In this document: positions 1-64,000 of the stretch, one piece after another
How the letters are laid out: the number at the start of each line of letters is the position of its first letter
Numbering within the stretch: the stretch's first letter is position 1
NCBI GenBank assembly: GCA_045862895.1
Contig: BTUO01000005.1
Span: 207,980-271,979, forward strand
Direction of reading: 5' to 3'
Source: Acidobacteriota bacterium
GTDB taxonomy: Bacteria > Acidobacteriota > Thermoanaerobaculia > Multivoradales > JAGPDF01
Length of the DNA stretch: 64,000 bases
Made by a program: the position numbers and the translations under genes
The notes under the pieces: model-generated
What the model was told of the DNA's origin: nothing
The model's input: the letters and a program-made list of their open reading frames with translations, nothing else
Database searches by the model: none

Positions 1-109
1 AGCGGCGCTCGGCCGGCTCGCCGCCTCCACCAGGGGAGGCGGCGAGGTCGCTCCCGAGCCCCGGCGCTCCGGTCGCGCTAGGCTCCGTCCTCACCTCGAG
101 GAGCGGATC

Positions 110-739
110 ATGCGTGCAGCCAGGCTCGCCGTCGTGCTCGGACTCGTTCTCGCCGTCGATTCACCGGACGGCGCCGACGCCGCGACCCGGCGCATGCGCG
201 ACGTCGCGTTGCGCTGGTCGCCGACCGCCCAGCTCTCCGACCTCGCTTGGATCGACCTCGCCGGCGTCGGCGAACGGACCATCGAGCTGCGCCCGTTCGC
301 GGACCAGCGCGCGCGACGCGACCGGATCGGCGAGAACCGCGAGGACGACCCGGAGGTCTACCCCGTGGCGACCCCGGACGACGTCGCGCTCTGGGTCGGC
401 GAAGGCTTCACCCGGACCTTCGAGCGGGTCGGCTTGCGCCTGGTCGAGCGCGACGGCGACCTGGTCCTGCGCGGTGCCGTCCGGCATCTGCTGCTCACCG
501 AGCGCGGCGGCTACCAGGGCGAGGTCGCGATCCATGTCGTCGCCGAGACGCCGACGGGCGCCACCCTCTGGCAGGGGATCGTGCTCGGCGCCCGTTCCGG
601 CTACGGTCGCCTCGACCGCGACCGCGGTTACTCCGAGACCCTGTCGGACACCCTCCTCGACGCCGTCGTCAAGCTGCTCCAGAACTCGGAGTTCACGGAG
701 TTCCTCGCGGATCCGCGGCCGCGGACGGACGAAGAGTGA
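110..739 (+). CDS. Secreted hypothetical protein
   Basis: ORF with N-terminal hydrophobic signal-like segment (LAVVLGLVLAV), diverse non-GC-biased residues (EFTEFL), AGGAG 6 nt upstream of ATG; alternative-frame 114..800 ORF is R/S-rich artefact. Confidence 0.5.
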   Translation: MRAARLAVVLGLVLAVDSPDGADAATRRMRDVALRWSPTAQLSDLAWIDLAGVGERTIELRPFADQRARRDRIGENREDDPEVYPVATPDDVALWVGEGFTRTFERVGLRLVERDGDLVLRGAVRHLLLTERGGYQGEVAIHVVAETPTGATLWQGIVLGARSGYGRLDRDRGYSETLSDTLLDAVVKLLQNSEFTEFLADPRPRTDEE

Positions 740-796
740 CGGCGATTCCGATCATTCCGGCCGTCCCGGAGGTCCGACCGCGGATAGGCTAGCTCG

Positions 797-2782
797 ATGA
801 CTCGTCGACCGCTCCTCGCGCCGGCACTGGCCGGACTTCTCCTGCTCGCACTGGCCTGCTCGCCACGCCAGCCGCGGGTCCTGGTCCTCGGCTTCGACGG
901 TCTCGATCCCGAGACCGTCGACCTGCTGATCTCCGAAGGGCGGCTGCCGAACTTCGCGCGGATCCGGCGCGAAGGCGCTTACGGCCGGCTGAAGTCGTTC
1001 GAGCCGATGCTGTCGCCGATCCTGTGGACGACGATCGCCACCGGCCGCACCCCCGACGCCCACGGCATCGGCCACTTCGTGGCGCTCGACCCGACGACCG
1101 GCGAGTCGCTGCCGGTGACCAGCGACCTGCGCAAGGTCCGCGCGCTCTGGGAGATCCTCTCGGAGCGCGAGCGCTCGACCGCGGTCGTCGGCTGGTGGGC
1201 GACCTGGCCGCCCGAGAGCATCCGGGGCTGGATGGTCTCGGACCATCTCGCCTACCACTTCCTGTTCGGCGACGGCCTGGCGAGCGGCGACAAGAGCGTC
1301 AAGACCTCACCACCCGAGCTGGAGGCGCGGATCGCTCCACTCGTCGTCCGTCCGCAGGCGATCGGCACCGCCGAGCTGGCTCCTTTCGCCACGGTTCCGG
1401 CGGCCGAGCTCGAACGCCCGCTCGACCTGCAGGACGACCTCGCGCACCTGCGCTGGCTGCTGGCGACCGCCGAGACTCACCGGCGGATCGGGCTCGAGCT
1501 CTGGACCAAGGAGCGACCGGACACCGCGCTCGTCTACTTCGAGGGGACCGACTCGGTCGCGCACCTGTTCGGCCATCTGTTCCGTGCCGAGGGGCTCGCG
1601 GGCGAGCTCGCCGCGCAGCAGGCGCGCTACGGCGGTGCCGTCGAGGCGATGTACCGGCGGGCCGACGAGATCCTCGGCGATTTCCTCGACGCCGCGGGCG
1701 ACGAGACGACGGTCCTCGTCCTCTCCGACCACGGTTTCCAGCTCGGCGTCCTGCCCGACGATCCGAGCCGCCTGCGCGACATGAGGCGCGTCTCCGAGCG
1801 CTTCCACCGGCCGGAGGGGGTGCTCTACGCCTGGGGACACGGCGTCAAGACCGGCGCGCGCTTCGACGGCGCGACGCTGCTCGACGTTGCGCCGACCGTG
1901 CTCGCGCTCCACGGCCTCCCAGCGTCGCGCGAGATGCCGGGCCGGGTGCTCGCCGAGGGTTTCGTCCGCCTCTCGGCGCCGGAGCGCGTCGCCACCTTCG
2001 AAGCGACGCCGCGGGGTACCGTCAGCGCCGCGCGCGACGCCGCGGCCGACCAGGCCCTGCTCGAGCACCTCGAGAGCCTCGGCTACCTCGGCGGTCCGCG
2101 CCGCGAGGCCGCGACCCCCGCCGCCGGTTCCCTGCCCGCCGGCGTCAGCTCTCCGCAAGCCGAGCGCAACCTGGCCGCGATCGCCTTTCAGGAGCAGCGC
2201 TACGACGAGGCCGAACGGCGCTACCGCGCGCTGATCGCGGCCGACCCGGGCGACGCCGGCCTGCGCTCGAGCCTCGCCGGAGTGCTCGGCGCACTCGGCC
2301 GCTACGACGAGGCCATGCGCGAGCTCGACCAGGCGCTGGCGGTCGATCCGATCAACCCCGAGGGGTACCACAACAAGGGGGTCCTGCTCGAGCGCTCGAA
2401 CCGGACCGCGGAGGCGATCGAGCAGTACCGCACGGCCGTTCGCTACCGCCCCGACTTCGAGCCGTCGCGCCAGGCGCTCGCGCGCCTGACCGGCACCACC
2501 GACGTCCGCGCCCCGCGCGACGAGGCCGAGGCCCGCGCCACGGCGTTGTGCGAAGCGGCCGCCGACGCCGCCCGCCGCGGCGACTACCCCGCGGCGTTCG
2601 TACGCCTCGAGGAAGCCAAGCGCGCCGCCCCCGGCTACGTCCTCCCCCACCAGTACGAATCGAACGTCGCCTACCTCGCCGGCGACGTGGCGCGCGCGAT
2701 CGCCGCCCTCGAGCGCGCCCTCGAGATCGAGCCGGGCAACGCGCTGTTCCAGCACAACCTCGAACAGCTGAAGAAGCGCTGA
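797..2782 (+). CDS. Alkaline-phosphatase-core superfamily protein (type I phosphodiesterase/nucleotide pyrophosphatase-like) with C-terminal TPR repeats; lipoprotein signal (LALACS)
   Basis: N-terminal LVLGFDGLD...ILWTTIATGRTPDAHGI metal-site motif typical of AlkP/PglZ/sulfatase-core enzymes; C-terminal third is TPR-like (AIAFQEQRYDEAERRYRALIAADP...); lipobox. Confidence 0.7.
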   Translation: MTRRPLLAPALAGLLLLALACSPRQPRVLVLGFDGLDPETVDLLISEGRLPNFARIRREGAYGRLKSFEPMLSPILWTTIATGRTPDAHGIGHFVALDPTTGESLPVTSDLRKVRALWEILSERERSTAVVGWWATWPPESIRGWMVSDHLAYHFLFGDGLASGDKSVKTSPPELEARIAPLVVRPQAIGTAELAPFATVPAAELERPLDLQDDLAHLRWLLATAETHRRIGLELWTKERPDTALVYFEGTDSVAHLFGHLFRAEGLAGELAAQQARYGGAVEAMYRRADEILGDFLDAAGDETTVLVLSDHGFQLGVLPDDPSRLRDMRRVSERFHRPEGVLYAWGHGVKTGARFDGATLLDVAPTVLALHGLPASREMPGRVLAEGFVRLSAPERVATFEATPRGTVSAARDAAADQALLEHLESLGYLGGPRREAATPAAGSLPAGVSSPQAERNLAAIAFQEQRYDEAERRYRALIAADPGDAGLRSSLAGVLGALGRYDEAMRELDQALAVDPINPEGYHNKGVLLERSNRTAEAIEQYRTAVRYRPDFEPSRQALARLTGTTDVRAPRDEAEARATALCEAAADAARRGDYPAAFVRLEEAKRAAPGYVLPHQYESNVAYLAGDVARAIAALERALEIEPGNALFQHNLEQLKKR

Positions 2783-2783
2783 A

Positions 2784-4619
2784 ATGAAGGGTCCGCGGCG
2801 CACCGACCGGCCGCTCGCGTTCGGTCTTGCTCTCGGAGCGTTCGTGCTCTACGCGATCGGAGCCTGTCCGACGATCTACGTCGGCGATTCGGGCGAGCTG
2901 GTGGCGGCGGTGCACACGCTCGGCATTCCACACCCGTCGGGCTATCCGCTCTACGTCCTGCTCGGCAAGCTCTGGACGGTGTTGCTGCCGCTCGGCTCGG
3001 TCGCGTATCGGATGAGCCTCTTCTCCGCGGTCTGCGCGGCCGCGGCGGTGGCGCTGCTCTTCCTGGCGGCTCGCGCGCTCGGCGTGGCGCGCAGCGCGGC
3101 GGTCGCGGCGGGCGTGCTGTTCGCGGCCAGCCCGAGCTTCTGGGCCGAGGCCAACGTCCAACGCGTCTACGCCCTCAACGCGCTGTTCGTCGCGCTCGCG
3201 ACCCTGCTCGCGACGCGCTGGTGGGTGGCTGCGGGGGTCCGAGAGTCGGAAGCCGATAACGGAAACCTTCGAAGAAGGGACCGGATCTTCGTCGCCATCG
3301 CCCTGGTCTGCGGCGTGGGCGCTGCGAACCACACCTTCCTGGCGGTCTGGGGACTGGCCTTCGCGCTCTTCGCCGCCTTCTCCGAACCGGCCCTGCTGCG
3401 CAGATGGAAGACGATCCTCGGCGCCGCGGGTGCCGCGTTGGCGGGTCTTTCCCTCTATGGGTTTCTGTTCGTTCGCTCCCGCCAGGAGCCACGCCTCGAC
3501 TGGGGGAACCCGGAGACGCCCGGCGCGCTCTGGGCGGTCGTGACCCGCCGCGATTTCTGGCCGCGCCGGTGGATCGCCGGGCCGGCCGACCTGGTGCCGA
3601 TCGCCCGCGACTTCTTCTCGAGCTTCGCCGCCGAGCTGACCTGGGCGGGCGCGGCGCTCGCGCTGATCGGTCTCGTCGCCGGTTTCCGGCGCCGCCGCTT
3701 CGTCGCGCTGCTCGCCCTGGTCGCGCTCGCCAACGTCGCGGTGATGGCCTCGCACGGCTCGCGCTCCGACCTGTTCCTCTGGCACCGCTACTACATCCCG
3801 GCCTACCTCTCGGCGGCGCTGCTGGCGGCGCTCGGACTCGATCTCGCGCTCGGCTGGTTGCGCGCCCGCTCGGCCCCCGGCGCGCGGCTGACCGCGGTGG
3901 TGGCGGTCGCCGCCGCGGTCGCGCTGGTTCCGATCCGATTCCGCGACTTCGATCGCTCGCGCTACCGGATCGCCGAGGACTACAGCCGCAAACTGCTGGC
4001 GTCACTGCCCCCCGGCGCGCACCTCGCCGCGAGCGACGACAACATCCTGTTCGTGCTGATCTACCTCCAACTGGTCGAAGGGGTGCGACCGGACGTCGAT
4101 CTCATCCTGCAGGGGGTCGGCGGCGAGCTGCCGCCGCTGCGCTTCGATCCCGATCGAGAGGCGCTGTTCTTCACCCACCACCCGAACTGGCGCGTCGCCG
4201 AGCTCGAGATCGTGCCGGTCGGGCTCGCCTATCGCGTCGCGCGCGCGGGGTCGCCGATCGAGCCGCGGGTCGGACCCGAGCTCGCCGAGCTCGCGGGCGA
4301 GAACGACTCGCGGGTGCCGAAGGACTACCTGACCCGCAACCTGATCGGCGAGTTCCACTTCATGCTCGGCGTCACCTGGGAGACGCGCGACCCGGAGCGC
4401 GCGCTCGCCGAGCTCGAGCGCGCGGCACGCGCGGCGTACGACAACGACGTTCTCTTCTACAACCTGGGACTGGTCTACGAACGGATGCAGCTCCCGGACA
4501 AGGCGCTCGCCGCGTTCGAGCGCTCCGACGAGATCAATCCGCGCGAGATCCCCGGACCCTCGAAGGCGCGCGCCGCCGACCGCATCGAGCTGCTCCGGCG
4601 CCGGCTCGCCATCGACTGA
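2784..4619 (+). CDS. DUF2723 (TMEM260-like) GT-C-fold membrane glycosyltransferase-like protein with C-terminal TPR
   Basis: N-terminus CPTIYVGDSGELVAAVHTLGIPHPSGYPLY is the DUF2723/PMT-like signature, about 10 TM helices, TPR tail; start 2 nt after upstream stop. Confidence 0.7.
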   Translation: MKGPRRTDRPLAFGLALGAFVLYAIGACPTIYVGDSGELVAAVHTLGIPHPSGYPLYVLLGKLWTVLLPLGSVAYRMSLFSAVCAAAAVALLFLAARALGVARSAAVAAGVLFAASPSFWAEANVQRVYALNALFVALATLLATRWWVAAGVRESEADNGNLRRRDRIFVAIALVCGVGAANHTFLAVWGLAFALFAAFSEPALLRRWKTILGAAGAALAGLSLYGFLFVRSRQEPRLDWGNPETPGALWAVVTRRDFWPRRWIAGPADLVPIARDFFSSFAAELTWAGAALALIGLVAGFRRRRFVALLALVALANVAVMASHGSRSDLFLWHRYYIPAYLSAALLAALGLDLALGWLRARSAPGARLTAVVAVAAAVALVPIRFRDFDRSRYRIAEDYSRKLLASLPPGAHLAASDDNILFVLIYLQLVEGVRPDVDLILQGVGGELPPLRFDPDREALFFTHHPNWRVAELEIVPVGLAYRVARAGSPIEPRVGPELAELAGENDSRVPKDYLTRNLIGEFHFMLGVTWETRDPERALAELERAARAAYDNDVLFYNLGLVYERMQLPDKALAAFERSDEINPREIPGPSKARAADRIELLRRRLAID

Positions 4620-5816
4620 TCAGAAGCGCGACGAAGCGCCGCCGCCGCCGAACTCGCCGCCTTCGCCCTCGAAGGCCGGGGGCTCCTCGGCCGGACGCGG
4701 CGCCGGCGCCAGCGCGGCGAGCGTCGCCGCCAGCTCGAGCCAACTCGCGTCCGAGCTCGCCCCGAGCAGCTCCCGGTCGGTGAAGCCGGACCAGGTCCGG
4801 TCCGGCCCTGCCGCGAAGCCGCGCCGCAGCGCCCAGGTCGCGGCCGCCAGCAGCGCGCCGGCGGCGAGCACCACCGCCCAGGCCGGCTCGAGGTCGAGGG
4901 CATCGACCAGCGTGGCGCCGGCGGCGAGCACCCCGAGCGCGCCGAGGGCGAGCTCCAGACGGTCCCGCCGCGCGATGCCGGAGACGAGCAGGAGCACGGG
5001 CAACGCCAGGACGACCAGCCAGCCGAACGCCGTCGCCAGCTCTTCGAAGCCGGGGAACAGGTCGAACCATCCACCGAAATCGCTGAGTCCGTGGGTGGCG
5101 ACCTGCGAAGGGTGGGCGGCGAACCAGAGCGTCACCAGAGCAACGACGTAGACCTCGACCGCGCGGCGCCGGTGAGCCACCGGACGTCGTGCGTCGCCGC
5201 GCCAGTGCCGGGCCGCGATCGCCAGTACCATCGCCGCGACGACCCAGCCGAGGCGCGCGGCGGGCAGCGCACCCAGCGCCAGCAGCAACCCGCCGGTCGC
5301 CGCCAGTCCGCTGCCTGCGATTCCCCAGCGCCGCGCCGCGGTCGCGGCGACGAACGCGACCCCGGCGCCGACGACGAAGGCGGTGCCGCGCCCGGGCAGA
5401 TTGGCGTCGTCGACCAGGAGCACGAGCGCGGCGACGCCGAAGCCGAGCGCGAGCGCGGCCAGCCCCTCCTCGACGCCGAATCCGCGCAGCCGCTGCGGCC
5501 CGAGCGCGAGTGCCGCCCCCCAGCCCGCGCCGACGGCGAGGATCGCCAGCCAGATCGCATGCGGGACCGAGTCGAAGGCGCCGTGGAATCCGATCGAGAG
5601 GAAGCTCGCCCCGAAGCCCCACGCGGCGACTCCGGCGACCAGGGTGAAGAAGAAGAAGAGCAGGCGGAAGGCGAGCCGCGCGCGGCGCCGGTCGTCGGGA
5701 AATCGAGCGCGCAGCGCTTCGGCCGTCGCGGCGTCGATGGCGCCGCCCGCGCGCCAGGCTTCGATCGCGCGGCGAACCTGGTGCCGCTCGTCGGCGGCGA
5801 CGAGCTCGGGCCTCAC
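4620..5816 (-). CDS. Polytopic membrane protein (DUF4401-like by synteny), GTG start overlapping upstream stop (GTGA)
   Basis: C-terminal 398 codons of the 745-aa ORF are a plausible multi-TM protein (LLFFFFTLVAGVAAWGFGASFL...); GTG at 5816..5814 overlaps TGA of the 5813..6796 gene; the N-terminal 347 codons are R/A/G-rich junk. Confidence 0.5.
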   Translation of the reverse strand: MRPELVAADERHQVRRAIEAWRAGGAIDAATAEALRARFPDDRRRARLAFRLLFFFFTLVAGVAAWGFGASFLSIGFHGAFDSVPHAIWLAILAVGAGWGAALALGPQRLRGFGVEEGLAALALGFGVAALVLLVDDANLPGRGTAFVVGAGVAFVAATAARRWGIAGSGLAATGGLLLALGALPAARLGWVVAAMVLAIAARHWRGDARRPVAHRRRAVEVYVVALVTLWFAAHPSQVATHGLSDFGGWFDLFPGFEELATAFGWLVVLALPVLLLVSGIARRDRLELALGALGVLAAGATLVDALDLEPAWAVVLAAGALLAAATWALRRGFAAGPDRTWSGFTDRELLGASSDASWLELAATLAALAPAPRPAEEPPAFEGEGGEFGGGGASSRF

Positions 5817-6796
5817 CTGGGCTCCGTCCGCTGGAAGTGGCGGTGGACGAGGACGAGCAGCACGATGGCGCCGATCGCGGAGGCGAGGAACCAGAAGCAG
5901 CCGAAGTACATCGCGCCGGGAACCTCGAACAGGAAGCGCGTCACCGGCACGTAGACGGCGAGGGCGCCGAGCGCGAGCAGTCCTCGACGCCGCCGGCGGA
6001 ACGCCCAGACCGCGGTGACCAGGCCGAGCGCGCCGAGCGCCAGCGCCCAGAGCGGCCAGGCGCCGCTCTCGCCCAACCCGGTCATCAGGCCAAGCGCGGC
6101 GGCGACGAAGGCGAGCAGCGTCGTCGCCGGCTCGAAATGGCGCTTGCGGTCGAGACGCTCCGCTGCACGGGCGAGGACCAGGAAGAGCGCGCCGCAGATC
6201 AGGAACTCGACGCGGAAGCGATCCTCGCGGCCGAAGAGGGTCCGTTCGAGCTGCCCCGCCGCCGTCGGCATCAGCGCGACGCCGCGCCAGGCCGCGAAGG
6301 TCGCCAGCGCCAGCGTCCAGGTCGGGATCGAGTCGAAGCGGATCGCGAGCGCGCCGGTGATCAGGCTCATCATGAGCAGGTGCCAGGCCCAGCCCGGTCC
6401 GAGCGCGGCGAACTGGGTCTCGATCCAGGCGAGCTCCGCTCCCACCAGGCCGACCGCGAGCAGCGCCAGCCCGTCGATCGTCCAGTCGCGCCCCTCGGAG
6501 CGCGCCCAGGTGAAAGGCGGGGACCGCCGCACCAGCAGCACCAGCGTGGCGGTCGCCGCGAGGCCGAGCAGCACGGCGATCGCCAGTGGGCCGAGCCGCT
6601 CGCGCCAGGCGACGATCCACATCCCGACTCCGGCGGTGAGCGCGGTGACGGCCAGCCCGAGCAGCGCGCGCAGCTCGCCGCGCACCGAGACGACGTCGCC
6701 GCGCGCCACCGCGAGCAACGGCGCCGCCTGCTCGGGCGTGAGCAGCCCCTCCGCTACCATCGCCGGCAGCGCTCGTGCGACCTCGCGAGAACGCAT
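5813..6796 (-). CDS. Polytopic membrane protein, DUF2157-like
   Basis: Soluble N-terminal segment (MVAEGLLTPEQAAPLLAVARGD) followed by about 8 TM helices; real protein is in a different frame from the R-rich 745-aa ORF covering the same DNA. Confidence 0.55.
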   Translation of the reverse strand: MRSREVARALPAMVAEGLLTPEQAAPLLAVARGDVVSVRGELRALLGLAVTALTAGVGMWIVAWRERLGPLAIAVLLGLAATATLVLLVRRSPPFTWARSEGRDWTIDGLALLAVGLVGAELAWIETQFAALGPGWAWHLLMMSLITGALAIRFDSIPTWTLALATFAAWRGVALMPTAAGQLERTLFGREDRFRVEFLICGALFLVLARAAERLDRKRHFEPATTLLAFVAAALGLMTGLGESGAWPLWALALGALGLVTAVWAFRRRRRGLLALGALAVYVPVTRFLFEVPGAMYFGCFWFLASAIGAIVLLVLVHRHFQRTEPR

Positions 6797-6932
6797 GGTC
6801 GGCGGATTCTAGGCGAACCCGCCTCCAACTCGCCGGCGACAGACGAAAACGACACACGGAAGGGAAAGCGATCGCAGCGGGTTTCCCTCCTGCGAGTCCC
6901 TCCCAGACGTCCGTTCGTTGTGTTACTGGGTC

Positions 6933-7313
6933 CTACGCCGGCTCGTCTTCGCGCAGCTCGTCGGCGCTCCTGTCGACGATGACCGAAGGCGTCGATTCGA
7001 GACTACGAAGGATCTCCAGGGCCTCCTCCGCCGAGTCCCGTGGAACGCAGACACGGCTGCGCGTCGAGAAGCCCAGGGCCGGATCGGTTCCGCCGCAATC
7101 GTCCGAGAAGCGAGTGGCCGCCAAGCCGCACGAGCTCAACAACGACACCGCGAGGTCCGCCTCGTGCTCGGCGTGGAACGTGGCGACCGCGACGAGGTCC
7201 GAGGGGAGGTCCATGGCTTGCTCCCGCAGTACCGTTTCCGTAGGCACCCTATCGGGTACCTGCGCGTTTCCGTCGTCGGGCTCGAGCGTCGAGCCGCCCC
7301 GCTGATCGTACAC
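6933..7313 (-). CDS. DUF2007 domain protein (putative signal-transducing protein)
   Basis: LVAVATFHAEHEADLAVSLLSSCGLAA matches the DUF2007 core; small acidic protein. Confidence 0.55.
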   Translation of the reverse strand: MYDQRGGSTLEPDDGNAQVPDRVPTETVLREQAMDLPSDLVAVATFHAEHEADLAVSLLSSCGLAATRFSDDCGGTDPALGFSTRSRVCVPRDSAEEALEILRSLESTPSVIVDRSADELREDEPA

Positions 7314-7443
7314 GCCCCGGACGCGCGAGCGGGCATCGAGCCCGCCGCCCCGGGAGACGACTCGCCGCGGGGCTCGCCGCCATCGAAGCCGCGCCGGAAG
7401 AGGTGCTCCGTCGCGGCGGCGCCTCCTGCCCGTTGGTGGAAGG

Positions 7444-7995
7444 CTAGCGGGACATGCCTCGAACCGGCAGCGTCAGGTGCCCGTCGAGCGTGCCGTCTCC
7501 GGTCCGCGTCACGGCGATGATGTGCGCCTGCTCGGTCGTCTTCTGCCAGCGGACGGTGCCTTCCTGGACGAAGCCTTCGAAGTAGACGACGTGCATGGGT
7601 GGCTCGGCTCCGCCGACCTCGAGGTGGAGGTGGGGATCGCCGGGCGGCGTGCCGTAGACGCCGGGCAGGATCGTCCGCACCGTGAAGCGACCATCGGCGT
7701 CGGAGGTGACGTCGGCGCTCAGGCGCGCCGTCCGCTCGTCGGCCGGGTCCTTCGCCTGGTACTCGCCGGTGGTGTCGGCCTGGAAGATACGGAAACGATG
7801 ACGCGGGATCGGCGTGCGATCCTCCGCCCGGATCAGCACGCCGGTCACGACCAACTTCTGGCCCGGCTCGTCCGGTGGGGCCAACTGCACGTCCGCCGAC
7901 CGCGACGTGCCCTCGGCGGGCGCCGTGGCCGAGGGTACGGCCGGTGACCGTGAACAGCCGAGGAGCAGGAGCAGCAACCAGGTACGCCATCGCAC
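7444..7995 (-). CDS. Intradiol ring-cleavage dioxygenase-like (protocatechuate dioxygenase-like) lipoprotein
   Basis: RFRIFQADTTGEY...TDADGRFTVRTILPGVY...PHLHLEV matches the Dioxygenase_C core; GTG at 7995 gives lipoprotein signal VRWRTWLLLLLLGCS; the longer 306-aa ORF N-terminus is R-rich and unlikely. Confidence 0.5.
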   Translation of the reverse strand: MRWRTWLLLLLLGCSRSPAVPSATAPAEGTSRSADVQLAPPDEPGQKLVVTGVLIRAEDRTPIPRHRFRIFQADTTGEYQAKDPADERTARLSADVTSDADGRFTVRTILPGVYGTPPGDPHLHLEVGGAEPPMHVVYFEGFVQEGTVRWQKTTEQAHIIAVTRTGDGTLDGHLTLPVRGMSR

Positions 7996-8081
7996 GGACG
8001 CGATTGTAGCCGCCTCGATGCCGGAATCAGCTCGCCGCGCGGGCGCGAGCAACGACCAGCCGCCGAAGTCGGCCATTCCGG

Positions 8082-9728
8082 TCAGTCGGGATTGGCGAGC
8101 TCGAAGCGCAGCAGCCGGAGCCCGGGGCGATCGGCGAGCAGCGTCTCGATCCGGTCGAGCGCCTCGACGGATCCGGACTCGGTCCCCGACGACACCAGTC
8201 CGCCGACACCGCGGACCCCCTCCGCCGCGAGCGGCCCCAGCGCCACGAACCGGCCCGCGGCGGCCGGCTCGATCGCGCCCAGCCTCGCCTCGAGCTCCGG
8301 ATTCGGCACTCGCGACGCGATCACCAGGAACCGCTCGGTGCCGCCGGCGCTCGTCACCTGCCAATCCTGGTCCGCGCCGAGCCGGGACCCGGGCAGGACG
8401 CGAGCCGCGCCCGGCTCGACCGGGTTGCCCTGATCGAGGCCGGAGAGCGGAAAGAGGAGATAGAGCTCGCCGTGCTCGTCCTCGTTGAGGACGTAGAGAT
8501 GGAGCGGCTCCTCGATCGCGACCTCGAGGCGGAGCCGGTCGCCCGGTCGCACGGCGGCGCCGTCGCCGAGGCGTTCGATGTCGTCACCCCGGCGGCGCAG
8601 CAGCACGGCGTCGATCCGCGGCGGCTCCGGCACGACGGCCACGCTCGTCGGGGCGAGCGTCGCAGTCGGCGGACGAGCCACCACTCCGCCCTGCCGCGCG
8701 ATCCAGAACGCGAGAGCGGCGGCGATCAGGATCGCCGCGGCAGCCACCGCGACCGTACGGCCCCGGCGCGGCGGTCCGGCGAGGGTCGCGGCGAGCGCCT
8801 CCGCCATCTCCCCCGCCGAGGCGAACCGTGCCGACGGTTCGCGCTCGAGCGCGCGCTCGACCAGGTGCAGGATCTGGGGTGACAGGTCCGGTCGCAGGTC
8901 GAACAGTCGCCGCCCCCGGCTGCCGCCCTCGCTGGATCTTGGATACTCGCCGCCCAGCAGTCGGTGGAGCAGCGCTCCGAGCGCGTAGAGGTCCGAAGCC
9001 GGAGACGGCGCGGCGCCGGCCAGCACTTCCGGAGCGAGCACGGCCGGCGTGCCGGTGAGCACCCTCACCGGCTCGCCGGCGCGCGCGGCCGGCGCAGCCG
9101 AGCCGAAGTCGGCCAGCACGATCCGCCCGCCGCGCTCGCGCAGCACGTTGGCGGCCTTGAGGTCGCCGTGCACGAGACCGGCGCCGTGGACCGCCGCCAG
9201 CGCGCGGCAGAGGTCGAGTCCGATCGCCGCCGCCTCCGACGGCGAGAGCCGGCCCTCGCGCTCGAGTCGCTGCTCGAGCGACTCGCCTTCGACGAGGTCG
9301 GTCCACAGCCCGACGCGACCGTCGTGGATCGCCGCGCCGTGGACGACCACGACGTTGGGATGCCGGACCTGCGCCAGCCGCTTGGCCTCGGCGAGCAGCT
9401 GCTGGGGCCTCGCTCCCTCGCCGCGCCGCAGCTTGAGCGCCACCTCACGATCGAGCCCGGGCTCCCAGGCGCGATAGACCTCGCCGAAGCTGCCCTGCCC
9501 GAGCCGATCGTGGACCTCGAACGGACCCCAATGGAACAGCGGCTCGGGACGCGTCGACGCCCCGCCCTCCTGGACCGTGCCGAAGGCGCGGGCGATCCCG
9601 GCGATCTCCTCGAGCCGCTCGAGCGCCGGGGACCGATCGGCGCCGGCGACGTCGTCGGGCGGACGCAGCCCGCTCGCCACGCGCTCGGCGGCGGCGAGCA
9701 CCCGCGGGTCCGGCGCGTGCCCGGTCAC
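8082..9728 (-). CDS. Ser/Thr protein kinase with C-terminal extracytoplasmic domain, translationally coupled to ECF sigma factor
   Basis: Hanks kinase motifs (GQGSFGEVY, VALK, HGDLKAANVL, DFG, APE); one TM; ATG overlaps sigma-factor stop by 4 nt. Confidence 0.85.
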   Translation of the reverse strand: MTGHAPDPRVLAAAERVASGLRPPDDVAGADRSPALERLEEIAGIARAFGTVQEGGASTRPEPLFHWGPFEVHDRLGQGSFGEVYRAWEPGLDREVALKLRRGEGARPQQLLAEAKRLAQVRHPNVVVVHGAAIHDGRVGLWTDLVEGESLEQRLEREGRLSPSEAAAIGLDLCRALAAVHGAGLVHGDLKAANVLRERGGRIVLADFGSAAPAARAGEPVRVLTGTPAVLAPEVLAGAAPSPASDLYALGALLHRLLGGEYPRSSEGGSRGRRLFDLRPDLSPQILHLVERALEREPSARFASAGEMAEALAATLAGPPRRGRTVAVAAAAILIAAALAFWIARQGGVVARPPTATLAPTSVAVVPEPPRIDAVLLRRRGDDIERLGDGAAVRPGDRLRLEVAIEEPLHLYVLNEDEHGELYLLFPLSGLDQGNPVEPGAARVLPGSRLGADQDWQVTSAGGTERFLVIASRVPNPELEARLGAIEPAAAGRFVALGPLAAEGVRGVGGLVSSGTESGSVEALDRIETLLADRPGLRLLRFELANPD

Positions 9729-10306
9729 GCCCCCCCCTCGCGCCCGCCCATCGCCTCGGCCAGCCGCGCCAGGGCGCGCGCCGCGCGCATCCGAGCGGCG
9801 TTGGCCGACGGCGCGCCGAGCGCCTCGGCGAGCTCGGCGTGCCGGTATCCGAATTCGACGTTCAGGATCACCGCCTCCTGCTCCTCTCGCGTCAGCGTCG
9901 CGAGCGCCCGCTCGTACCGTTCGAGCAGCTCCGAGCCGATCGCCGCCTCGACCGGCGACCGCTCGCCGCTCTCGAGCTCCGGGTCGAGCTCGACCGCCGC
10001 CGGCCGCCGCGCCGTGCGCCGGATCTCGTCGCGCACGCCGTTGACCAGTGCCTGCCGAAGGTAGGCGAGGAACGCGCCCTCGCGCTCGACCTCGAGCCGG
10101 CCCAGTTGATTCAACGCACGGAGCAGGGTGACCTGCACGAGGTCGTCGGTGTCGGCGTTGCCGCGCGCCCAGGCCGGCAGCCTCCCCCGCCCCCAGCGAC
10201 GCAGGACCGGCAGGTAGCGGGCGAAGAGCAAATCGCGCGCGGCGTCGTCGCCGCGGCGGAGGCGCAGGATCAGCTCCTGGGTCGACTCGGACCGGGGATC
10301 GGACAT
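9725..10306 (-). CDS. ECF (sigma-70 family) RNA polymerase sigma factor
   Basis: Region 2 (DLVQVTLLRALNQL) and region 4 (EQEAVILNVEFGYRHAELAEALG) signatures; about 193 aa. Confidence 0.85.
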   Translation of the reverse strand: MSDPRSESTQELILRLRRGDDAARDLLFARYLPVLRRWGRGRLPAWARGNADTDDLVQVTLLRALNQLGRLEVEREGAFLAYLRQALVNGVRDEIRRTARRPAAVELDPELESGERSPVEAAIGSELLERYERALATLTREEQEAVILNVEFGYRHAELAEALGAPSANAARMRAARALARLAEAMGGREGGA

Positions 10307-10349
10307 CGGCGTCGCGAAGGCGAGCCCGATCCTACCCGGCCCCGACGCA

Positions 10350-11867
10350 TCAGACTCCGGCGGAGACCACCGACGGGGCGCGGCGCTCGCCGGACGACTC
10401 CGCCGCCAGGCGGCGCCGGAACTGCAGGTGCCGGCGACGGCTCGCCTCGACCAGCGGGCGCCAGAGCCGGCCGGTGAGCGTGCGGCGAATCAGGTGGTAC
10501 CAGATCCGGTTGGCGCGCTTGTAGAGGTAGCTGCCGGCGAGATAGGCCGGCACCGCCGACGGATCGCTCGGACGCCGTCGCCAGATGGAGGCGTGCGAGA
10601 AGAGCCGCCGGTAGCAGCCGGAGTACCCCTCCTCCAGCTCCTCGATGGTCATCCGTTTCGGCCGGAAGACGACGTGCGCGGTGTCGTAGCGCGACCAGTC
10701 GCGGTGGAGCAGCCGCCCCTCCGCCTCGAGCTGCGCGTAGAGCGGCGTCCCCGGATAGGGCGTCAGGATGTGGAACGTCGCGCACTCGAGGCGGTTCGCT
10801 TCGATCCACTCGACCGTGCGGTCGAAGACTTCGGGTCCGTCGTGATCGAAGCCGAGCACGAAGCTGCCGTTCACCTGGATGCCGTGGTCGTGCAGGATGG
10901 CGACGCGCCGCGCGTAGTCCTCCGGGCGCGGGCTGCGCTTGCCGGCGTCGGCGATGTTGCCGGCGTCGAGCGACTCGAAGCCGACGAAGACGCCGGTGCA
11001 GCCGGCGAGCGCCATCTCCCGGACCAGCGACGGATCGTCGGTGGTGTCGATCGAGATCGCCGCGCTCCAGATTCGTTCGAGCGGCGCCAGTGCACGGCAG
11101 AGCTCGCGCAGGTAGCGCCGGTTCGATCCGAGGTTGTTGTCGATGAAGACGCCGTAAGGCTCGCCCCCTGCCGAGAACTCGGCGGCGATCTGCTCCGGGG
11201 CGCGCATCTGGTACGGCAGGTGCAGCCCTTCGGTCGACAGGTAGCAGAAGCCGCAGCGATTGTGGCAGCCGCGCGTCGCGATCAGGCTGGTCGGCGTCAG
11301 GAAGGCGTGGCGCGGCAGCAGGTCGCGGCGCGGCGCCGGCTCGTCGCGGTACGGGGTCCGGTAGCTCCCCTCGTAGCGCGCCTCGAGCCGATCGAGCTCG
11401 ACGTCGCGCAGGATCCGCCCCCAGAGCTGGACCCCTTCGCCGATCGCCAGCGCGTCGGCGTGCGGCGCGCATTCCTGCGGGCAGGAGAGGACGTGGAGCC
11501 CGCCGAGCACCACCTTCGCGCCGCGCTCGCGGTACCAGCGCGCGAGCTCGAAGGCGCGCGCGGCGAAGGTGAGGTGGACGGTGATTCCGACCACCTCCGG
11601 CAGCGGATTCCACGGCGGCGCCCCCTGGAGCAGGTTCTCGTCCCAGAGCTCGACGCTCCACTCGGGCGGCGTCGAGGCCGCGATCGAGGTCAGCGCCAGG
11701 CTCGGCGTCAGCACGTGCTTGCCGAAGCTCGCGATCGGGTCCTTCGGATAGAAGGGGTTGATCAGCAGCGCGTGGCGACGCCGGATCGCCTCCGGCCAGA
11801 GGTGGTCGCCGAGCTCCGGCGCTTCGCGCATCGCCCTCGGCCAGTAGAGCCCGTCCCGGTATCCCAT
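10350..11867 (-). CDS. B12-binding domain-containing radical SAM protein
   Basis: N-terminal cobalamin-binding Rossmann segment followed by CxxxCxxC (RGCHNRCGFC) radical-SAM cluster motif; GGAGG 7 nt upstream of ATG. Confidence 0.85.
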   Translation of the reverse strand: MGYRDGLYWPRAMREAPELGDHLWPEAIRRRHALLINPFYPKDPIASFGKHVLTPSLALTSIAASTPPEWSVELWDENLLQGAPPWNPLPEVVGITVHLTFAARAFELARWYRERGAKVVLGGLHVLSCPQECAPHADALAIGEGVQLWGRILRDVELDRLEARYEGSYRTPYRDEPAPRRDLLPRHAFLTPTSLIATRGCHNRCGFCYLSTEGLHLPYQMRAPEQIAAEFSAGGEPYGVFIDNNLGSNRRYLRELCRALAPLERIWSAAISIDTTDDPSLVREMALAGCTGVFVGFESLDAGNIADAGKRSPRPEDYARRVAILHDHGIQVNGSFVLGFDHDGPEVFDRTVEWIEANRLECATFHILTPYPGTPLYAQLEAEGRLLHRDWSRYDTAHVVFRPKRMTIEELEEGYSGCYRRLFSHASIWRRRPSDPSAVPAYLAGSYLYKRANRIWYHLIRRTLTGRLWRPLVEASRRRHLQFRRRLAAESSGERRAPSVVSAGV

Positions 11868-11994
11868 CGCCCGCCTCCTCTCCGCATCCGCGCGGAAGCT
11901 AGCGAGGCGGGAGCGTTCTCGTGCGGTCGAGTCGGGACCGGGCGCGGGCGCATCGTGGCGGAATCGTGGCGCCGCGCCGGAGCGCGCCGGAGAC

Positions 11995-13728
11995 TCAGGG
12001 GACGAGCCGCGGATTCCAGTACGAGGTCGAGCCGTTCTCGAAGCCGTCGCGGAACAGGACGGTGTCGGCGGCGCGCTTGACCAGGCGGACGAAGCGGACC
12101 TCGAGGTCGGCGGGGCCGGCGGCGATCAGGCGCAGGTCCGCGCCGTGCGGCAAGGAGCCGTTCCAGCGCGCGGCGTCGAGGCGGAAAGTGGCGGTCTTCC
12201 AGACGCCGTCGCCGGTGAGCGTCACCGCGTCGGAGAGCACCGTCCCGGAGGCCGCCGGATAGGCGACCCGCCAAGAGCCCGAACCGCTGTCCTTGAACGT
12301 CACCTTGAGGTCGACGAGAAAGCCGCGTCCCGGCGGCAGGAAGCGGTCGTCGGCGAAGAGCGCGAGACCGTCCTGCCCGGCGCCGCGGTTCGTCCGCCGC
12401 CCCTCCCAGGCCGTCCCGTTCGACGGATCGAGAACGTCCGTCGTGCTCTCGGTGCCGCGACGAGAGGCGCTGCCCGGGACATCGCGCTGCACCAGCCAGC
12501 GCTCGAGGTTCCTGATCCAGGGCTTTCCGGTCCAGTTCCGGCTGTCGTCGTCGAGCCAGTAGGTGTCCTCGGCCTCGCGCAGCGCCGCCCAGGCGTCGGC
12601 CGACGAGTAGGCGGTCTGGCCGAGAGAGTGGCGCACCCAGCTCCAGTGCACCGGATGCTGGTCGAGGTAGCTCGGACCCGGTACGACGTAGAGCCAGTTG
12701 AGCCGCATCTGGAGCACTTTCAGGTTCGACATCTTGATCGCGTAGTAGCGCTGAGCAGCCGGAACCGAGAAGCCGCAGTCGGTGTAGCACTCGTTCTCCG
12801 AGGCGCGCACGCGTCCGCGGAAGAAGGCGTCCCAGCTCTCGTCGGCGACGAGATACCCGTTCGAGTCGATCGTCGTGCCGTAAGCCGGGATCTCGGAAAG
12901 ATGGAAGTTGAAGACCTCGGTGATGCCGGTGCGGATCCCCGTGCCGGCGGCGACCGCGTCGCGCGCCAGCAGGTCGTCGGCCGCGCCCCACGAGGAGAAC
13001 GGGTAGTCCTCGCCGGTGAAGACCAGCTTCCAGGAGAAGTCGTCCGTCGGGTCGCCGTTCTCGCCGTCGGCGATCGCCACGAGGGTCGCCATCGCGGGAT
13101 GGAACCAGCCGGCGAACTGCGGGAACGTCAGATCGCCGTTCTGCGCCGCGATCTCGGGGATGTCGAAGTCGAACTCGCACCAGGTGAAGGCGCCGGGCAC
13201 GTACATCAGCCGCATCCGGGGGTCCGAGCGCAGCCCGCGGGTGATCAACACCTCGCGCAGCATCGCCGTCGCCTTCTGCCAGAGACAGGCGTTCCAGATC
13301 GGCAGGTGCGGGTCGTTCTCGTAGCCGACACCGACGGTCGAGACGCCGCACGCCGTGCGCGCCCACGCCGGCGCCCAGTCGGTGCCGGAGATCCAGATGC
13401 GCAGCCAGAACGGGTCGTTGCCGGCGAGCTGGGCATCCCAGGACGGGAAGAAGGTGCCGTAAACCGAGTCGGTGGCCGTGGTCGAGAACGTCGACTCGGT
13501 CGGCTTGAGCTGCCGCCAGGTCAGGTCGACCACGCGCAGGTTGACGTGGTGTGCCGGACTCGCGGACTCCGAGAAGAATCCCGAGTCGGGTGCCGGCTGG
13601 ACCCACGCGGGCAGCGACCAGTCGTCGCCGGCGACGACCGACACCAGCTCCCCCGCCGCGCCGGCGTTCCCCGGCGCCACTCCCGCGAGCACGACCAGCC
13701 AGCCCAGCAGCCTTTTCGCTTCCCGCAT
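11995..13728 (-). CDS. Secreted hypothetical protein (577 aa) ending in shared C-terminal motif VLFRDGFENGSTSYWNPRLVP
   Basis: Signal peptide (LVVLAGVAPGNAGAAGE); non-biased composition; C-terminal tag shared with three other secreted proteins in the window. Confidence 0.7.
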   Translation of the reverse strand: MREAKRLLGWLVVLAGVAPGNAGAAGELVSVVAGDDWSLPAWVQPAPDSGFFSESASPAHHVNLRVVDLTWRQLKPTESTFSTTATDSVYGTFFPSWDAQLAGNDPFWLRIWISGTDWAPAWARTACGVSTVGVGYENDPHLPIWNACLWQKATAMLREVLITRGLRSDPRMRLMYVPGAFTWCEFDFDIPEIAAQNGDLTFPQFAGWFHPAMATLVAIADGENGDPTDDFSWKLVFTGEDYPFSSWGAADDLLARDAVAAGTGIRTGITEVFNFHLSEIPAYGTTIDSNGYLVADESWDAFFRGRVRASENECYTDCGFSVPAAQRYYAIKMSNLKVLQMRLNWLYVVPGPSYLDQHPVHWSWVRHSLGQTAYSSADAWAALREAEDTYWLDDDSRNWTGKPWIRNLERWLVQRDVPGSASRRGTESTTDVLDPSNGTAWEGRRTNRGAGQDGLALFADDRFLPPGRGFLVDLKVTFKDSGSGSWRVAYPAASGTVLSDAVTLTGDGVWKTATFRLDAARWNGSLPHGADLRLIAAGPADLEVRFVRLVKRAADTVLFRDGFENGSTSYWNPRLVP

Positions 13729-13742
13729 GCGTCGGTCCCCGG

Positions 13743-17186
<3,444 letters not shown>

Positions 17187-17217
17187 GGCCAGTTTCCGGA
17201 GACCGGGTACTGGCAGT

Positions 17218-19143
17218 CTAGCGCGGCGCCTCGCGGCCGTCGGGCGCGATGTCGACCCGCCGACCCGTCTCGCGCAGCCGCTCCGCGAGCCACCTCGCCC
17301 GCCGGCACCCGGGGTCGTCCGCGAGCTTGCGCTCGAGCTCGCGCGCGACCCCTTCGCCGAACGCCGGATCGAGCGCGGCGCGGCCGAGCGTCGCTTCGAG
17401 GTCCTCCGGCTGCACGAAGCGGTAGGGCTCGCCGCTCCAGCCGCCGGCGCCACTGTGCAGGAAGAGCATCGACTCGTCGTCCCAGTCGACGAGCGCCCAG
17501 AGCTCGGGCGGGAACAGCAGCGCGTTGGCGGTCGACTCGCCGACCTGCCGGAAGCCGCCGGCCCCGTCGGGCTCGACCACCGGCACGCGGCGCGTCTCGT
17601 AGCGGACCAGCGCGCCGACCGCGCCACGCCCGGCGAGGAACGCCTCCCAGCGGACGGGGTCGCGGCGCGCAGCGGCGATCTGCCCGAGCAGCTCCGGCTC
17701 GAGCTCCATGCGGCCGTCGACGAACACCCGCCGCGGCGGAAACAGCCGCCAGAGCAGATAGCCGCCGTGAACGAACTCGTTGTAGAGCGGACCGACCTCG
17801 GGATGCGCCGCGAGCACGTTCGCCATCCGCTCGGGAAAACGCCCCGGTGCGACCCCCGTTCCCCAGGCGAGCCCGCCGTGACGCGCGCGCAGCGGCCCCG
17901 ACGACGGCGGCGCCGCGGCCCAGAGCGCGATCGCAGCCGCGGCAGCGATGGCGAGGATGGCCAGCGTCCGCTCGCGGCGAACCGACTCCGGCCGCGCGTC
18001 GGGAATCGCCGCCAGGCACCGCGCGGCCCAGGGCGTCGCGAGTGCGAAGAAGAGCGCCTGGTGGCGCACCCCCGAGAGCGCCAGCGCCGCCATCGCCGCC
18101 GCCGGCAGCCCCCACGCCGGCGCCGGCCAGCGCCCGGACGCCAGCCGCGCGGCCGCAGCCAGGGCCGCGACGATCGCGAAACCGCCGTAGAGGTAGGGCT
18201 GCGGCGCTTCGATCGACGACATCCACTCCGGATTGTGGGCGGAGAGCCCGCCGAGCGCCCGCGCGATCCCGACCGGCACCTCGATCAGTCGCCAGCCGTA
18301 GGGATTGACGAGCAGCGCCGCCGCCAGCAGCGCCGGGACCCCCACGAGCAGCGAGGCCGGGACTCTTCGCGAAGATGCCTCACGCCTCGCTTCGAGCGCG
18401 CGGCCGGCGAGAAACAGGAACGCCACCCCCGGCGCCAGCAGCGCCTGTCCGTGGCAGTTGACCCAGAGCACCACCAGCAGCACGAGACCGACGAGTTCGA
18501 CCCGCATCCCGCGGCGGTGCCGAGCCGTCCCTTCCCGCCATCCTCCGGTGGCCGCGTCGTCGACCACCGCTCCGAGCTCGCGACTCGCCTCCGGGGGCCT
18601 GCTCTTCGACAGCTCGTCTTTGGTCTCTGGTCGTGGAGTCTCTGCCCTCGTCGATCCTTCCCGCCGACTCGCGAGCCGATCGAGCAACAGCAGGAGCGTG
18701 AGCAACGCGAACAGCGTGACGATCTCCGGCCGGACGAGGAAGCGCGGCCGCACACCGAGCAGGCCGGCGAGCGCGAGCAGCCCCGCGAGCCCGGCGCCGA
18801 GCCCCGCCCGGCGGGCGTGGTGGAAGAGCAGCAGCGCGAAGCCGCCGAGCGCCGCGGCGCGCAGCGCGATCAGGCCGTCGAGGCCGGCGACCCGCTCGAC
18901 GCCGTGAACGACGACCTGGAACAGCCACTCGTGATCGACCCAGGCCGCGCCGCCGCTGGTGAACCGGAACGGGTCGACGCGCGGGATCGCGTCGTGCTCG
19001 AGCATCCAGCGCCCGGCCGCGAGGTGCCAGAACAGGTCGCTCTCGAAGATCGGGAAGACGCCGGCGACGACGCCCGCCAGCGCCACGGCCGCGGCGACCA
19101 GCAGGCCGCGGGGGACGACTCGGTGCCTCGTCTCCCCGCTCAT
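17218..19143 (-). CDS. GT-C-fold membrane glycosyltransferase-like protein (ArnT/PMT_2-like)
   Basis: First periplasmic loop FESDLFWHLAAGRWMLEHDAIPRVDPF...WVDHEWLFQ aligns with the ArnT/PMT acidic-loop pattern; at least 10 TM helices; low-complexity insert in the middle. Confidence 0.6.
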   Translation of the reverse strand: MSGETRHRVVPRGLLVAAAVALAGVVAGVFPIFESDLFWHLAAGRWMLEHDAIPRVDPFRFTSGGAAWVDHEWLFQVVVHGVERVAGLDGLIALRAAALGGFALLLFHHARRAGLGAGLAGLLALAGLLGVRPRFLVRPEIVTLFALLTLLLLLDRLASRREGSTRAETPRPETKDELSKSRPPEASRELGAVVDDAATGGWREGTARHRRGMRVELVGLVLLVVLWVNCHGQALLAPGVAFLFLAGRALEARREASSRRVPASLLVGVPALLAAALLVNPYGWRLIEVPVGIARALGGLSAHNPEWMSSIEAPQPYLYGGFAIVAALAAAARLASGRWPAPAWGLPAAAMAALALSGVRHQALFFALATPWAARCLAAIPDARPESVRRERTLAILAIAAAAAIALWAAAPPSSGPLRARHGGLAWGTGVAPGRFPERMANVLAAHPEVGPLYNEFVHGGYLLWRLFPPRRVFVDGRMELEPELLGQIAAARRDPVRWEAFLAGRGAVGALVRYETRRVPVVEPDGAGGFRQVGESTANALLFPPELWALVDWDDESMLFLHSGAGGWSGEPYRFVQPEDLEATLGRAALDPAFGEGVARELERKLADDPGCRRARWLAERLRETGRRVDIAPDGREAPR

Positions 19144-19159
19144 CGCGGCGGCTCCGGGA

Positions 19160-20230
19160 TCAGGAGTCGCCCAGCGCGCGCCGGACGTGAGAGATGTCGA
19201 GCAGGAACACGCCCTGCGAGGCGTGCTTCTCGGGCTCGAACTCGAGGTCGCGCACGACGCGCCGGAAAACCTCCTTGAGCGCGCGCGCTCCCAACCGCGG
19301 CTGCCGGGCGGCGGCGCGCGCGATGGTGCGCACGGCCTCGGGCGAGATGGCGAGCTGGACTCCGCGCGCCGCGAAGTAGGCGCGCGTCTGCTGGAAGCCG
19401 GAGTCGGGATTCTCGAGGAAGATCTTGACCAGCTCGTCGAGGCCGAGGTCCTCGAGCAGCACCACGGCGTCGAAGCGCGCCAGGAACTGCGGCGTCATGC
19501 CGTAGGCGAACAGGTCGTCGTTGCGCAGCCAGTCGGCCAGCCGGAAGACGAGGCGTTCGACCACCTTGCCGTCCTCGACCACGGTCACCGGCTGCAGCGT
19601 CCCCTTGTCCGCTCCGATGGTCACCCGGTCGAAGACCGCGTCGTAGAGCCCTTCGAAGGCGCCGCCGCAGACGAACAGCAGCCCGCGCGCGTCGAACGCC
19701 GCGGTGCCGCCGCCGAGCCACGCCGGCAGCTCGACCGGCACCACCTCGTTCTCCATCAGCGTCAGCAGGGCCTCCTGGGCGCGGATGCCGCGCACGTTGG
19801 GCTGGCCGCCGACGTGGGCGCGGATCTTGTCGACCTCGTCGACGAAGACCAGGCCCTTGCCCGCGCGCTCGAGGACCTGCTCGCGGGTGGCGCCGCCGCC
19901 GAGCTGCTCGCGCGAGCGCTCGAGCAGCCGCTTGAAGACCGCGGCGCCGGGGCGCCCCGCCTCGGCCTCTTCGCCGAGCACGTTGGCGTGGAGTCGCACC
20001 ACCGCCGACCGGCCCGCCAGGCGCGGGTCGGCGGCGAGCACGTCTTCGACCGCGCGCATCAGCGTGGTCTTGCCGGTGCCCGAGGAACCGATCATCAGGA
20101 TGTGGCCGACGGCGAGACCCGAGGCCTTCTTGGCCACCGCCACCGCCATCTCACGCACGGCGGTGTCCTGGCCGATGACGCGTTTGCCGAGGGCGCCGGC
20201 GATCTCCTGGGGCGACGGAGCGGAGCTCAT
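19160..20230 (-). CDS. ClpX/HslU-family AAA+ ATPase (ClpX-like, no zinc-finger, no GYVG pore loop)
   Basis: Walker A GSSGTGKT, Walker B LVFVDEVDK, sensor and arginine-finger region typical of ClpX/HslU clade; 356 aa. Confidence 0.8.
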   Translation of the reverse strand: MSSAPSPQEIAGALGKRVIGQDTAVREMAVAVAKKASGLAVGHILMIGSSGTGKTTLMRAVEDVLAADPRLAGRSAVVRLHANVLGEEAEAGRPGAAVFKRLLERSREQLGGGATREQVLERAGKGLVFVDEVDKIRAHVGGQPNVRGIRAQEALLTLMENEVVPVELPAWLGGGTAAFDARGLLFVCGGAFEGLYDAVFDRVTIGADKGTLQPVTVVEDGKVVERLVFRLADWLRNDDLFAYGMTPQFLARFDAVVLLEDLGLDELVKIFLENPDSGFQQTRAYFAARGVQLAISPEAVRTIARAAARQPRLGARALKEVFRRVVRDLEFEPEKHASQGVFLLDISHVRRALGDS

Positions 20231-20239
20231 CCCGACATC

Positions 20240-22141
20240 CTAAGGCAACGTGGCGGACCAGCGCGCCGCGTCGCCCCCCTCGAAGCAGTCGGCGAAGACC
20301 AGTTCGAGCGCGGCGTCGACCTCGAGCGCGTCCTCGAGCACGACGTGGTCCAGCCGGTAGTCGGCGGACGTGACGGCACCGTCGCCGTCGACGTCCAGCC
20401 AGAGCGCGAGCCAGACGTCCCAGAATCCCGCGACGGCGTCTCCCGGCAGATCGAACCCGCGCGTCTCGAGGTTGGCGCCGGGCACGAGCGGAGCCGCCGC
20501 GTCGTCGTCCGGATCGGAGACGAACTCGCCGTCGGGCGCCACCACGCTGGCGCCGAAGAGCACCGCCGGGTGGCCGAGCGCCGCGAGATCCGACGCTTCC
20601 GCGTGCAGCGCGATGCGCGCCGCCGGGCCGGCGATCCCGGGGCAGATCGAGCCCGCCACGACGTCGACCGGCGAGGCCAGGAACGCCGAGCGCTGGCCCG
20701 ACGGCGAGCCCGACGCGTTGTAGTAGTGATCGACGATCCAGCGCCAGGTCCGTTGCGGCGCCGGCGCGGGGTCGGACCAGCGCTTCGAGCCCCACTGCGA
20801 CATGCCGCGGCCGTGGCCGAAGCAGCCGTGCCCGGCCGCGACCGCGTCCGCGAGGCAGGGCCAGCCGAACGCGGGCGAGCCGACCGCGCCGTCGCCGCAC
20901 GAGAGGTCCGAGTTCGAGCAGGCGAGCCCGTCGTTGGGATCGTCCCAGCCGTTGTTCTCGGCCGAGTACTCGGCCTGGAACGCCGCGCCCTGGCGCTCGA
21001 GCAGGATCCCCGCGGTCGCCGCCACCGCGGCGTCGGTGCGCGCCGCGGTGTCGGGGTCGTTGACCTGGCAGCAGGCGCTGCTGCACAGGTCGAAGCTCGG
21101 GCGGATCGGGTGGTCGACGCGGTAGGAGGCGTAGCTGCGGTAGGCGATGGCACCGGCGGCGAGCGAGTCGTCGTCCCAAGAGGAGATCCACTCGTCGTTC
21201 AGGCCCCGCGCGACGTAAGTCTCGAGCGGCAGGACGCAGACCGCCGTGCACGAAGCGGTGCAGCAGATCGTCGAGCAGCCGGCGTCGGCGAAGCCGACGC
21301 GCACCGAGACGGGCGGCGCCAGCACCGTGCCGAGCGGCGAACGCCGCGGGTCCCAACCCGACTCCTCGCCGGTCGTCGCGCCGAGCGCCGCGCCGCCCGA
21401 CGCGGCGTGGACCCGGTGCGCGTCGCGGACGACCTCGGTCCCGGCACCCGGGGTGAGGCTCCACAGATGGAAAAGTCGATCCTCGACCGCGAGGACCCCT
21501 TCGAGCCGCCGGCTCCGCCGCCCTTCGGCCGAGACCTCGAGCGCGACGGGACGGAGCTCGGAGAGCTCGGCGCTCCGCGGGTCGGAGGACGGCAGGAGCA
21601 GTTCGTAGCGCCCGTCGGCGTCGGTCCAGGCGATCGTGCCGTCGTCGGCTCGAACCCGTGCCGCCGCGATCGGATCGCCGCTCTCGACGGCCACGACCCG
21701 TCCGGCGAGTCGGCTGGTGCCGCCGTCCCCGGCGATCGTCGCGTCCGTGCGCGCCCCCACCGCCTCCAGCGGATCGAGCTCGAAGACCCAGGTCGCCGGA
21801 GCCTCCGGCGCGGCGATCAGGCGGGCCGTCAGCGGCCGATGCCCCGGCGCGGAGGCGGTCGCCTGCCAGGCGCCGGGCGCGATCGAGACCACTGCCCGGC
21901 CCGACTCCGACAACGCGACGTGGAGCTCCCTTGCCGGAGATCCTTCGGCGCCACCGAAACGGACGTCGGCCGCCAGGGGCTTCGCCGAGTCCGCCGCCCG
22001 CACCAGGACCTCGATCGCGACCGGAGCTCCGGCAGGCGCCGTCGGCAGGCGCCGAGCCCAGGAGACTTCCGCGCCCGCGAGCAGCCCCGCTCCCACGGCG
22101 GCCGCCGCGGCCACCGCCCGCCCCGAGCTTCCGAAGATCAT
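20240..22141 (-). CDS. Secreted SpoIID/LytB-domain protein with CarboxypepD_reg-like N-terminal region, ending in shared C-terminal motif LVFADCFEGGDAARWSATLP
   Basis: HGCFGHGRGMSQWGSKRWS matches the SpoIID/LytB amidase-enhancer core; signal peptide; shared C-terminal tag. Confidence 0.75.
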   Translation of the reverse strand: MIFGSSGRAVAAAAAVGAGLLAGAEVSWARRLPTAPAGAPVAIEVLVRAADSAKPLAADVRFGGAEGSPARELHVALSESGRAVVSIAPGAWQATASAPGHRPLTARLIAAPEAPATWVFELDPLEAVGARTDATIAGDGGTSRLAGRVVAVESGDPIAAARVRADDGTIAWTDADGRYELLLPSSDPRSAELSELRPVALEVSAEGRRSRRLEGVLAVEDRLFHLWSLTPGAGTEVVRDAHRVHAASGGAALGATTGEESGWDPRRSPLGTVLAPPVSVRVGFADAGCSTICCTASCTAVCVLPLETYVARGLNDEWISSWDDDSLAAGAIAYRSYASYRVDHPIRPSFDLCSSACCQVNDPDTAARTDAAVAATAGILLERQGAAFQAEYSAENNGWDDPNDGLACSNSDLSCGDGAVGSPAFGWPCLADAVAAGHGCFGHGRGMSQWGSKRWSDPAPAPQRTWRWIVDHYYNASGSPSGQRSAFLASPVDVVAGSICPGIAGPAARIALHAEASDLAALGHPAVLFGASVVAPDGEFVSDPDDDAAAPLVPGANLETRGFDLPGDAVAGFWDVWLALWLDVDGDGAVTSADYRLDHVVLEDALEVDAALELVFADCFEGGDAARWSATLP

Positions 22142-22233
22142 CTTCCTTTCATTCTATGGACGTCTTCGCCGTTCCGTCTCGGGCCGCGAACCAGCTCCTC
22201 GCGACCTCCGCCCGGCTCCGGTAGATTCCCGCC

Positions 22234-23256
22234 ATGCGCCGATCGTTCGCCCTTCTCGCCCTCGCGCTCCTGTCGATTCCGCTCCCGGCCTCCCCGGCGG
22301 GCGCGCAAGCGACGCCGCCCGCTTCCGACCCGCTGGCGCGCGCCCAGTCGGCGGTCGACGCCGGCGACTCCGAGACCGCCCTGAAGCTGGTCGAGCCGGT
22401 CCTGAAGCGTGACAAGAAGAACCCGCGGGCGCTGCTGATCCGTTCGACGGCGCGCTGCCTCGAGGGCGACCTCGACGCCTGCAAGAAGGATCTCGACGCC
22501 GCGCTCGACGCCGACCCGAAACTGCGCCAGGGGTGGCTCAACCGCTCGGCGCTGGCGATCGCCGAGAAGCGCTGGGACGACGCGCTCGCCGCGCTCGACC
22601 GCGCGGAGGCGATCGACCCGGCGGCGGCCGACAACGGCCTCAACCAGGGTGCGGTCTTTCTCATGAAAGGGGAGCTCGAGCCGGGGACCGCCCAGTTCCG
22701 CCGTTACCTCGAGCGCGCCGGTGCCGACCCGAACGCCTGGTACCTGGTGGCGACCAACTACGCCTTCACCGGTTACGCCGCGCTCGCCGTCGAGCACCTG
22801 GGCCGCGCCATCGCGCTCGACGAGCGCCAGCGCCTGCGCGCCCGCGTCGACCCCAACTTCGCCGAGCTCTCGAACCACCGCGGCTTCCAGCAACTGCTGA
22901 CCACCGACGGCTTCCGGCCCGCCCCCGGCTCGCTCACCGCCGAAAAGCTCCTGCGCACCCGGCTCGCCGGCCCCGACTCCCCCGTCGTCACGGCCGCCCT
23001 GAACGCGGTCCAGCTCTCCGGCCTGCCGTTCCAGGGCAGCGTCGAGGTGACCGACGACTGGGCCCTGCTCTGGACCGAGTTCCGGATCAAGCTGTCGAAA
23101 GCCGACGGCGACATGACGCTCGTCACCCTCACCGCCGCCCCCGGCCGCTATACTCCCGAGCAATGGACCTCGCGCACCGAGGCCTTCTTCGCGACCCTGG
23201 AGCGGGAGCTGCTGAGGCTGGAGCTGGCGAAGGGGAGGGAGCGGGGCGCCTCCTGA
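22234..23256 (+). CDS. Secreted TPR-repeat protein
   Basis: Signal peptide (LALALLSIPLPASPAGAQA) then TPR-like helical repeats. Confidence 0.7.
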   Translation: MRRSFALLALALLSIPLPASPAGAQATPPASDPLARAQSAVDAGDSETALKLVEPVLKRDKKNPRALLIRSTARCLEGDLDACKKDLDAALDADPKLRQGWLNRSALAIAEKRWDDALAALDRAEAIDPAAADNGLNQGAVFLMKGELEPGTAQFRRYLERAGADPNAWYLVATNYAFTGYAALAVEHLGRAIALDERQRLRARVDPNFAELSNHRGFQQLLTTDGFRPAPGSLTAEKLLRTRLAGPDSPVVTAALNAVQLSGLPFQGSVEVTDDWALLWTEFRIKLSKADGDMTLVTLTAAPGRYTPEQWTSRTEAFFATLERELLRLELAKGRERGAS

Positions 23257-23335
23257 CGGTCGGGAACCCCGCTTCGTCTCCGAAGCACCGCGACATCCGT
23301 CGACGCGCATCCGTCGATCCGCACGGAGGGAACTG

Positions 23336-25492
23336 ATGAGCCGATCACTCGCGCTCCGCCTCGCCCTGATCTGGATCGGGGCGAGGCTCCTCGACCCGTC
23401 CGCCGTCGCGCAGCCGATCGACACCGGGTGGGTCTGGACGACTCCCGGATACGAAATCGGGGCGGCAGGCATCGCCGTCTCCGATTTCGACGGTGACGGA
23501 CGCGACGATCTTCACCTCGCGTCCCGTGGCGGGTCGTACTACGGGTCCCAGTACGCCTACTGGCACGAATGGCAACCGGACGGACCGGTGGTCCGGCAGG
23601 AGTGGAGCTCGCTCTTCCTCGAGGACGGAATTCAGAAGCTCGTCGCCACCCGGTCGCCGGAAGATCGGTTCATCGCCGTCTCGGGCACCGAGCTCCTCGT
23701 CTTCCACGGCATCGACCACGACCTCGAACGAACCATCGTCACCGACTACTCGGCGATCGCGGATCTGGTCGTCGACGATCTCGACGGCGACGGCGACCTC
23801 GAGCTGGCCCTCTGCGACGAGGAGAACTTCTACGTCCGGTCGTTCTCGACCGGACTCGAATCGGGGCGTCGGTACGGTTTCGGCTGTTCGCAGATTCTGT
23901 CCGGCCAGTTCGACGCCGACCCGGCGAATGAGCTCGTGTTGGTCGGGAATCTCGCCGGAGGATTCGTCCTGGATGGCGCGACCCTCGCGATTCAGTGGGT
24001 GGAGCTCGACGGCTTCGGCGACCGTGCGACAGTCGCGGATGTCGACTCCGACGGAGACGACGAGATCATCCATTACCGGGAAGACGACGACGACCTCGTC
24101 GCCGTGGAGCCGGGATTGCCGGCGGCCTACTGGGAGATCGAGGGCTGCAATCCGTCCTACCTCGACGCGATGGACGTCGACGGCGATGGCGACGCCGAGG
24201 TCGTGGCTTACGACGGGGGCGTGTTCGGAGGACTGGCCGCGATCGATTCGGCCACCGGCGTTCCGGTCTGGAGCCTCCAGCTCGGAGCCGAACCCCGATC
24301 GGTTGCGGTCGGTGATTTCTACGGCGACGACGAGCACGAGCTCGCGGTCGCCGGCGCGGACAGCTCCTACGGAGGGAGCAACGACATTCTCGTGTTCGAC
24401 CTCTCCACGCTCCTGCTCCAGTCGCGTACGCCGCTGCTCGGGTCGCAGCTCGCGACCTTCGTGGTCGGCGATCTGGACGGCGACTCCTCTCCCGATCTCG
24501 TGACGGCCTTCGGAAGCGACAGTTACGGCTACGGAGGGGACCGCATCGCGTATTTCGACATCTCGGATCGTCGACTCGAGTGGATCGAACCGACGGCCAC
24601 GGCGACGGAGTTTCTCGCGCTCGGGCAAGCCGACGCGGATCCCCAACCGGAGATCTGCCGGACGAGCTCCGAGTACTACAGCGAGCGGTCCCTCCGATGC
24701 GAGGACTCTCTCACTCACGCCGTCGAGTGGGGAATCGACTTCCAGGGCGAGGACAGCCCGGGACGGGTCACGTTCCTCGACCTGGACGGATCGTCACCGT
24801 CGGAAGTCGCGGTATCGACCGCGAACGAGCTCGTTTACGTGTTCGAAGGGCCTTCCGGCTGGTTGCGGTGGGCGAGCCCGGCGCTCGCCTCCACCACCAC
24901 GGCGCTCCGTGTCGCGGAGGTCGACGGCGACGGCCAGCCCGAGCTGCTGGCCGGCGGCGGCGACTACTACTACGGAGGAAACCTCGCCGTCATCGACCCG
25001 GCGACCGGCGCGCTCCTCGCCGGTCCGCACGAGATCGATCTCGCCGCGTTCGACGCGGCTCAAATCGACGTCGATCCCGAAATGGACGTGCTCGGTGGAT
25101 TCGGGTCCTTCGGAGCTTCCCAGCTGGCCGAGGTCGACCCCTGGACCGGCGCGATCCAGCCGGCGATCGCGACGTTCGACGACCCGATCCGGGCGATCCG
25201 GATCGCGGAGATGACCGGCGACGCCCAGGTCGATTTCGTCGTGCTCAGCGGACCGAAGGCGTTCGTGATCGACGGCTCCACGACGAACATCGTCTGGGAG
25301 AGCCCGCACCTCGGACCGGAAGCGGAGGGGTCCAGGGATCTCGAGCTCGCCGACCTCGGCGGCTCCGATCGCCCGGAGATCATCGTCAACCTCGGCGTCG
25401 GTTTCGCCGTCTTCGGAGTCGTCGACCTGATCCTGTTCGACGACGGCTTCGAGTCCGGCGACACCTCCGCGTGGTCCTCGACCTCCCCCTGA
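23336..25492 (+). CDS. Secreted FG-GAP/VCBS-repeat beta-propeller protein ending in shared C-terminal motif LILFDDGFESGDTSAWSSTSP
   Basis: Repeated FDGDGRDD / DLDGDGDLE / DVDSDGDDE / DVDGDGDAE / DLDGDSSPD FG-GAP calcium-loop motifs; signal peptide; GGAGGG RBS. Confidence 0.8.
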   Translation: MSRSLALRLALIWIGARLLDPSAVAQPIDTGWVWTTPGYEIGAAGIAVSDFDGDGRDDLHLASRGGSYYGSQYAYWHEWQPDGPVVRQEWSSLFLEDGIQKLVATRSPEDRFIAVSGTELLVFHGIDHDLERTIVTDYSAIADLVVDDLDGDGDLELALCDEENFYVRSFSTGLESGRRYGFGCSQILSGQFDADPANELVLVGNLAGGFVLDGATLAIQWVELDGFGDRATVADVDSDGDDEIIHYREDDDDLVAVEPGLPAAYWEIEGCNPSYLDAMDVDGDGDAEVVAYDGGVFGGLAAIDSATGVPVWSLQLGAEPRSVAVGDFYGDDEHELAVAGADSSYGGSNDILVFDLSTLLLQSRTPLLGSQLATFVVGDLDGDSSPDLVTAFGSDSYGYGGDRIAYFDISDRRLEWIEPTATATEFLALGQADADPQPEICRTSSEYYSERSLRCEDSLTHAVEWGIDFQGEDSPGRVTFLDLDGSSPSEVAVSTANELVYVFEGPSGWLRWASPALASTTTALRVAEVDGDGQPELLAGGGDYYYGGNLAVIDPATGALLAGPHEIDLAAFDAAQIDVDPEMDVLGGFGSFGASQLAEVDPWTGAIQPAIATFDDPIRAIRIAEMTGDAQVDFVVLSGPKAFVIDGSTTNIVWESPHLGPEAEGSRDLELADLGGSDRPEIIVNLGVGFAVFGVVDLILFDDGFESGDTSAWSSTSP

Positions 25493-25505
25493 CCCGCCCG
25501 CGGCG

Positions 25506-26384
25506 CTACCGCGGGTTCGGGGCCGCGGGCGGGACCAGGTCGCGGGCGAGGCGCTCGCCCAGCTCGCGGGCCGCGTCGGCGAGCACCTTCTCGAGCGAGC
25601 GGGCGATCGCGTCGCCGTAGCGGCGACCGGCGGCGGACTCGCTGAACTCGACGTAGCTCGTCAATTCCTCGTCGGACAGCTCGCGGTAGGTGTAGGCGAA
25701 CCCGGATCGGGCTTCGGCCTCGCCCTCGGCGATCATCGCGTCGCGCTCGGCCGCCATCTGGCGGGCGACCAGGCCGGGATCGAGCCCGAGCTGCGGGGCG
25801 GCGAGGGCGAGCCCCCGGAACATGCCGTCGGCGACCGTCGAACCGATCGCATAGATGACCTCGCCGGCGCGGGTCGCCTGCGCCAGCCGGTGGAAGAGCG
25901 CGCGGCGGGGCTCCCCCGACGCGGCGAGCAGCTTCGGCCCCAGGTGCTCGCCGTGATCGCCGCCGGTCACGCTCGTCGCCTGCTCCTCGAAGGAGGTGAT
26001 CCTGCGCCCGAGGTCGGTCTCGAGCCATGCGAGCGCGGCGTCGATCGTCGCGACGTCGAGCGCGGACGCCAGCTCCTCGGTCATCCGCGTGCGCAGCCGG
26101 TCCGCGGCGAAGGCCTCCCGGATCGCCGCCTCCAGCGCCGCCGCCTCCCTCGAGCCGAGGCTGTCCTTGGCGCCGCGCTGCATCTGGGCGAGACCGTCGA
26201 GCGACTGCGGCCCGATCTGCGCGATCTGGCTCCAGATCCCCGAGCGCTCCATCAGTCGGAGGACCCGCTCGTTGCCGGCACGGACCTTCTCCTCGGCGAC
26301 CCCCGAGAGCGGAACCGACGCCGCGAGCAGCACGGCGAAACCATGCCGCCGCAAGCGACTCGCGACCAGGCCGGTGCGATTCAT
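25506..26384 (-). CDS. Secreted DUF2059-like protein
   Basis: Signal peptide; YRELSDEELTSYVEFSESAAGRRY resembles the DUF2059 motif. Confidence 0.5.
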   Translation of the reverse strand: MNRTGLVASRLRRHGFAVLLAASVPLSGVAEEKVRAGNERVLRLMERSGIWSQIAQIGPQSLDGLAQMQRGAKDSLGSREAAALEAAIREAFAADRLRTRMTEELASALDVATIDAALAWLETDLGRRITSFEEQATSVTGGDHGEHLGPKLLAASGEPRRALFHRLAQATRAGEVIYAIGSTVADGMFRGLALAAPQLGLDPGLVARQMAAERDAMIAEGEAEARSGFAYTYRELSDEELTSYVEFSESAAGRRYGDAIARSLEKVLADAARELGERLARDLVPPAAPNPR

Positions 26385-26402
26385 CGCGGGCGCCTCACCG
26401 GC

Positions 26403-27479
26403 TCACACCCGCAGCAGCACCGCGCCCCAATGGAGGCCGGCGCCCAGCGCGGCGAAGGCGACCAGCGAGCCCGGCGGGGCCTTGCCCGCGGCACGGGCCT
26501 CGTGGAAGGCGAGCGGCAACGTCGCCGAGGTGGTGTTGCCCCAGCGCTCGATGTTGTTGAAGACCTTGTCGTCGGGAAGGCCGAGCTGCTTCTGCGCCGC
26601 CTCGTTGATCCGGAGGTTGGCCTGGTGCATCACGAGCAGGTCGAGGTCGTCCTTGCCGTAGCCGTGCTCCGTGAGCAGCGCCAGCGTCGCCTCCGGCATG
26701 CGGGTGACGGCGAGCTTGAAGACCTGGCGTCCCTCCATCACCGGCACGGTGTCGGCGGCTTCGAGCTGCGCGACGTCGACCCACGGGCGGCGCGCGGAAC
26801 CGGCGCCGGGGACGTGCAGGATCGACATGTGGTTGCCGTCGCCGAAGAGCCTGCTGCCCAGGATGCCGCGGCCGTCGCCAGCGTCCGAGGCGCGGAAGAC
26901 CATGGCGCCGGCGCCGTCGCCGAACAGAACGAGCAGGTGACGGAAGCGGTTGTTCCACTCGAGCTCGTCCGCGGAGAGCGGCCCCGGCTCGCGCCCTTCG
27001 ATCACCGCCCAGGTGCGTTCCGAGTAAGGCATCAACGCCGTGTGGACGTCGCAGCCGACCAGCAGGACCGTCCTGGCGATCCCCGAGCGGATCAGCGCGT
27101 CGACCGTCTGCAGTCCGTAGGCGAAGCCGGCGCACTGCTGGCGGATGTCGAGCGCCGGGATCGGCGGCAGACCGAGCTTCTTCTGGATCAGCGTGCCGAC
27201 CCCCGGAAAGTAGTGATCCGGCGTCATCGTCGCGGCGACCAGATAGTCGACCTCGCCCGGGTCGACCCCGGCGTCGGCGAGCGCCGCGCGCGCCGCCTCC
27301 GCGCCCAGGTCCGAGGAACCGACCCCCTTCTCGACGTAACGCCGCTCGCGGATGCCGCTGCGCTCGACGATCCAGGCGTCGTTGGTGTCCATCGCACGCC
27401 CCAGGATGTCGTTGCCGACGACACGCGGCGGTACGGCGATGCCGCTGCCGGCGAGCACGGAGCGCAGCGGAGCGCTCAC
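26403..27479 (-). CDS. fabH: 3-oxoacyl-[acyl-carrier-protein] synthase III
   Basis: Full-length KAS III homology (active-site Cys in ALDIRQQCAGFAYGL, HQAN, N..GNTSSAT motifs); GTG start with GGGGAGG RBS; GTGA overlap with upstream gene. Confidence 0.9.
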   Translation of the reverse strand: MSAPLRSVLAGSGIAVPPRVVGNDILGRAMDTNDAWIVERSGIRERRYVEKGVGSSDLGAEAARAALADAGVDPGEVDYLVAATMTPDHYFPGVGTLIQKKLGLPPIPALDIRQQCAGFAYGLQTVDALIRSGIARTVLLVGCDVHTALMPYSERTWAVIEGREPGPLSADELEWNNRFRHLLVLFGDGAGAMVFRASDAGDGRGILGSRLFGDGNHMSILHVPGAGSARRPWVDVAQLEAADTVPVMEGRQVFKLAVTRMPEATLALLTEHGYGKDDLDLLVMHQANLRINEAAQKQLGLPDDKVFNNIERWGNTTSATLPLAFHEARAAGKAPPGSLVAFAALGAGLHWGAVLLRV

Positions 27480-28060
27480 CGCGGCCTCCCCACCGGCGGC
27501 CGCTGCGTGTAGCGGCCGGGGCGGCCGGGGACGTAGAACTTCGTGACGTCGCCCTGGCGCGCGAACCTGTAGACGCGCTGCGGCCGCTTGCCGTCGAGCC
27601 CCTTCGCCGCGTCGCCCGGGTAGCGCCAGAGCTCGAGCGGCGGCTCGCCGTAGAGATCGCTGGGCTCGAACTCGATCTTCTCCGGTTCGCCGTAGAGCAC
27701 GTAGATCGTGCCGCGGTCGGAGGCGCGGCCGGCGCGCCCCGCCTCGGCGAAGCGCTGGTCGGCCTCGGCGGCGCGGCGCTCGGCGGCCTCGCGCACCGGA
27801 TTGCTCGGGCGTTGCGGGTCGGGATCGCGCACTCCCCAGAAGCGCTCGACGAAGGCGAGCGCCGCTTCGTCGTCGACCAGCGCCGTGAACTCGCGCACCT
27901 CGGCGTCCGTCGCCAGCCGACCGGGCGCGCCCAGCAGCCAGCCGGCGAGCTCCGGCGAGAGCAGCGGATTGAGCAGGTCGACCGCCTCGCGCTCCGCCGC
28001 CGCCAGCGGGGCGGCGACGCCGAGGGCCAGCGCCAGGACGAGCGCGCGGCGGCAGGTCAA
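27476..28060 (-). CDS. Secreted GWxTD-domain-like protein (degenerate motif)
   Basis: FW..RDPDP ... DRGTIYVLYGEPEKIEFEP ... ELWRY matches GWxTD-family layout; TTG start at 28060 with GGAGG 9 nt upstream gives signal peptide; the long upstream extension to 28396 is R/P-rich. Confidence 0.5.
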   Translation of the reverse strand: MTCRRALVLALALGVAAPLAAAEREAVDLLNPLLSPELAGWLLGAPGRLATDAEVREFTALVDDEAALAFVERFWGVRDPDPQRPSNPVREAAERRAAEADQRFAEAGRAGRASDRGTIYVLYGEPEKIEFEPSDLYGEPPLELWRYPGDAAKGLDGKRPQRVYRFARQGDVTKFYVPGRPGRYTQRPPVGRPR

Positions 28061-28668
28061 GACTCGGGCCTCCGCAACAGATCGAGGAACTCCTCGCGCA
28101 CCGGGCGCTGGTGGAAGATGCCGCGGATCGAGGAGGTCACCGTCACCGCCCCCGGCTTCTTGACGCCGCGCATCTCGACGCACAGGTGGCGCGCCTCGAT
28201 CACCACCATCACCCCCTGCGGTGCGAGCTTGCTCTCGAGGTAGTCGGCGACCTGCTCGGTCAGCCGCTCCTGGAGCTGCGGCCGCTTGGCGTAGAACTCG
28301 AGGATGCGGGCGAACTTCGACAGCCCCAGGATCGAGTCGTTGGGAATGTAGGCGAGGTGGGCGTGGCCGTAGAACGGCACCAGGTGGTGGGCGCACATCG
28401 AGTAGAACGGGATGCGCTTCTCCATCACCATCGCGCTGTAGCGCTCCTCGTTGGGGAAGACCGTGATCGCCGGCTCGGCCCCCTCCTGGAGGCCGTGGAA
28501 CATCTCGGCGTACATCTTGGCCACCCGCCGGTCGGTCTCGGCGAGGTTGGGGTCCGCGAGGTCGAGTCCGAGCTCGGTCAGGATGCCGCGGACGTGGCCG
28601 GCGATCCGCTCCAGCCGCTCCGGCTCGAGCAGATCCAGGGCGTTCGGGGAAGTGCTCGTCGGGCTCAT
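28057..28668 (-). CDS. folE: GTP cyclohydrolase I
   Basis: Strong FolE homology (FYSMCAHHLVPFYGHAHLAYIP, LQERLT); ATG at 28668; alternative ATG at 28707 has a better SD (AAGGGGTGGAG) but would overlap the divergent methyltransferase start. Confidence 0.85.
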   Translation of the reverse strand: MSPTSTSPNALDLLEPERLERIAGHVRGILTELGLDLADPNLAETDRRVAKMYAEMFHGLQEGAEPAITVFPNEERYSAMVMEKRIPFYSMCAHHLVPFYGHAHLAYIPNDSILGLSKFARILEFYAKRPQLQERLTEQVADYLESKLAPQGVMVVIEARHLCVEMRGVKKPGAVTVTSSIRGIFHQRPVREEFLDLLRRPES

Positions 28669-28694
28669 CGAATCGATCCTAGCCCACCTTAGAA

Positions 28695-29902
28695 TGGCCG
28701 CCGACATGCTCCACCCCTTCGACCCGGGGCCGCGACCGCGCATCCCCGAAGATCTGCTGGGCGAGATTCCGGAATCGCTCTTCGACGACCGCATCTACGC
28801 TGCCTGCGAGCTCGCCGAGCGTTACGCCACCGATCTCGCGCTCGCGATCGCGCGCCGCCTCGGCCTCGTCGAGCCGCTCGCCGCGGGCGGCACCGCCGCC
28901 ACGCTCGCCGCCGGGCGGGGTTTCGATCCGGCGTTCGAACCCGCAATCGAGGCGCTGCTCGAGCGCCTGGCCGCCGCCGGCGAGCTGGTGCGCGCGGACG
29001 GCGCGAGCGGCCCGGTCTACCGCCGCGACGGTCCAGCGCGAGAGCCCGAGCTCGCCGCGCTGCGCGCGATCGGCATGGCGATCGATCCGCGCATCGTCGC
29101 CACACTCGACCTGCTCGACGCCGCGGCGGCGGCCTGGCCGGCGGTGGCCTCGGGGCGGACCACCGGCGAGAAGGAGCTGTTCTCCGCCGGCTCGATCGCG
29201 CTCTGGCTCGCCTACTTCTCCAACGACAACCCGGTCTACGCGCTCAACAACCTGCTGACCGCGGTGGTGGCGGCGAACCGGCTGCCCGACCGGGAGGGAC
29301 TCTCGGTGCTCGAGGTCGGGGCCGGCGCCGGCGGTTTCACCGCGACCCTGCTCGACGAGCTCGCCCGGCGCGGGCGCCTCGGCCAGGTCGCGCGCTACAA
29401 GCCCACCGAGCCGTCGCCGTTCTTCCGACGGCGCGGCGAGCGCGAGCTCAAGGCCCGCTTCCCGCAGGTGCCGCTCACCTTCCGCGCCCTCGACGTCGAC
29501 CAGCCGTTCGTCGCGCAAGGGCTCTCCGCCGAGCTCCGCGATCTCGTCGTGGGCGTCAACGTCCTGCACGTCGCGCGCGACCTCGGCGCCGCGTTGGCGC
29601 GGATCCGGGAGACCCTCGCCCCGGGCGGCTGGCTGGTCGCGGGTGAGTGCCTGCGCCTCTTCCCGCGCCAGCCGGTGCCGGCCGACCTGGTCTTCCAGCT
29701 CTTCCGCAGCTTCACCGACGTCGGCACCGACCCCGTGCTGCGACCGCACCACGGCTTCCTCGAGCCGTCGGCGTGGCGCACCGCGCTCGAGGCCGCGGGC
29801 TTCGTCGAGGTCGCCGTGGTGCCCGACCTGGAGCGGATCCGCGCGATCTACCCGCGCTTCTTCGCCGGCGTCGTCGTCGGCCGCCGGCCGGTCGTGGGAT
29901 GA
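28695..29902 (+). CDS. Class I SAM-dependent methyltransferase
   Basis: LEVGAGAGGFT glycine-rich SAM motif, methyltransferase fold; start at MAADMLHPF (upstream 80 codons are S/R-rich). Confidence 0.7.
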
Positions 29903-29922
29903 TCGGCGCCGGAGGGGACGCC

Positions 29923-30168
29923 ATGCCGCCCGAGATCACCATCGAGTACTGCGTCGTTTGAAACTACCTGCCCCGGGCCGCCGGTCTGGCGGTCGCGATC
30001 GAGGCGGAGCTGGGATGGAAGCCGGTCTTGATCAAAGGTTCGGGCGGCGTCTTCGAGGTTCGCGCCGATGGCGAACGGGTCTTCTCGAAGAAGCAGGTCG
30101 GCCGCTTCCCGAACCCCGGCGAAGTGATCGAGGCGCTGCGCGCCCGGGCCTCGCCGCCGGCCGGCTGA
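29923..30168 (+). CDS. selW: SelW/Rdx-family selenoprotein (SelW-like), in-frame TGA at 29959..29961 read as selenocysteine
   Basis: MPPEITIEYCVV-U-NYLPRAAGLAVAIEAELGWKPVLIKGSGGVFEVRADGERVFSKKQVGRFPNPGEVIEALRARASPPAG: the CxxU redox motif and the G.FEV..G..VFSKK..GRFP core align with SelW; GGAGGGGA RBS 5 nt upstream; bSECIS-like hairpin 15 nt after TGA. Confidence 0.7.
29976..29994 (+). ncRNA. bSECIS-like stem-loop (7-bp stem ggCCGCC/GGCGGtc, apical loop GGUCU) downstream of the SelW UGA
   Basis: Hairpin begins 15 nt after UGA, apex 22-26 nt from UGA, G and U in apical loop as in bacterial SECIS elements. Confidence 0.5.
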
Positions 30169-30178
30169 GCCCGAATCG

Positions 30179-31306
30179 ATGACGGCGCTGGCGCTGGCCA
30201 CCGCGCTCGCCGCCCTCGCCGTCGCCCTGCGCGCGGCCCTGCCGCGCCTGCGAGCGCCGCGCCTGGCCGCGCCCGAAGACCCCAGCGAATCGACCGCGGT
30301 CGACGTTCTGTTGCCGGTCCGCGACGAGGAGTCGAACGTCGCCGACTGCGTCGCGGCGCTCCTCGCTCAACGGGTCCCGGTGCGCGTCCTCGTGCTCGAC
30401 GACGGCTCCCGCGATGCCACCGCCGCGATCACTGGCGCGCTCGCCGCCGCCGAGCCGCGCGTCGCCTTCGAGCGCGTCCCCGAGCCCCCGTCCGGTGCCA
30501 GCGGCAAGGTCGCGGCGCTCGCCCACGGCGAGCGGCGGACGGCCGGCGACTGGCTGCTGGCGGTCGACGCCGACGCCCGGCCCGCACCGGACGCGCTCGC
30601 GTGCGCCCTCGCCACCGCCCGCGCGCGCTCTCTCGATGCCCTCTCGCTCGCCGCGCGCCAGCGCGCGCCGCGCCCGGGCGAGGCGCTGCTGACACCGCTG
30701 GTCTTCGCCCTGCTCGACGTCGCTCTCGGCGACTGGCGCCGCGCCGCCGACGGCCGCGGCGCGCCGGTGGCCAACGGCCAGTTCCTGTTGGTGCGTCGCG
30801 CCGCGCTCGCTGCGGTCGGCGGCTACGGCGCGATCGCGACCGAACCGCTCGACGACGTCGCGCTCGCCCGCCGCCTGGCGGCGGGCGGATTCCGGGTCGG
30901 CTTCCTGCGCGCCCGCACGGCGCTCGCGGTGCGGATGTACCGCGGCGCCGGGGCGACTTTCCACGGCTGGCGCCGGAACCTGGCGCTGATCTTCGGCGCG
31001 CGCCCCGGCGCGCCGCTCGCCGCCGCCGCCCTGCTCGCCGCCCCCGGTGTCGCGGCGGTCGCGGCGCTCGCCGCCGGCCGCCCCGGGACGGCGCTCGCGG
31101 CCTGGGCGGCGGGCGCGCTGGCTTCCGCCGTCGCCCGCGCGGGCACCGGCAGCTCGCCGCTGTGGGGAGTGCTCCACCCGCTCGACGCCCTCGCTCTGAC
31201 CGGCACGCTGGCGGTCGCCGCCCGGGACCATCGCCGCGGCCGGCTGGCCCGCTGGCGCGGGCGCGACCTGTCGCCCGGCGCCGGGCCCCCGTCCCGGCGC
31301 GCCTAA
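30179..31306 (+). CDS. Family 2 glycosyltransferase (membrane-associated)
   Basis: GT2 DxD region (VLVLDDGSRD ... LAVDADA) and C-terminal TM segments. Confidence 0.7.
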   Translation: MTALALATALAALAVALRAALPRLRAPRLAAPEDPSESTAVDVLLPVRDEESNVADCVAALLAQRVPVRVLVLDDGSRDATAAITGALAAAEPRVAFERVPEPPSGASGKVAALAHGERRTAGDWLLAVDADARPAPDALACALATARARSLDALSLAARQRAPRPGEALLTPLVFALLDVALGDWRRAADGRGAPVANGQFLLVRRAALAAVGGYGAIATEPLDDVALARRLAAGGFRVGFLRARTALAVRMYRGAGATFHGWRRNLALIFGARPGAPLAAAALLAAPGVAAVAALAAGRPGTALAAWAAGALASAVARAGTGSSPLWGVLHPLDALALTGTLAVAARDHRRGRLARWRGRDLSPGAGPPSRRA

Positions 31307-31365
31307 ACCATCGTTCAATTGATCCCCCCGCGCCTCGAGGGCAAGCTCTCCCACGGACGTTCCCC

Positions 31366-31433
31366 GGGAGGGCACGGGGGGCCGGCCTCGAATCCCGCGA
31401 GGCGACGCTGACCGTGCCCTCCCCCCTTTTTCT
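31366..31433 (+). terminator. Putative intrinsic terminator (12-bp stem gggagggcacgg/ccgtgccctccc with structured loop, then CCCTTTTTCTC)
   Basis: Inverted repeat followed by T-tract between GT2 gene and LVIVD gene. Confidence 0.4.
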
Positions 31434-31445
31434 CGGAGGACACGG

Positions 31446-33422
31446 ATGCTCGGACTTCGCATGCTCCCGGCCACCGGCCTGCCCGCCCGCACCGCCGGCT
31501 GGACGCTCGCCCTCGCACTCCTCGCCACCGTCCCCGTCGCGGCCGACCCGACCGTGATCGACCAGGCGGGGGGTGAGCCGGGCGACCTCGTGGTCGCCGG
31601 CGACCTGGCCTACGTCGCCCACGGCCCCGCCGTCGCGGTCTGGCAGCTCGACCCGAACGGCACCGCCGCGCCGGCGCTGGTCTCGACCGCCGCGCCGCTG
31701 CCCGGCCTGGTCAAGGGCGTCGCGGTCGCGGGGGAGTACCTCTTCGCCTCCTGGCGCACCGACTGGCCGAACGGCAAGCTCGCGGTCTATTCGCTCGCCG
31801 ACCCGCTCGTGCCGGCGCACCTGTTCGACTTCACCTACTCGGTCTCCGACTTCCTGTCGCCGGGCGGCCTGCTGCTGATCGGCGACCAGCTCCTGCTCGC
31901 CGACGCCGAGGCGGGCCTGGTGTCGATCGACGTCAGCGATCCGACGGCTCCCGTGGTCGACGCCACGCTCTCGGGTTCGATCGGCATCCAGCGGCTGGCG
32001 CGCGTCGGCGCCGACGGCGTGGTCGCCTGGGGCCGCAGCTTCCTCGGCATGATGTTCCTCGAGACCTTCGACGCCACCGACCCGGCGGCGCCGGCGAGCG
32101 TCGGCTTCTACTCGGGCGCCAACTACTTCGACGCCGCCGTGTTCGGCACCAAGGCGATCCTGGTGGGATTCGGCATGGAGGTCATCGACCTCGCCGATCT
32201 CGCCAACCCGTCCTTCCTGGGAGGCGACGGCAACGTCGTCGGCCGTACCGCGCTCTGGCGCGGGCGCTACGCCTACATCGGCGACGAGAACGGCATCCAC
32301 GTCTGGGACCTGCTCGATCCGGCCAGCCCGGTCGCCGGAGCGGTCGTCCCGGCGCCGGCCGATCGCCACGTGCGCAACGCCCTCCACGCCGCCGCCGACG
32401 GTCCCGAGGCGCTGATGCTGACCGACACCGGCAGGGCGCTGCTCGTCGACCTGTCGACGCCGTCGCTGCCGGAGCTCGAGCACGCCGTCGACCTGCCGGT
32501 CGGGACCGACTCCACCGCCGTCCTCGAGGCGGGCGGGCTGCTCTTCGTGGCCGACTTCTATTCGGGACTGCGCATCGCCGATCCCGGTTTCGCCAGCGTC
32601 GGCCGCTCCGATCCCGGCATCTTCCAGGGCGCCTACGAGGACGTCGACGTCCAGTCGGGCGTCGGCTACCTGGCGAGCTGGGGCTACGGTCTGCTGATCT
32701 ACGACCTCACCGACCCGTCCCAGCCGGCGCCGCTCGGCGACGTCGAGCTCGGCGCCGCCTCGGCGGTCGACGTGGAGGGCGACTGGGCCTACCTGGTCAA
32801 GTCGTCCGGAGGGGGGCTGTTCGCGGTCGCCGACGTGTCGGACCCGACGCAGCCCGTGATCGTCCAGTCCCTCCCCCTTTCGAAGGGGCTCGACGTCCTC
32901 TACCATCAGGGCCTCGCCCTGGTCGCGGACGAGCAGGTCTTCGACATCGGCGGACTTCGGATCTTCGATGTCACGGACCCCGCGTCGCCCGCCGAGATCG
33001 CCCACTACGACACCTGCCCGTCGGCCGGCGGCGTCGCGGCGAACGGTACGCTGGCCGCCGTGGCCTGCCACGACGGCTCCCTGCACGTGGTCGACCTCAC
33101 GGTGCCCACCCTGCCGGTCCAGCTCGGCGTCTGGAGCGATCCCGAGCGCTTGCTCACCGGCCACCGCGTCGCTTTCGACGGCCACCGCGTCTGGTTCGCC
33201 CACTCCGACGGCGTCGACCTCGTCGACGTCTCGGATCCCGCGGCGCCGCGGCGCCTGGCGCTCGCCGATCTCGCCAACTCGGCGCGCGGCATCGATCTCG
33301 CCGCCGACGGCTCGGCCTGGATCGCGACCGGCGTCGGCGGGGTCTACCGCGTCAACCTGGTGGTCTTCGAGGACGGCTTCGAGAGCGGCGGTACCCGTGC
33401 CTGGTCGGCCGCCCAGCCGTAG
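31446..33422 (+). CDS. Secreted LVIVD-repeat beta-propeller protein ending in shared C-terminal motif LVVFEDGFESGGTRAWSAAQP
   Basis: Recurrent AYVAHG / GLVSIDVSDPTAP / LLIYDLTDPSQP / LRIFDVTDPASP / LHVVDLTVPTLP / VDLVDVSDPAAP LVIVD repeats; signal peptide; GGAGG RBS. Confidence 0.8.
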   Translation: MLGLRMLPATGLPARTAGWTLALALLATVPVAADPTVIDQAGGEPGDLVVAGDLAYVAHGPAVAVWQLDPNGTAAPALVSTAAPLPGLVKGVAVAGEYLFASWRTDWPNGKLAVYSLADPLVPAHLFDFTYSVSDFLSPGGLLLIGDQLLLADAEAGLVSIDVSDPTAPVVDATLSGSIGIQRLARVGADGVVAWGRSFLGMMFLETFDATDPAAPASVGFYSGANYFDAAVFGTKAILVGFGMEVIDLADLANPSFLGGDGNVVGRTALWRGRYAYIGDENGIHVWDLLDPASPVAGAVVPAPADRHVRNALHAAADGPEALMLTDTGRALLVDLSTPSLPELEHAVDLPVGTDSTAVLEAGGLLFVADFYSGLRIADPGFASVGRSDPGIFQGAYEDVDVQSGVGYLASWGYGLLIYDLTDPSQPAPLGDVELGAASAVDVEGDWAYLVKSSGGGLFAVADVSDPTQPVIVQSLPLSKGLDVLYHQGLALVADEQVFDIGGLRIFDVTDPASPAEIAHYDTCPSAGGVAANGTLAAVACHDGSLHVVDLTVPTLPVQLGVWSDPERLLTGHRVAFDGHRVWFAHSDGVDLVDVSDPAAPRRLALADLANSARGIDLAADGSAWIATGVGGVYRVNLVVFEDGFESGGTRAWSAAQP

Positions 33423-33437
33423 GCCGGGGAGCGCGCC

Positions 33438-34091
33438 GTGATCGACGCGACCGCCGGCGCGCCGGCGGCCGCCGCGGCGGAGGGCGTCGTCCTGGTGGTC
33501 GAGGACGACGCCCTGCTCGGCCGTGCGCTGACCCGCCTGCTGCGCAGCGCCGGCCACCGCGTCGAGCTCCACGACCGCGTCGGCGCGCTGCTCGACCGGC
33601 CGCTTCCCGACGCCCCCGCCTGCCTCGTCCTCGATCTCCACCTGCCCGACGGCAGCGGCTTCGACGTGCTCGACCACGTCGAGGCGCTCGGCGAGTCGCT
33701 GCCGGCGGTGGTGATCACCGCCCACGGCGACGTGCCGACCACCGTGCGCGCCATGAAGCGCGGCGCCATCGAGCTGCTCGAGAAGCCGTTCGACAACCGC
33801 CGCCTGCTCGAGGCGGTGGCCGCGGGCCTCGAGCGCAACGCGCGCGAGCGCGCCGAGCGACACCGACGACAGAGCGCCCGCGACCGGCTGGCGGCGCTGT
33901 CGAGCCGCGAGCGCGAAGTCCTCGAACTGGTGGTCGAGGGGCTGCCCAACAAGCGCATCGCCTCGCGGCTCGGGGTCTCGGAACAGACGGTGAAGGTGCA
34001 CCGGATGCGGATCATGGAGAAGACCGGCGCCGATTCGCTCCCGGAGCTGGTCCGACTCTCGGCCGCGGCCGGGGAGCCGGCCGGCACGTGA
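33438..34091 (+). CDS. Two-component response regulator, NarL/FixJ (LuxR-type HTH) family
   Basis: REC domain (VLVVEDD, phospho-Asp in LVLDLHLPDGSG, T/K motifs) plus LuxR HTH (LSSREREVLELVVEGLPNKRIASRLGVSEQTVKVHR). Confidence 0.9.
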   Translation: MIDATAGAPAAAAAEGVVLVVEDDALLGRALTRLLRSAGHRVELHDRVGALLDRPLPDAPACLVLDLHLPDGSGFDVLDHVEALGESLPAVVITAHGDVPTTVRAMKRGAIELLEKPFDNRRLLEAVAAGLERNARERAERHRRQSARDRLAALSSREREVLELVVEGLPNKRIASRLGVSEQTVKVHRMRIMEKTGADSLPELVRLSAAAGEPAGT

Positions 34092-36091
34092 GGCGCGCGC
34101 CGGCCCTCCGGCTCGCCGCCGCTCTCGCCGCGCTGACGCTGGCGGCGGCCGCGTCGCGCGCCGCCGAGGACCCGGTCGCCGCCCTGCTCGCCGAGTCCGA
34201 GCGCCTCGCCCCGGCCGACCCCGAGCGCTCCGAGCGCCTGGCCTCCGAGGCGCTCGGTCTCGCGCGCGAGCGCCGCGAACGCCGGCTCGAGGCGCGGGCG
34301 CTCAACCGCCGGGGCGTCGCGCGCTACTACGCCGGACAGTACGAGGCGGCCTACGCCGACTACGGCGAGAGCCTGCGCATCGCCGAGTCGGTCGGCGACC
34401 CGGAGCTCGCCGCCAACGCGCTCAACAACATCGGCGTCCTCCACTACCTGTGGGGGAGCCTCGACCGCGCGCTCGACTACTACCGGCGCGCGCTCGACCT
34501 GCGCGTCTCGGGCAGCGACCGCGCCGGCATCGCGCGCTCGCTCAACAACCTCGGCGGGGTCTCGGACGCCGCCGGACGCTACGACGAGGCGATCGACTAC
34601 TTCCGGCGCGCCATCGAGCTCTACGACCAGCTCGGCGAGCGCGAGCTGGCGATCTCGGCGCGCAACAACGTCGCCCTGTCGCTGCTCCACCTCGACCGCT
34701 TCGACGAGGCGCGCGCCGAGCTCGACCGCGCCCTTGCCGAGGCCGAGTCGATCGGCGACCTGTCGGGGGTCGCCACCGCCGAGGACCACCGCGGCCTGCT
34801 GCTGCGCGAGGCGGGACGCACCGACGAGGCGCGCGTCGCCTTCGAGCGGGCGCTCGAGCTGCGCACCCGGATCGGCGACCGGCCCGGCACCGCCGCCGTG
34901 CTCGAGCACCTCGGCGCCGCCGCCGCCGACCTCGGCGACTACGACGCGGCGGTCGAGCGACTCGAAGCGGCGATCGCCCTCGCCGTCGAGCTCGACGTGC
35001 CTCAGCTCGAGCGCGACGCCTGGCTGCGCCGCGCCGAAGTCGAGCAGCGCCGCGGCGACGCCACCGCCGCGCTCGAGGCTTTCCGCCGCTACCACGAGGT
35101 CCACGCCCGGCTGGTCAGCGACGCCAGCTCGCGCCGGCTCGCCGAGATGCGCGCCCTGCTCGAGCTCGCGAAAAAAAGCGGCGACATCGAACGGCTGAGC
35201 CGCGAACGCGCCAACCAGCGGACGCTGCTCGCCGCGCTCGCCGTCGCCCTGGTACTGCTCGCCGCCGTGGTCGTCCTGCTCTGGAGCCGCAGCCGGCTCG
35301 AGGACCGCGCGCGGCGCGAGATCGAGTCGCGCAACGAGGCGCTGCGCCGCGCCCACGAGGAGCTCGAGCGATCGAGCCAGGCCGAGGTGGCCCACCTCGC
35401 CCGCGTCGTCTCGCTCGGAGAGCTCACCGCGGCGGTGGCGCACGAGCTCAACCAGCCGCTGTCGGCGATCCTGACCAACGCCGAGGTCGCTTCGTCGATG
35501 ATCGAGAAGGGACGTGCCGAGCCGGCCGAGGTGCGCGCCGCGATCGACGACATCGCGCTCGGCGCCCGTCGCGCCTGGGAGGTGCTGCACCACCTGCGCC
35601 GGCTGGCCCGCCGCGGCGAAGTCGAGCGCGAGCGCGTGGCGCTCGGCGAGATCGCCGGCGAGGCGATCGAGATCGCCGGCGCCGAGGCGCGGATGCGCGC
35701 CACCGAGCTCCTGCTCGAAGGCCCGCGCCACGGACCCGAGGTGCTGGGCGATCCGGTCCAGCTGCAGCAGGTGATCCTGAACCTGCTGCAGAACGCGATC
35801 ACGGCGAGCGCCGAGGCCGCGCCGCCGCGTCGGGTGCGGCTGCGCGCCGGCAGCGAAGGCGGGCGCGCGGTGCTGGCGGTCGAGGACGCCGGACCACCGG
35901 TCGCCGACGAGGTGCTGGGGCGCCTGTTCGAGCCGTTCTTCACCACCCGCGCCGAGGGGCTCGGCATGGGGCTCGCGATCAGCCGGCGGCTGGTCGAGGC
36001 GCACGGCGGGAGGATGTGGGCACGGCGGCGCGAGAGCGACGCCGGCGGCCTGGTCGTCGGCTTCGACCTGCCGCTCGCGCCGGAGCCCTGA
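34088..36091 (+). CDS. Sensor histidine kinase with periplasmic TPR repeats
   Basis: Signal peptide, TPR-like repeats (ALNNIGVLHY..., LNNLGGV...), TM, H-box (LTAAVAHELNQPLSAI), HATPase N/G boxes; ATGA overlap with response regulator. Confidence 0.85.
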   Translation: MRRAPALRLAAALAALTLAAAASRAAEDPVAALLAESERLAPADPERSERLASEALGLARERRERRLEARALNRRGVARYYAGQYEAAYADYGESLRIAESVGDPELAANALNNIGVLHYLWGSLDRALDYYRRALDLRVSGSDRAGIARSLNNLGGVSDAAGRYDEAIDYFRRAIELYDQLGERELAISARNNVALSLLHLDRFDEARAELDRALAEAESIGDLSGVATAEDHRGLLLREAGRTDEARVAFERALELRTRIGDRPGTAAVLEHLGAAAADLGDYDAAVERLEAAIALAVELDVPQLERDAWLRRAEVEQRRGDATAALEAFRRYHEVHARLVSDASSRRLAEMRALLELAKKSGDIERLSRERANQRTLLAALAVALVLLAAVVVLLWSRSRLEDRARREIESRNEALRRAHEELERSSQAEVAHLARVVSLGELTAAVAHELNQPLSAILTNAEVASSMIEKGRAEPAEVRAAIDDIALGARRAWEVLHHLRRLARRGEVERERVALGEIAGEAIEIAGAEARMRATELLLEGPRHGPEVLGDPVQLQQVILNLLQNAITASAEAAPPRRVRLRAGSEGGRAVLAVEDAGPPVADEVLGRLFEPFFTTRAEGLGMGLAISRRLVEAHGGRMWARRRESDAGGLVVGFDLPLAPEP

Positions 36092-36106
36092 GCGCCGGTC
36101 CGCCGC

Positions 36107-36601
36107 TCAGCGCCGCAGGTCGGCGGCGTAGCGGCTCGACTGGCCGGCGGTCTCCTCGATCTCGACCGCGAGCCAGGTCAGCCGCGCGGTCGCGACGTCG
36201 TCGGCGAGCGCGCGCCAGGCCCAGCGCGCCAGCAGCTCCATCGACGTGTTGACCGCCGGCAGCAGCACGACCTCGTCGGCCGGGAAGCGGTACTCGCGCT
36301 CCCCCCAGCGGCATTCGACCGAGTCGCCTTCGATCCGCACCTCGACCGCGGGGCTCCGCTCGGGCAGCAGCACGTGGTCGTCGAGCTCGGCGCAGAGCTC
36401 GCGCACCCGGCGCTTGAGCGCGTCGGTGTCGGCCAGCAGCCCGAGCTCGTCGAGCTCGGGTCCCGCGGCCTCGATCGACATCCGGTAGTTGTGACCGTGC
36501 AGCGGCTCGGCCTCGGTCGGACCGAGCAGAGTGAAGTGCGCCACCGAGAACTTGAAGTCCTGCTTGGCGAGGCGGAGGGTCCAGAGCGGGCGGTCCACCA
36601 A
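36107..36601 (-). CDS. queD: 6-carboxy-5,6,7,8-tetrahydropterin synthase / 6-pyruvoyl-tetrahydropterin synthase family
   Basis: PTPS zinc/catalytic motif region (LHGHNYRMSIEAAG); about 164 aa. Confidence 0.8.
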   Translation of the reverse strand: MVDRPLWTLRLAKQDFKFSVAHFTLLGPTEAEPLHGHNYRMSIEAAGPELDELGLLADTDALKRRVRELCAELDDHVLLPERSPAVEVRIEGDSVECRWGEREYRFPADEVVLLPAVNTSMELLARWAWRALADDVATARLTWLAVEIEETAGQSSRYAADLRR

Positions 36602-36607
36602 GAGATT

Positions 36608-37936
36608 CTACGCGCCGCCACCGAGCGCCGGGAGCGCCTCCTCGAGCGCGTCGAAGACCGCCTCGCAATCGCCGTCGGTCGCGCAGTAGGGCGGCAACAG
36701 GTAGACGACGTCGCCGAGCGGCCGCAGCAGGATGCCGCGCTCGAGCATCGCCCGCGCCAGGAGCGGCCCGCGCGGGTCGAGATAGCCGCCGCCCGGCGCG
36801 GCGTCGAGCTCGACCACCGCCAGCGCGCCGAGGCCGCGGGTCGAGGCGACGCCGGGCAGGGCCGCGATCCTCTCCAGCCGCCGCGCGAACAGCGCCTCGA
36901 GCCGCGCCACCCGCCCGAGCGAACGGTCGCGGTCGAGCAGCTCGAGGCTCGCCAGCGCGGCGGCGCAGGCGATCGGGTTCGCGGTGTAGGAGTGGCCGTG
37001 GAAGAAGGCTCGTCCGCGGTCGTCCGAGAGGAAGTCGGCGTGGATCGCCTCGGTCGCGAGCGTCGCCGCCAGCGGCAGGTATCCGCCGGTCAGCCCCTTG
37101 GACAGGCACATCAGATCGGGCGCGACGCCGGCGTGCTCGCAGGCGAAGAGCCGCCCGGTCCGGCCGAACCCGGTGAAGATCTCGTCGGCGACCAGCGGGA
37201 GGCCGCGCCGCGCGGTCGCCTCCCGCACCGCCCGCAGGTACGCCGGCGGGTGGATCCGCATGCCGCCGGCCCCCTGCACGATCGGCTCGACCAGCACCGC
37301 CGCCACCCGGCCCGCCTCGCGCTCGAGGATCGCCTCGAGCGCGGCGACGCACTCGTCGACCGACCGCCCCCCGACCGGCACCGGCGCATGGCGCACCTCG
37401 CACAGCAGCTCCGCGAAGGCGCCGTGGAACAGCGCCTGCCCCCCCGCCGCCATCGCCCCGAAGGTGTCGCCGTGGTAGCCGCCTTCGAGCGCGACGAACA
37501 GCGTCCGGGCCGGTTCGCCGCGCTGCCGCCACGACTGCACCGCCATCTTCATCGCGACCTCGACCGCGGTCGAGCCGTCGTCGGAGAAGAAGACACGCGA
37601 CAGTCCCGCCGGCGCCCGCCGGACCAGCTCCGCTGCCAGCCGCGCCGCCGGCTCGTGCGTGAATCCGGCGAAGATCACCTGCTCCAGCCGGGCCGCCTGC
37701 GCCGCGATCGCGCGCGCGATCTCCGGCCGCGCGTGCCCGTGCAGGTTCACCCACCAGGACGAGATCCCGTCGAAGATCCGCCGCCCGTCGGCGAGCAGCA
37801 GCCACGCCCCGTCCCCGGCCACCACCGGCAGCGGCGGATCCGCCGTCTTCGCCTGCGTGTACGGATGCCAGACGTGCCGCCGGTCGAGCTCGAGCCACTC
37901 GTCCGCCGTGCCGGGAACATTGCCAGGAGGGATCAC
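36608..37936 (-). CDS. bioA: Adenosylmethionine-8-amino-7-oxononanoate aminotransferase
   Basis: Class III aminotransferase with BioA hallmarks (WHPYTQ, SKGLTGGYLPLAA PLP-lysine motif); GTG start. Confidence 0.9.
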   Translation of the reverse strand: MIPPGNVPGTADEWLELDRRHVWHPYTQAKTADPPLPVVAGDGAWLLLADGRRIFDGISSWWVNLHGHARPEIARAIAAQAARLEQVIFAGFTHEPAARLAAELVRRAPAGLSRVFFSDDGSTAVEVAMKMAVQSWRQRGEPARTLFVALEGGYHGDTFGAMAAGGQALFHGAFAELLCEVRHAPVPVGGRSVDECVAALEAILEREAGRVAAVLVEPIVQGAGGMRIHPPAYLRAVREATARRGLPLVADEIFTGFGRTGRLFACEHAGVAPDLMCLSKGLTGGYLPLAATLATEAIHADFLSDDRGRAFFHGHSYTANPIACAAALASLELLDRDRSLGRVARLEALFARRLERIAALPGVASTRGLGALAVVELDAAPGGGYLDPRGPLLARAMLERGILLRPLGDVVYLLPPYCATDGDCEAVFDALEEALPALGGGA

Positions 37937-38045
37937 GCTCTCAGCTCTCGAAAGACAAGACGGTTCTGTTCAAGACGAATACGAAAGACGAAGTCCAAGA
38001 CTTTCATAGAAGGGAAAGACAGGAACCACCGAAGATTCCTCATCG
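37937..38045 (-). promoter_or_regulatory. Low-GC (about 45%) island immediately upstream of bioA with six GTCTT pentamers and a short uORF whose TGA overlaps the bioA GTG
   Basis: Minus-strand sequence ...cctGTCTTtccc...aaaGTCTTggacttcGTCTTtcgtattcGTCTTgaacagaaccGTCTTGTCTTtcgagagctgagagcGTGA; composition sharply deviates from flanking 72% GC. Confidence 0.4.
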
Positions 38046-38049
38046 AGTG

Positions 38050-38309
38050 CGACAACGACCGTCGCCGGCCGCGACGGCACCCGCCGGACGACCCCCCGCG
38101 CCCGCAGCAAGCCGCCACGACATGCCGGGGACATGTTGCCCGCGCAGCGGGCTACGTGTCCCCGCGATCCCCTGCCGAACGTGGCAATTCGCCGTCCCGA
38201 AGTGCACGCAAAGACGCAGCCCACCCGCGACAACGACCCCAGCCGACCGCGACGGCACCCGCCGAACGACCACCAGCACCCGCAGCAAGCCGCCACGCCA
38301 TGCCGGTCC
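38050..38309. repeat. Two about 80-bp direct repeats (38050-38130 and 38228-38309, about 85% identical) in the bioD-bioA gap
   Basis: cgacaacgacc...cgcgacggcacccgcc[g/a]gacgacc...cccgcagcaagccgccacg[a/c]catgccgg occurs twice, 178 bp apart. Confidence 0.6.
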
Positions 38310-38323
38310 GCCTTCCTCCACAG

Positions 38324-38998
38324 TCAGGCGTCGGGCGAAGCGAAGAGATCTCGCAGGAGGAGATCGTCGATGCGAAACTGCGGATCCGCCTGCAGCGCGG
38401 AAAGCGACAACTCCTCGACCCGCGGCACCTCGGCGACCACCGGCACGCCGCCGAACAGCTCGATCGCCTCGCGGTTGTCCGCGTTCGGCGGCCCCGACAG
38501 CACCACCCCCGCGACCGCGAGCGAACGCCGCCGTGCCGCCTCGAGCGAGAGCAGCGTGTGATTGATCGTGCCGAGCGTCGAACGGGCCACCAGCAGCAGC
38601 GGCGCCGCCATCTGTCGGACCAGCTCGACCTGGAGCGTGCCGGCGTCGTCGAGCGGGACCAGCAGTCCCCCCGCCCCCTCGATCACCCAGCCGTGCTCCG
38701 GCCAGACCGAGCGCATCTCGGCGAACCGCGCCGCGATCCGCGCCAGCTCGATCGGCACCCCTTCGCGCCGCGCCGCCAGGTGCGGCGAGACCGGGTCCGC
38801 GTACAGGTACGCCTCGGCCGGCGCGACCACCCCCGGAACCAGCGCCTCGACCGTCGTGCGGTCGCGCTCGTCCGCCGCGCCGGTCGCGACCGGCTTCCAG
38901 TAGCCGAGCGGCCGCGCGCCGCCGAAGCGTGCCACCAGCAGCGCCGAGACCACCGTCTTGCCGACCCCGGTGTCGGTCCCCGCCACGAACAGCTTCAT
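38324..38998 (-). CDS. bioD: Dethiobiotin synthetase
   Basis: P-loop GTDTGVGKT, BioD-length and motifs; ATGA overlap with bioF stop. Confidence 0.9.
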   Translation of the reverse strand: MKLFVAGTDTGVGKTVVSALLVARFGGARPLGYWKPVATGAADERDRTTVEALVPGVVAPAEAYLYADPVSPHLAARREGVPIELARIAARFAEMRSVWPEHGWVIEGAGGLLVPLDDAGTLQVELVRQMAAPLLLVARSTLGTINHTLLSLEAARRRSLAVAGVVLSGPPNADNREAIELFGGVPVVAEVPRVEELSLSALQADPQFRIDDLLLRDLFASPDA

Positions 38999-40158
38999 CG
39001 ACCCATCTCCTCGGCCACCGCCGCCGCGAGCGCGTCGAGATCGCCGCCCGCATGGTCGGCATGCACCGACAGCCGCAGCCGCGCCGTCCCCTCGGGCACC
39101 GTCGGCGGCCGCACCGCGCGCACGTCGAAGCCGCGCCGCGCGAGACGCTGCGCGATCTCGACCGAGCGCGCGTTGTCGCCGATCAACACCGGCACGATCG
39201 GGCTACCCTGCCGCGCGACCTCGAGCCCGCCGTCCGCCAACGCCCCGCGCAGGCGGCGCGCGTTGACGTGGAGGCGTCCGCGCCGCCCCGGGTCGCGCAG
39301 CACCCGGTCGAGCGCCACCTCGAGTGCGAGGATGAGCAGCGGCGACACCGCCGTGGAGAACACCAGCGCCCGCGCGCGCTGCACCAGACGGTCGATCAGG
39401 AACCGCGGACCGCACACCGCCCCGCCCTGCAACGCGAGCGCCTTACCGAACGTGGTCACCGAAGCGAGCACGCCGCTCTCCGCGCCACACGCTTCGATCC
39501 AACCCGAGCCGCGCGCCTCGCCGTAGAGGCCCGTGGCGTGCGCCTCGTCGACCAGCAGGTGGCATCCGCCCGCGGAGCACAGCGCCGCCAGCTCGCCGAG
39601 CGGCGCCAGGTCGCCGTCCATGCTGTAGAGCGACTCGACCAGTACGAACGTCTCGCCCTCGCGACGCGGGCGACCGAGCTCGCGGCGGACCGCGTCGAGG
39701 TCCAGGTGCGGCACGATCCGCCGCTCGACGCGCGCCGCGCGCAGCGCGTCGATCAGGCTGGCGTGATTGAGGGCGTCGGAGATCACCACGTCGCCGGGCT
39801 CGAACAGGCCGCCCGCGAGCGCCGCGTTGGCCTGCCAGCCGGAGGGCAGGATCAGCGCCGCCTCGGACCCCTTGAAGGCGGCGAGTCGCGCCTCGATGCG
39901 CTCGTGCGCCTCGAGGTGGCCGCGCAGCAGCCGCGACGCCGGTGCGAACAGCGGCGCGCCGGCCGCGGCCGACGCGGCGATGCGCGCCGCGACCTCCGCC
40001 GCGAACGCAAAGTCGCCGGCGAGCCCCAGATAGTCGTTCGACGAGAAATCGATGCCGGCCGGCCGCGCCAGCCGCCGGACCAGCCCGTCCGCCTCGCGCA
40101 CGGCCCGGTCGGCCGCGATGCGCCCCTCGAGGCCGCCGGTGGCGACCGCGCCGCTCAC
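38995..40158 (-). CDS. bioF: 8-amino-7-oxononanoate synthase
   Basis: alpha-oxoamine synthase motifs ([14 protein letters not shown]-lysine in [14 protein letters not shown]); GTG at 40158 overlapping bioB stop (GTGA); the 665-aa ORF N-terminus is R/G-rich artefact. Confidence 0.85.
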
Positions 40159-41150
40159 GCCGGGACCGGCGCCGCCAGCGGCTCGAGCCCGAGCCGTTCG
40201 AGCAAATCGGCGTCGGCGTCGCGCCCCGGGTTCGGCGTCGTCAGCAGTCGCTCGCCGGTGAAGATCGAGTTGGCGCCGGCCAGGAAGCAGAGCGCCTGGG
40301 TCTCGTCCGACATCGCCGTGCGCCCGGCCGAGAGCCGGACGAAGGCCGTCGGCATCACGACGCGCGCCGTCGCGATCGCGCGCGCCATCTCGAGCCCCGA
40401 GACCGGCTCTCGATCCGCGAGCGGCGTGCCGGAAACGGCGACCAGCGCGTTGATCGGCACGCTCCCCGGATGCGGATCCCGCCGCGCCAGCACGCCGAGC
40501 ATGGCGACCCGGTCGGCCACCGCCTCGCCCAGACCGAGGATGCCGCCGCAGCAGACCGAGACCCCCGCCCGGTCGAGCGCGTCGAGCGTGCGCAGGCGGT
40601 CGTCGTAGGTCCGCGTCGTGATGATGCGACCATAGTGCTCCGGGCCGGTGTCGAGGTTGTGGTTGTAGGCGGTCAGGCCGGCGGCGGCCAGCCGCCGGGC
40701 CTGGGCGTCGCTCAGCATGCCGAGCGTGCAGCAGACCTCGAGCCCGAGCTCCGCCACCGCCTCGACCATCGCCAGCACGCGGTCGAACTCCGGGCCGTCC
40801 CTGACCTCGCGCCAGGCCGCGCCCATGCAGAAGCGGGTCGACCCGCCCTCCCGAGCCGCGTGCGCGGCTGCGACCACCGCGTCGAGATCCAGCAGCCGAT
40901 GGCGTTCGACGTCGGCGGCGTGGTGCGCGCTCTGTGGACAGTAGCCGCAGTCCTCCGGGCATCCGCCGGTCTTGATCGACAGCAGCGTGCACAGCTGAAC
41001 CCGCAGCGGATCGTGGTGGATCCGGTGCACCTGCTGCGCGCGGAACAGCAGCTCGGGCAGCGGCAGGTCGTGGATGGCGCGGATCTCGGCGTCGGTCCAG
41101 TCATGGCGCGGACGGCTCGGGTCGAACGTCGGGCTCTCGGACGGCGTCAT
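40155..41150 (-). CDS. bioB: Biotin synthase
   Basis: Radical SAM CxxxCxxC ([10 protein letters not shown]) plus BioB YNHNLDT and C-terminal cluster residues. Confidence 0.9.
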
Positions 41151-41204
41151 GGTCTCCCCGGAAACGGTCGGAAGGGCGGCATTCTACGTGCCGCCCTGCG
41201 GTCG

Positions 41205-41240
41205 CCGAAACGCGAGCGGGCGGGGTCGCCCCCGCCCGCT
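41205..41240 (-). terminator. GC-rich 11-bp hairpin (GCGGGCGGGGG-cga-CCCCCGCCCGC) after the repeat lipoprotein gene; weak U-tract
   Basis: Perfect inverted repeat in the 115-bp gap between lipoprotein stop and bioB start. Confidence 0.35.
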
Positions 41241-41265
41241 CGAAATCGCGCCCGAAACCGCGACG

Positions 41266-41730
41266 TCAGTCGTCGTCACCACCGTTGTCGTCGCCCGGCG
41301 GATCGTCGTTGCCGTTGCCACCGTTGTCGTCGCCCGGCGGATCGTCGTTGCCGTTGCCACCGTTGTCGTCGCCCGGCGGATCGTCGTTGCCGTTGCCACC
41401 GCGGTCGTCGCCGGGAGGATCGTCGTCGTTGCCCCCGCCCTGATCGGGCGTGCCGTCGTCGTCGCCACCCGGAGTTCCCGGCGCATCCCCCGGACCCTGA
41501 TCCGGCGTGCCGTCGTCGTCCGTGGGGCTGCCGCCGTTGTCGCCGGTGCCCTGGTCGGCGGTGCCGTCGTCGCCGCCCGAGCCCGAGCCGCCGGCATTCG
41601 GCAGGCTCGGACCGGTCGAGCTCGAGTTCTTGCCGCCTCCGCCCGAGCAGCCGGCGAAGAGCAGGACCAGCAGGGCGGCGCCGAGCGCCGGGGCGGGGGT
41701 CAGAAGCTTGCGGAGCTGAGTGCGGAACAT
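41266..41730 (-). CDS. Acidic Gly/Asp-rich lipoprotein with three perfect 13-aa tandem repeats (GGNGNDDPPGDDN)
   Basis: Lipobox LLFAGCSGG; AAGGGAGG RBS; repeats encoded by three perfect 39-bp units. Confidence 0.6.
   Translation of the reverse strand: MFRTQLRKLLTPAPALGAALLVLLFAGCSGGGGKNSSSTGPSLPNAGGSGSGGDDGTADQGTGDNGGSPTDDDGTPDQGPGDAPGTPGGDDDGTPDQGGGNDDDPPGDDRGGNGNDDPPGDDNGGNGNDDPPGDDNGGNGNDDPPGDDNGGDDD
41281..41397. repeat. 3 x 39-bp perfect tandem repeat (plus degenerate 4th copy) inside the lipoprotein CDS
   Basis: accgttgtcgtcgcccggcggatcgtcgttgccgttgcc repeated head-to-tail. Confidence 0.9.
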
Positions 41731-41810
41731 CGGAGCCTCCCTTGTCGGGTCGTCGGTTCGTTCGTCCGACCCTTGAGACAGGCCCCGAAGCCCGCCGGAA
41801 CCGCGGCCGG

Positions 41811-42593
41811 TCAGATCGTCGGGCCGACCACTCGAACCGTCGCCTCGAGCTCGGTCGCGACGCCGTCGAGCTCGAACTGGATCAGCAGCGTGTGGTTCGT
41901 CCCCTTGTTCGGCTCGAGCAAAAGGTCGAAGGCGTCGGCCTGGCCGAACTTCGCCTGCAGGTGGCTGCCCTGGATCGAGGTCCGCCGCGGCTCGAGCGGC
42001 AGCGCCGCCGGGTCGTCGCCGACCAGCACCACGGTCTCCGGGTCGATCAGGTCGAACCCTTCACCGCGCACGAACACCGTGAGCTGGCCCGAGCTCCGGG
42101 TCCAGTTGGTGTTCCAGGAGTCCGGCGAGACCTGGACCGTGAGCGGACCACCGTCGCCGCCGGTCCGTTCGGGCCGGCCGTTGCGCGACATCGAGGTGAC
42201 GCGCGCGCTCGAGCCCGAGATCGCAACCTCCATCTCGATGCGGTCGTCGTCGCGCAGATCGCGGACCTCGACCGGCGCGCGGCCGCGCCCGGTCGAGAAA
42301 CCGAGGGTCTGGTCGCCGGCCGGGACCCGCTCGAGCGCGAACCGACCCGAGGAGTCGGTCCGGGCGGCCAGTGCAGTCCCCTCGACGGTCACCTGGACGC
42401 CGCTCGCGGCGCGGCCGCCGCTGGTCACCTTGCCGGAGACGCTGGCGCCGGTGGTGCTCGCCGGTCCGCCGCCCGGCGGCGGCGGCGCGGTGGCGGTCGA
42501 AGAGCTGCCGCCGCCGGAGCAGGCCAGCGAAGAAACTCCGACGAACGCGGCAATCGGCACGAGGCGTGCGAAGCTCCGGAGCGGTCGGATCAT
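41811..42593 (-). CDS. Lipoprotein with carboxypeptidase-regulatory-like (CarboxypepD_reg) domain
   Basis: Lipobox VSSLACSGG; SGKVTSGGRAASGVQVTVEGTALAARTDSSGRFALERVPAGDQTL matches the CarboxypepD_reg fold; ATG at 42593 with AAGGAG 8 nt upstream. Confidence 0.6.
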   Translation of the reverse strand: MIRPLRSFARLVPIAAFVGVSSLACSGGGSSSTATAPPPPGGGPASTTGASVSGKVTSGGRAASGVQVTVEGTALAARTDSSGRFALERVPAGDQTLGFSTGRGRAPVEVRDLRDDDRIEMEVAISGSSARVTSMSRNGRPERTGGDGGPLTVQVSPDSWNTNWTRSSGQLTVFVRGEGFDLIDPETVVLVGDDPAALPLEPRRTSIQGSHLQAKFGQADAFDLLLEPNKGTNHTLLIQFELDGVATELEATVRVVGPTI

Positions 42594-42619
42594 GGTCGGT
42601 CTCCTTTCGGGGCTCCCCA

Positions 42620-42637
42620 CCAGCAGGAACGATGCCG
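42620..42637 (-). promoter_or_regulatory. Possible sigma-54 promoter (cGGCATcgttccTGCT) about 40 nt upstream of lipoprotein gene
   Basis: GG and GC dinucleotides at correct -24/-12 spacing; one mismatch in each element. Confidence 0.25.
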
Positions 42638-42713
42638 TTTCTCCCACGAAGCCCGCCGGCGCCGCGGCGGCCCGGTCCGCTGGCGCCCTGTGGCCCGCTC
42701 CACCCGACCCCGC

Positions 42714-43913
42714 CTATTCGGCGCGCAGCGCCTCGATCGGGTCGAGCGCCGCCGCGCGCGCGGCGGGAGCCGAGCCCGAGACCAGCCCGGTCAGCAGGCT
42801 CACGCCGAGCGCCGCCGCGGCGTAGACCGGCGGCGTCGCCACCGGCAGCCCCGGGAAGAAGGCGCGCAGCAGCGCGCAGAGCGCCAGCCCGGCGGCGAGC
42901 CCCGCGATCCCACCCGCGAGACCGAGCATCGCCGCCTCCGCCAGGAACAGCATGCGCACCTGCCGGCGGGTGGCGCCGCAGGCGCGCACCAGTCCGATCT
43001 CCGAGGTGCGCTCGCCGACCGCGATCCACATCATGGTCAGCACCCCGATCGCCCCGACCAGCAGCGAGATGCCGCCGATGGCGCCGACCGCCAGCGTCAG
43101 GATGCCCATGACGTTGCCGAAGACGTCGAGCATCGCCTGCTGGGTGGTGACCGTGAAGTCCTCGTCGCCGTGGCGCGCGGTGAGCGCCCGGCGGACTCCG
43201 GCCTCGACGGACGCCGCCAGCCCCGGGTGGGCGTAGGTGACGTGGATCTCGTGCAGCTCGGCGAGGTTGAACAGCTGCATCGCCGAGGCCACCGGTACGT
43301 AGGCGACGTCGTCGATGTCGATGCCCAACATGCTCCCCTTCGGCTCCATCAGGCCGACGACTCGGAAACGGGCGCCGGCGATGCGGACCCGCTCGCCCAG
43401 GGGGCTCGTCTCGCCGAACAGCTCGCGCGCCAGCCTCTGGCCGAGCACGCACGCCGGCAGGGCGCGGCGTGGATCGCCGGCCGGCCAGAAGCTGCCCTGG
43501 CGAACGCGGAATCTCCAGACCTCCGGAACGTCGGGCGTGACGCCGTAGATCGGCACCGCCCGCACCCGACCGTCCGGCCCGCCCTCGACCGGCGCCGTGC
43601 CGATCGCGAGCGGCACCACGCGGGTCACCCCCGGCACCCGCTCGAGCGACATCGCGTCGTCGAGCGTCAGCGGGTCGGTGGTGCCGCCGAAGATTCCCGG
43701 GATACCCGCGGTCTCGGTGCGCCCGGGGTTGATCGAGATCAGATTGGTGCCGAACTGCGAGAACTGCTCGAGCACGTAGCGGCGGGTGCCCTCGCCGATC
43801 GAGGTCAGCAGCACCACCGCGGCGACGCCGATCGCGATGCCGAGGATCGACAGCGACGAGCGCGTCCGCTGCGAGCGCACGGTGCCGGCGGCGAGCAGGA
43901 GCAGATCACGCAC
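42714..43913 (-). CDS. ABC transporter permease, MacB/FtsX family
   Basis: N-terminal TM, large periplasmic domain, C-terminal FtsX 3-TM bundle. Confidence 0.85.
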   Translation of the reverse strand: MRDLLLLAAGTVRSQRTRSSLSILGIAIGVAAVVLLTSIGEGTRRYVLEQFSQFGTNLISINPGRTETAGIPGIFGGTTDPLTLDDAMSLERVPGVTRVVPLAIGTAPVEGGPDGRVRAVPIYGVTPDVPEVWRFRVRQGSFWPAGDPRRALPACVLGQRLARELFGETSPLGERVRIAGARFRVVGLMEPKGSMLGIDIDDVAYVPVASAMQLFNLAELHEIHVTYAHPGLAASVEAGVRRALTARHGDEDFTVTTQQAMLDVFGNVMGILTLAVGAIGGISLLVGAIGVLTMMWIAVGERTSEIGLVRACGATRRQVRMLFLAEAAMLGLAGGIAGLAAGLALCALLRAFFPGLPVATPPVYAAAALGVSLLTGLVSGSAPAARAAALDPIEALRAE

Positions 43914-43916
43914 GGC

Positions 43917-45115
43917 TCACCGCTTCGCCAGAGCCGTCACCGGGTCGAGCCGCGTCGCGCGGCGCGCCGGCAGCCAGCCGAAGCCGAGACCGACGGCGAC
44001 CGCCAGCGCCAGCGCGGCCGCCACCGCCCAGGCCGGCGGCGAAGCCGGCAGCTCCGGCCAGATCCCGACCAGCACCCGCACCCCCAGCCAGCCGGCGGCC
44101 AGACCGACCAGCCCGCCCGCGGTCGCCAGCAACGCCGACTCGGCGAGGAAGCAGGCCAGGATCTGTCGCCGCCCGGCGCCGAGCGCGCGCAGCAGACCGA
44201 TCTCCGCCGTGCGCTCCGCGACCGAGACCAGCATGACGTTCATGATGCCGATGCCGGCCACCGCCAGCGAGATCGCGGCGATCGCCGCCACGGCCAGCGT
44301 CAGCGCGCCGAGGATCGACGACAGCGAGTCGACGACCGCGTCCTCGGTCATCACCGTCACGTCCTCGCGGCCGTGGCGCTCGACGAGCACCGCCAGCGCG
44401 CGGTCGCGCAGCCGGTCGACCTCTCCCGCGGAGCGCGCCTCGACGATGACCCGGAACAGCGACGAACGATCGAAGATCCGCATCGCGGTCGCCACCGGGA
44501 TCAGCACCATCTCGTCGAGGTCCATGCCGAGCTGCCGGCCGCGCGACGCGGTGACTCCGAGCACCCGGCAGCGCGTCGCGCCGACTCGCACCGTGCGCCC
44601 CACCGCCTCCTCCGACCCGAACAACTCACGCGCCACGCGATGCCCGATCACCGCGACCGGCGCCCCGCGCTCGAGGTCGAGCTCGGGCAGCGAACGCCCC
44701 GAGCCGATCGCGATCCGCCGCAGCTCGACGAAGCCCGCGGTCGCTCCCACCACCACCACCCGCCGGTCGCGGCCGCCCGCCGAGACCGTTTCGGTGCCGA
44801 CCACCATCGGCTCGACCCGCCGCGCCTCCGGTAGCGAGCGGCGCAGCGCGCGGACGTCGTCGAGGGTCAGGTCGCTGGCGGCGCCGCCGATGCCGGGGAA
44901 TCCGCCGCGGGTCTCGGTGCGGCCGGGCAGGATGGCGACGAAATTCGATCCGATCTGCGCGAACTGGTCGAGGACGTAGCGCCGCGCCCCCTCGCCGAGA
45001 GCGGTCAGCAGCACGACCGCGGCGATGCCGATGGCGACGCCCGTGAGCGACAGCGCGCTCCTCAGGCGGCGACCGGCGAGGGCGCCGCCGGCGAATCCGA
45101 GCAGGTCGCGCGCGG

Positions 45116-45119
<4 letters not shown>
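43917..45119 (-). CDS. ABC transporter permease, MacB/FtsX family (paralogue)
   Basis: Same architecture as neighbouring permease. Confidence 0.85.
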
Positions 45120-45837
<718 letters not shown>

Positions 45838-45841
<4 letters not shown>

Positions 45842-46995
45842 GGAGCGGGGTCGGCCGGCGCCTCGACCGCGCGGGCGCCGGCGCGCACGTCGGTCGTGTC
45901 GAACGAGGTCACAACCCGGTCGCCCGCGGCGAGGCCGGAGCGCACCTCGGTCCACTCCCAGTTGCCGAGCCCGCGCTCGATCGCGCGATCGACCAGGACC
46001 TCGCCGTCGAGCACCAGCACGCGGTCGCCCGCGAGCACCGCCGCGGTCGGGACGCGCAGCGCGTCGAGGGTCGCCTCGAGGATGACCTCGACGTCGGCCG
46101 AAGTGCCCGGCAGCAAGGTCGCCGCCAGGGCCGGATCGTCGAGCTCGACCTCGATCTCGACCGTGCGGTTCTGGGCCTCGAGGTCGAGCACGTAGGGGGC
46201 GACCCGCACGACCCGCCCCGCGAAGGTGCGTCCGGGGTGCGAGTCGACGGTGGCGCGTACCGGCAGCCCGGGGGTGAGGGCGCCGGCGTCGACTTCGTCC
46301 ATCGGCAGCGACAGGTAGATCGACGCAGAGTCGATCAGGTCGATCACCGGCGGGAGCGGCACCCCGGGCGGCGACGGCGTGATCCACTCTCCGACTTCGG
46401 TGGAGACTTCGGCGACGACACCGGAAAACGGTGCCCGCACGGTTCGCCTGGCGACCGCCGTCTCGGCCAGCTCGCGGGCGGCGACGGCGCTGTCGAGGAC
46501 GGCGCTCGCGGTGGCGCAGGCGGCATCGGCCTGGGCCGCCGCGGTCCGCGCGCGCTCGAACAGGTCCGCGGAGACGACGCCCTGGCCGTAGAGCGACTCC
46601 TGCCGATGGAGCTCGCGCCGAGCCTGCTCGGCGCCGAGGCAGGAGCGTTCCCGTTCCGCGCGGGCGGCCGCTACCTCCCTGGACGCGACCTCGAGCTGGC
46701 CGCGCTCGAGCTTGGAGTCGAGGACCAGGAGGATCTCGCCCGCCTCGACGCGGTCGCCCTCGCGATGGGGCAGCAGCGCCACCGGACCACCGACCTCCGG
46801 CGAGACCCGGGCGCGGCGCCGCGCTGCGACCGTCCCGGCGCGGGTGTTGGTGGCGGTGCGTTCGACGGCACCGCGCTCGATCGCGGCGGTGCGGACTTCG
46901 ACCGACTCGGGGGCGAGTGCCAGCCGGAGCGCGAAGGCGCCGGCGACGACGAGGATCGCGGCGACGACGACGCGGCGCAAGGTCTTGCGGCTCAT
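45838..46995 (-). CDS. Efflux periplasmic adaptor (HlyD/membrane-fusion protein family)
   Basis: N-terminal TM anchor, coiled-coil and beta-barrel regions typical of MFPs; ATG at 46995 with GGAGG RBS. Confidence 0.8.
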
Positions 46996-47061
46996 CGCCT
47001 CCACTTTAGGCCCGTTGCCGGGCCGCCGGCCCACCCTCGCGGACGGGAGTGTCCGGCGCGG

Positions 47062-47553
47062 TCAGCGGCCGCCGCGGCCACGGCGCCGGCCGCCGTCGTC
47101 GCGTTGTCGCACGCCGAAGGTGGCTTCGAGACCGGCCAGCAGCTCGGCCTTCTCGGTCTCGCCGAGACGGGCCTCCGGATGCGCCACCAGATAGATCGGC
47201 AGCGGCATCTCGCCTTCGCGCAGCTCCTCGGCGGCCTCGTCGGCGTGACGTTGCGGCAGCTGCCATTCCGAGACGTTCAGATGCCGTCGACCGTTGGCGA
47301 CGTCCGAGGCGACCAGCCAGGAGACCGGCGCCACTCGCGAGTACCAGGGCCAGACGGTCCGGTTCGAGTGGCAGTCACCGCAGGTACGGTGGAACAGCTC
47401 GCGGGTGCGCGGCGAATCCCACGCCGGCTCGGCGACCACCGGCGGGTTGTCACGCGGCGCGCCGACCGGCAGCAGCTGCATCACGACGAACAGTCCGGCG
47501 ACCAGGCCGCCCAGGATCCCCCACTCGCGCCGGGTGAGACCGCGCCTCGCCAT
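47062..47553 (-). CDS. Haem-binding-domain (Haem_bd, CxxCH-like CGDCHS) membrane-anchored protein
   Basis: FHRTCGDCHSNRTVWPWYSRVAPVSWLVASDV...LNVSEW matches the Haem_bd family; ATG at 47553 with GGAGG RBS. Confidence 0.6.
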   Translation of the reverse strand: MARRGLTRREWGILGGLVAGLFVVMQLLPVGAPRDNPPVVAEPAWDSPRTRELFHRTCGDCHSNRTVWPWYSRVAPVSWLVASDVANGRRHLNVSEWQLPQRHADEAAEELREGEMPLPIYLVAHPEARLGETEKAELLAGLEATFGVRQRDDGGRRRGRGGR

Positions 47554-47555
47554 GC

Positions 47556-49658
47556 TCAAACCTCCGCGTCGCGCGGCTTGGCCACCAGCTGCACGACGAC
47601 TTCCATCTGACCGGTCTGCGGGAACAGGTCGACCAGAATCAGGGATTCGACCTCGAAGGCGTAGGCGAGCTCGGCCAGGTCGCGCGCCAGCGCCGCCGGA
47701 TGGCAGGAGACATAGGTCAGCCGCGCCGGCCGGCGCGCCACCAGCGCGGCACGCACGGCGCGGCCGAGCCCGGAGCGCGGCGGATCGACGACGACGCGAT
47801 CGACGCCGGCGGGCAGACCCTCGACGATCCAGGTGTCGACCGCCTGCGCGACGACCTCGATCGACTCGAGGCGCGCGACGCGCGCGTTCTTGCGCGCCAG
47901 CCGGGCCGCGATGCGATCCCCTTCGACCGCGGTGACGCGGCCGTAGCGACCGGCGAGCGGCAGCGCGAAGAGTCCGACGCCGGCGTAGAGATCGAAAGCG
48001 CTCTCGCCCTGCCAGGGGCCGACGACGCGGTCGACGAGCTCGTCGAGCAGACCGGCGTGCCCCTGGAAGAAACCGCGCGCGTCGAAGTGGAGCTCGTGGC
48101 CGGCGACCCGGCGCACCAGCTCGGCGCCGAGGTAGCCGCCGACGGCGGGGGCCGCGGCGATCTCGCCGCCATCGCCCACGGCGAGGTCGACGCGCGGCGG
48201 CAGCGGTGACGCCAGGCGCTCGCCGAGCGTCGTCACCGCGCGCTCGAGGTCGGGCACGAGGATCGGGCAGCGCTCGACCACGACCAGATGGTGCGAGCCG
48301 CGTGCGTGATAGCCGACGCGCGCCGCGCCGTCCGGCCCCTCGTCGACGTGGACGCTGGTGCGCAGCCGGTAGCCCCAGGCCGCGCCGGCGACGATCTCGC
48401 TCGGCGGAGGCAGGAGCTGTTTCGACAGCTTCGCGAGGGTCTCGAGCGTCGCGCGCGACTTCCACTCGAGCTGGGTCCGTTCGTCGAGGTGCTGGAGGTC
48501 GCAGCCGCCGCACTCGGCGAAGTGCGGACACGGCGGCTCGCGCCGGCCCGGTCCGGGCGCCAGCACTTCGACCACTTCGCCGCGGCCGTAGTCGGGCCGG
48601 CGCTCGGTCAGCCGGACGCGGACGCGGTCGCCGGGCGCCGTCCGCGGCACGAACACCGGTACCCCTTCGAAGCGGGCCAGGCCGTCCCCTCCCGCCACCA
48701 GTTTCTCGATGGCGAGCTCGACCTCGTCGAGGCCGGCCAGCCGGAGGCCGACCGGCGGCGGACCGGTCGGCTCGAGCGGCGGCCTCGCCCTCTCTTCGCG
48801 CCGCGGCCGTTCGCGCCGTTCGTCGGGACCGCGCCGCGGGCGTTCGCGGGGCGGAGCTCCTCGACTCGGACCGCGGTCGCCGAACCCGGGGCGGCGGCCG
48901 CGATCGCCGGCTCCGGCGCCGGGCTCCCGATGGCGATCCGGCGCACCCCGGCGGGCGGGAGCGCCGCCCACGGGTCTCCGCGAGTCCTCCGGCCGGCGGG
49001 GTCGGTACCCCTCCGGCCGCGGCGGACGATCCCCGGAGCGCGGCGGGCGCTCTCCGGATCGCGGGGGCCGATCGCCGGCGCGCGGCGGGCGGTCCCCCGT
49101 GCGTGGCGGACGATCGCCCGTTCGTGCGGGACGGTCGCCAAACCTCGGCGGACGGTCGCCCGCGCGAGCGGCGCGGTCGCCGAATCGTGGCGCTCGATCG
49201 CCGGCGCGAGCGGGACGGTCGCCGAACCGTGGCGGGCGATCGCCGGCGCGAGCGGGACGGTCACCGGGTCGTGGCGGGCGGTCCCCGGATCGCGGCGGAC
49301 GCTCGTCGGATCGCGGCGGACGATCACCGGCTCGCGGCGGACGCTCGTCGGATCGCGGCGGGTAGCCGGCCCGGCCGCGCGGCGGACGCTCGTCGGATCG
49401 CGGCGGACGACGATCGCCGGGCCGCTGCGGACGCTCTCCGGGTCGCGCCGGACGCTCGCCCGGGCGCGCGGGCCGCTCTCCGGTGCGCGGCGGGCGGTCG
49501 CCGCCGGCTCGCCCGCGCGTATCGGGTGAGCGCTCGCGCCCCGCGGGGCCTCGCGGTCGGTCTCCCGACGAGCTTCGGCGGTCTCCGGAGCCCGGTCGCA
49601 CCGGGCCCCTCCCCCCGCGTCCACCGCGTCCACCCGATCCTCCGTCTCGTCCGTTCAC
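47556..49658 (-). CDS. rlmD: 23S rRNA (uracil-C5)-methyltransferase RlmD/RumA-like with about 300-aa RGG / RPPRxGD-repeat N-terminal extension
   Basis: C-terminal 400 aa: TRAM domain, 4Fe-4S Cys cluster (CPHFAECGGCDLQHL), SAM-MTase motifs (FDLYAGVGLF, VDPPRSG); in-frame upstream GTG at 49658 overlaps MBL-hydrolase TGA (GTGA) with GGAGG 6 nt upstream; catalytic core alone starts near 48760. Confidence 0.55.
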   Translation of the reverse strand: MNGRDGGSGGRGGRGGRGPVRPGSGDRRSSSGDRPRGPAGRERSPDTRGRAGGDRPPRTGERPARPGERPARPGERPQRPGDRRPPRSDERPPRGRAGYPPRSDERPPRAGDRPPRSDERPPRSGDRPPRPGDRPARAGDRPPRFGDRPARAGDRAPRFGDRAARAGDRPPRFGDRPARTGDRPPRTGDRPPRAGDRPPRSGERPPRSGDRPPRPEGYRPRRPEDSRRPVGGAPARRGAPDRHREPGAGAGDRGRRPGFGDRGPSRGAPPRERPRRGPDERRERPRREERARPPLEPTGPPPVGLRLAGLDEVELAIEKLVAGGDGLARFEGVPVFVPRTAPGDRVRVRLTERRPDYGRGEVVEVLAPGPGRREPPCPHFAECGGCDLQHLDERTQLEWKSRATLETLAKLSKQLLPPPSEIVAGAAWGYRLRTSVHVDEGPDGAARVGYHARGSHHLVVVERCPILVPDLERAVTTLGERLASPLPPRVDLAVGDGGEIAAAPAVGGYLGAELVRRVAGHELHFDARGFFQGHAGLLDELVDRVVGPWQGESAFDLYAGVGLFALPLAGRYGRVTAVEGDRIAARLARKNARVARLESIEVVAQAVDTWIVEGLPAGVDRVVVDPPRSGLGRAVRAALVARRPARLTYVSCHPAALARDLAELAYAFEVESLILVDLFPQTGQMEVVVQLVAKPRDAEV
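48977..49487. repeat. Array of degenerate 21-nt (7-codon) tandem repeats encoding RPxRxGD units
   Basis: Period-21 nucleotide repeats visible in all frames; in RlmD frame gives GDRPPRFGDRPARAGDRAPRFGDR... Confidence 0.7.
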
Positions 49659-50491
49659 GCGGCCTCCGGCACCAGCAAGTGAACCCGTCCGGCCAGCCCG
49701 TGCAGCCGCCGCGCGACCTCGACTTCGAGCTCGCGACGGCTGTGACGGCGAGACAGGTGATGGAGCACGATCGCTTCGCAGCCGGCCAGGCGCCCGGCGG
49801 CTGCTTCGAGGTCCTCGACGTGGAGGTGACCGTAGGCCGAGCCGCGCTCGCGGGTGTCGCCGCCGAGGAAGGTGCACTCGACCAACAGGACCCGGCTCTC
49901 GCCCAGTCTCCTCGCGAGATCGAAGACGCCCGGGCCGGTGTCGCCGCAGTACGAGAGCAGGATCTCCTCGCGCTCGACGTCGACCGGGAATCCGTCGTGG
50001 CGGCGGCGCGCGATCTCCTCGCCCGGCACGCCGGCGAGCTCCGGCAGCAAACGCCGGCGGCGGCGGATCAGGTGATATCCGACCGAGGGGACGACGTGGT
50101 CGACGGCGAAGGCCTCGACCGCGAAGCCGCCCGCCAGCTCGATCCGGTGCCCCGGCTCGACTCCGACGATCTCGCGCGGATAGGTCCCCCGCTCGAGCCG
50201 CTCGGCCGCGGCGACGAAGCGCTCGAGGTCGTCGGCGATCGCCGCCGGGCAGACCACGCGGGTCGAGCCGGCGCCCTGGAGCTTCCTCTGGGAGAGCAAC
50301 CAGGGGACGCCGAGCGCGTGATCGAGATGGCCGTGGGTGAGGAACAGGTCGCGCACGCCGACCTGCGCCGGCGCGCCGCGGCCGGCATCGAATGCGATGC
50401 CGGGAGGTCGGACCCGGAACCAGGTCTCCTCACCGGCGCGCGAGAAACCCTCGATCGAGAGCTCCCCCACCACGAGCGCGCCGGCGGCCAC
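49655..50491 (-). CDS. MBL-fold metallo-hydrolase (RNase Z/RNase BN-like short form)
   Basis: HxHxDH motif (LTHGHLDHALG) and downstream His/Asp ligands. Confidence 0.7.
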   Translation of the reverse strand: MAAGALVVGELSIEGFSRAGEETWFRVRPPGIAFDAGRGAPAQVGVRDLFLTHGHLDHALGVPWLLSQRKLQGAGSTRVVCPAAIADDLERFVAAAERLERGTYPREIVGVEPGHRIELAGGFAVEAFAVDHVVPSVGYHLIRRRRRLLPELAGVPGEEIARRRHDGFPVDVEREEILLSYCGDTGPGVFDLARRLGESRVLLVECTFLGGDTRERGSAYGHLHVEDLEAAAGRLAGCEAIVLHHLSRRHSRRELEVEVARRLHGLAGRVHLLVPEAA

Positions 50492-50498
50492 GTCGGGC

Positions 50499-51566
50499 TC
50501 AGATCTCGGTGTAGATCCAGCGCCGCAGCGGCTCGAGCCGCTTCGACAGCCCCGCCGTGTCGGGGTCGATCAGCCAGAGCGCGGCGGCGATCGACGACAG
50601 CAGCGAGTTGCCGTCCTGCGGCGTGAAGCAGAAGCCGTAGAGCTCGCGATTCCGCTTGACCGCCAGCGTCGGCAGCACCACCACGGTCTGCGACAGGATG
50701 CGGCCGTAGTAGCCGTGGTCGCGGCCGAAGCTGAACACCTCGTTCGAGTTCCTCTTGTCGGTCACCGCCACGCGGACGTTGGCGCGCAGGCGCTCGATCA
50801 TCTCGTTCTTGGTGATGTCGCGATCGAACACCAGGTTGAACCAGATCGAGTGCATGTACTGCGTGTTGAGCTTGACCGCGCTCGAGAACAGGTCGAACTT
50901 CTGGCCGAGCGTCTCGAAGACGTGGAAGGCGTCGTGGGCGTGGTGGGTGCCGAACTCGGCGTCGTCGTGCTTGCCGACCTGGGGCGAGGGCGCGAAGTCC
51001 TTGGTCTGCGAGATGTCGTTGGCCCGCCGCATGCAGACGAAGTTTCCGCGCGCGAGCGAGTACTGGTCGCCGCCCTCGTGGCAAAGCGTCTTGATCAGCG
51101 TCGTGATGTTGTGGGTGTTGCAGGAGACGACCTGGATGAAGCGGTCCTCTCCGGGCCGCAGCACCTCGTCGTTGATGCCTCGGGCGTAGGGAACGCCGAA
51201 GCCGAACTCGCTGCCCTGGGCGATGAAGCCCTTCGGCCCCTGGATGTGGTCGTAGTACTTCGCCTTCATGTCGTTGCCGGCGGGAGTGCAGTCGATCACC
51301 ACCGTGGCGCGGGCGATCGCCTCCTCGGCCTCGAAGTCGACCTTGTGGCCGAGCTTCTCGAAGGCGTCCTTCTGGTCGGAGTCGGTGGCCAGCTTGGCGC
51401 CGCGCGACAGCAGGTGGTGGATCTTCGAACGGTCCGAGGCGAGCGGGGTGCGCTTGTGGAAGGTCACTTCGTCGAGACCGAGCTTCTCGCGGAAGTCGGT
51501 GAACAGGCCGATCAGCGGCTCGCCGATCGTGCCCGTGCCCACGATGTGGACGACGTTCTTCTTCAT
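50499..51566 (-). CDS. NAD(P)-dependent dehydrogenase, type II (archaeal-type) glyceraldehyde-3-phosphate dehydrogenase-like
   Basis: N-terminal Rossmann GTGTIG and catalytic VSCNTHNITT motif; GGAGGAG RBS; overlapping 520-aa ORF is artefact. Confidence 0.55.
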   Translation of the reverse strand: MKKNVVHIVGTGTIGEPLIGLFTDFREKLGLDEVTFHKRTPLASDRSKIHHLLSRGAKLATDSDQKDAFEKLGHKVDFEAEEAIARATVVIDCTPAGNDMKAKYYDHIQGPKGFIAQGSEFGFGVPYARGINDEVLRPGEDRFIQVVSCNTHNITTLIKTLCHEGGDQYSLARGNFVCMRRANDISQTKDFAPSPQVGKHDDAEFGTHHAHDAFHVFETLGQKFDLFSSAVKLNTQYMHSIWFNLVFDRDITKNEMIERLRANVRVAVTDKRNSNEVFSFGRDHGYYGRILSQTVVVLPTLAVKRNRELYGFCFTPQDGNSLLSSIAAALWLIDPDTAGLSKRLEPLRRWIYTEI

Positions 51567-51700
51567 GCCTCTCCTCCGGGGAGCGGGGCCGCTCGGACCC
51601 GGCGCTCGCGGCCGGATCGGGGCCCTGCACTCGTCAAAACGACCGCGAACAGCGTAACATAGGGCGCGTCATCCCGACCGGGCACGCCGCTTGCTTCGCG

Positions 51701-51937
51701 TCACGCCGATTCACCGTGACCGGAGCCGCGCCATTCGGGGTCGCGCCGAGCGAAGTCGTCGAGCTCGCGCGGCACCTCGACGATCGTGCGGGTCACGTCG
51801 GGGTCGCAAACGTCGTTCTCGCATTCGAAGGTGTAGACGTTCCAGTCCTCGCGCCGTCCGAAGCCGGTCAGGGTCTGGTAGGTGTCGCAGTGGCCGCACT
51901 TGATGGAGATCTCGCGGATGTTGATCATGTCCGGCAA
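51701..51937 (-). CDS. Small 4-Cys zinc-ribbon-like protein (78 aa)
   Basis: CGHC ... CENDVC pairs; non-GC-biased residue usage suggests real coding; no obvious SD. Confidence 0.4.
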   Translation of the reverse strand: MPDMINIREISIKCGHCDTYQTLTGFGRREDWNVYTFECENDVCDPDVTRTIVEVPRELDDFARRDPEWRGSGHGESA

Positions 51938-52919
51938 CCGTAACAGAGGGCTGGCGCGGGCGACCCTTGCGGCGGCTCTCGCGGCCTGGATGGGCGCTGC
52001 GGCCCTGGCCTCCGGTCAGACGCCGCCCGCCGCCCCTCCGGACGCCGAGGAGCCGGCGCCGGGCGCCGCTTTCGAGGAGGAGGTGGCGGTCTCCTGGATC
52101 CTGGTGCCGGTCATCGTCAAATCCCGGAAGGGGTACGTCGAAGGGCTGAAACGACAGGACTTCCAACTGCGGGTGGACGGCAAGCCGGCGACCTTCCAGG
52201 ACTTCGAACAGCGCGGCGAGGCGCCCTGGAGCCTGGTCTTCCTGCAGGACCTGTCGGGCAGCATGGGCGTCGGCGGCCGCCTCGAGGCCAGCCGTGAAGC
52301 GGTGCTCTGGTTCCTCGAGAAAGCCAAGGCCGGCGACGAGTTCGCGCTCGCCACCTTCGCCAGCGGCAGTACCCAGGTCGACGTGCCGTTTACCGAGGAC
52401 CTCGATCCGCTGGTCGAATCGGTGCTCTCCTGGGAGGGGTACGGCAAGACCGCGCTCCACGACGCGGTCTCGTGGCTGCCCGACATCTCGGCGCCGAGCC
52501 GCAACGTCAAGCGCGCCGCCGTACTGATCACCGACGGCGCCGACAACGCCAGCCACCTGTCGGCCGCCGAGGCGCGGGAGCTGGTCGAGCGCGCCGAGTT
52601 GCCGGTCTACGTGCTCGGGTTAGAATCGGGAGATCCGTACGCGGTGGACAGCAAGAAGGGCGAAGTCTACGAGTATGCCGACGTCTTGAACCTGCTCGCC
52701 TACCAGACCGGAGGCAAGTACTTTCCGATCGAGGGGCCGGAGGATCTCAAGGAGGCCTGCGCGACGATCGCCGAGGAGATGCGGTTCCAGTACGTTCTCG
52801 GCCTCGAGACGCGGCCGGAGGGGAAGCCGGATTGGCATCCAGTCCAGGTGCTGGTGCGGCGCGAGGGGGTGCAGGTAGTGTCCAGGAAGGGTTATCGAGG
52901 GACCCCGCCCGCCCATTGA
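51927..52919 (+). CDS. Secreted von Willebrand factor A (VWA) domain protein (acidobacterial TIGR03436-like)
   Basis: MIDAS-like LVFLQDLSGSM, VWA fold; signal peptide if start at MSGNRNRGLARATLAAALAAWMGAAALASG (tool ORF begins at 51882). Confidence 0.65.
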   Translation: MSGNRNRGLARATLAAALAAWMGAAALASGQTPPAAPPDAEEPAPGAAFEEEVAVSWILVPVIVKSRKGYVEGLKRQDFQLRVDGKPATFQDFEQRGEAPWSLVFLQDLSGSMGVGGRLEASREAVLWFLEKAKAGDEFALATFASGSTQVDVPFTEDLDPLVESVLSWEGYGKTALHDAVSWLPDISAPSRNVKRAAVLITDGADNASHLSAAEARELVERAELPVYVLGLESGDPYAVDSKKGEVYEYADVLNLLAYQTGGKYFPIEGPEDLKEACATIAEEMRFQYVLGLETRPEGKPDWHPVQVLVRREGVQVVSRKGYRGTPPAH

Positions 52920-52935
52920 GGCACGGAGCGTGCAA
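52919..52935 (+). promoter_or_regulatory. Sigma-54 (-24/-12) promoter candidate aGGCACGgagcgTGCA upstream of ompA-like gene
   Basis: Matches TGGCACG-N4-TTGCA at 14/16 positions with exact GG..GC spacing; about 125 nt upstream of 53060 start. Confidence 0.45.
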
Positions 52936-53059
52936 GCGGTGCCAACTCGGTACCAGGCACGCCGGAACCGGGCCCAGCAAGGGTCGCGCAGCGCGCGCGG
53001 TAGCCGGGCGGGTGATGGAATCAGCCGGACCCATGAACCAGGAGATGGAGGCGATGACG

Positions 53060-53683
53060 ATGAAGAGACTGACCTTCGCAGCGACGGTGGCCGCCCTGCT
53101 CGCGGTCACCACCACGGGTTGCGCCACCAAGAAGTACGTCAAGGGAGAGGTGGCCACGGTCGACCAGCGCGTCGACGGCGTCCAGGGCCAGGTCGAGGAC
53201 GCCCAGACCAAGCTGCGCGACCACGACACGCGCATCACGCGCAACGAGGCGGCGACCGCCGAGGCCTCGCAGACCGCCCGTGAGGCGCTCGATCGCGCCG
53301 TCGCCGCCGGCAAGCTGGCGGAAGGCAAGCTGCTCTACGAGACCGTGCTGTCGGACGACAAGGTCAAGTTCGGCTTCGACCAGGCGACCCTCTCCGACGA
53401 AGCCAAGGCCGCGCTCGACGCCTTCGCGGCCCAGCTCAAGACCGAGAACAAGAACATCTACGTCGAAATCCAGGGCCACACCGACAACGTCGGCGGCGAG
53501 GCCTACAACCTCAAGCTCGGCGAGCAGCGCGCCACCGCGGTCAAGGACTACCTCGCCAAGCAGGGCATCCCGCTCTTCCGCATGGAGACCATCTCCTACG
53601 GCGAGACCGCGCCGGTCGCCGACAACGGCACCCGCGAGGGGCGCAACCAGAACCGACGCGTCGTGCTGGTCGTCCTGCAGTAG
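53060..53683 (+). CDS. OmpA-family peptidoglycan-associated lipoprotein with N-terminal coiled-coil
   Basis: Lipobox VTTTGCA; OmpA C-like domain (TDNVGGEAYNLKLGEQRA, NRRV); GGAGG 9 nt upstream. Confidence 0.8.
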   Translation: MKRLTFAATVAALLAVTTTGCATKKYVKGEVATVDQRVDGVQGQVEDAQTKLRDHDTRITRNEAATAEASQTAREALDRAVAAGKLAEGKLLYETVLSDDKVKFGFDQATLSDEAKAALDAFAAQLKTENKNIYVEIQGHTDNVGGEAYNLKLGEQRATAVKDYLAKQGIPLFRMETISYGETAPVADNGTREGRNQNRRVVLVVLQ

Positions 53684-53732
53684 CTGCCGCAGCACGAGGT
53701 GAGCGCGCCGCCGGCACGGCGAGCGCTCGTTC

Positions 53733-53772
53733 GGGGGCGGTCCGGCGCGAGCCGGGCCGCCCTTCGTCTTTC
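53733..53772 (+). terminator. Intrinsic terminator: 12-bp stem GGGCGGUCCGGC / GCCGGGCCGCCC with GCGA tetraloop then UUCGUCUUUCC
   Basis: Located 50 nt after ompA-like stop. Confidence 0.55.
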
Positions 53773-53781
53773 CGGTCGAAT

Positions 53782-54324
53782 CTAGTCCCGGCCGCCGGCG
53801 GCCTCGCCCGCCGGCCCTTCGAGCCGGAGCCGTCGGCCGCAGCGGCCGCAGGCGAAGCGCCGCGCGCCGCGGTGGCGGCGCCGGTATGTCTCCCCGCAAC
53901 CGCCGCAGCGCCAGATCCACGCGCGGCGCGCGACGCCCAGATCGGCGACGTCGAGCCGGTGACAGGCCTCCGCCCGGAAGCCGAGCGCCTCGATCGCCGC
54001 GCGCCAGCGCGGTCCGTGCCGCGCGCGCGGACCCACGATCAGGTGGGCGAGCTCGTGCGCGAGGGTGGGCACCAGCTCGGACGGATGGCGGTCGAGGAGG
54101 CGAGGATTGAGCTCGATCGCGCGGCCGGTGAAGTCGGCCCGACCCGCCGAGGTCCGCAGCCGATCGTTGAACACCACCTCGAGCCGCCGCACGCGCGCGC
54201 CGGCGCCGATCCGGCGCGCCATGGCGAGGGCCAGCCGCGCCAGGGCCGCCGGCCGGCGCTCGGAGGGCGCCCGGCGCCGGCGCGGCCGGCGCGACGCGGC
54301 GAGGGGCAGCTCGAGCTGGGTCAC
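53782..54324 (-). CDS. SprT-like zinc metalloprotease domain protein
   Basis: HELAHL zinc motif and C-terminal Cys4 (CGGCGETYRRRHRGARRFACGRCG); GTG at 54324, 18 nt after TlpA stop; longer ORF overlaps TlpA. Confidence 0.55.
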   Translation of the reverse strand: MTQLELPLAASRRPRRRRAPSERRPAALARLALAMARRIGAGARVRRLEVVFNDRLRTSAGRADFTGRAIELNPRLLDRHPSELVPTLAHELAHLIVGPRARHGPRWRAAIEALGFRAEACHRLDVADLGVARRAWIWRCGGCGETYRRRHRGARRFACGRCGRRLRLEGPAGEAAGGRD

Positions 54325-54341
54325 CGCCGTGCCAGGGTTCG

Positions 54342-54860
54342 TCAGGCGCCGGCCCGCACGATCGCCTTCTCGATCGTGCGCCGGTCGGAGATGCCAGTGG
54401 CGCGGAACACCACCCGCCCCTCGCGGTCGGTGACGATCAGCGTCGGCAAGCCCAGGATGCGCAGCCGCACGCTCATCGAATCTTCCGGATCGACCAGGAC
54501 CGGATACGGGTAGGGCTTCTCCGCCAGGAACTCGCGCACGATCTCCTCGGGCTCGCCGACCGAGATCGCGACGAACTCGACGCCGTCGCCACGATGGTCG
54601 GGGTACATCTCGTGGAGGATCTCGGCCTGGAGGTGACAGGGCCCGCACCAGGTCGCCCAGAAGTCGTAGACCACCACCTTGCCGGCGAGGTCGACGGAAC
54701 CGAGCTGGCCGCCGGCGATCGCCGCGAGCCGGAACTCCGGCAACGGCTCGCCGGCACCCTCCGAGGAGACTCTCGGGCCGCAGGCGCCGAGAGCGAGCGC
54801 GAGCGTGAGCAGGGCCGTGGCGCGACGCGCGACGGCGGCAAACGTGCGAGGAGACGTCAT
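54342..54860 (-). CDS. TlpA-like thiol-disulfide oxidoreductase lipoprotein (thioredoxin fold)
   Basis: WATWCGPC active site; lipobox LALGACG. Confidence 0.85.
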   Translation of the reverse strand: MTSPRTFAAVARRATALLTLALALGACGPRVSSEGAGEPLPEFRLAAIAGGQLGSVDLAGKVVVYDFWATWCGPCHLQAEILHEMYPDHRGDGVEFVAISVGEPEEIVREFLAEKPYPYPVLVDPEDSMSVRLRILGLPTLIVTDREGRVVFRATGISDRRTIEKAIVRAGA

Positions 54861-54883
54861 GCCGGCAATCTAGCGGACCGCCC

Positions 54884-54919
54884 AGAAAGAAAAAAGAGCC
54901 GAGGCCTCCCGGCCAGGCT
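54884..54919 (-). terminator. Intrinsic terminator (GAGCC-U-GGCC-GGGA-GGCC-UC-GGCUC hairpin then UUUUUUCUUUCU)
   Basis: Immediately downstream of the small AKKA ORF / nrdJ on minus strand. Confidence 0.6.
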
Positions 54920-54990
54920 CCGTACGGAATACGACTCGTTGCCCGCGGGCCGTGGCGAGACGGCCCGAACGGAAACTTGCGCTCTACCTG

Positions 54991-55083
54991 TTACTTCTTC
55001 TTGGCCTTCTTGGCAGCCTTCTTGGCCTTCTTGGCCGGCTTCTTGGCGGCCTTCTTGGCCTTCTTCGCCTTCTTGGTGGCCAT
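54991..55083 (-). CDS. 30-aa lysine/alanine-rich basic peptide MATKKAKKAKKAAKKPAKKAKKAAKKAKKK
   Basis: ATG with AGAGGAGG 8 nt upstream, TAA stop, followed by terminator; not in ORF track (under 60 aa). Confidence 0.45.
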   Translation of the reverse strand: MATKKAKKAKKAAKKPAKKAKKAAKKAKKK

Positions 55084-55135
55084 TTCGCGAGCCTCCTCTA
55101 TGGCGTCGGGCACAATTGCCCGGAGCGCTCCTTCG

Positions 55136-57916
<2,781 letters not shown>

Positions 57917-58262
57917 TCGTCCTCCCGTCCGTTCCAGGTCGCGGCCCCCGGCCGCCCGCTCTTTTCGATCGCTCCCGCCGACTTGCGGCGCAGGCGGGGC
58001 CCGTGCCTCTTGACGAGTGCCCAGAAACGTGTGCAGTTCTCTGGGAAAGGAAAGGTAAGCCACCCGGGACCCTCTGTCAAGGGTCCGACCCCAAGATGTT
58101 GTGGTTGTCACACGGTCCGACCCCAAGGAGTGGGCGGTTTCGACCTTCGTTGCCGCAGTGCGGCATCGAGCTCGCGAGTCGGCTGCGGCGCGGTTTCCGG
58201 CCCGACCGGGGGGTCCCGGTTGCCGCGCCGCGGCGCCGCCGGGCGGCACCGTCGTGGCAGGA

Positions 58263-59862
<1,600 letters not shown>

Positions 59863-59872
59863 GCCGCGCCGG

Positions 59873-61177
59873 TCAGTAGTCGAAATCCCAGCCGAGATCC
59901 CCGGGGATCTCGTAGTTGTGGACGAACTCGACGCAGCGCAGTCCGTCGTTGGCGGCGGCGATGAAGCCCGGGGCCAGCGTCTGGTCCTCGCTCGGCTCCT
60001 GCCCGTTGACGAACTCGAGCCAGGCCAGCAGCGGCAGCTCCGGTTCCTCGCCCCACAGCCCCGGACCGAGCGGGATCAGCGACGCGAAGGTCTCGTCGCG
60101 GTAGGTCGAACGCCGGTAGACGACCGCCGAGAAGTCGACGAACACCTCGTCGGCGGGCTCCGGCAGACCCGGCGGCGCCTCGATGATGGTGGTCCCGTCC
60201 TCGAGCCGGATCAACGCGGGAAGGACCACGAGAGGAGCCGGCGTGTAGTCGGTCGCGACCGGCAGGCGCAGGATCCGATGGAAGTAGGCGAGAACGTCGG
60301 GCGTGATCACCCCGTCCTTGTCGGCCGCCCCGCCGAGGGTCGAGGCCGCGAAGACGAAGTCGGTCGCGCTCGGCAGCTCGCGCTCGGCGCAGGCGGGGTT
60401 GAAGCCATTGGGCCAGATCGGATCGAAGCAGCCGATCAGCGGCGCCGACCGGCGGGTCTTGGCCAGCTTGCCGGGCGCATAGAGCCGGACCCGGTCGGCG
60501 GTGAAGCTCGGTCCGCCGCCCATCGGCAGCAGATTCTGGACCCGCGCGCTGAACTTCGGCCAATCGACGTCGCGCAGCGCCGGGTGGTACTGCGTCGGCA
60601 GCGTCGGATCGCCGTGAGCCCACGGGTTCTCCTCGAGCGGATCGGTCTGGATGTGCCCGAACTTGAGAATCCGCCAGTAGAGCGCCAGGTTCTCCTGCGG
60701 CGAGTCCACCACCTTCCAGGACGTGCACTCGACGACGATCGACCCGGGGGGCACGGAGCAACCGCTGCCTAGCTCGAGTCGCCCGGCCGGATCGAGGTCG
60801 ACGTACTCGGCGTCCTGGATCCTGCCGATGGTCTCGTTGAAGTGCATCCGGATGTTTCGCTCCTGCGTGCGCGCCTCGTTGAGCCGGCCGAGGTCGACTT
60901 CCATCACTTCCGCCGCGAACGCCGGATCGGGATCGCAGCTGAGCTCCACGAACGGGATCTCCCCCTTGATGCTGAGTGGAATCGGGCAGTAGCCCCAATC
61001 GAACGCGTCGCCCGGATACTCGATCCAGCGCTTCTGCAGGATCGGCCGGGCCGTGGCCTCGTCGCGCAGGATCCGGATCATGTCGCCGTAGTCGACTTCT
61101 CCTCCACCCTGCGCCGGCAGGTACGCCGGGAACGCGACGAGCACCGCCGCGATCAGCCGGAGTGTCGTTCTCCTCAT
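59873..61177 (-). CDS. Secreted hypothetical protein (434 aa, Cys-containing)
   Basis: Signal peptide MRRTTLRLIAAVLVAFPAYLPAQGGG; AAGGGGAGG RBS; the rest of the 877-aa tool ORF is antisense to the sigma-54 activator. Confidence 0.7.
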   Translation of the reverse strand: MRRTTLRLIAAVLVAFPAYLPAQGGGEVDYGDMIRILRDEATARPILQKRWIEYPGDAFDWGYCPIPLSIKGEIPFVELSCDPDPAFAAEVMEVDLGRLNEARTQERNIRMHFNETIGRIQDAEYVDLDPAGRLELGSGCSVPPGSIVVECTSWKVVDSPQENLALYWRILKFGHIQTDPLEENPWAHGDPTLPTQYHPALRDVDWPKFSARVQNLLPMGGGPSFTADRVRLYAPGKLAKTRRSAPLIGCFDPIWPNGFNPACAERELPSATDFVFAASTLGGAADKDGVITPDVLAYFHRILRLPVATDYTPAPLVVLPALIRLEDGTTIIEAPPGLPEPADEVFVDFSAVVYRRSTYRDETFASLIPLGPGLWGEEPELPLLAWLEFVNGQEPSEDQTLAPGFIAAANDGLRCVEFVHNYEIPGDLGWDFDY

Positions 61178-61242
61178 GACGCCTCCCCTTGGGCCGCGAC
61201 CGGCGGTCGCACCTGATTCGCCGCGGGCGGCTCCGACACGGA

Positions 61243-61262
61243 TCAGCGCAAGCGGCGTTCCA
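61243..61262 (-). promoter_or_regulatory. Sigma-54 promoter candidate TGGAACGccgcTTGCG upstream of secreted-protein gene
   Basis: 15/16 match to TGGCACG-N4-TTGC, about 95 nt upstream of ATG 61177. Confidence 0.4.
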
Positions 61263-61324
61263 CTCGCCCGGCTCGACGCGGACGGGCCTGGTGGCGCTCC
61301 CCACTCGCGCGAGGCCGCCAACTG

Positions 61325-61340
61325 TGGCACTCTGTGTGCG
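61325..61340 (+). promoter_or_regulatory. Sigma-54 promoter candidate TGGCACtctgtgTGCg upstream of the sigma-54 activator gene
   Basis: GG/GC at -24/-12 spacing, 36 nt upstream of ATG 61376. Confidence 0.35.
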
Positions 61341-61375
61341 ATCGGCTGCCCCCGCAGGCGGCCGGGGAGGTCGGC

Positions 61376-62704
<1,329 letters not shown>

Positions 62705-62760
62705 CGCCCGTCGACGGCGGGTCCCGTGCGCGCGCCCCCGCGGGATAGGCTCGCGAGCCG

Positions 62761-63753
62761 ATGATCGGACGGCGGCTCGGCCCCTACGAGATCACCGCCT
62801 CGCTCGGCCAGGGTGCGATGGGCGAGGTCTATCGCGCCTTCGACACCCGGCTCGAGCGCGAGGTGGCGATCAAGGTCCTCCCGGCGCGCGTCGCGGACGA
62901 CCCCGAGCGGCTGGCGCGCTTCGAGCGCGAGGCGAGGATCCTGGCCAGCCTCTCCCACCCCAACGTCGCGGCGGTCCACGGCCTGCTCGACCGCGACGGC
63001 GTGCGCGCGCTGGTGATGGAGCTGGTCGAGGGCGAGAGCCTCGAGGCGCGACTCGAAGGCGCGCTGCTGCCGCTCGGGGAAGCGGTGGCGATCGCGCTCC
63101 AGCTCGCCACGGCGCTCGAGGCCGCGCACGAGCAGGGGATCGTCCATCGCGACCTCAAGCCGGGCAACGTCCTGCTGACCGCGGACGGCATCGCCAAGGT
63201 CGTCGACTTCGGCATCGCCAAGTCGGTCGACGAGATCGGGCCGCCGGTGCCACCGGTGCCGCGCTCCGCGGGTGCGCCCGAGCCGTTCGCGGGCACCCGG
63301 CACGGCGACGTGGTCGGTACCGCCGGCTACATGCCTCCCGAGCAGGCCGCGGGGCTGCCGGTCGACAAACGCGCCGATCTGTGGGCCTTCGGCGTGGTGC
63401 TCTACGAGATGCTGTCGGGCCGGCGGCTGGCCGGCGGCGACGCCGCGCCCGAGTCGGTCGACTGGCTCTTCCACCGCGAGATCGACCTCGACGCGACCCC
63501 GGCGCCCATCCTCGACCGGCTCCTCCGCCTGGTCGGCCGGTGCCTCGAGCGCGACCCACGGCAGCGTCTGCGCGACGCCGGCGAGGCGCGCATCGAGCTC
63601 GAGCGCATCCGCGACTGGCTCGACGACCCGGCGAGCCTCGACGCCGTCGCGGTGCGCCGGCCGCACGCGGCGGGAGCCCTCGCCGCCGCGCTCGCTGCCG
63701 GAGTCGTGCTCGGCTGGCTCCTGCACGGCGCGCTCGCGCGGCCGCGCCGCTGA
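62761..63753 (+). CDS. Ser/Thr protein kinase with C-terminal membrane anchor
   Basis: GQGAMGEVY, AIK, HRDLKPGNVLL, DFGIAK, PPE motifs; C-terminal TM. Confidence 0.85.
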   Translation: MIGRRLGPYEITASLGQGAMGEVYRAFDTRLEREVAIKVLPARVADDPERLARFEREARILASLSHPNVAAVHGLLDRDGVRALVMELVEGESLEARLEGALLPLGEAVAIALQLATALEAAHEQGIVHRDLKPGNVLLTADGIAKVVDFGIAKSVDEIGPPVPPVPRSAGAPEPFAGTRHGDVVGTAGYMPPEQAAGLPVDKRADLWAFGVVLYEMLSGRRLAGGDAAPESVDWLFHREIDLDATPAPILDRLLRLVGRCLERDPRQRLRDAGEARIELERIRDWLDDPASLDAVAVRRPHAAGALAAALAAGVVLGWLLHGALARPRR

Positions 63754-63755
63754 CT

Positions 63756-64000
63756 CAATCGGCCGGATCCTCCGGCGCCGGCGCCGCGACCGGCTCCCCC
63801 GCGCCGTCCGTGGTCGCGGGCGTCGCCTCCGGCGCCGCCGCGGCGCGCACCGCGGCGATCTTCGCGCCGAGCTCCGCGGCGGCCGAGGCCGGCAGCAGCA
63901 GGACGACGGCGCGCCCGGAGACGCGTGCGGCGACCGTCTCCCCGGCGTCGCCGCCGCCGTGGAGCGTCAGCGTCTCCTCGCCCCCCTGCGCGTCGCCGAC
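63756..64000 (-). CDS. Hypothetical protein, C-terminal fragment (gene continues beyond window)
   Basis: Open frame on minus strand ending at TGA 63756..63758; Ala/Gly-rich tail; no homology recognised. Confidence 0.25.

What the first reader, a model, noticed from the sequence alone, without database searches (positions are those of the whole stretch)
11995..33422. Four unrelated secreted proteins share a near-identical 20-residue C-terminal tail ending in Pro-stop - candidate undescribed C-terminal sorting or processing tag
The last residues of the 577-aa hypothetical protein (ADTVLFRDGFENGSTSYWNPRLVP*, nt 11995-12066), the SpoIID/LytB-like protein (ALELVFADCFEGGDAARWSATLP*, nt 20240-20311), the FG-GAP propeller (VDLILFDDGFESGDTSAWSSTSP*, nt 25421-25492) and the LVIVD propeller (VNLVVFEDGFESGGTRAWSAAQP*, nt 33351-33422) align without gaps to [LIV]-[LV]-F-x-D-[GC]-F-E-x-G-[DGS]-[TA]-x-x-W-[SN]-x-x-x-P-stop. 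All four have N-terminal signal peptides and otherwise unrelated domain content, so the tail is a transferable module, not a domain remnant. It has no TM helix or basic tail, so it is not PEP-CTERM / LPXTG / MYXO-CTERM-like, and it is far shorter than a T9SS CTD. It does not match any named CTERM sorting class I know. Two of the four genes sit in one minus-strand gene array (22141 down to 8082) with a ClpX-like AAA+ ATPase, a PMT/ArnT-like GT-C membrane protein, a B12-radical-SAM enzyme and kinases. The tag could be a recognition element for cell-surface attachment, glycosylation by the co-encoded GT-C enzymes, or C-terminal processing.
Basis: seen in the sequence. Interest (0 to 1): 0.85.

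Follow-up and report, generated by a model that had tools for sequence, protein, structure and literature searches.

The report
Short C-terminal tag on exported proteins
Four unrelated exported proteins in this Thermoanaerobaculia (Acidobacteriota) genome piece end in the same about 20-residue tail, which recurs at the exact C-terminus of thousands of unrelated exported proteins in that lineage, matches no catalogued sorting signal, and is most likely an undescribed membrane-anchor-free targeting or retention tag.

Summary
Four genes end in [LIV]-F-x-D-[GC]-F-E-x-G-x4-W-x3-4-P-stop. An HMM built from independent tails finds only these four in the six-frame window (E 2.5e-13 to 7e-6; next best 0.5).

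The tail is widespread. 4,735 representatives at 50% identity match it, and most of the best 150 place the Asp of DGFE exactly 16 residues from the end (consensus hFxDGFESGDTSAWSxTVP-COOH). In species-representative genomes it is nearly confined to Thermoanaerobaculia. It occurs many times per genome, on Sec-exported proteins of unrelated families (proteases, propellers, beta-helices, 'choice-of-anchor' families).

Homologues elsewhere stop at the last strand of the body or carry a T9SS CTD, PPC domain, TM+Arg tail, dockerin or GPI-like signal. AlphaFold2 leaves the tail unpacked (pLDDT 41-49, bodies >90). Conservation is at protein level, not DNA level. No Pfam or NCBIfam model matches.

The core is homologous to the first strand of CBM_4_9/Polysacc_lyase jelly-rolls. 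It meets six of Haft's eight criteria for small C-terminal sorting signals and fails the TM helix and Arg cluster.

Best reading: a new TM-less targeting or retention tag with unknown partner. The proposed link to neighbouring GT-C, AAA+ and radical-SAM genes is not supported.

The parts
11998..12066 (-). Tail 1: DTVLFRDGFENGSTSYWNPRLVP (stop at 11995-11997). This variant has one extra residue between W and the terminal P.
   Evidence: HMM hit E=7.1e-6. The same FWNPRLVP variant is conserved in orthologues P0277-P0288. AF2 pLDDT is 41-49 for residues 555-577.
11995..13728 (-). Cargo 1: 577-aa exported protein of an uncharacterised family. It is modelled as a glycoside-hydrolase-like TIM barrel plus a CBM-like jelly-roll, followed by the tail.
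   Evidence: No Pfam or NCBIfam hit. 420 homologues found. AF2 mean pLDDT 93. Foldseek gives weak GH156 exosialidase matches and CBM4/6/22 matches.
20243..20311 (-). Tail 2: ALELVFADCFEGGDAARWSATLP (stop at 20240-20242). This is the most divergent tail, with DC in place of DG.
   Evidence: HMM hit E=5.5e-8.
20240..22141 (-). Cargo 2: 633-aa exported SpoIID/LytB-domain protein with a CarboxypepD_reg domain.
   Evidence: Pfam PF08486 and PF13620, TIGR02669. Same gene call on Logan contig L001.
25421..25489 (+). Tail 3: VDLILFDDGFESGDTSAWSSTSP (stop at 25490-25492). This one is closest to the lineage consensus.
   Evidence: HMM hit E=2.5e-13.
23336..25492 (+). Cargo 3: 718-aa exported FG-GAP repeat propeller protein.
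   Evidence: Pfam PF13517/PF01839. Identical protein on independent Logan assemblies.
33351..33419 (+). Tail 4: VNLVVFEDGFESGGTRAWSAAQP (stop at 33420-33422).
   Evidence: HMM hit E=2.9e-10. AF2 block-mean pLDDT about 46-48 for residues 641-658, while the propeller body is >90. In orthologues with 39-56% body identity the tail is 45-75% identical.
31446..33422 (+). Cargo 4: 658-aa exported LVIVD-repeat beta-propeller, weakly related to the choice-of-anchor B family.
   Evidence: Pfam PF08309, TIGR04312. Homologues carry a T9SS CTD/FlgD-Ig domain, a PPC domain, a short DGF[DE] tail, or nothing.

Best explanation
The tail is a self-contained peptide tag of about 20 residues. It consists of a hydrophobic strand ending in Phe, an Asp-Gly-Phe-Glu turn/strand, Gly, four residues, Trp, then 3-4 residues ending in Pro-COOH. 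It is appended to the C-terminus of many unrelated Sec-exported proteins in Thermoanaerobaculia.

It is not part of the cargo fold. After export across the inner membrane it is most likely read by a shared, lineage-specific factor that decides the protein's final location: passage across or retention at the outer membrane or cell surface. It thus plays the role that T9SS CTDs, PPC domains or PEP-CTERM/GlyGly-CTERM signals play on homologous cargo in other phyla, but without a membrane-spanning segment.

Its sequence derives from the first beta-strand (beta1, and perhaps the beta1-beta2 hairpin) of a CBM_4_9/Polysacc_lyase-type jelly-roll, and it keeps that strand's conserved residues.

Shown: modularity, exact C-terminal placement, lineage restriction, many copies per genome, exported and diverse cargo, replacement by known sorting modules in homologues, protein-level conservation, no packing on the cargo in the models, and absence from Pfam/NCBIfam.

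Inferred: that it is a targeting or retention signal, where the cargo ends up, and what recognises it.
For: - Exact placement. Among the best 150 of 4,735 matching representatives, about 100 have the Asp of DGFE exactly 16 residues from the end. In species-representative genomes 88 of 131 strict matches end at xxxP-stop. HMM hits in 119 loci end at the C-terminus in 92 of 157 cases and within 4 residues in 129 of 157. Of the 106 hits that end within one residue of the stop, 88 finish in Pro.
- Lineage and copy number. 101 of 119 loci are labelled Acidobacteriota, mostly Thermoanaerobaculia. At least 11 strict matches fall in one MAG in a truncated scan. There are 4 tails in this 64-kb window, and 30 of 119 loci hold two or more tails within 8 kb.
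- Cargo. 63 of 90 complete cargo ORFs have a signal-peptide-like N-terminus by a crude test, and few have a lipobox. 59 cargo proteins hit 37 Pfam families: LVIVD, S8, BNR, FG-GAP, beta-helix, M14, M28, GDSL, GH114, trypsin, cytochromes. The most frequent NCBIfam hits are choice-of-anchor Q/B/J, myxosortase- and rhombosortase-dependent M36, rhombotarget A and LPXTG-anchored peptidase.
- Anchor swapping. LVIVD homologues end at the last propeller strand, or carry PF18962/PF13860 (T9SS-type CTD), PF04151 (PPC), or a short hFxDGF[DE] tail. Homologues of the 577-aa protein end at ...VRFVRLVK, or carry a TM+Arg tail, a dockerin annotation, a GPI-like signal in a dictyostelid, or short DGFE tails in Thiolapillus.
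- Not part of the fold. AF2 gives pLDDT 41-49 for both tails against >90 for the bodies.
- Selection on the protein. Third codon positions are the least conserved, the stop codons differ and there is no downstream similarity. In LVIVD orthologues the tail is as conserved as, or more conserved than, the body.
- Sorting-signal criteria. It meets Haft's criteria 1, 2, 3, 6, 7 and 8 for small C-terminal sorting signals.
Against: - No recognising enzyme, receptor or translocon was identified. No neighbour family is enriched, and a search for jelly-roll bodies lacking the first strand in about 0.95 Mb of related sequence found nothing.
- The tail lacks the TM helix and Arg cluster that define all characterised small sorting signals. 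There is no precedent for how such a tag would be read.
- About 5% of hits in the same lineage are internal or N-terminal (for example L113, L115, P0074). A free C-terminus is therefore not always present.
- Some cargo families (SpoIID, di-haem peroxidase/MauG-like, cytochromes) are typically periplasmic. The destination need not be extracellular.
- The window's own tails are divergent from the consensus, scoring 20-44 bits.
- The low pLDDT of a short tail does not prove that it is free in vivo.
Confidence: 0.5

Rival explanations
1. Docking by strand complementation. The tail is the donor beta1(-beta2) hairpin of a split CBM_4_9-like jelly-roll. It inserts into an acceptor protein (a surface scaffold, outer-membrane protein or another enzyme) whose jelly-roll lacks that strand, assembling or tethering exoenzymes non-covalently. 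This is a specific mechanistic version of the tag hypothesis.
For: - The internal copies of the motif align to positions 1-4 of Pfam Polysacc_lyase (PF14099) and CBM_4_9 (PF02018). They start repeated domains in large proteins.
- The tail keeps exactly the residues conserved in those domain starts: F, D, G, F, E, G, W. These are expected to be core-facing or turn residues, which is odd for a free peptide.
- The tail is unpacked on its own cargo.
- A terminal Pro is common even in the short variants.
Against: - No acceptor was found. phmmer with 64 motif-less jelly-roll bodies against the six-frame translations of the window and 119 loci gave no body hits.
- The short variants (hFxDGFE-COOH) retain only one strand.
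- No solved structure contains the motif.
- The hypothesis rests on analogy alone.
Confidence: 0.15
2. Recognition or acceptor site for a post-translational modification. One option is O-glycosylation of the conserved Thr/Ser by the abundant GT-C/TMEM260-like enzymes. The tail might also act as a protease-resistant cap that stabilises exported proteins. In either case it would not be a targeting signal.
For: - The consensus has four conserved hydroxyl residues in eight positions (T-9, S-8, S-5, T-3).
- TMEM260-like GT-C+TPR genes lie in the window at 2784-4619.
- The terminal Pro would resist carboxypeptidases (general enzymology, my own knowledge).
Against: - The hydroxyl positions are not kept in the window's own tails: DAARWSATLP, GGTRAWSAAQP.
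- They are absent from the short variants that retain only hFxDGFE.
- No GT-C family is enriched next to tail-bearing genes in 119 loci.
- The invariant residues are F, D, G, F, E, G and W, not Ser/Thr.
Confidence: 0.13
3. Evolutionary stub. The tail is the leftover first strand of a lost C-terminal jelly-roll (CBM-like) domain, or a generic linker/strand motif, kept for local structural reasons with no shared recognition function.
For: - The motif is homologous to CBM_4_9/Polysacc_lyase domain starts.
- The 577-aa protein has a CBM-like jelly-roll immediately before the tail.
- Tandem and internal copies exist.
Against: - None of the roughly 240 inspected homologues of the two cargo families has a domain after the tail.
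- The tail follows unrelated folds (propellers, SpoIID, proteases) with a fixed length and a terminal Pro.
- It is conserved as well as, or better than, folded bodies across orthologues.
- There are thousands of independent carriers concentrated in one lineage.
- It is unpacked in the models.
Confidence: 0.1
4. C-terminal degron or processed propeptide. The tail would be read by a periplasmic tail-specific or PDZ protease for quality control, or removed during maturation.
For: - Strict positioning relative to the free C-terminus.
- A flexible, exposed tail.
- PPC domains, which are cleaved after secretion, occupy the same slot in homologues (the cleavage is my own knowledge).
Against: - A terminal Pro and an acidic sequence are atypical for Prc/Tsp or DegS-type recognition, which prefers non-polar or aromatic C-termini (my own knowledge).
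- No protease gene is enriched nearby.
- A constitutive degron on hundreds of hydrolases would be hard to rationalise.
Confidence: 0.08
5. DNA-level repeat or assembly/annotation artefact that happens to encode similar peptides.
For: None beyond the repetition itself.
Against: - Third codon positions are the least conserved (0.48-0.57, against 0.65-0.83 at second positions). Stop codons differ and downstream identity is 33-35%.
- The same genes appear in independent assemblies.
- Orthologues at 40-85% identity keep the tail.
Confidence: 0.01

Closest known systems
Small tripartite C-terminal sorting signals (LPXTG/sortase, PEP-CTERM/exosortase, GlyGly-CTERM/rhombosortase, MYXO-CTERM/myxosortase)
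   Same: It sits at the extreme C-terminus and occurs many times per genome. It has an invariant signature motif. It is carried by signal-peptide proteins that share nothing else. Homologues lack it or carry another signal, and the cargo families overlap (choice-of-anchor, M36, subtilases).
   Different: It has no hydrophobic transmembrane segment and no Arg cluster. It is acidic and ends in Pro. An intramembrane or membrane-anchored transpeptidase could therefore not read it in the usual way. No cognate enzyme is known.
Type IX secretion C-terminal domain (Por_Secre_tail PF18962 / FlgD-Ig-like PF13860)
   Same: It occupies the same slot on homologous LVIVD propellers. It has no TM segment. 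It is used on a similar repertoire of secreted hydrolases and propellers.
   Different: The T9SS CTD is a folded beta-sandwich, several-fold longer (my own knowledge). The tail here is about 20 residues, gives no model match and is predicted unstructured on its own. Whether these genomes encode a T9SS was not tested here.
First beta-strand of CBM_4_9 (PF02018) / Polysacc_lyase (PF14099) jelly-roll domains
   Same: It shares the sequence core F-x-D-G-F-E-x-G-x4-W. Internal copies align to profile positions 1-4 of these Pfam families and are found by the tail profile.
   Different: In the tail the rest of the 130-200-residue domain is absent. Extra tail-specific conservation (D-T-S-A, S, T-V-P-COOH) and a fixed distance to the stop are added.
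Pre-peptidase C-terminal (PPC, PF04151) domain
   Same: It is a C-terminal add-on of secreted proteins and is found in place of the tail on Luteimonas LVIVD homologues.
   Different: PPC is a folded domain several times longer than the tail. There is no sequence relationship.
Strand-donor tags (chaperone-usher and type V pilus donor strands; engineered SpyTag from a split CnaB2 domain)
   Same: This is a resemblance in idea only: a short terminal strand taken from a beta-sandwich that could complete a partner's fold.
   Different: No acceptor is known and no isopeptide chemistry is implied. This is an analogy from my own knowledge and was not tested.

Membership tests
Small C-terminal protein-sorting signals (criteria of Haft, bioRxiv 10.1101/2023.06.07.544157, Methods) | [quoted passage not shown] | tested here: met
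   All four window tails end at the stop. 88 of 131 strict genome matches and 92 of 157 HMM hits end exactly at the C-terminus.
Small C-terminal protein-sorting signals (Haft criteria) | [quoted passage not shown] | tested here: met
   There are 4 in this 64-kb window. At least 11 strict matches occur in MAG MFD09964.bin.1.228 in a truncated scan.
Small C-terminal protein-sorting signals (Haft criteria) | [quoted passage not shown] | tested here: met
   F(-18) in 104/108; D, G, F, E in 108/108; G(-11) in 108/108; W(-6) in 108/108.
Small C-terminal protein-sorting signals (Haft criteria) | [quoted passage not shown] | tested here: not met
   The tail is only 20-24 residues long and acidic/polar after a 3-4-residue hydrophobic strand.
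Small C-terminal protein-sorting signals (Haft criteria) | 5) Cluster of basic residues at the end | tested here: not met
   The tail ends in x-T-V-P, with no Arg/Lys cluster.
Small C-terminal protein-sorting signals (Haft criteria) | 6) Most carriers have an N-terminal signal peptide | tested here: met
   4 of 4 in the window by inspection. 63 of 90 complete carriers by a crude hydropathy test, which start-codon errors will deflate. No dedicated predictor was available.
Small C-terminal protein-sorting signals (Haft criteria) | 7) Many carrier pairs share no similarity other than the signal | tested here: met
   59 carriers show mean column identity 8%, with the only invariant columns in the tail, and hit 37 Pfam families.
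Small C-terminal protein-sorting signals (Haft criteria) | 8) Homologues in other lineages lack the signal or carry a different one | tested here: met
   Shown for two families: LVIVD and the 577-aa family. Alternatives seen were no tail, T9SS CTD, PPC, TM+Arg tail, dockerin annotation and a GPI-like signal.
Small C-terminal protein-sorting signals | Cognate sorting enzyme co-distributed with the signal | not testable with these tools
Neighbourhood clustering of 119 loci found no candidate.
T9SS C-terminal domain | Folded CTD matched by PF18962/TIGR04183-type models | tested here: not met
   There are no Pfam or NCBIfam hits on whole proteins or on tails alone at E<=10. The tail is only about 20 residues.
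CBM_4_9 / Polysacc_lyase jelly-roll | N-terminal strand motif (NG/DG-F-E-x-G-x-x-x-W) | tested here: met
   Internal copies found by the tail profile align to positions 1-4 of PF14099 and PF02018.
CBM_4_9 / Polysacc_lyase jelly-roll | Complete jelly-roll body following the first strand | tested here: not met
   A stop codon follows 11-12 residues after the motif's Gly. No downstream ORF continues it: the next genes are on the other strand or unrelated.
Type I secretion C-terminal signal | Substrates lack an N-terminal Sec signal peptide (one-step export) | tested here: not met
   The carriers have signal peptides.
Outer-membrane-protein beta-signal | C-terminal aromatic residue on a beta-barrel protein | tested here: not met
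   The terminal residue is Pro in 88 of the 106 HMM hits that end within one residue of the stop. The cargo are soluble enzymes and propellers.

The most novel reading that the evidence does not exclude
The tail is the signal of a so far unknown, membrane-anchor-free sorting or secretion pathway of diderm Acidobacteria. It would be read by beta-strand complementation: a donor hairpin borrowed from a CBM-like jelly-roll docks into a dedicated acceptor on the outer membrane or cell surface. The short hFxDGFE...P-COOH tails of some Gammaproteobacteria (for example Thiolapillus) would be a minimal version of the same system.
Probability: 0.2. Interest if true: 0.9.

Novelty: new variant of a known kind. 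Interest (0 to 1): 0.72.

Why it matters
How diderm bacteria outside the well-studied phyla choose which exported proteins go to the surface or the medium is largely unknown. All catalogued small C-terminal sorting signals need a transmembrane helix and an Arg cluster.

A 20-residue, acidic, TM-less tag carried by thousands of hydrolases, propellers and adhesin-like proteins in Thermoanaerobaculia would point to a different recognition principle and to a missing machinery. These bacteria are abundant and uncultured in sediments and soils.

The tag gives an immediate handle: a sharp HMM for census, phylogenetic profiling and exoproteome prediction. If it is portable, it could serve as a short tag for protein display.

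Its derivation from the first strand of a carbohydrate-binding-module fold is an unusual example of a structural element recycled as a linear motif.

Tried and rejected
- Known models. Pfam and NCBIfam scans of the four proteins, of the tails alone (E<=10) and of 59 other carriers gave no model covering the tail.
- Literature. Full-text searches for the motif strings (DGFESG, GFESGD, FADGFE and others) and for Thermoanaerobaculia plus secretion system returned nothing relevant.
- DNA-repeat explanation. Rejected by codon-position analysis and the lack of downstream similarity.
- Conserved-neighbour search for a sorting enzyme. All-vs-all clustering of ORFs from 119 loci plus the window found only Ser/Thr-kinase(TPR) and ECF-sigma families recurring, in 10 and 6 loci. 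By my rough estimate that is about what their abundance predicts. The local AAA+, radical-SAM and membrane-protein genes do not recur.
- Search for an acceptor jelly-roll lacking its first strand. phmmer with 64 motif-less domain bodies against all sampled sequence gave no body hits.
- PDB sequence searches with an internal-domain protein and with the tail profile gave no meaningful hit.
- The word-index protein search with the tail profile returned only 10 short fragments. It confirmed the motif but was useless for a census. A first attempt failed because the query was under 40 aa.
- The context of the Thiolapillus homologue showed no further tail genes nearby in the gene list. I did not scan that locus with the HMM.
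- My own GC3-based gene caller was unreliable in this 73% GC sequence. I relied instead on ORFs, Pfam and the gene calls of the public contigs.

Full report
**1. Observation**

Translating the four stretches reproduces the tails exactly as quoted, each followed by a stop codon. A loose regular expression over all six frames of the window finds these four and one unrelated internal match. I built an HMM from 108 tails of other organisms, with no window sequence in it. It hits only these four places in the six-frame translation of the window, at E = 2.5e-13, 2.9e-10, 5.5e-8 and 7.1e-6, all at the extreme C-terminus of long ORFs. The next hit has E = 0.5.

The four proteins are a 577-aa protein without a Pfam match, a SpoIID/LytB + CarboxypepD_reg protein, an FG-GAP propeller and an LVIVD propeller. 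All have signal-peptide-like N-termini. The same genes occur on independent public assemblies. The window is 73% G+C. Its closest named relatives are Thermoanaerobaculia MAG proteins, at 84% identity for the 577-aa protein.

**2. It is not a DNA repeat**

Between the three tails that align without a gap, identity is lowest at third codon positions (0.48-0.57, against 0.65-0.83 at second positions). The stop codons differ, and the 60 bases downstream are 33-35% identical. Conservation therefore acts on the peptide.

**3. How widespread it is**

A 30-position profile of tails was searched against 1.84 billion cluster representatives and found 4,735 proteins at E <= 0.001. Of the best 150, about 100 have the Asp of D-G-F-E exactly 16 residues from the C-terminus. 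The consensus is [LVI]-F-[ASE]-D-G-F-E-S-G-D-T-S-A-W-S-x-T-V-P-COOH. F, D, G, F, E, G, W and S are invariant or nearly so, and Pro is last in 106 of 108.

A DNA pattern for DGFESGDTSAW[ST] was scanned over one genome per GTDB species. Of these, 101 are labelled Acidobacteriota, mostly Thermoanaerobaculia and its orders, with some labelled 'Holophagae'. Ten come from other phyla and eight are unclassified.

In those loci 88 of 131 matches end 16 residues after the Asp. With the HMM, 92 of 157 hits end at the C-terminus and 129 end within four residues. One MAG alone gave 11 strict matches in this truncated scan. Thirty of 119 loci carry two or more tails within 8 kb, as this window does.

**4. 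What carries it**

Of 90 complete carrier ORFs, 63 pass a crude signal-peptide test and few have a lipobox. Fifty-nine carriers aligned together share nothing but the tail: mean column identity is 8% and the invariant columns lie only in the tail.

They hit 37 Pfam families: LVIVD, subtilases, BNR, FG-GAP, beta-helix, InhA-MAM, M14, M28, GDSL lipase, GH114, trypsin, FGE-sulfatase and cytochromes. Their most frequent NCBIfam matches are choice-of-anchor Q, B and J, myxosortase- and rhombosortase-dependent M36 peptidases, rhombotarget A and an LPXTG-anchored peptidase family. By my own knowledge, NCBI defines these families by their members carrying different C-terminal sorting signals. No NCBIfam or Pfam model covers the tail itself.

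**5. The tail is an add-on in the sorting-module slot**

*LVIVD family.* The Thermoanaerobaculia-like orthologues all end ...GVYxx-(3-4 residues)-F-x-D-G-F-E-x-G-x4-W-x4. Kofleriaceae and many other homologues stop right after the last propeller strand (...GVYQWQL). Luteimonas homologues carry a PPC domain. Many others, including one named Candidatus Eisenbacteria, carry FlgD-Ig/Por_Secre_tail (T9SS-type) domains. A further group ends in a short ...IFADGF[DE] with 0-6 more residues.

*577-aa family.* Actinomadura and Leifsonia homologues, and two of the three dictyostelid homologues, end at or a few residues after the strand ...VRFVRLVK. A Schekmanbacteria homologue has a TM+Arg tail. A Planctomycetes homologue is annotated as dockerin-containing. 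The third dictyostelid homologue (Tieghemostelium) ends in a GPI-signal-like hydrophobic tail. Thermoanaerobaculia homologues carry the tail, and the window's one-residue-longer FWNPRLVP form is conserved in its orthologues. Thiolapillus homologues end ...[IV]F-x-D-G-F-E-(0-4 residues), often finishing in Pro.

*Structure models.* AlphaFold2 with these alignments models both bodies at pLDDT > 90 but leaves the tails at 41-49. Among LVIVD orthologues whose bodies are 39-56% identical to the window protein, the tail is 45-75% identical. That is unusual for a segment not predicted to pack.

**6. Where the motif comes from**

The profile also finds a second class of hits. In these the core F-x-D-G-F-E-S-G-[DST]-x-S-x-W is internal and is repeated every roughly 190-440 residues in large proteins of other phyla. 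It also occurs just after a signal peptide, or as tandem mini-repeats.

In ten such proteins, Pfam places the motif at profile positions 1-4 of Polysacc_lyase (PF14099) and CBM_4_9 (PF02018). That is the first strand of a jelly-roll. The three strict-pattern hits from Acidimicrobiia, Chloroflexi and Planctomycetota are of this internal kind.

The tail is therefore homologous to the beta1 segment (perhaps the beta1-beta2 hairpin) of a carbohydrate-binding-module-type fold. It is cut off after about 12 more residues and capped by Pro.

**7. Mechanism**

Against the eight published attributes of small C-terminal sorting signals, the tail meets six:
- location at the C-terminus;
- multiple copies per genome;
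- invariant signature residues;
- signal peptides on the carriers;
- carriers that are otherwise unrelated;
- homologues that lack it or carry a different signal.

It fails the two that define the mechanism of the known class: the transmembrane helix and the Arg cluster. It is also several-fold shorter than a T9SS CTD (typical CTD size is my own knowledge) and gives no model match.

My best explanation (confidence about 0.5) is a TM-less targeting or retention tag, read after Sec export by a lineage-specific factor. The step from 'modular, selected, in the anchor slot' to 'sorting signal' is inference.

A more specific version is docking by strand complementation into an acceptor jelly-roll. 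It is attractive because the tail keeps the residues conserved in the domain-start copies. I found no acceptor, however.

The rivals are a modification or stability site, an evolutionary stub, and a degron or propeptide. They are listed separately with their evidence. The DNA-repeat/artefact explanation is excluded.

**8. Local gene context**

The array 22141 to 8082 does contain an AAA+ ATPase, a radical-SAM/DUF4070 enzyme, two Ser/Thr kinases and an ECF sigma factor. It also has a polytopic membrane protein without a Pfam match. Clustering all ORFs of 119 related loci shows that none of these recurs next to tail-bearing genes. The exceptions are kinase and sigma families, in 10 and 6 loci; by my rough estimate that is about what their abundance predicts. 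The suggested functional link to GT-C, ClpX-like or radical-SAM neighbours is thus unsupported.

**9. Novelty and verdict**

Nothing in Pfam (2025 copy), NCBIfam release 20, the PDB sequence set or the searchable literature describes this tail.

It is a real, abundant, lineage-enriched C-terminal module. It behaves like a sorting signal by every comparative criterion that can be tested without whole genomes, yet it lacks the features on which all known small sorting signals depend. I rate it a new variant of a known kind (C-terminal sorting tags), with interest 0.72. There is about a 0.2 chance that it marks a mechanistically new, strand-complementation-based pathway.

Noticed in passing
window 11995-13728 (-); homologues P0277-P0396: The 577-aa cargo belongs to a large, well-conserved family with no Pfam or NCBIfam model. 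AF2 gives mean pLDDT 93, and Foldseek gives weak GH156 exosialidase-like TIM-barrel matches plus CBM4/6/22-like jelly-roll matches. Members at 45-51% identity occur in Actinomadura, Leifsonia, Thiolapillus and dictyostelid amoebae (Heterostelium, Acytostelium, Tieghemostelium). This suggests an uncharacterised glycoside hydrolase family with bacteria-to-amoeba transfer.
   Followed up: partly
homologues P0321, P0322, P0324, P0330, P0333 of the window protein at 11995-13728: A different short C-terminal tail, roughly [FY]-x-[DNS]-W-P-x3-4-[SN]-[IV]-L-x-[FL]-[IV]-x3-8, replaces the DGFE tail after the same last strand (...VRFVRL[IV]K). One carrier is from an Acidobacteria MAG. It may be a second undescribed C-terminal tag.
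   Followed up: no
homologues P0175-P0213 (LVIVD family) and P0320-P0358 (577-aa family), including Thiolapillus brandeum P0323 (locus L124 10001-11794): A minimal form of the tail, h-F-x-D-G-F-[DE] plus 0-6 residues and often ending in Pro, closes homologous proteins in other lineages. One carrier is a cultured gammaproteobacterium with a complete genome. It could be a tractable model for the tag.
   Followed up: partly
proteins P0014, P0016, P0026, P0028, P0029, P0032, P0036, P0045, P0151 (not in the window): Small proteins or fragments carry two tail modules in tandem, 20-40 residues apart, with no domain between them. P0074 has a complete tail including ...ATVP directly after its signal peptide.
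   Followed up: no
window 8082-10306 (-) and 13743-17627 (-): An ECF-type sigma factor is immediately followed by a Ser/Thr kinase (Pkinase + DUF4384). There is also a 1,294-aa kinase-TPR protein. The same sigma/kinase pairing recurs in 6 of 119 related loci, which is probably just the known expansion of these pairs in the lineage.
   Followed up: partly
window 17218-19143 (-) and 19160-20230 (-): A 641-aa polytopic membrane protein (seven or more hydrophobic segments, N-terminal ...FESDLFWHLAAGRW...) has no Pfam match. It sits next to a 356-aa ClpX/ClpB-like AAA+ ATPase, directly downstream of the tail-bearing SpoIID gene. Its function is unknown and the GT-C assignment is unverified.
   Followed up: partly
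window 2784-4619 (+): A TMEM260-like (PF11028) GT-C membrane protein with C-terminal TPR repeats. A second large ORF lies directly upstream at 797-2782; I did not check whether the two are related.
   Followed up: no
window 41811-45119 (-): Two adjacent MacB-type permease genes (MacB_PCD + FtsX) lie next to a small CarboxypepD_reg protein. This comes from the gene calls on public contigs carrying the same genes.
   Followed up: no

Follow-up and report, generated by a model that had tools for sequence, protein, structure and literature searches.

The question raised by this locus is whether a TGA triplet at positions 29959-29961 ends a reading frame or encodes selenocysteine (Sec) within one. 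The triplet lies in a 64-kb stretch of acidobacterial DNA, here called the window (64,000 nucleotides, 73% GC). The first-pass annotation had proposed an overlooked SelW/Rdx-family selenoprotein gene, which starts behind a strong ribosome binding site, carries TGA as codon 13 and is followed closely by a bacterial-type SECIS (bSECIS) hairpin. Direct reading of the DNA bore out the frame and its signals. A Shine-Dalgarno sequence, GGAGG (29911-29915, plus strand), stands 7 nt ahead of the ATG at 29923, and the coding sequence (29923-30168, plus strand; 81 residues and a stop, GC3 0.88) runs to a terminator at 30166-30168. Its recomputed translation is identical to the one quoted earlier, MPPEITIEYCVV-U-NYLPRAAGLAVAIEAELGWKPVLIKGSGGVFEVRADGERVFSKKQVGRFPNPGEVIEALRARASPPAG. 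The TGC codon of Cys10 (29950-29952, plus strand) opens a CxxU redox motif and is invariant in 82 of 82 Sec-form homologues. The TGA on the plus strand at residue 13 is the predicted Sec codon, judged by its conservation and by its alignment with CxxC proteins.

The mechanical list of open reading frames contains at this locus only a 104-residue ORF ending at the Sec TGA (29647-29961), as had been described, and a 46-residue ORF with a TTG start beyond it. That automatic annotation would miss the gene also proved correct: in the gene call of L008, an assembly identical to the window at this locus, the place of the gene is empty.

The proposed family membership was confirmed by profile searches, in which the U of the query was swapped for C. 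The protein scored 63.9 bits with Pfam Rdx (PF10262; cutoff 22.6), residues 4-73 matching profile positions 1-73 of 74, and 56.8 bits with TIGR02174 CXXU_selWTH (cutoff 34.2). The equivalog cutoff of NF041051 SelTWH_Campy (88 bits) was missed by 0.5 bit (87.5 bits), therefore the gene is filed at the family/subfamily level only. PDB sequence matches (3DEX, 2FA8, 2OKA, 2OJL, 2OBK, 2P0G) have CxxC opposite the CVV-UGA of the window. An alignment of U with the Cys of homologues had been suggested as a check, and C10-V-V-U13 indeed aligns with the CTQC of 3DEX and 2FA8.

The structure was modelled on P0003, the closest full-length Cys homologue (62% identical), as a proxy for the window protein. 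In the AF2 model (pLDDT 91.2) the order of elements is b1-CxxC-a1-b2-b3-b4-a2, and CxxC is located after the strand formed by residues 4-9 and before the helix formed by residues 15-29. Foldseek searches with this model returned bacterial SelW-related structures with TM scores of 0.80-0.87, and thioredoxins ranked next, weakly. As judged from the proxy, the protein would have the thioredoxin-like b1-a1-b2-b3-b4-a2 fold. The product is predicted to be a small thiol/selenol oxidoreductase, for which we infer a redox function.

Conservation of the TGA was assessed in a homologue scan using one genome per species. Relatives were found in at least 589 genomes, and 80 loci were kept. The best relatives, with 68-73% identity, are from Acidobacteria/Thermoanaerobaculia metagenome-assembled genomes (MAGs). 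The codon at the Sec position is TGA in 79 of the 80 species-level genomes and TGC in one. These loci span about 14 phylum-level labels: Acidobacteriota, Gemmatimonadota, Planctomycetota, Calditrichota, Zixibacteria, Krumholzibacteriota, Eisenbacteria, Fibrobacterota, KSB1, Myxococcota, deltaproteobacterial groups, Hydrogenedentota, Bacillota and Burkholderiales. When metagenome loci were included, 116 of 137 distinct loci had TGA, and the other 21 were Cys forms.

In 82 homologues the sequence on both sides of the TGA varies mostly at third codon positions, as coding sequence does. Column entropies at codon positions 1/2/3 were 0.77/0.67/1.35 for the eight codons 5′ of the TGA and 0.63/0.51/1.13 for the segment 3′ of it, and the leader was flat at about 1.6. 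Counted back from the TGA, Ile-6 and Cys-3 are invariant and Tyr/Phe-4 is fully conserved, an IEYC block that stays in frame. In 79 of 82 genomes a start codon precedes the TGA by 10-12 codons. The locus shows one mark of a bacterial selenoprotein gene, an in-frame UGA opposite Cys with coding sequence on both sides. TGA is also the stop codon of 27 of the 35 supported genes in the window, including the terminator of the SelW-like gene itself, which indicates that the genetic code is not reassigned. Taken together, the conserved TGA, its coding flanks and the use of TGA as an ordinary stop argue against a pseudogene, against a separate downstream ORF and against a reading as Trp or Gly.

The hairpin is formed by a 5′ arm at 29976-29982, a GGUCU loop at 29983-29987 and a 3′ arm at 29988-29994 (plus strand), and it sits inside codons 18-24 (R-A-A-G-L-A-V). 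The earlier description of a 7-bp stem-loop was right for the window, where G29976-C29982 pairs with G29988-C29994 with one G.U pair. As a description of the conserved element it was too long: of the outer two pairs, one does not form in 26 and the other in 33 of 81 homologues, thus the conserved stem has only 5-6 bp, with a core at 29978-29992. The start of the stem 15 nt after the UGA and the G and U of the apical loop were both as had been reported. The distance from the UGA to the loop is 21 nt (29962-29982), and the register is the same in all 81 aligned homologues.

According to published criteria, a bSECIS is located inside the ORF, its apical loop separated from the UGA by 16-37 nt (PMC10778597), and has a small apical loop with a conserved G (GU) on an upper stem of 5/6 bp (PMC1088965, PMC4607533). 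The window hairpin agrees with both the distance and the shape of loop and stem.

Folding energy did not distinguish the hairpin from dinucleotide shuffles (MFE z = +0.44 and +0.48); in DNA of 73% GC, stability alone is therefore not evidence for it. The comparative data were more informative. They came from a gap-free alignment of 81 sequences, in which the stem columns (28-33/39-44) and the loop columns (34-38) are occupied in every sequence. Stem cells were paired in 86.1% of cases, compared with 77.2 ± 0.8% in shuffles (0/500 reached the observed value) and 20.6-58.0% in slid registers. The covariation score was 0.247, compared with 0.093 in shuffles (0/500) and 0.03-0.085 in slid registers. 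Two pairs join third codon positions. Pair 30-42 occurs as CG in 54 sequences, GC in 11, UG in eight, UA in three, AU in two and GU in one, and is unpaired in two; pair 33-39 occurs as CG in 75, GC in three, UG in two and AU in one, and is never unpaired.

The 5-nt loop has the consensus RGUYU. Its G is invariant in the 81 homologues, because a Ser at this place is always encoded by AGY and never by UCN. The U is present in 73 of 81, supplied by a GGT or AGT codon, and within the window GGT makes up 8.7% of Gly codons and AGT 0.4% of Ser codons. Covariation at synonymous sites and a loop GU held in rare codons indicate that the hairpin is more than chance, and the comparative data support its interpretation as a putative RNA element. 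Other searches were less productive. RNAalifold predicted only four pairs for the 81-sequence alignment, with a consensus energy of about zero, and found no other conserved pairing in the 48 nt 3′ of the UGA. The Rfam SECIS models gave no match at the gathering threshold, nor at E ≤ 10 on positions 29900-30080; an Rfam match is not a defining feature of bSECIS elements, and the Rfam models do not cover the SelW-type element.

Sec and Cys forms were then compared with the help of a metagenome scan in which matches were ranked against a Cys form. The 116 distinct loci with TGA had on average 5.16 of the 6 stem pairs and a GU in the loop in 103 cases, whereas the 21 distinct Cys loci had on average 2.71 of 6 pairs and a loop GU in two cases, a contrast partly confounded because most Cys forms belong to a separate subfamily (CxQCRW...RAAWMAQE). 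The two Cys forms closest to the Sec clade are L089, which keeps 4/6 pairs, and L027, which keeps 6/6. The latter (L027, 10019-10075; Myxococcales MAG JAJYLH01) is the sole Cys form among the 80 genomes and retains, despite its TGC codon, all six stem pairs and the GGUCU loop. It has the look of a gene that changed from Sec to Cys recently and still carries a fossil SECIS.

The Escherichia coli fdhF SECIS, whose sequence was checked in 5,413 genomes, likewise forms a small hairpin closely following the UGA. It has the same GGUCU apex as the window element, translated in both cases in an Ala-Gly-Leu frame. The G and U of the fdhF loop are known contacts of SelB. The two elements differ in that the apex in the window is one codon (3 nt) further from the UGA, its closing pair is C-G instead of A-U, which results in a 5-nt loop as opposed to the 4-nt loop of fdhF, and the window element shows no conserved bulged U and no conservation of a lower stem.

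We weighed these data against other explanations of the interrupted frame. It could be a pseudogene, in which a Cys codon mutated to TGA in a dead or decaying gene. Gene callers do leave the locus empty or truncated, and Sec machinery was not seen within the window. A decaying gene would hardly show the same TGA in 79 of 80 species genomes over many phyla, an intact frame with ribosome binding site and start codon, flanks that evolve as coding sequence on both sides and a locus that is intact in three near-identical assemblies (L001, L002, L008), and we assign this explanation next to no probability. An extremely unlikely explanation is that only the downstream part is translated, as a product of 46-52 residues from an internal TTG, CTG or ATG, and that the first 12 codons are an untranslated leader. 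Prodigal-type callers annotate relatives in this way (P0001, P0002, P0005, P0018), but no internal start is conserved: the window has CTG and L001 has ATG. Such a product would lack strand b1 and the whole CxxU motif, although the Rdx domain covers residues 4-73. It is also at odds with the third-position bias of the eight codons 5′ of the TGA and with the conserved I, Y/F and C encoded there.

The TGA might also be read as an ordinary amino acid, either by reassignment to Trp or Gly or by near-cognate read-through independent of a SECIS. W does appear at this position in several public gene calls, but these calls trace back to TGA in the DNA and are caller artefacts. TGA ends most supported genes of the window, and the base composition of the window is unlike that of the code-4/25 lineages. 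A CxxW motif would make no redox sense, the solved homologues having CxxC, and such a reading would give no account of the conserved SECIS-type hairpin. We regard ordinary decoding as highly unlikely. Finally, the gene could encode a selenoprotein, with the hairpin at 29976-29994 being a by-product of the peptide A-A-G-L-A written in GC-rich codons and the true SECIS being elsewhere or of a different kind. The near-zero MFE z (about +0.4), the weak alifold consensus and the lack of an Rfam match speak for this, as do the overlap with the conserved peptide A-A/S-G/S-L-A and an inner stem made of positions 1-2 of Ala codons, which the peptide dictates. The compensatory changes in pairs 30-42 and 33-39, by contrast, fall on synonymous third positions, and the slid-register controls collapse. 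The loop Ser is always AGY, the loop Gly uses GGU despite a genomic codon bias to the contrary, and the 48 nt after the UGA hold no other conserved pairing. Position and loop moreover fit the published bSECIS criteria (PMC10778597, PMC4607533) and fdhF. On balance a by-product hairpin is very unlikely, and the locus is, with high probability, a genuine selenoprotein gene with the 29976-29994 hairpin as its SECIS.

On this selenoprotein reading, translation would begin at the ATG at 29923. At the UGA (29959-29961), Sec would be inserted in place of termination by a SelB.GTP.Sec-tRNASec complex anchored on the mRNA hairpin (29976-29994). The ribosome would then continue to the real stop at 30166-30168 and release an 81-residue SelW-like thioredoxin-fold protein with a Cys10-x-x-Sec13 redox motif.

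We searched the window for the machinery that such decoding requires. It contains no tRNA-Sec, and ARAGORN found no tRNA gene at all in the 64 kb. Six-frame motif screens for SelD (GxGCK) and for the EF-Tu-type GHVDHGK did not reveal a SelD or SelB signature in the window, and none of about 45 window ORFs matched the Pfam families of SelA, SelB or SelD. Neither sel genes nor tRNA-Sec were found beside the homologues (up to 84 loci searched). Acidobacteria are recorded users of selenoproteins (PMC1794560). The SelW-like gene itself indicates that the genome probably has the Sec-decoding trait; from the same gene we infer actual Sec insertion, SelB binding and the presence of selA, selB, selC and selD in the genome. 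A window-wide scan for further in-frame TGAs flanked on either side by coding signal, which is blind to N-terminal Sec sites and missed the SelW-like gene itself, gave a single match, an ordinary gene junction at 26405. tRNA genes were scarce around SelW-like genes in general: about 1 Mb of flanks (60 loci) contained two, fewer than expected from the typical tRNA density of bacteria.

The SelW-like gene is tightly packed between two genes of the same strand. The stop codon of a class I SAM methyltransferase gene (Methyltransf_12/23; 28694-29902, plus strand; L008 gene call and Pfam) lies 20 nt 5′ of its ATG, and a family 2 glycosyltransferase (GT2) gene (Glyco_transf_21/Glycos_transf_2 by Pfam; 30179-31306, plus strand) starts with an ATG 10 nt 3′ of its stop. 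Four Acidobacteriota relatives (L009, L011, L012 and L021) have the same methyltransferase-SelW-GT2 order, and the three genes would be co-transcribed. This putative operon is divergent from folE-GWxTD-FabH. The whole arrangement (26403-31306), FabH-GWxTD-folE on the minus strand followed by methyltransferase-SelW-like-GT2 on the plus strand, is found in the same four relatives, Acidobacteriota/Thermoanaerobaculia MAGs with 52-92% protein identity. In L007 folE adjoins the Rdx gene directly, without the methyltransferase.

Such an arrangement invites the idea that in Thermoanaerobaculia-like Acidobacteriota the SelW-like protein is a dedicated redox partner of the methyltransferase and the glycosyltransferase instead of a free-standing antioxidant. 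We consider this idea speculative and rather unlikely. If true, it would for the first time place in a pathway a bacterial SelW-like protein, the substrate of which has been obscure for 20 years.

Other features of the window were also recorded. A cofactor cluster on the minus strand (36107-41183), 8 kb from folE, encodes a 6-pyruvoyl-tetrahydropterin synthase family protein (PTPS), an Aminotran_3 aminotransferase, a BioD-like AAA_26 protein and a BioB-like Radical_SAM+BATS protein. At 55139-59862 two divergent neighbours encode B12 enzymes, a class II (B12-dependent) ribonucleotide reductase (minus strand) and a methylmalonyl-CoA mutase (plus strand), with domains starting around residue 320 and residue 272 of the respective ORFs; a cobalamin riboswitch was nevertheless not found at the Rfam gathering threshold. 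Three Ser/Thr protein kinase genes are present in the 64 kb (8085-10331, minus; 13746-18284, minus; 62749-63750, plus), among them a kinase-TPR/MalT-like ORF that is very large (about 1,500 codons from stop to stop) and one gene with DUF4384. The gene at 54345-54869 (minus strand) encodes a thiol-disulfide oxidoreductase of the Redoxin/AhpC-TSA family, which has known Sec members; it is intact without an in-frame TGA, and is therefore a Cys form.

Descriptions of bacterial SelW-like selenoproteins and of their SECIS elements date from 2005-2006 (PMC1088965, PMC1794560). These proteins were the most abundant selenoprotein family of the Sargasso Sea set, for which the bacterial SECIS was also figured (PMC1088965), and in Sec-using organisms they are mostly without Cys homologues (PMC1088965, PMC1794560). 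The gene described here shares with them a length of about 80 residues, a b1 strand followed by CxxU, the GGVFE, FSKK and GRFP blocks, and an in-frame UGA with a hairpin within the ORF. Nothing essential sets it apart; it belongs to an uncultured Acidobacteriota/Thermoanaerobaculia-like genome, and its methyltransferase-SelW-GT2 operon is conserved in that clade. NCBI keeps dedicated models for bacterial SelW-like selenoproteins. The solved Rdx CxxC proteins (3DEX SAV_2001, 2FA8 Atu0228, 2OBK, 2OKA, 2OJL, 2P0G) have the same fold and motif position, but they have Cys for Sec, are longer (about 100-108 residues) and belong to the CxQCRW...RAAWMAQE-like subfamily. Cys-form loci of this type mostly lack the SECIS-type hairpin, unlike the window gene.

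Mouse SelW (2NPB) has the thioredoxin-like Rdx fold in common with the P0003 model (Foldseek TM 0.68). The CxxU of mammalian SelW consists of Cys10 and Sec13, the positions found in the window protein. Sequence similarity is too low for phmmer, which did not match the window protein to mammalian SelW at E ≤ 0.01. In eukaryotes the SECIS is located in the 3′ UTR as a kink-turn element and is recognised through SBP2/EFSec. In contrast, the element of the window is a small hairpin in the ORF, 21 nt past the UGA.

SelW-like genes are often overlooked by annotation (PMC4607533), and the public gene sets contain several kinds of error at these loci. In L001, L002 and others the gene is shortened so that it starts after the TGA. 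ENA/JGI calls have Trp at the Sec position (P0004, P0006, P0007, P0009, P0012-P0016, P0020 and P0021). In L007 the codon under the Trp call (1154-1156) is TGA, which marks the call as an artefact of a table-4-type caller that puts false CxxW sequences into databases. Two further protein calls read G (P0010) and L (P0008) at the Sec position.

The family is an ordinary one, known since 2005, and knowledge of selenoproteins or recoding is unchanged by this locus. What the analysis offers is an annotation correction for a gene that public gene sets lack, truncate or mistranslate with Trp. The 81-sequence SECIS alignment could seed a covariance model with which missed SelW-like genes might be recovered in MAGs. 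For an uncultured, Acidobacteriota-like organism such as this one, the SelW-like gene is probably a cheap marker of selenocysteine use.

Follow-up and report, generated by a model that had tools for sequence, protein, structure and literature searches.

The closest described relative of the protein analysed here is E. coli RumA (RlmD), the 23S rRNA m5U1939 methyltransferase (PDB IDs: 1UWV and 2BH2). RumA has 433 amino acids, begins at the TRAM domain and has no disordered extension. Fibrillarin (Nop1), an rRNA 2'-O-methyltransferase of a different kind, has an N-terminal disordered GAR/RGG domain (PMC9957100). The disordered N-terminal extension of Type II RhlB is reported to enhance RNA binding or activity and to drive phase separation (PMC13462270). 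Insertion or N-terminal disordered regions of Rho are likewise reported to go with enhanced RNA binding or activity and with predicted phase separation (PMC11347177). Our literature search found no report of RlmD, or of another rRNA base methyltransferase, with such a tail. The sole paper pairing RlmD with "intrinsically disordered" is, by its title and abstract, a proteomics-software paper.

The window, that is, the whole 64 kb stretch of DNA that was analysed, belongs to an uncultured Thermoanaerobaculia bacterium and encodes an RlmD in which 300 residues precede the TRAM domain. The locus is made up as follows:
47556–49658 (−): whole RlmD gene, N-terminal extension included, 700 aa and stop codon (ORF listing)
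49655–50491 (−): MBL-fold gene upstream of RlmD (PF12706; likeness to RNase Z below threshold)
49663–49667 (−): GGAGG, Shine–Dalgarno-like, with a 4-nt spacer before the GTG; also in L001 and L004
49655–49658 (−): GTGA junction, the RlmD GTG start over the TGA of the MBL gene (sequence)
49605–49658 (−): RGG box, residues 1–18, VNGRDGGSGGRGGRGGRG (translation)
49018–49503 (−): 21-nt (42-nt) tandem array, 22 heptads xG(D/E)RP(P/A)R (Tandem Repeats Finder, pattern search, heptad parsing)
48759–49016 (−): non-repetitive Arg/Pro/Glu-rich linker, residues 215–300, containing GTG 48971 (pLDDT <50)
48570–48758 (−): conserved N-terminal block and TRAM domain, residues 301–363 (PF01938, alignments A2 and A3)
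48267–48530 (−): putative Fe-S cysteines C377, C383, C386 (CPHFAECGGC) and C464 (31-sequence alignment A3)
47583–48131 (−): SAM-dependent m5U methyltransferase domain (PF05958, DLYAGVG, C652, E686)

By its sequence and modelled fold, the region of residues 301–700 is a bona fide RlmD/RumA core and a predicted 23S rRNA m5U methyltransferase. It shares with RumA the TRAM domain, the four Fe-S cysteines, the SAM fold and the catalytic Cys and Glu. A reading of the sequence alone, made before this analysis (the sequence-only reading), had placed the beginning of the core around 48760, and the conserved RlmD block does begin there, at residue 301 (nt 48758). The whole protein scored 244.1 bits against TIGR00479 (rumA; cut-off 183.55), and it stayed under the cut-off of a second RlmD model, NF009639 (226.9 vs. 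458). A phmmer comparison with E. coli RumA gave E = 6e-49. The top Foldseek match was RumA (2BH2), with a TM score of 0.81 and E = 9e-39. The Pfam TRAM family PF01938 matches residues 312–363 (E = 1.3e-9), which are modelled as a β-barrel with pLDDT >90. The four cysteines are invariant in A3 (n = 31) and are putative [4Fe-4S] ligands; we take C377, C383, C386 and C464 to be the counterparts of RumA Cys81, Cys87, Cys90 and Cys162. The catalytic C652 (47703–47705, in TYVSCHPA) and E686 are invariant in the same alignment.

The minus-strand frame of the core is free of stops from 49877 down to the stop codon at 47556–47558. The proposal that it stays open for about 900 nt beyond the core was borne out, with 300 extra residues upstream. 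The 700-aa ORF begins at GTG 49658–49656, which overlaps the TGA (49657–49655) of the MBL-fold gene exactly as had been described. The GGAGG was also seen correctly (49667–49663), with the correction that its spacer is 4 nt and not 6 nt. RlmD is translationally coupled to the MBL-fold gene. RNase Z models match the latter with scores under their cut-offs, and the order of the two genes is kept in L001, L002 and L005. The only canonical in-frame starts before the TRAM domain are GTG 49658, 49601 and 48971, and the next, 48698, is residue 321, within TRAM. Between residues 230 and 321 the frame offers no canonical start, and a start near 48760 is therefore unavailable. We also considered GTG 49877, the first start in the frame (773-aa ORF), and rejected it. 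It sits within the MBL gene, which is read in another frame, and the third-position GC of the RlmD frame is just 0.46–0.58 there. In addition, the RlmD frame of L005 is closed by a stop 72 nt upstream of the ATG of that locus.

The extension consists of the RGG box, which the sequence-only reading had recognised, the heptads and the Arg-rich linker. Tandem Repeats Finder returned a single array at 49018–49503, either as period 21 with 22.9 copies or as period 42 with 11.4 copies (76% matches, score 334). About 25 heptads from period-21 repeats had been noted; the period is right, and parsing with xG[D/E]RP[P/A]R gives a lower count (n = 22). A degenerate G-D/E-R-P/A-P/A-R search found 21 minus-strand matches in the array, 16 of them perfect, and these keep the 21-nt register except for two 45-nt gaps. 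Only one perfect match lies outside the array in the whole 64 kb. Counting all matches, the window has 68, compared with 36.9 ± 6.2 in shuffles, and none of 100 shuffles reached at least 68. The heptad array is not a product of chance. The composition of the extension is 28% Arg, 21% Pro, 17% Gly and 9% Asp, with no Lys; the net charge is +41 and the pI 11.9. Aromatic residues are limited to four Phe and two Tyr. In the AlphaFold2 model, residues 1–295 have pLDDT values of 33–48 and no secondary structure (core >90), and the 300-aa extension is predicted to be intrinsically disordered. A scan of the window for further Arg-rich tails found only short segments, seemingly out of frame.

The closest relatives of this RlmD (P0001–P0004) are annotated at 393–418 aa. 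Despite these short gene calls, their DNA contains an in-frame Arg-rich extension from the same junction. Orthologues that start near TRAM, with the repeats absent or out of frame, would speak against the sequence-only reading, and the DNA of these loci presents the opposite. The extension of L001 reads GGAGGCCGCGTGA and has the same GTGA junction; that of L004 reads GGAGGCGGCTTGA, with a TTG start and a TTGA junction. L003, from a 98%-identical strain, has the same heptads and differs from the window by a 21-nt indel, so the anticipated variation in repeat number among relatives is present. The more distant orthologues L005, L008, L013, L015 and L051 start with an ATG that overlaps the stop of the MBL gene as ATGA and leads into an RG-rich N-terminus. 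Such an N-terminus right after the start codon is common to L001, L004, L005/P0032, P0057, L006, L008, L013, L015 and L051, and it is retained down to 56–65% core identity. The annotated starts are at non-homologous positions (TTG in L003, GTG in L001 and GTG in L004), and where L003 and L001 have theirs, the window has CTG and GTC, neither of them a start codon. In each of the four closest relatives, the tail was thus lost through automated gene calling.

The short gene calls would fit a repeat region that is an untranslated spacer or leader, or one of which only the last 77 residues are translated. The start of RlmD would then be GTG 48971 or a non-canonical codon close to TRAM. GTG 48971 (residue 230) is indeed preceded by GGAG, 4 nt upstream, and several frames are nearly open in the high-GC array. 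Against this stand the non-homology of the called starts and the conservation of the start junction and the N-terminal peptide. An Rfam search of the region gave no match at E ≤ 0.1, which also led us to set aside a structured RNA. The length of the open frame was discarded as evidence, because every one of the six frames is open or almost open across this 81%-GC array. We turned instead to orthologues with stops in the other frames. The extension is without a stop in the RlmD frame in nine of nine orthologous loci, and the other frames have at least one; the RlmD frame is the sole one that is stop-free across all nine. In L023, the other five frames contain 3, 10, 4, 9 and 2 stops.

Codon bias had been suggested as a check of translation. 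GC3 is 0.62–0.80 in the extension and 0.88–0.96 in the core (around 0.9), a difference that would also suit an untranslated region and is ambiguous alone; comparative tests were substituted. The GC contents at positions 1, 2 and 3 of the extension are 0.90, 0.78 and 0.74, and the +1 frame would show the highest "GC3". This pattern is set by the Arg/Pro/Gly/Asp composition, and GC3 and period-3 signals were rejected as a frame test. Substitutions relative to L003 number 9, 8 and 22 at codon positions 1, 2 and 3. When the extension is compared with L003, dN/dS comes to 0.33 for the RlmD frame but to 1.62 and 1.94 for the two remaining sense frames, and the core shows the same frame-specific pattern. 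Against L001 and L004, the values are 0.20–0.32 from protein-guided codon alignments, which push dN down in repeats, whereas the nucleotide-guided L003 test is free of this bias. The codon alignments took the place of nucleotide alignments to L001 and L004, in which non-triplet gaps appeared as repeat artefacts. An antisense mirror ORF at 48288–49529 (+) has a dN/dS of 0.36, low as in any mirror frame (0.25 for the mirror of the core). It runs antisense through TRAM, is not stop-free in every orthologous locus and was rejected. Tails of the same composition also occur at the C-terminus of other Thermoanaerobaculia RlmDs, namely P0099, P0106, P0087, P0076, P0074 and P0112, and these must be translated because they lie upstream of the stop codon. 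The start junction, the orthologue frames, dN/dS and the C-terminal tails support the earlier claim that translation of RlmD includes the Arg-rich region, and we hold this with high confidence. A region that is untranslated, or translated in its last 77 residues only, is very improbable.

Among the 120 best matches, as called, ten have an N-terminal tail, six have a C-terminal tail and none has both. In 23 tails, Arg makes up 17–32% and Lys at most 5%, with a net charge of +8 to +41. Among close relatives, the length of the tail ranges from 0 to more than 300 aa. The Thermoanaerobaculia RlmDs of L009–L012, L014, L020–L022, L027, L028, L034 and L035 have no tail at all. With so many tail-less orthologues, the tail must be dispensable for the RlmD reaction. 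Its divergence from L003 is 9%, compared with 2.4% for the core, which is about four times faster. The composition is conserved across tails while sequence and length vary. A regex survey of 80 genome loci outside Acidobacteriota found no tail where its anchors worked, a weak negative as many anchors failed.

When just the tail served as the query of a word-indexed search, GDRPPR-like repeats turned up on a pseudouridine synthase of the RluB type, on IF-2 and on a DEAD-box helicase. The heptads of RluB-type pseudouridine synthases (Burkholderia), IF-2 and DEAD-box helicases are near-identical to those described here. An IF-2 fragment (P0122) has GDRPPRTGDRPPRPAGDRPAGDRPPR and a pseudouridine synthase (P0130) has GDRPPRPFGDRPPRAGDERPARPYGDRPARPAGDRPPR; P0121 is likewise near-identical. 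The host domains and taxa of these tails differ from those of the present RlmD. In an exhaustive profile search, GDxPxxx heptads also came up on many proteins that are unrelated and have no link to RNA (for example, peptidase M13, USP and TSP1). With such heterogeneous matches, a homologous RNA-binding module was rejected. Judged from these searches, the heptad is convergent low complexity and no shared mobile or RNA-specific module.

The arrangement resembles that of fibrillarin in that an rRNA methyltransferase follows a disordered Arg/Gly-rich N-terminus that opens with RGG repeats. The catalytic families are unrelated and the modifications are different, making this an analogy and not a homology. 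There is also no snoRNP context here and no known arginine methylation. A fibrillarin-type GAR/RGG domain is a long run of more than ten RGG/RG repeats in which Gly and Arg predominate and Phe is scattered. By this standard the present extension is no GAR/RGG domain, as its RGG box covers just 18 residues with three RGG. The remaining 280 residues are mostly Pro- and Asp-containing GDRPPR heptads with 21% Pro and 15% Asp plus Glu, and Phe is nearly absent (four in total). The tails of RhlB and Rho are similar as lineage-specific, fast-evolving and compositionally biased disordered regions on a conserved RNA-handling core, but RhlB is a helicase and Rho a termination factor, and here the host is an rRNA base methyltransferase. 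Of the features of such cationic tails, the present one has predicted disorder, net positive charge (+41) and a composition that is kept across the 23 tails while sequence and length change. The likeness to the Arg-rich tails of RNA helicases and similar proteins, drawn in the sequence-only reading, is reasonable as an analogy.

We propose that one polypeptide would be translated from GTG 49658, coupled to the MBL-fold gene. The heptad block would have arisen as a 21-nt unit multiplied through slippage or unequal exchange, with the consequence that the array always stays in frame and the copy number varies between strains. The tail would be a sequence-independent polyanion- (RNA-) binding arm adjoining the TRAM domain. 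Such an arm could let the enzyme capture nascent or misfolded 23S rRNA and pre-50S particles faster and stay on them longer, and it may also act as an RNA chaperone. The target of selection would be the composition and not the sequence, keeping the tail Arg-rich, Lys-poor, net positive and without hydrophobics, and relatives would therefore have different repeats, different lengths and tails at either terminus. We consider it fairly probable that the account as a whole, a single 700-aa polypeptide with an RlmD core and a cationic disordered arm, is correct. For the role of the tail in non-specific RNA binding or tethering, which we infer from composition and analogy, the chances are about even or slightly better.

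The tail could also be translated and inert, a neutral slippage expansion of a GC-rich 21-nt unit tolerated at a permissive terminus where it leaves the core undisturbed. The variation in presence and length among close relatives, the copy number that differs even between 98%-identical strains, the faster substitution, the many tail-less orthologues and the similar heptads on unrelated proteins would all be expected from such an expansion. It accounts poorly for the RlmD-frame dN/dS of 0.2–0.33, which indicates purifying selection on the peptide, for the RG-rich N-terminus that persists at low core identity, and for the way in which independent tails with different repeat units have come to share one makeup, Arg-rich, Lys-poor, net-positive and hydrophobic-free, at one terminus or the other. 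We regard an inert tail as unlikely. More speculative is a condensate-forming or targeting role, by RNA-dependent phase separation or by partition into a body of rRNA maturation or RNA degradation, comparable to the part played by the GAR domain in eukaryotic fibrillarin and by the disordered N-terminus in Type II RhlB. The region is long, multivalent, Arg-rich and patterned in positive and negative charge, it places an RGG box at the N-terminus of an rRNA methyltransferase in the layout of fibrillarin (PMC9957100), and there are bacterial precedents in RhlB (PMC13462270) and in the predicted phase separation of the disordered regions of Rho (PMC11347177). However, aromatic "stickers" are scarce (six in 300 aa) and proline is abundant, unlike in classical GAR/RGG domains, and no condensates are known in Thermoanaerobaculia. 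RlmD is normally an enzyme of low abundance, which also tells against condensation. A condensate would, moreover, be a special case of RNA binding. This role is improbable, and we put no higher the idea that Thermoanaerobaculia independently evolved a fibrillarin-like tail, at the N- or the C-terminus depending on the subclade, that would concentrate the enzyme on nascent rRNA in an RNA-dependent condensate, a nucleolus-like compartment for rRNA maturation, with the repeat copy number tuning valency between strains.

The gene calls themselves have a wider meaning. Since the tail was dropped from every one of these relatives, protein databases probably miss many disordered N-terminal extensions of high-GC genomes. 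The analogy with tails on other RNA enzymes suggests that this RlmD has an extra RNA-gripping arm, one not yet described for RlmD. If the tail is functional, the emerging picture of bacterial RNA enzymes that acquire lineage-specific cationic disordered regions, so far helicases, RNase E and Rho, would also take in an enzyme that modifies rRNA bases, as a convergent parallel to the GAR domain of fibrillarin. The family would then offer a natural test series of tail-less, N-tailed and C-tailed enzymes with varied repeat units and copy numbers on one well-understood core of known crystal structure.

In the ORF listing, the rlmD reading frame on the minus strand runs uninterrupted from 49877 to its stop codon at 47556–47558; counted from GTG 49658, it encodes 700 residues. 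Judged by its sequence, the core (residues 301–700) is a standard RlmD/RumA enzyme. The protein scores above the cut-off of the TIGR00479 (rumA) equivalog model (244 versus 183.55 bits), and Pfam identifies a TRAM domain at residues 312–363 together with tRNA_U5-meth_tr. A phmmer search of the PDB matched E. coli RumA (1UWV/2BH2) at E = 6e-49. The core has a pLDDT above 90 in the AlphaFold2 model, which superposes with 2BH2 at a TM score of 0.81. An alignment of 31 sequences shows no variation at the four Fe-S cysteines (C377, C383, C386 and C464), in the SAM motif DLYAGVG, or at the catalytic C652 and E686.

The N-terminal extension, or tail (residues 1–300), consists of three parts.

49605-49658 (-): RGG box VNGRDGGSGGRGGRGGRG, at the start of residues 1–300
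49018-49503 (-): 22 heptads xG(D/E)RP(P/A)R in one tandem array, within residues 1–300
(-), 86 aa: Arg/Pro/Glu-rich linker, the third part of residues 1–300

The array can be described with a period of 21 (22.9 copies) or of 42 (11.4 copies, 76% matches). A degenerate heptad pattern matches 21 times within it, in 21-nt register except for two 45-nt gaps; perfect matches number 16 in the array versus one in the remaining 63.5 kb, and no shuffle reached the window total. Arginine makes up 28% of the extension, proline 21% and glycine 17%, followed by aspartate (9%), alanine (8%) and glutamate (6%); lysine is absent and hydrophobic residues nearly so. The net charge is +41 and the pI 11.9. AlphaFold2 assigns residues 1–295 a pLDDT of 33–48 and no secondary structure. 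The tail is thus predicted to be disordered and polycationic.

The sequence-only reading held that this region is translated as part of RlmD; the rival is that the repeats are an untranslated spacer. Composition tests cannot decide the matter here, because the R/P/G/D content forces the extension GC1/2/3 values (0.90/0.78/0.74) and few or no stops interrupt any of the six frames within the array. Translation starting near 48760 would have favored the spacer, and no such start codon exists in frame. The only canonical in-frame starts upstream of the TRAM domain are GTG 49658, GTG 49601 (residue 20) and GTG 48971 (residue 230), and the next, GTG 48698, lies inside that domain; translation thus has to cover at least 77 residues of the Arg-rich region. 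GTG 49658 is preceded by GGAGG with a 4-nt spacer and forms a GTGA overlap with the stop codon of the upstream MBL-fold gene.

This junction is kept in the genome loci of relatives (L numbers). It is the same in L001 (GGAGGCCGCGTGA; core 86% identical) and reads GGAGGCGGCTTGA in L004 (85%), and ATGA overlaps occur in L005, L008, L013, L015 and L051. The peptide that follows is RG-rich in each such relative (VRERGAGGGDRGGRGGRG, MSERGERGGRGGRGG, MRGRQGG...). The L005 frame contains a stop codon 72 nt before the ATG. The RlmD frame of the extension is free of stops in 9/9 orthologous loci, and at least one other frame has stops in each of the nine; in L023 (62% GC), the other frames carry 3, 10, 4, 9 and 2.

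The proposed comparison of orthologues for a similar extension and for repeat-number variation yielded both, as N-terminal tails and as a length difference from L003. L003 is from a strain whose core is 98% identical; where the two extensions can be aligned, 39 substitutions (codon positions 9/8/22) and a single 21-nt indel separate them, so the repeat varies in length and stays in frame. Read in the RlmD frame, the extension has a dN/dS of 0.33, and the two remaining sense frames give 1.62 and 1.94, a pattern like that of the core (0.13 versus 3.56 and 2.46). Codon alignments gave 0.20 for L001 and 0.32 for L004. These substitution patterns indicate that the tail peptide is under purifying selection.

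Tails of like composition occur at the C-terminus of a sister RlmD group (homologous proteins P0074, P0076, P0087, P0099, with GDRPPRREGRPPSGG units, and P0106) and separately in P0112. A C-tail precedes the stop codon, so the ribosome cannot avoid translating it. Starts, kept junction, orthologue frames, substitutions and C-tails all agree: RlmD and its extension form a single polypeptide, the extension is, on good evidence, both real and translated, and the spacer is largely excluded.

The four closest relatives (P0001–P0004) are listed at 393–418 aa, the automated calls having dropped the Arg-rich N-terminal extension. In the three relatives with available DNA, the called starts are non-homologous GTG or TTG codons (L001 5001, L003 426, L004 652), and the window codons homologous to those of L003 and L001 are CTG and GTC. 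The short proteins are gene-calling artefacts, so the lengths given in protein databases probably understate the occurrence of such tails in high-GC genomes.

Among the best 120 matches, as called, 10 have an Arg-rich N-tail (an undercount), six a C-tail and none both. Clear N-tails are present in L006, L008, L013, L015, L016, L018, L019, L023, L026, L036 and L051 of 32 Acidobacteriota-like genome loci and absent in many others. The repeat units differ: 7-aa GDRPPR in the window, about 45 aa in P0032, GGDDRRPSGPPRDRDDRRPPFQSR in L013, DRPARPxRP in L019 and RDDRGRRDD in L023. When the tail alone was used in a word-indexed search, an RluB-type pseudouridine synthase, IF-2 and a DEAD-box helicase proved to carry nearly the same heptads. 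We rejected the heptad as a shared domain since an exhaustive search returned 379 matches to very heterogeneous proteins; it is convergent low complexity.

Uncultured Thermoanaerobaculia (Acidobacteriota) are the source of the closest proteins; identity to the best GTDB species representative reaches only 62%. Window GC is 73%. The order of a 355-aa type-II-GAPDH-like gene, the MBL-fold gene, RlmD and a Haem_bd gene is kept in relatives, followed in the window and L005 by HlyD/ABC-type transporter genes. The 355-aa gene (50499-51566, minus strand), two genes upstream of RlmD, has no Pfam match and resembles type II (archaeal-type) GAPDH below threshold (NF003251, 82 bits versus a cut-off of 185; PDB 1B7G, E = 1e-8). 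Its GC is 63–67% versus 73% for the window, and its position is the same in L001 and L005. For the MBL-fold protein (49655-50491, minus strand), RNase Z models give scores that all fall short of the cut-offs (TIGR02651, 76 versus 293 bits). The stop codon of its gene shares 4 nt with the RlmD start in the window and at least L001, L004, L008, L015 and L051, a hint that a possible RNA-processing nuclease is co-expressed with RlmD. L005, a 65%-identical orthologue, has a called 46-aa ORF (4864-5004) between these genes with a 4-nt (ATGA) overlap with both neighbors and no counterpart in the window. Directly downstream of RlmD, the gene at 47062-47553 (minus strand), called Haem_bd (PF14376) in orthologous loci, encodes an N-terminus resembling a membrane anchor and a short RG-rich C-terminal tail, RQRDDGGRRRGRGGR.

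Two other repeats were seen on the minus strand of the window. A 40-aa ORF (54991-55113; MPDAIEEAREMATKKAKKAKKAAKKPAKKAKKAAKKAKKK) on a 21/33-nt tandem repeat, directly downstream of an ORF of about 1000 aa (55136-58249), resembles a Lys/Ala-rich, histone-H1-like small protein. A lipoprotein-like 154-aa ORF (41266-41730) ends in a 39-nt repeat (3.8 copies) encoding GGNGNDDPPGDDN, whose high copy identity (96%) suggests recent expansion.

The tail may serve as a non-specific RNA-binding or tethering arm adjoining the TRAM domain, perhaps also acting as an RNA chaperone, and selection would target its charge and composition. Across the tails, composition is constant despite the differing units (R 17–32%, K no more than 5%, net charge between +8 and +41). 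Neutral expansion is a rival explanation: the tail diverges at about four times the core rate. A condensate scaffold is another. An RNA role has precedents. Type II RhlB has a disordered extension at its N-terminus that increases its helicase activity and drives phase separation dependent on RNA (PMC13462270), and atypical Rho factors carry disordered regions rich in Arg (PMC11347177). The N-terminal GAR domain of fibrillarin is an architectural parallel (PMC9957100). A literature search for RlmD with "intrinsically disordered" returned, judged by title and abstract, only a proteomics-software paper, and broader searches found no paper describing a bacterial rRNA methyltransferase with an Arg-rich extension. 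Cationic disordered tails are known from RNA enzymes; their presence on RlmD, recurrent within one bacterial class, appears to be new.
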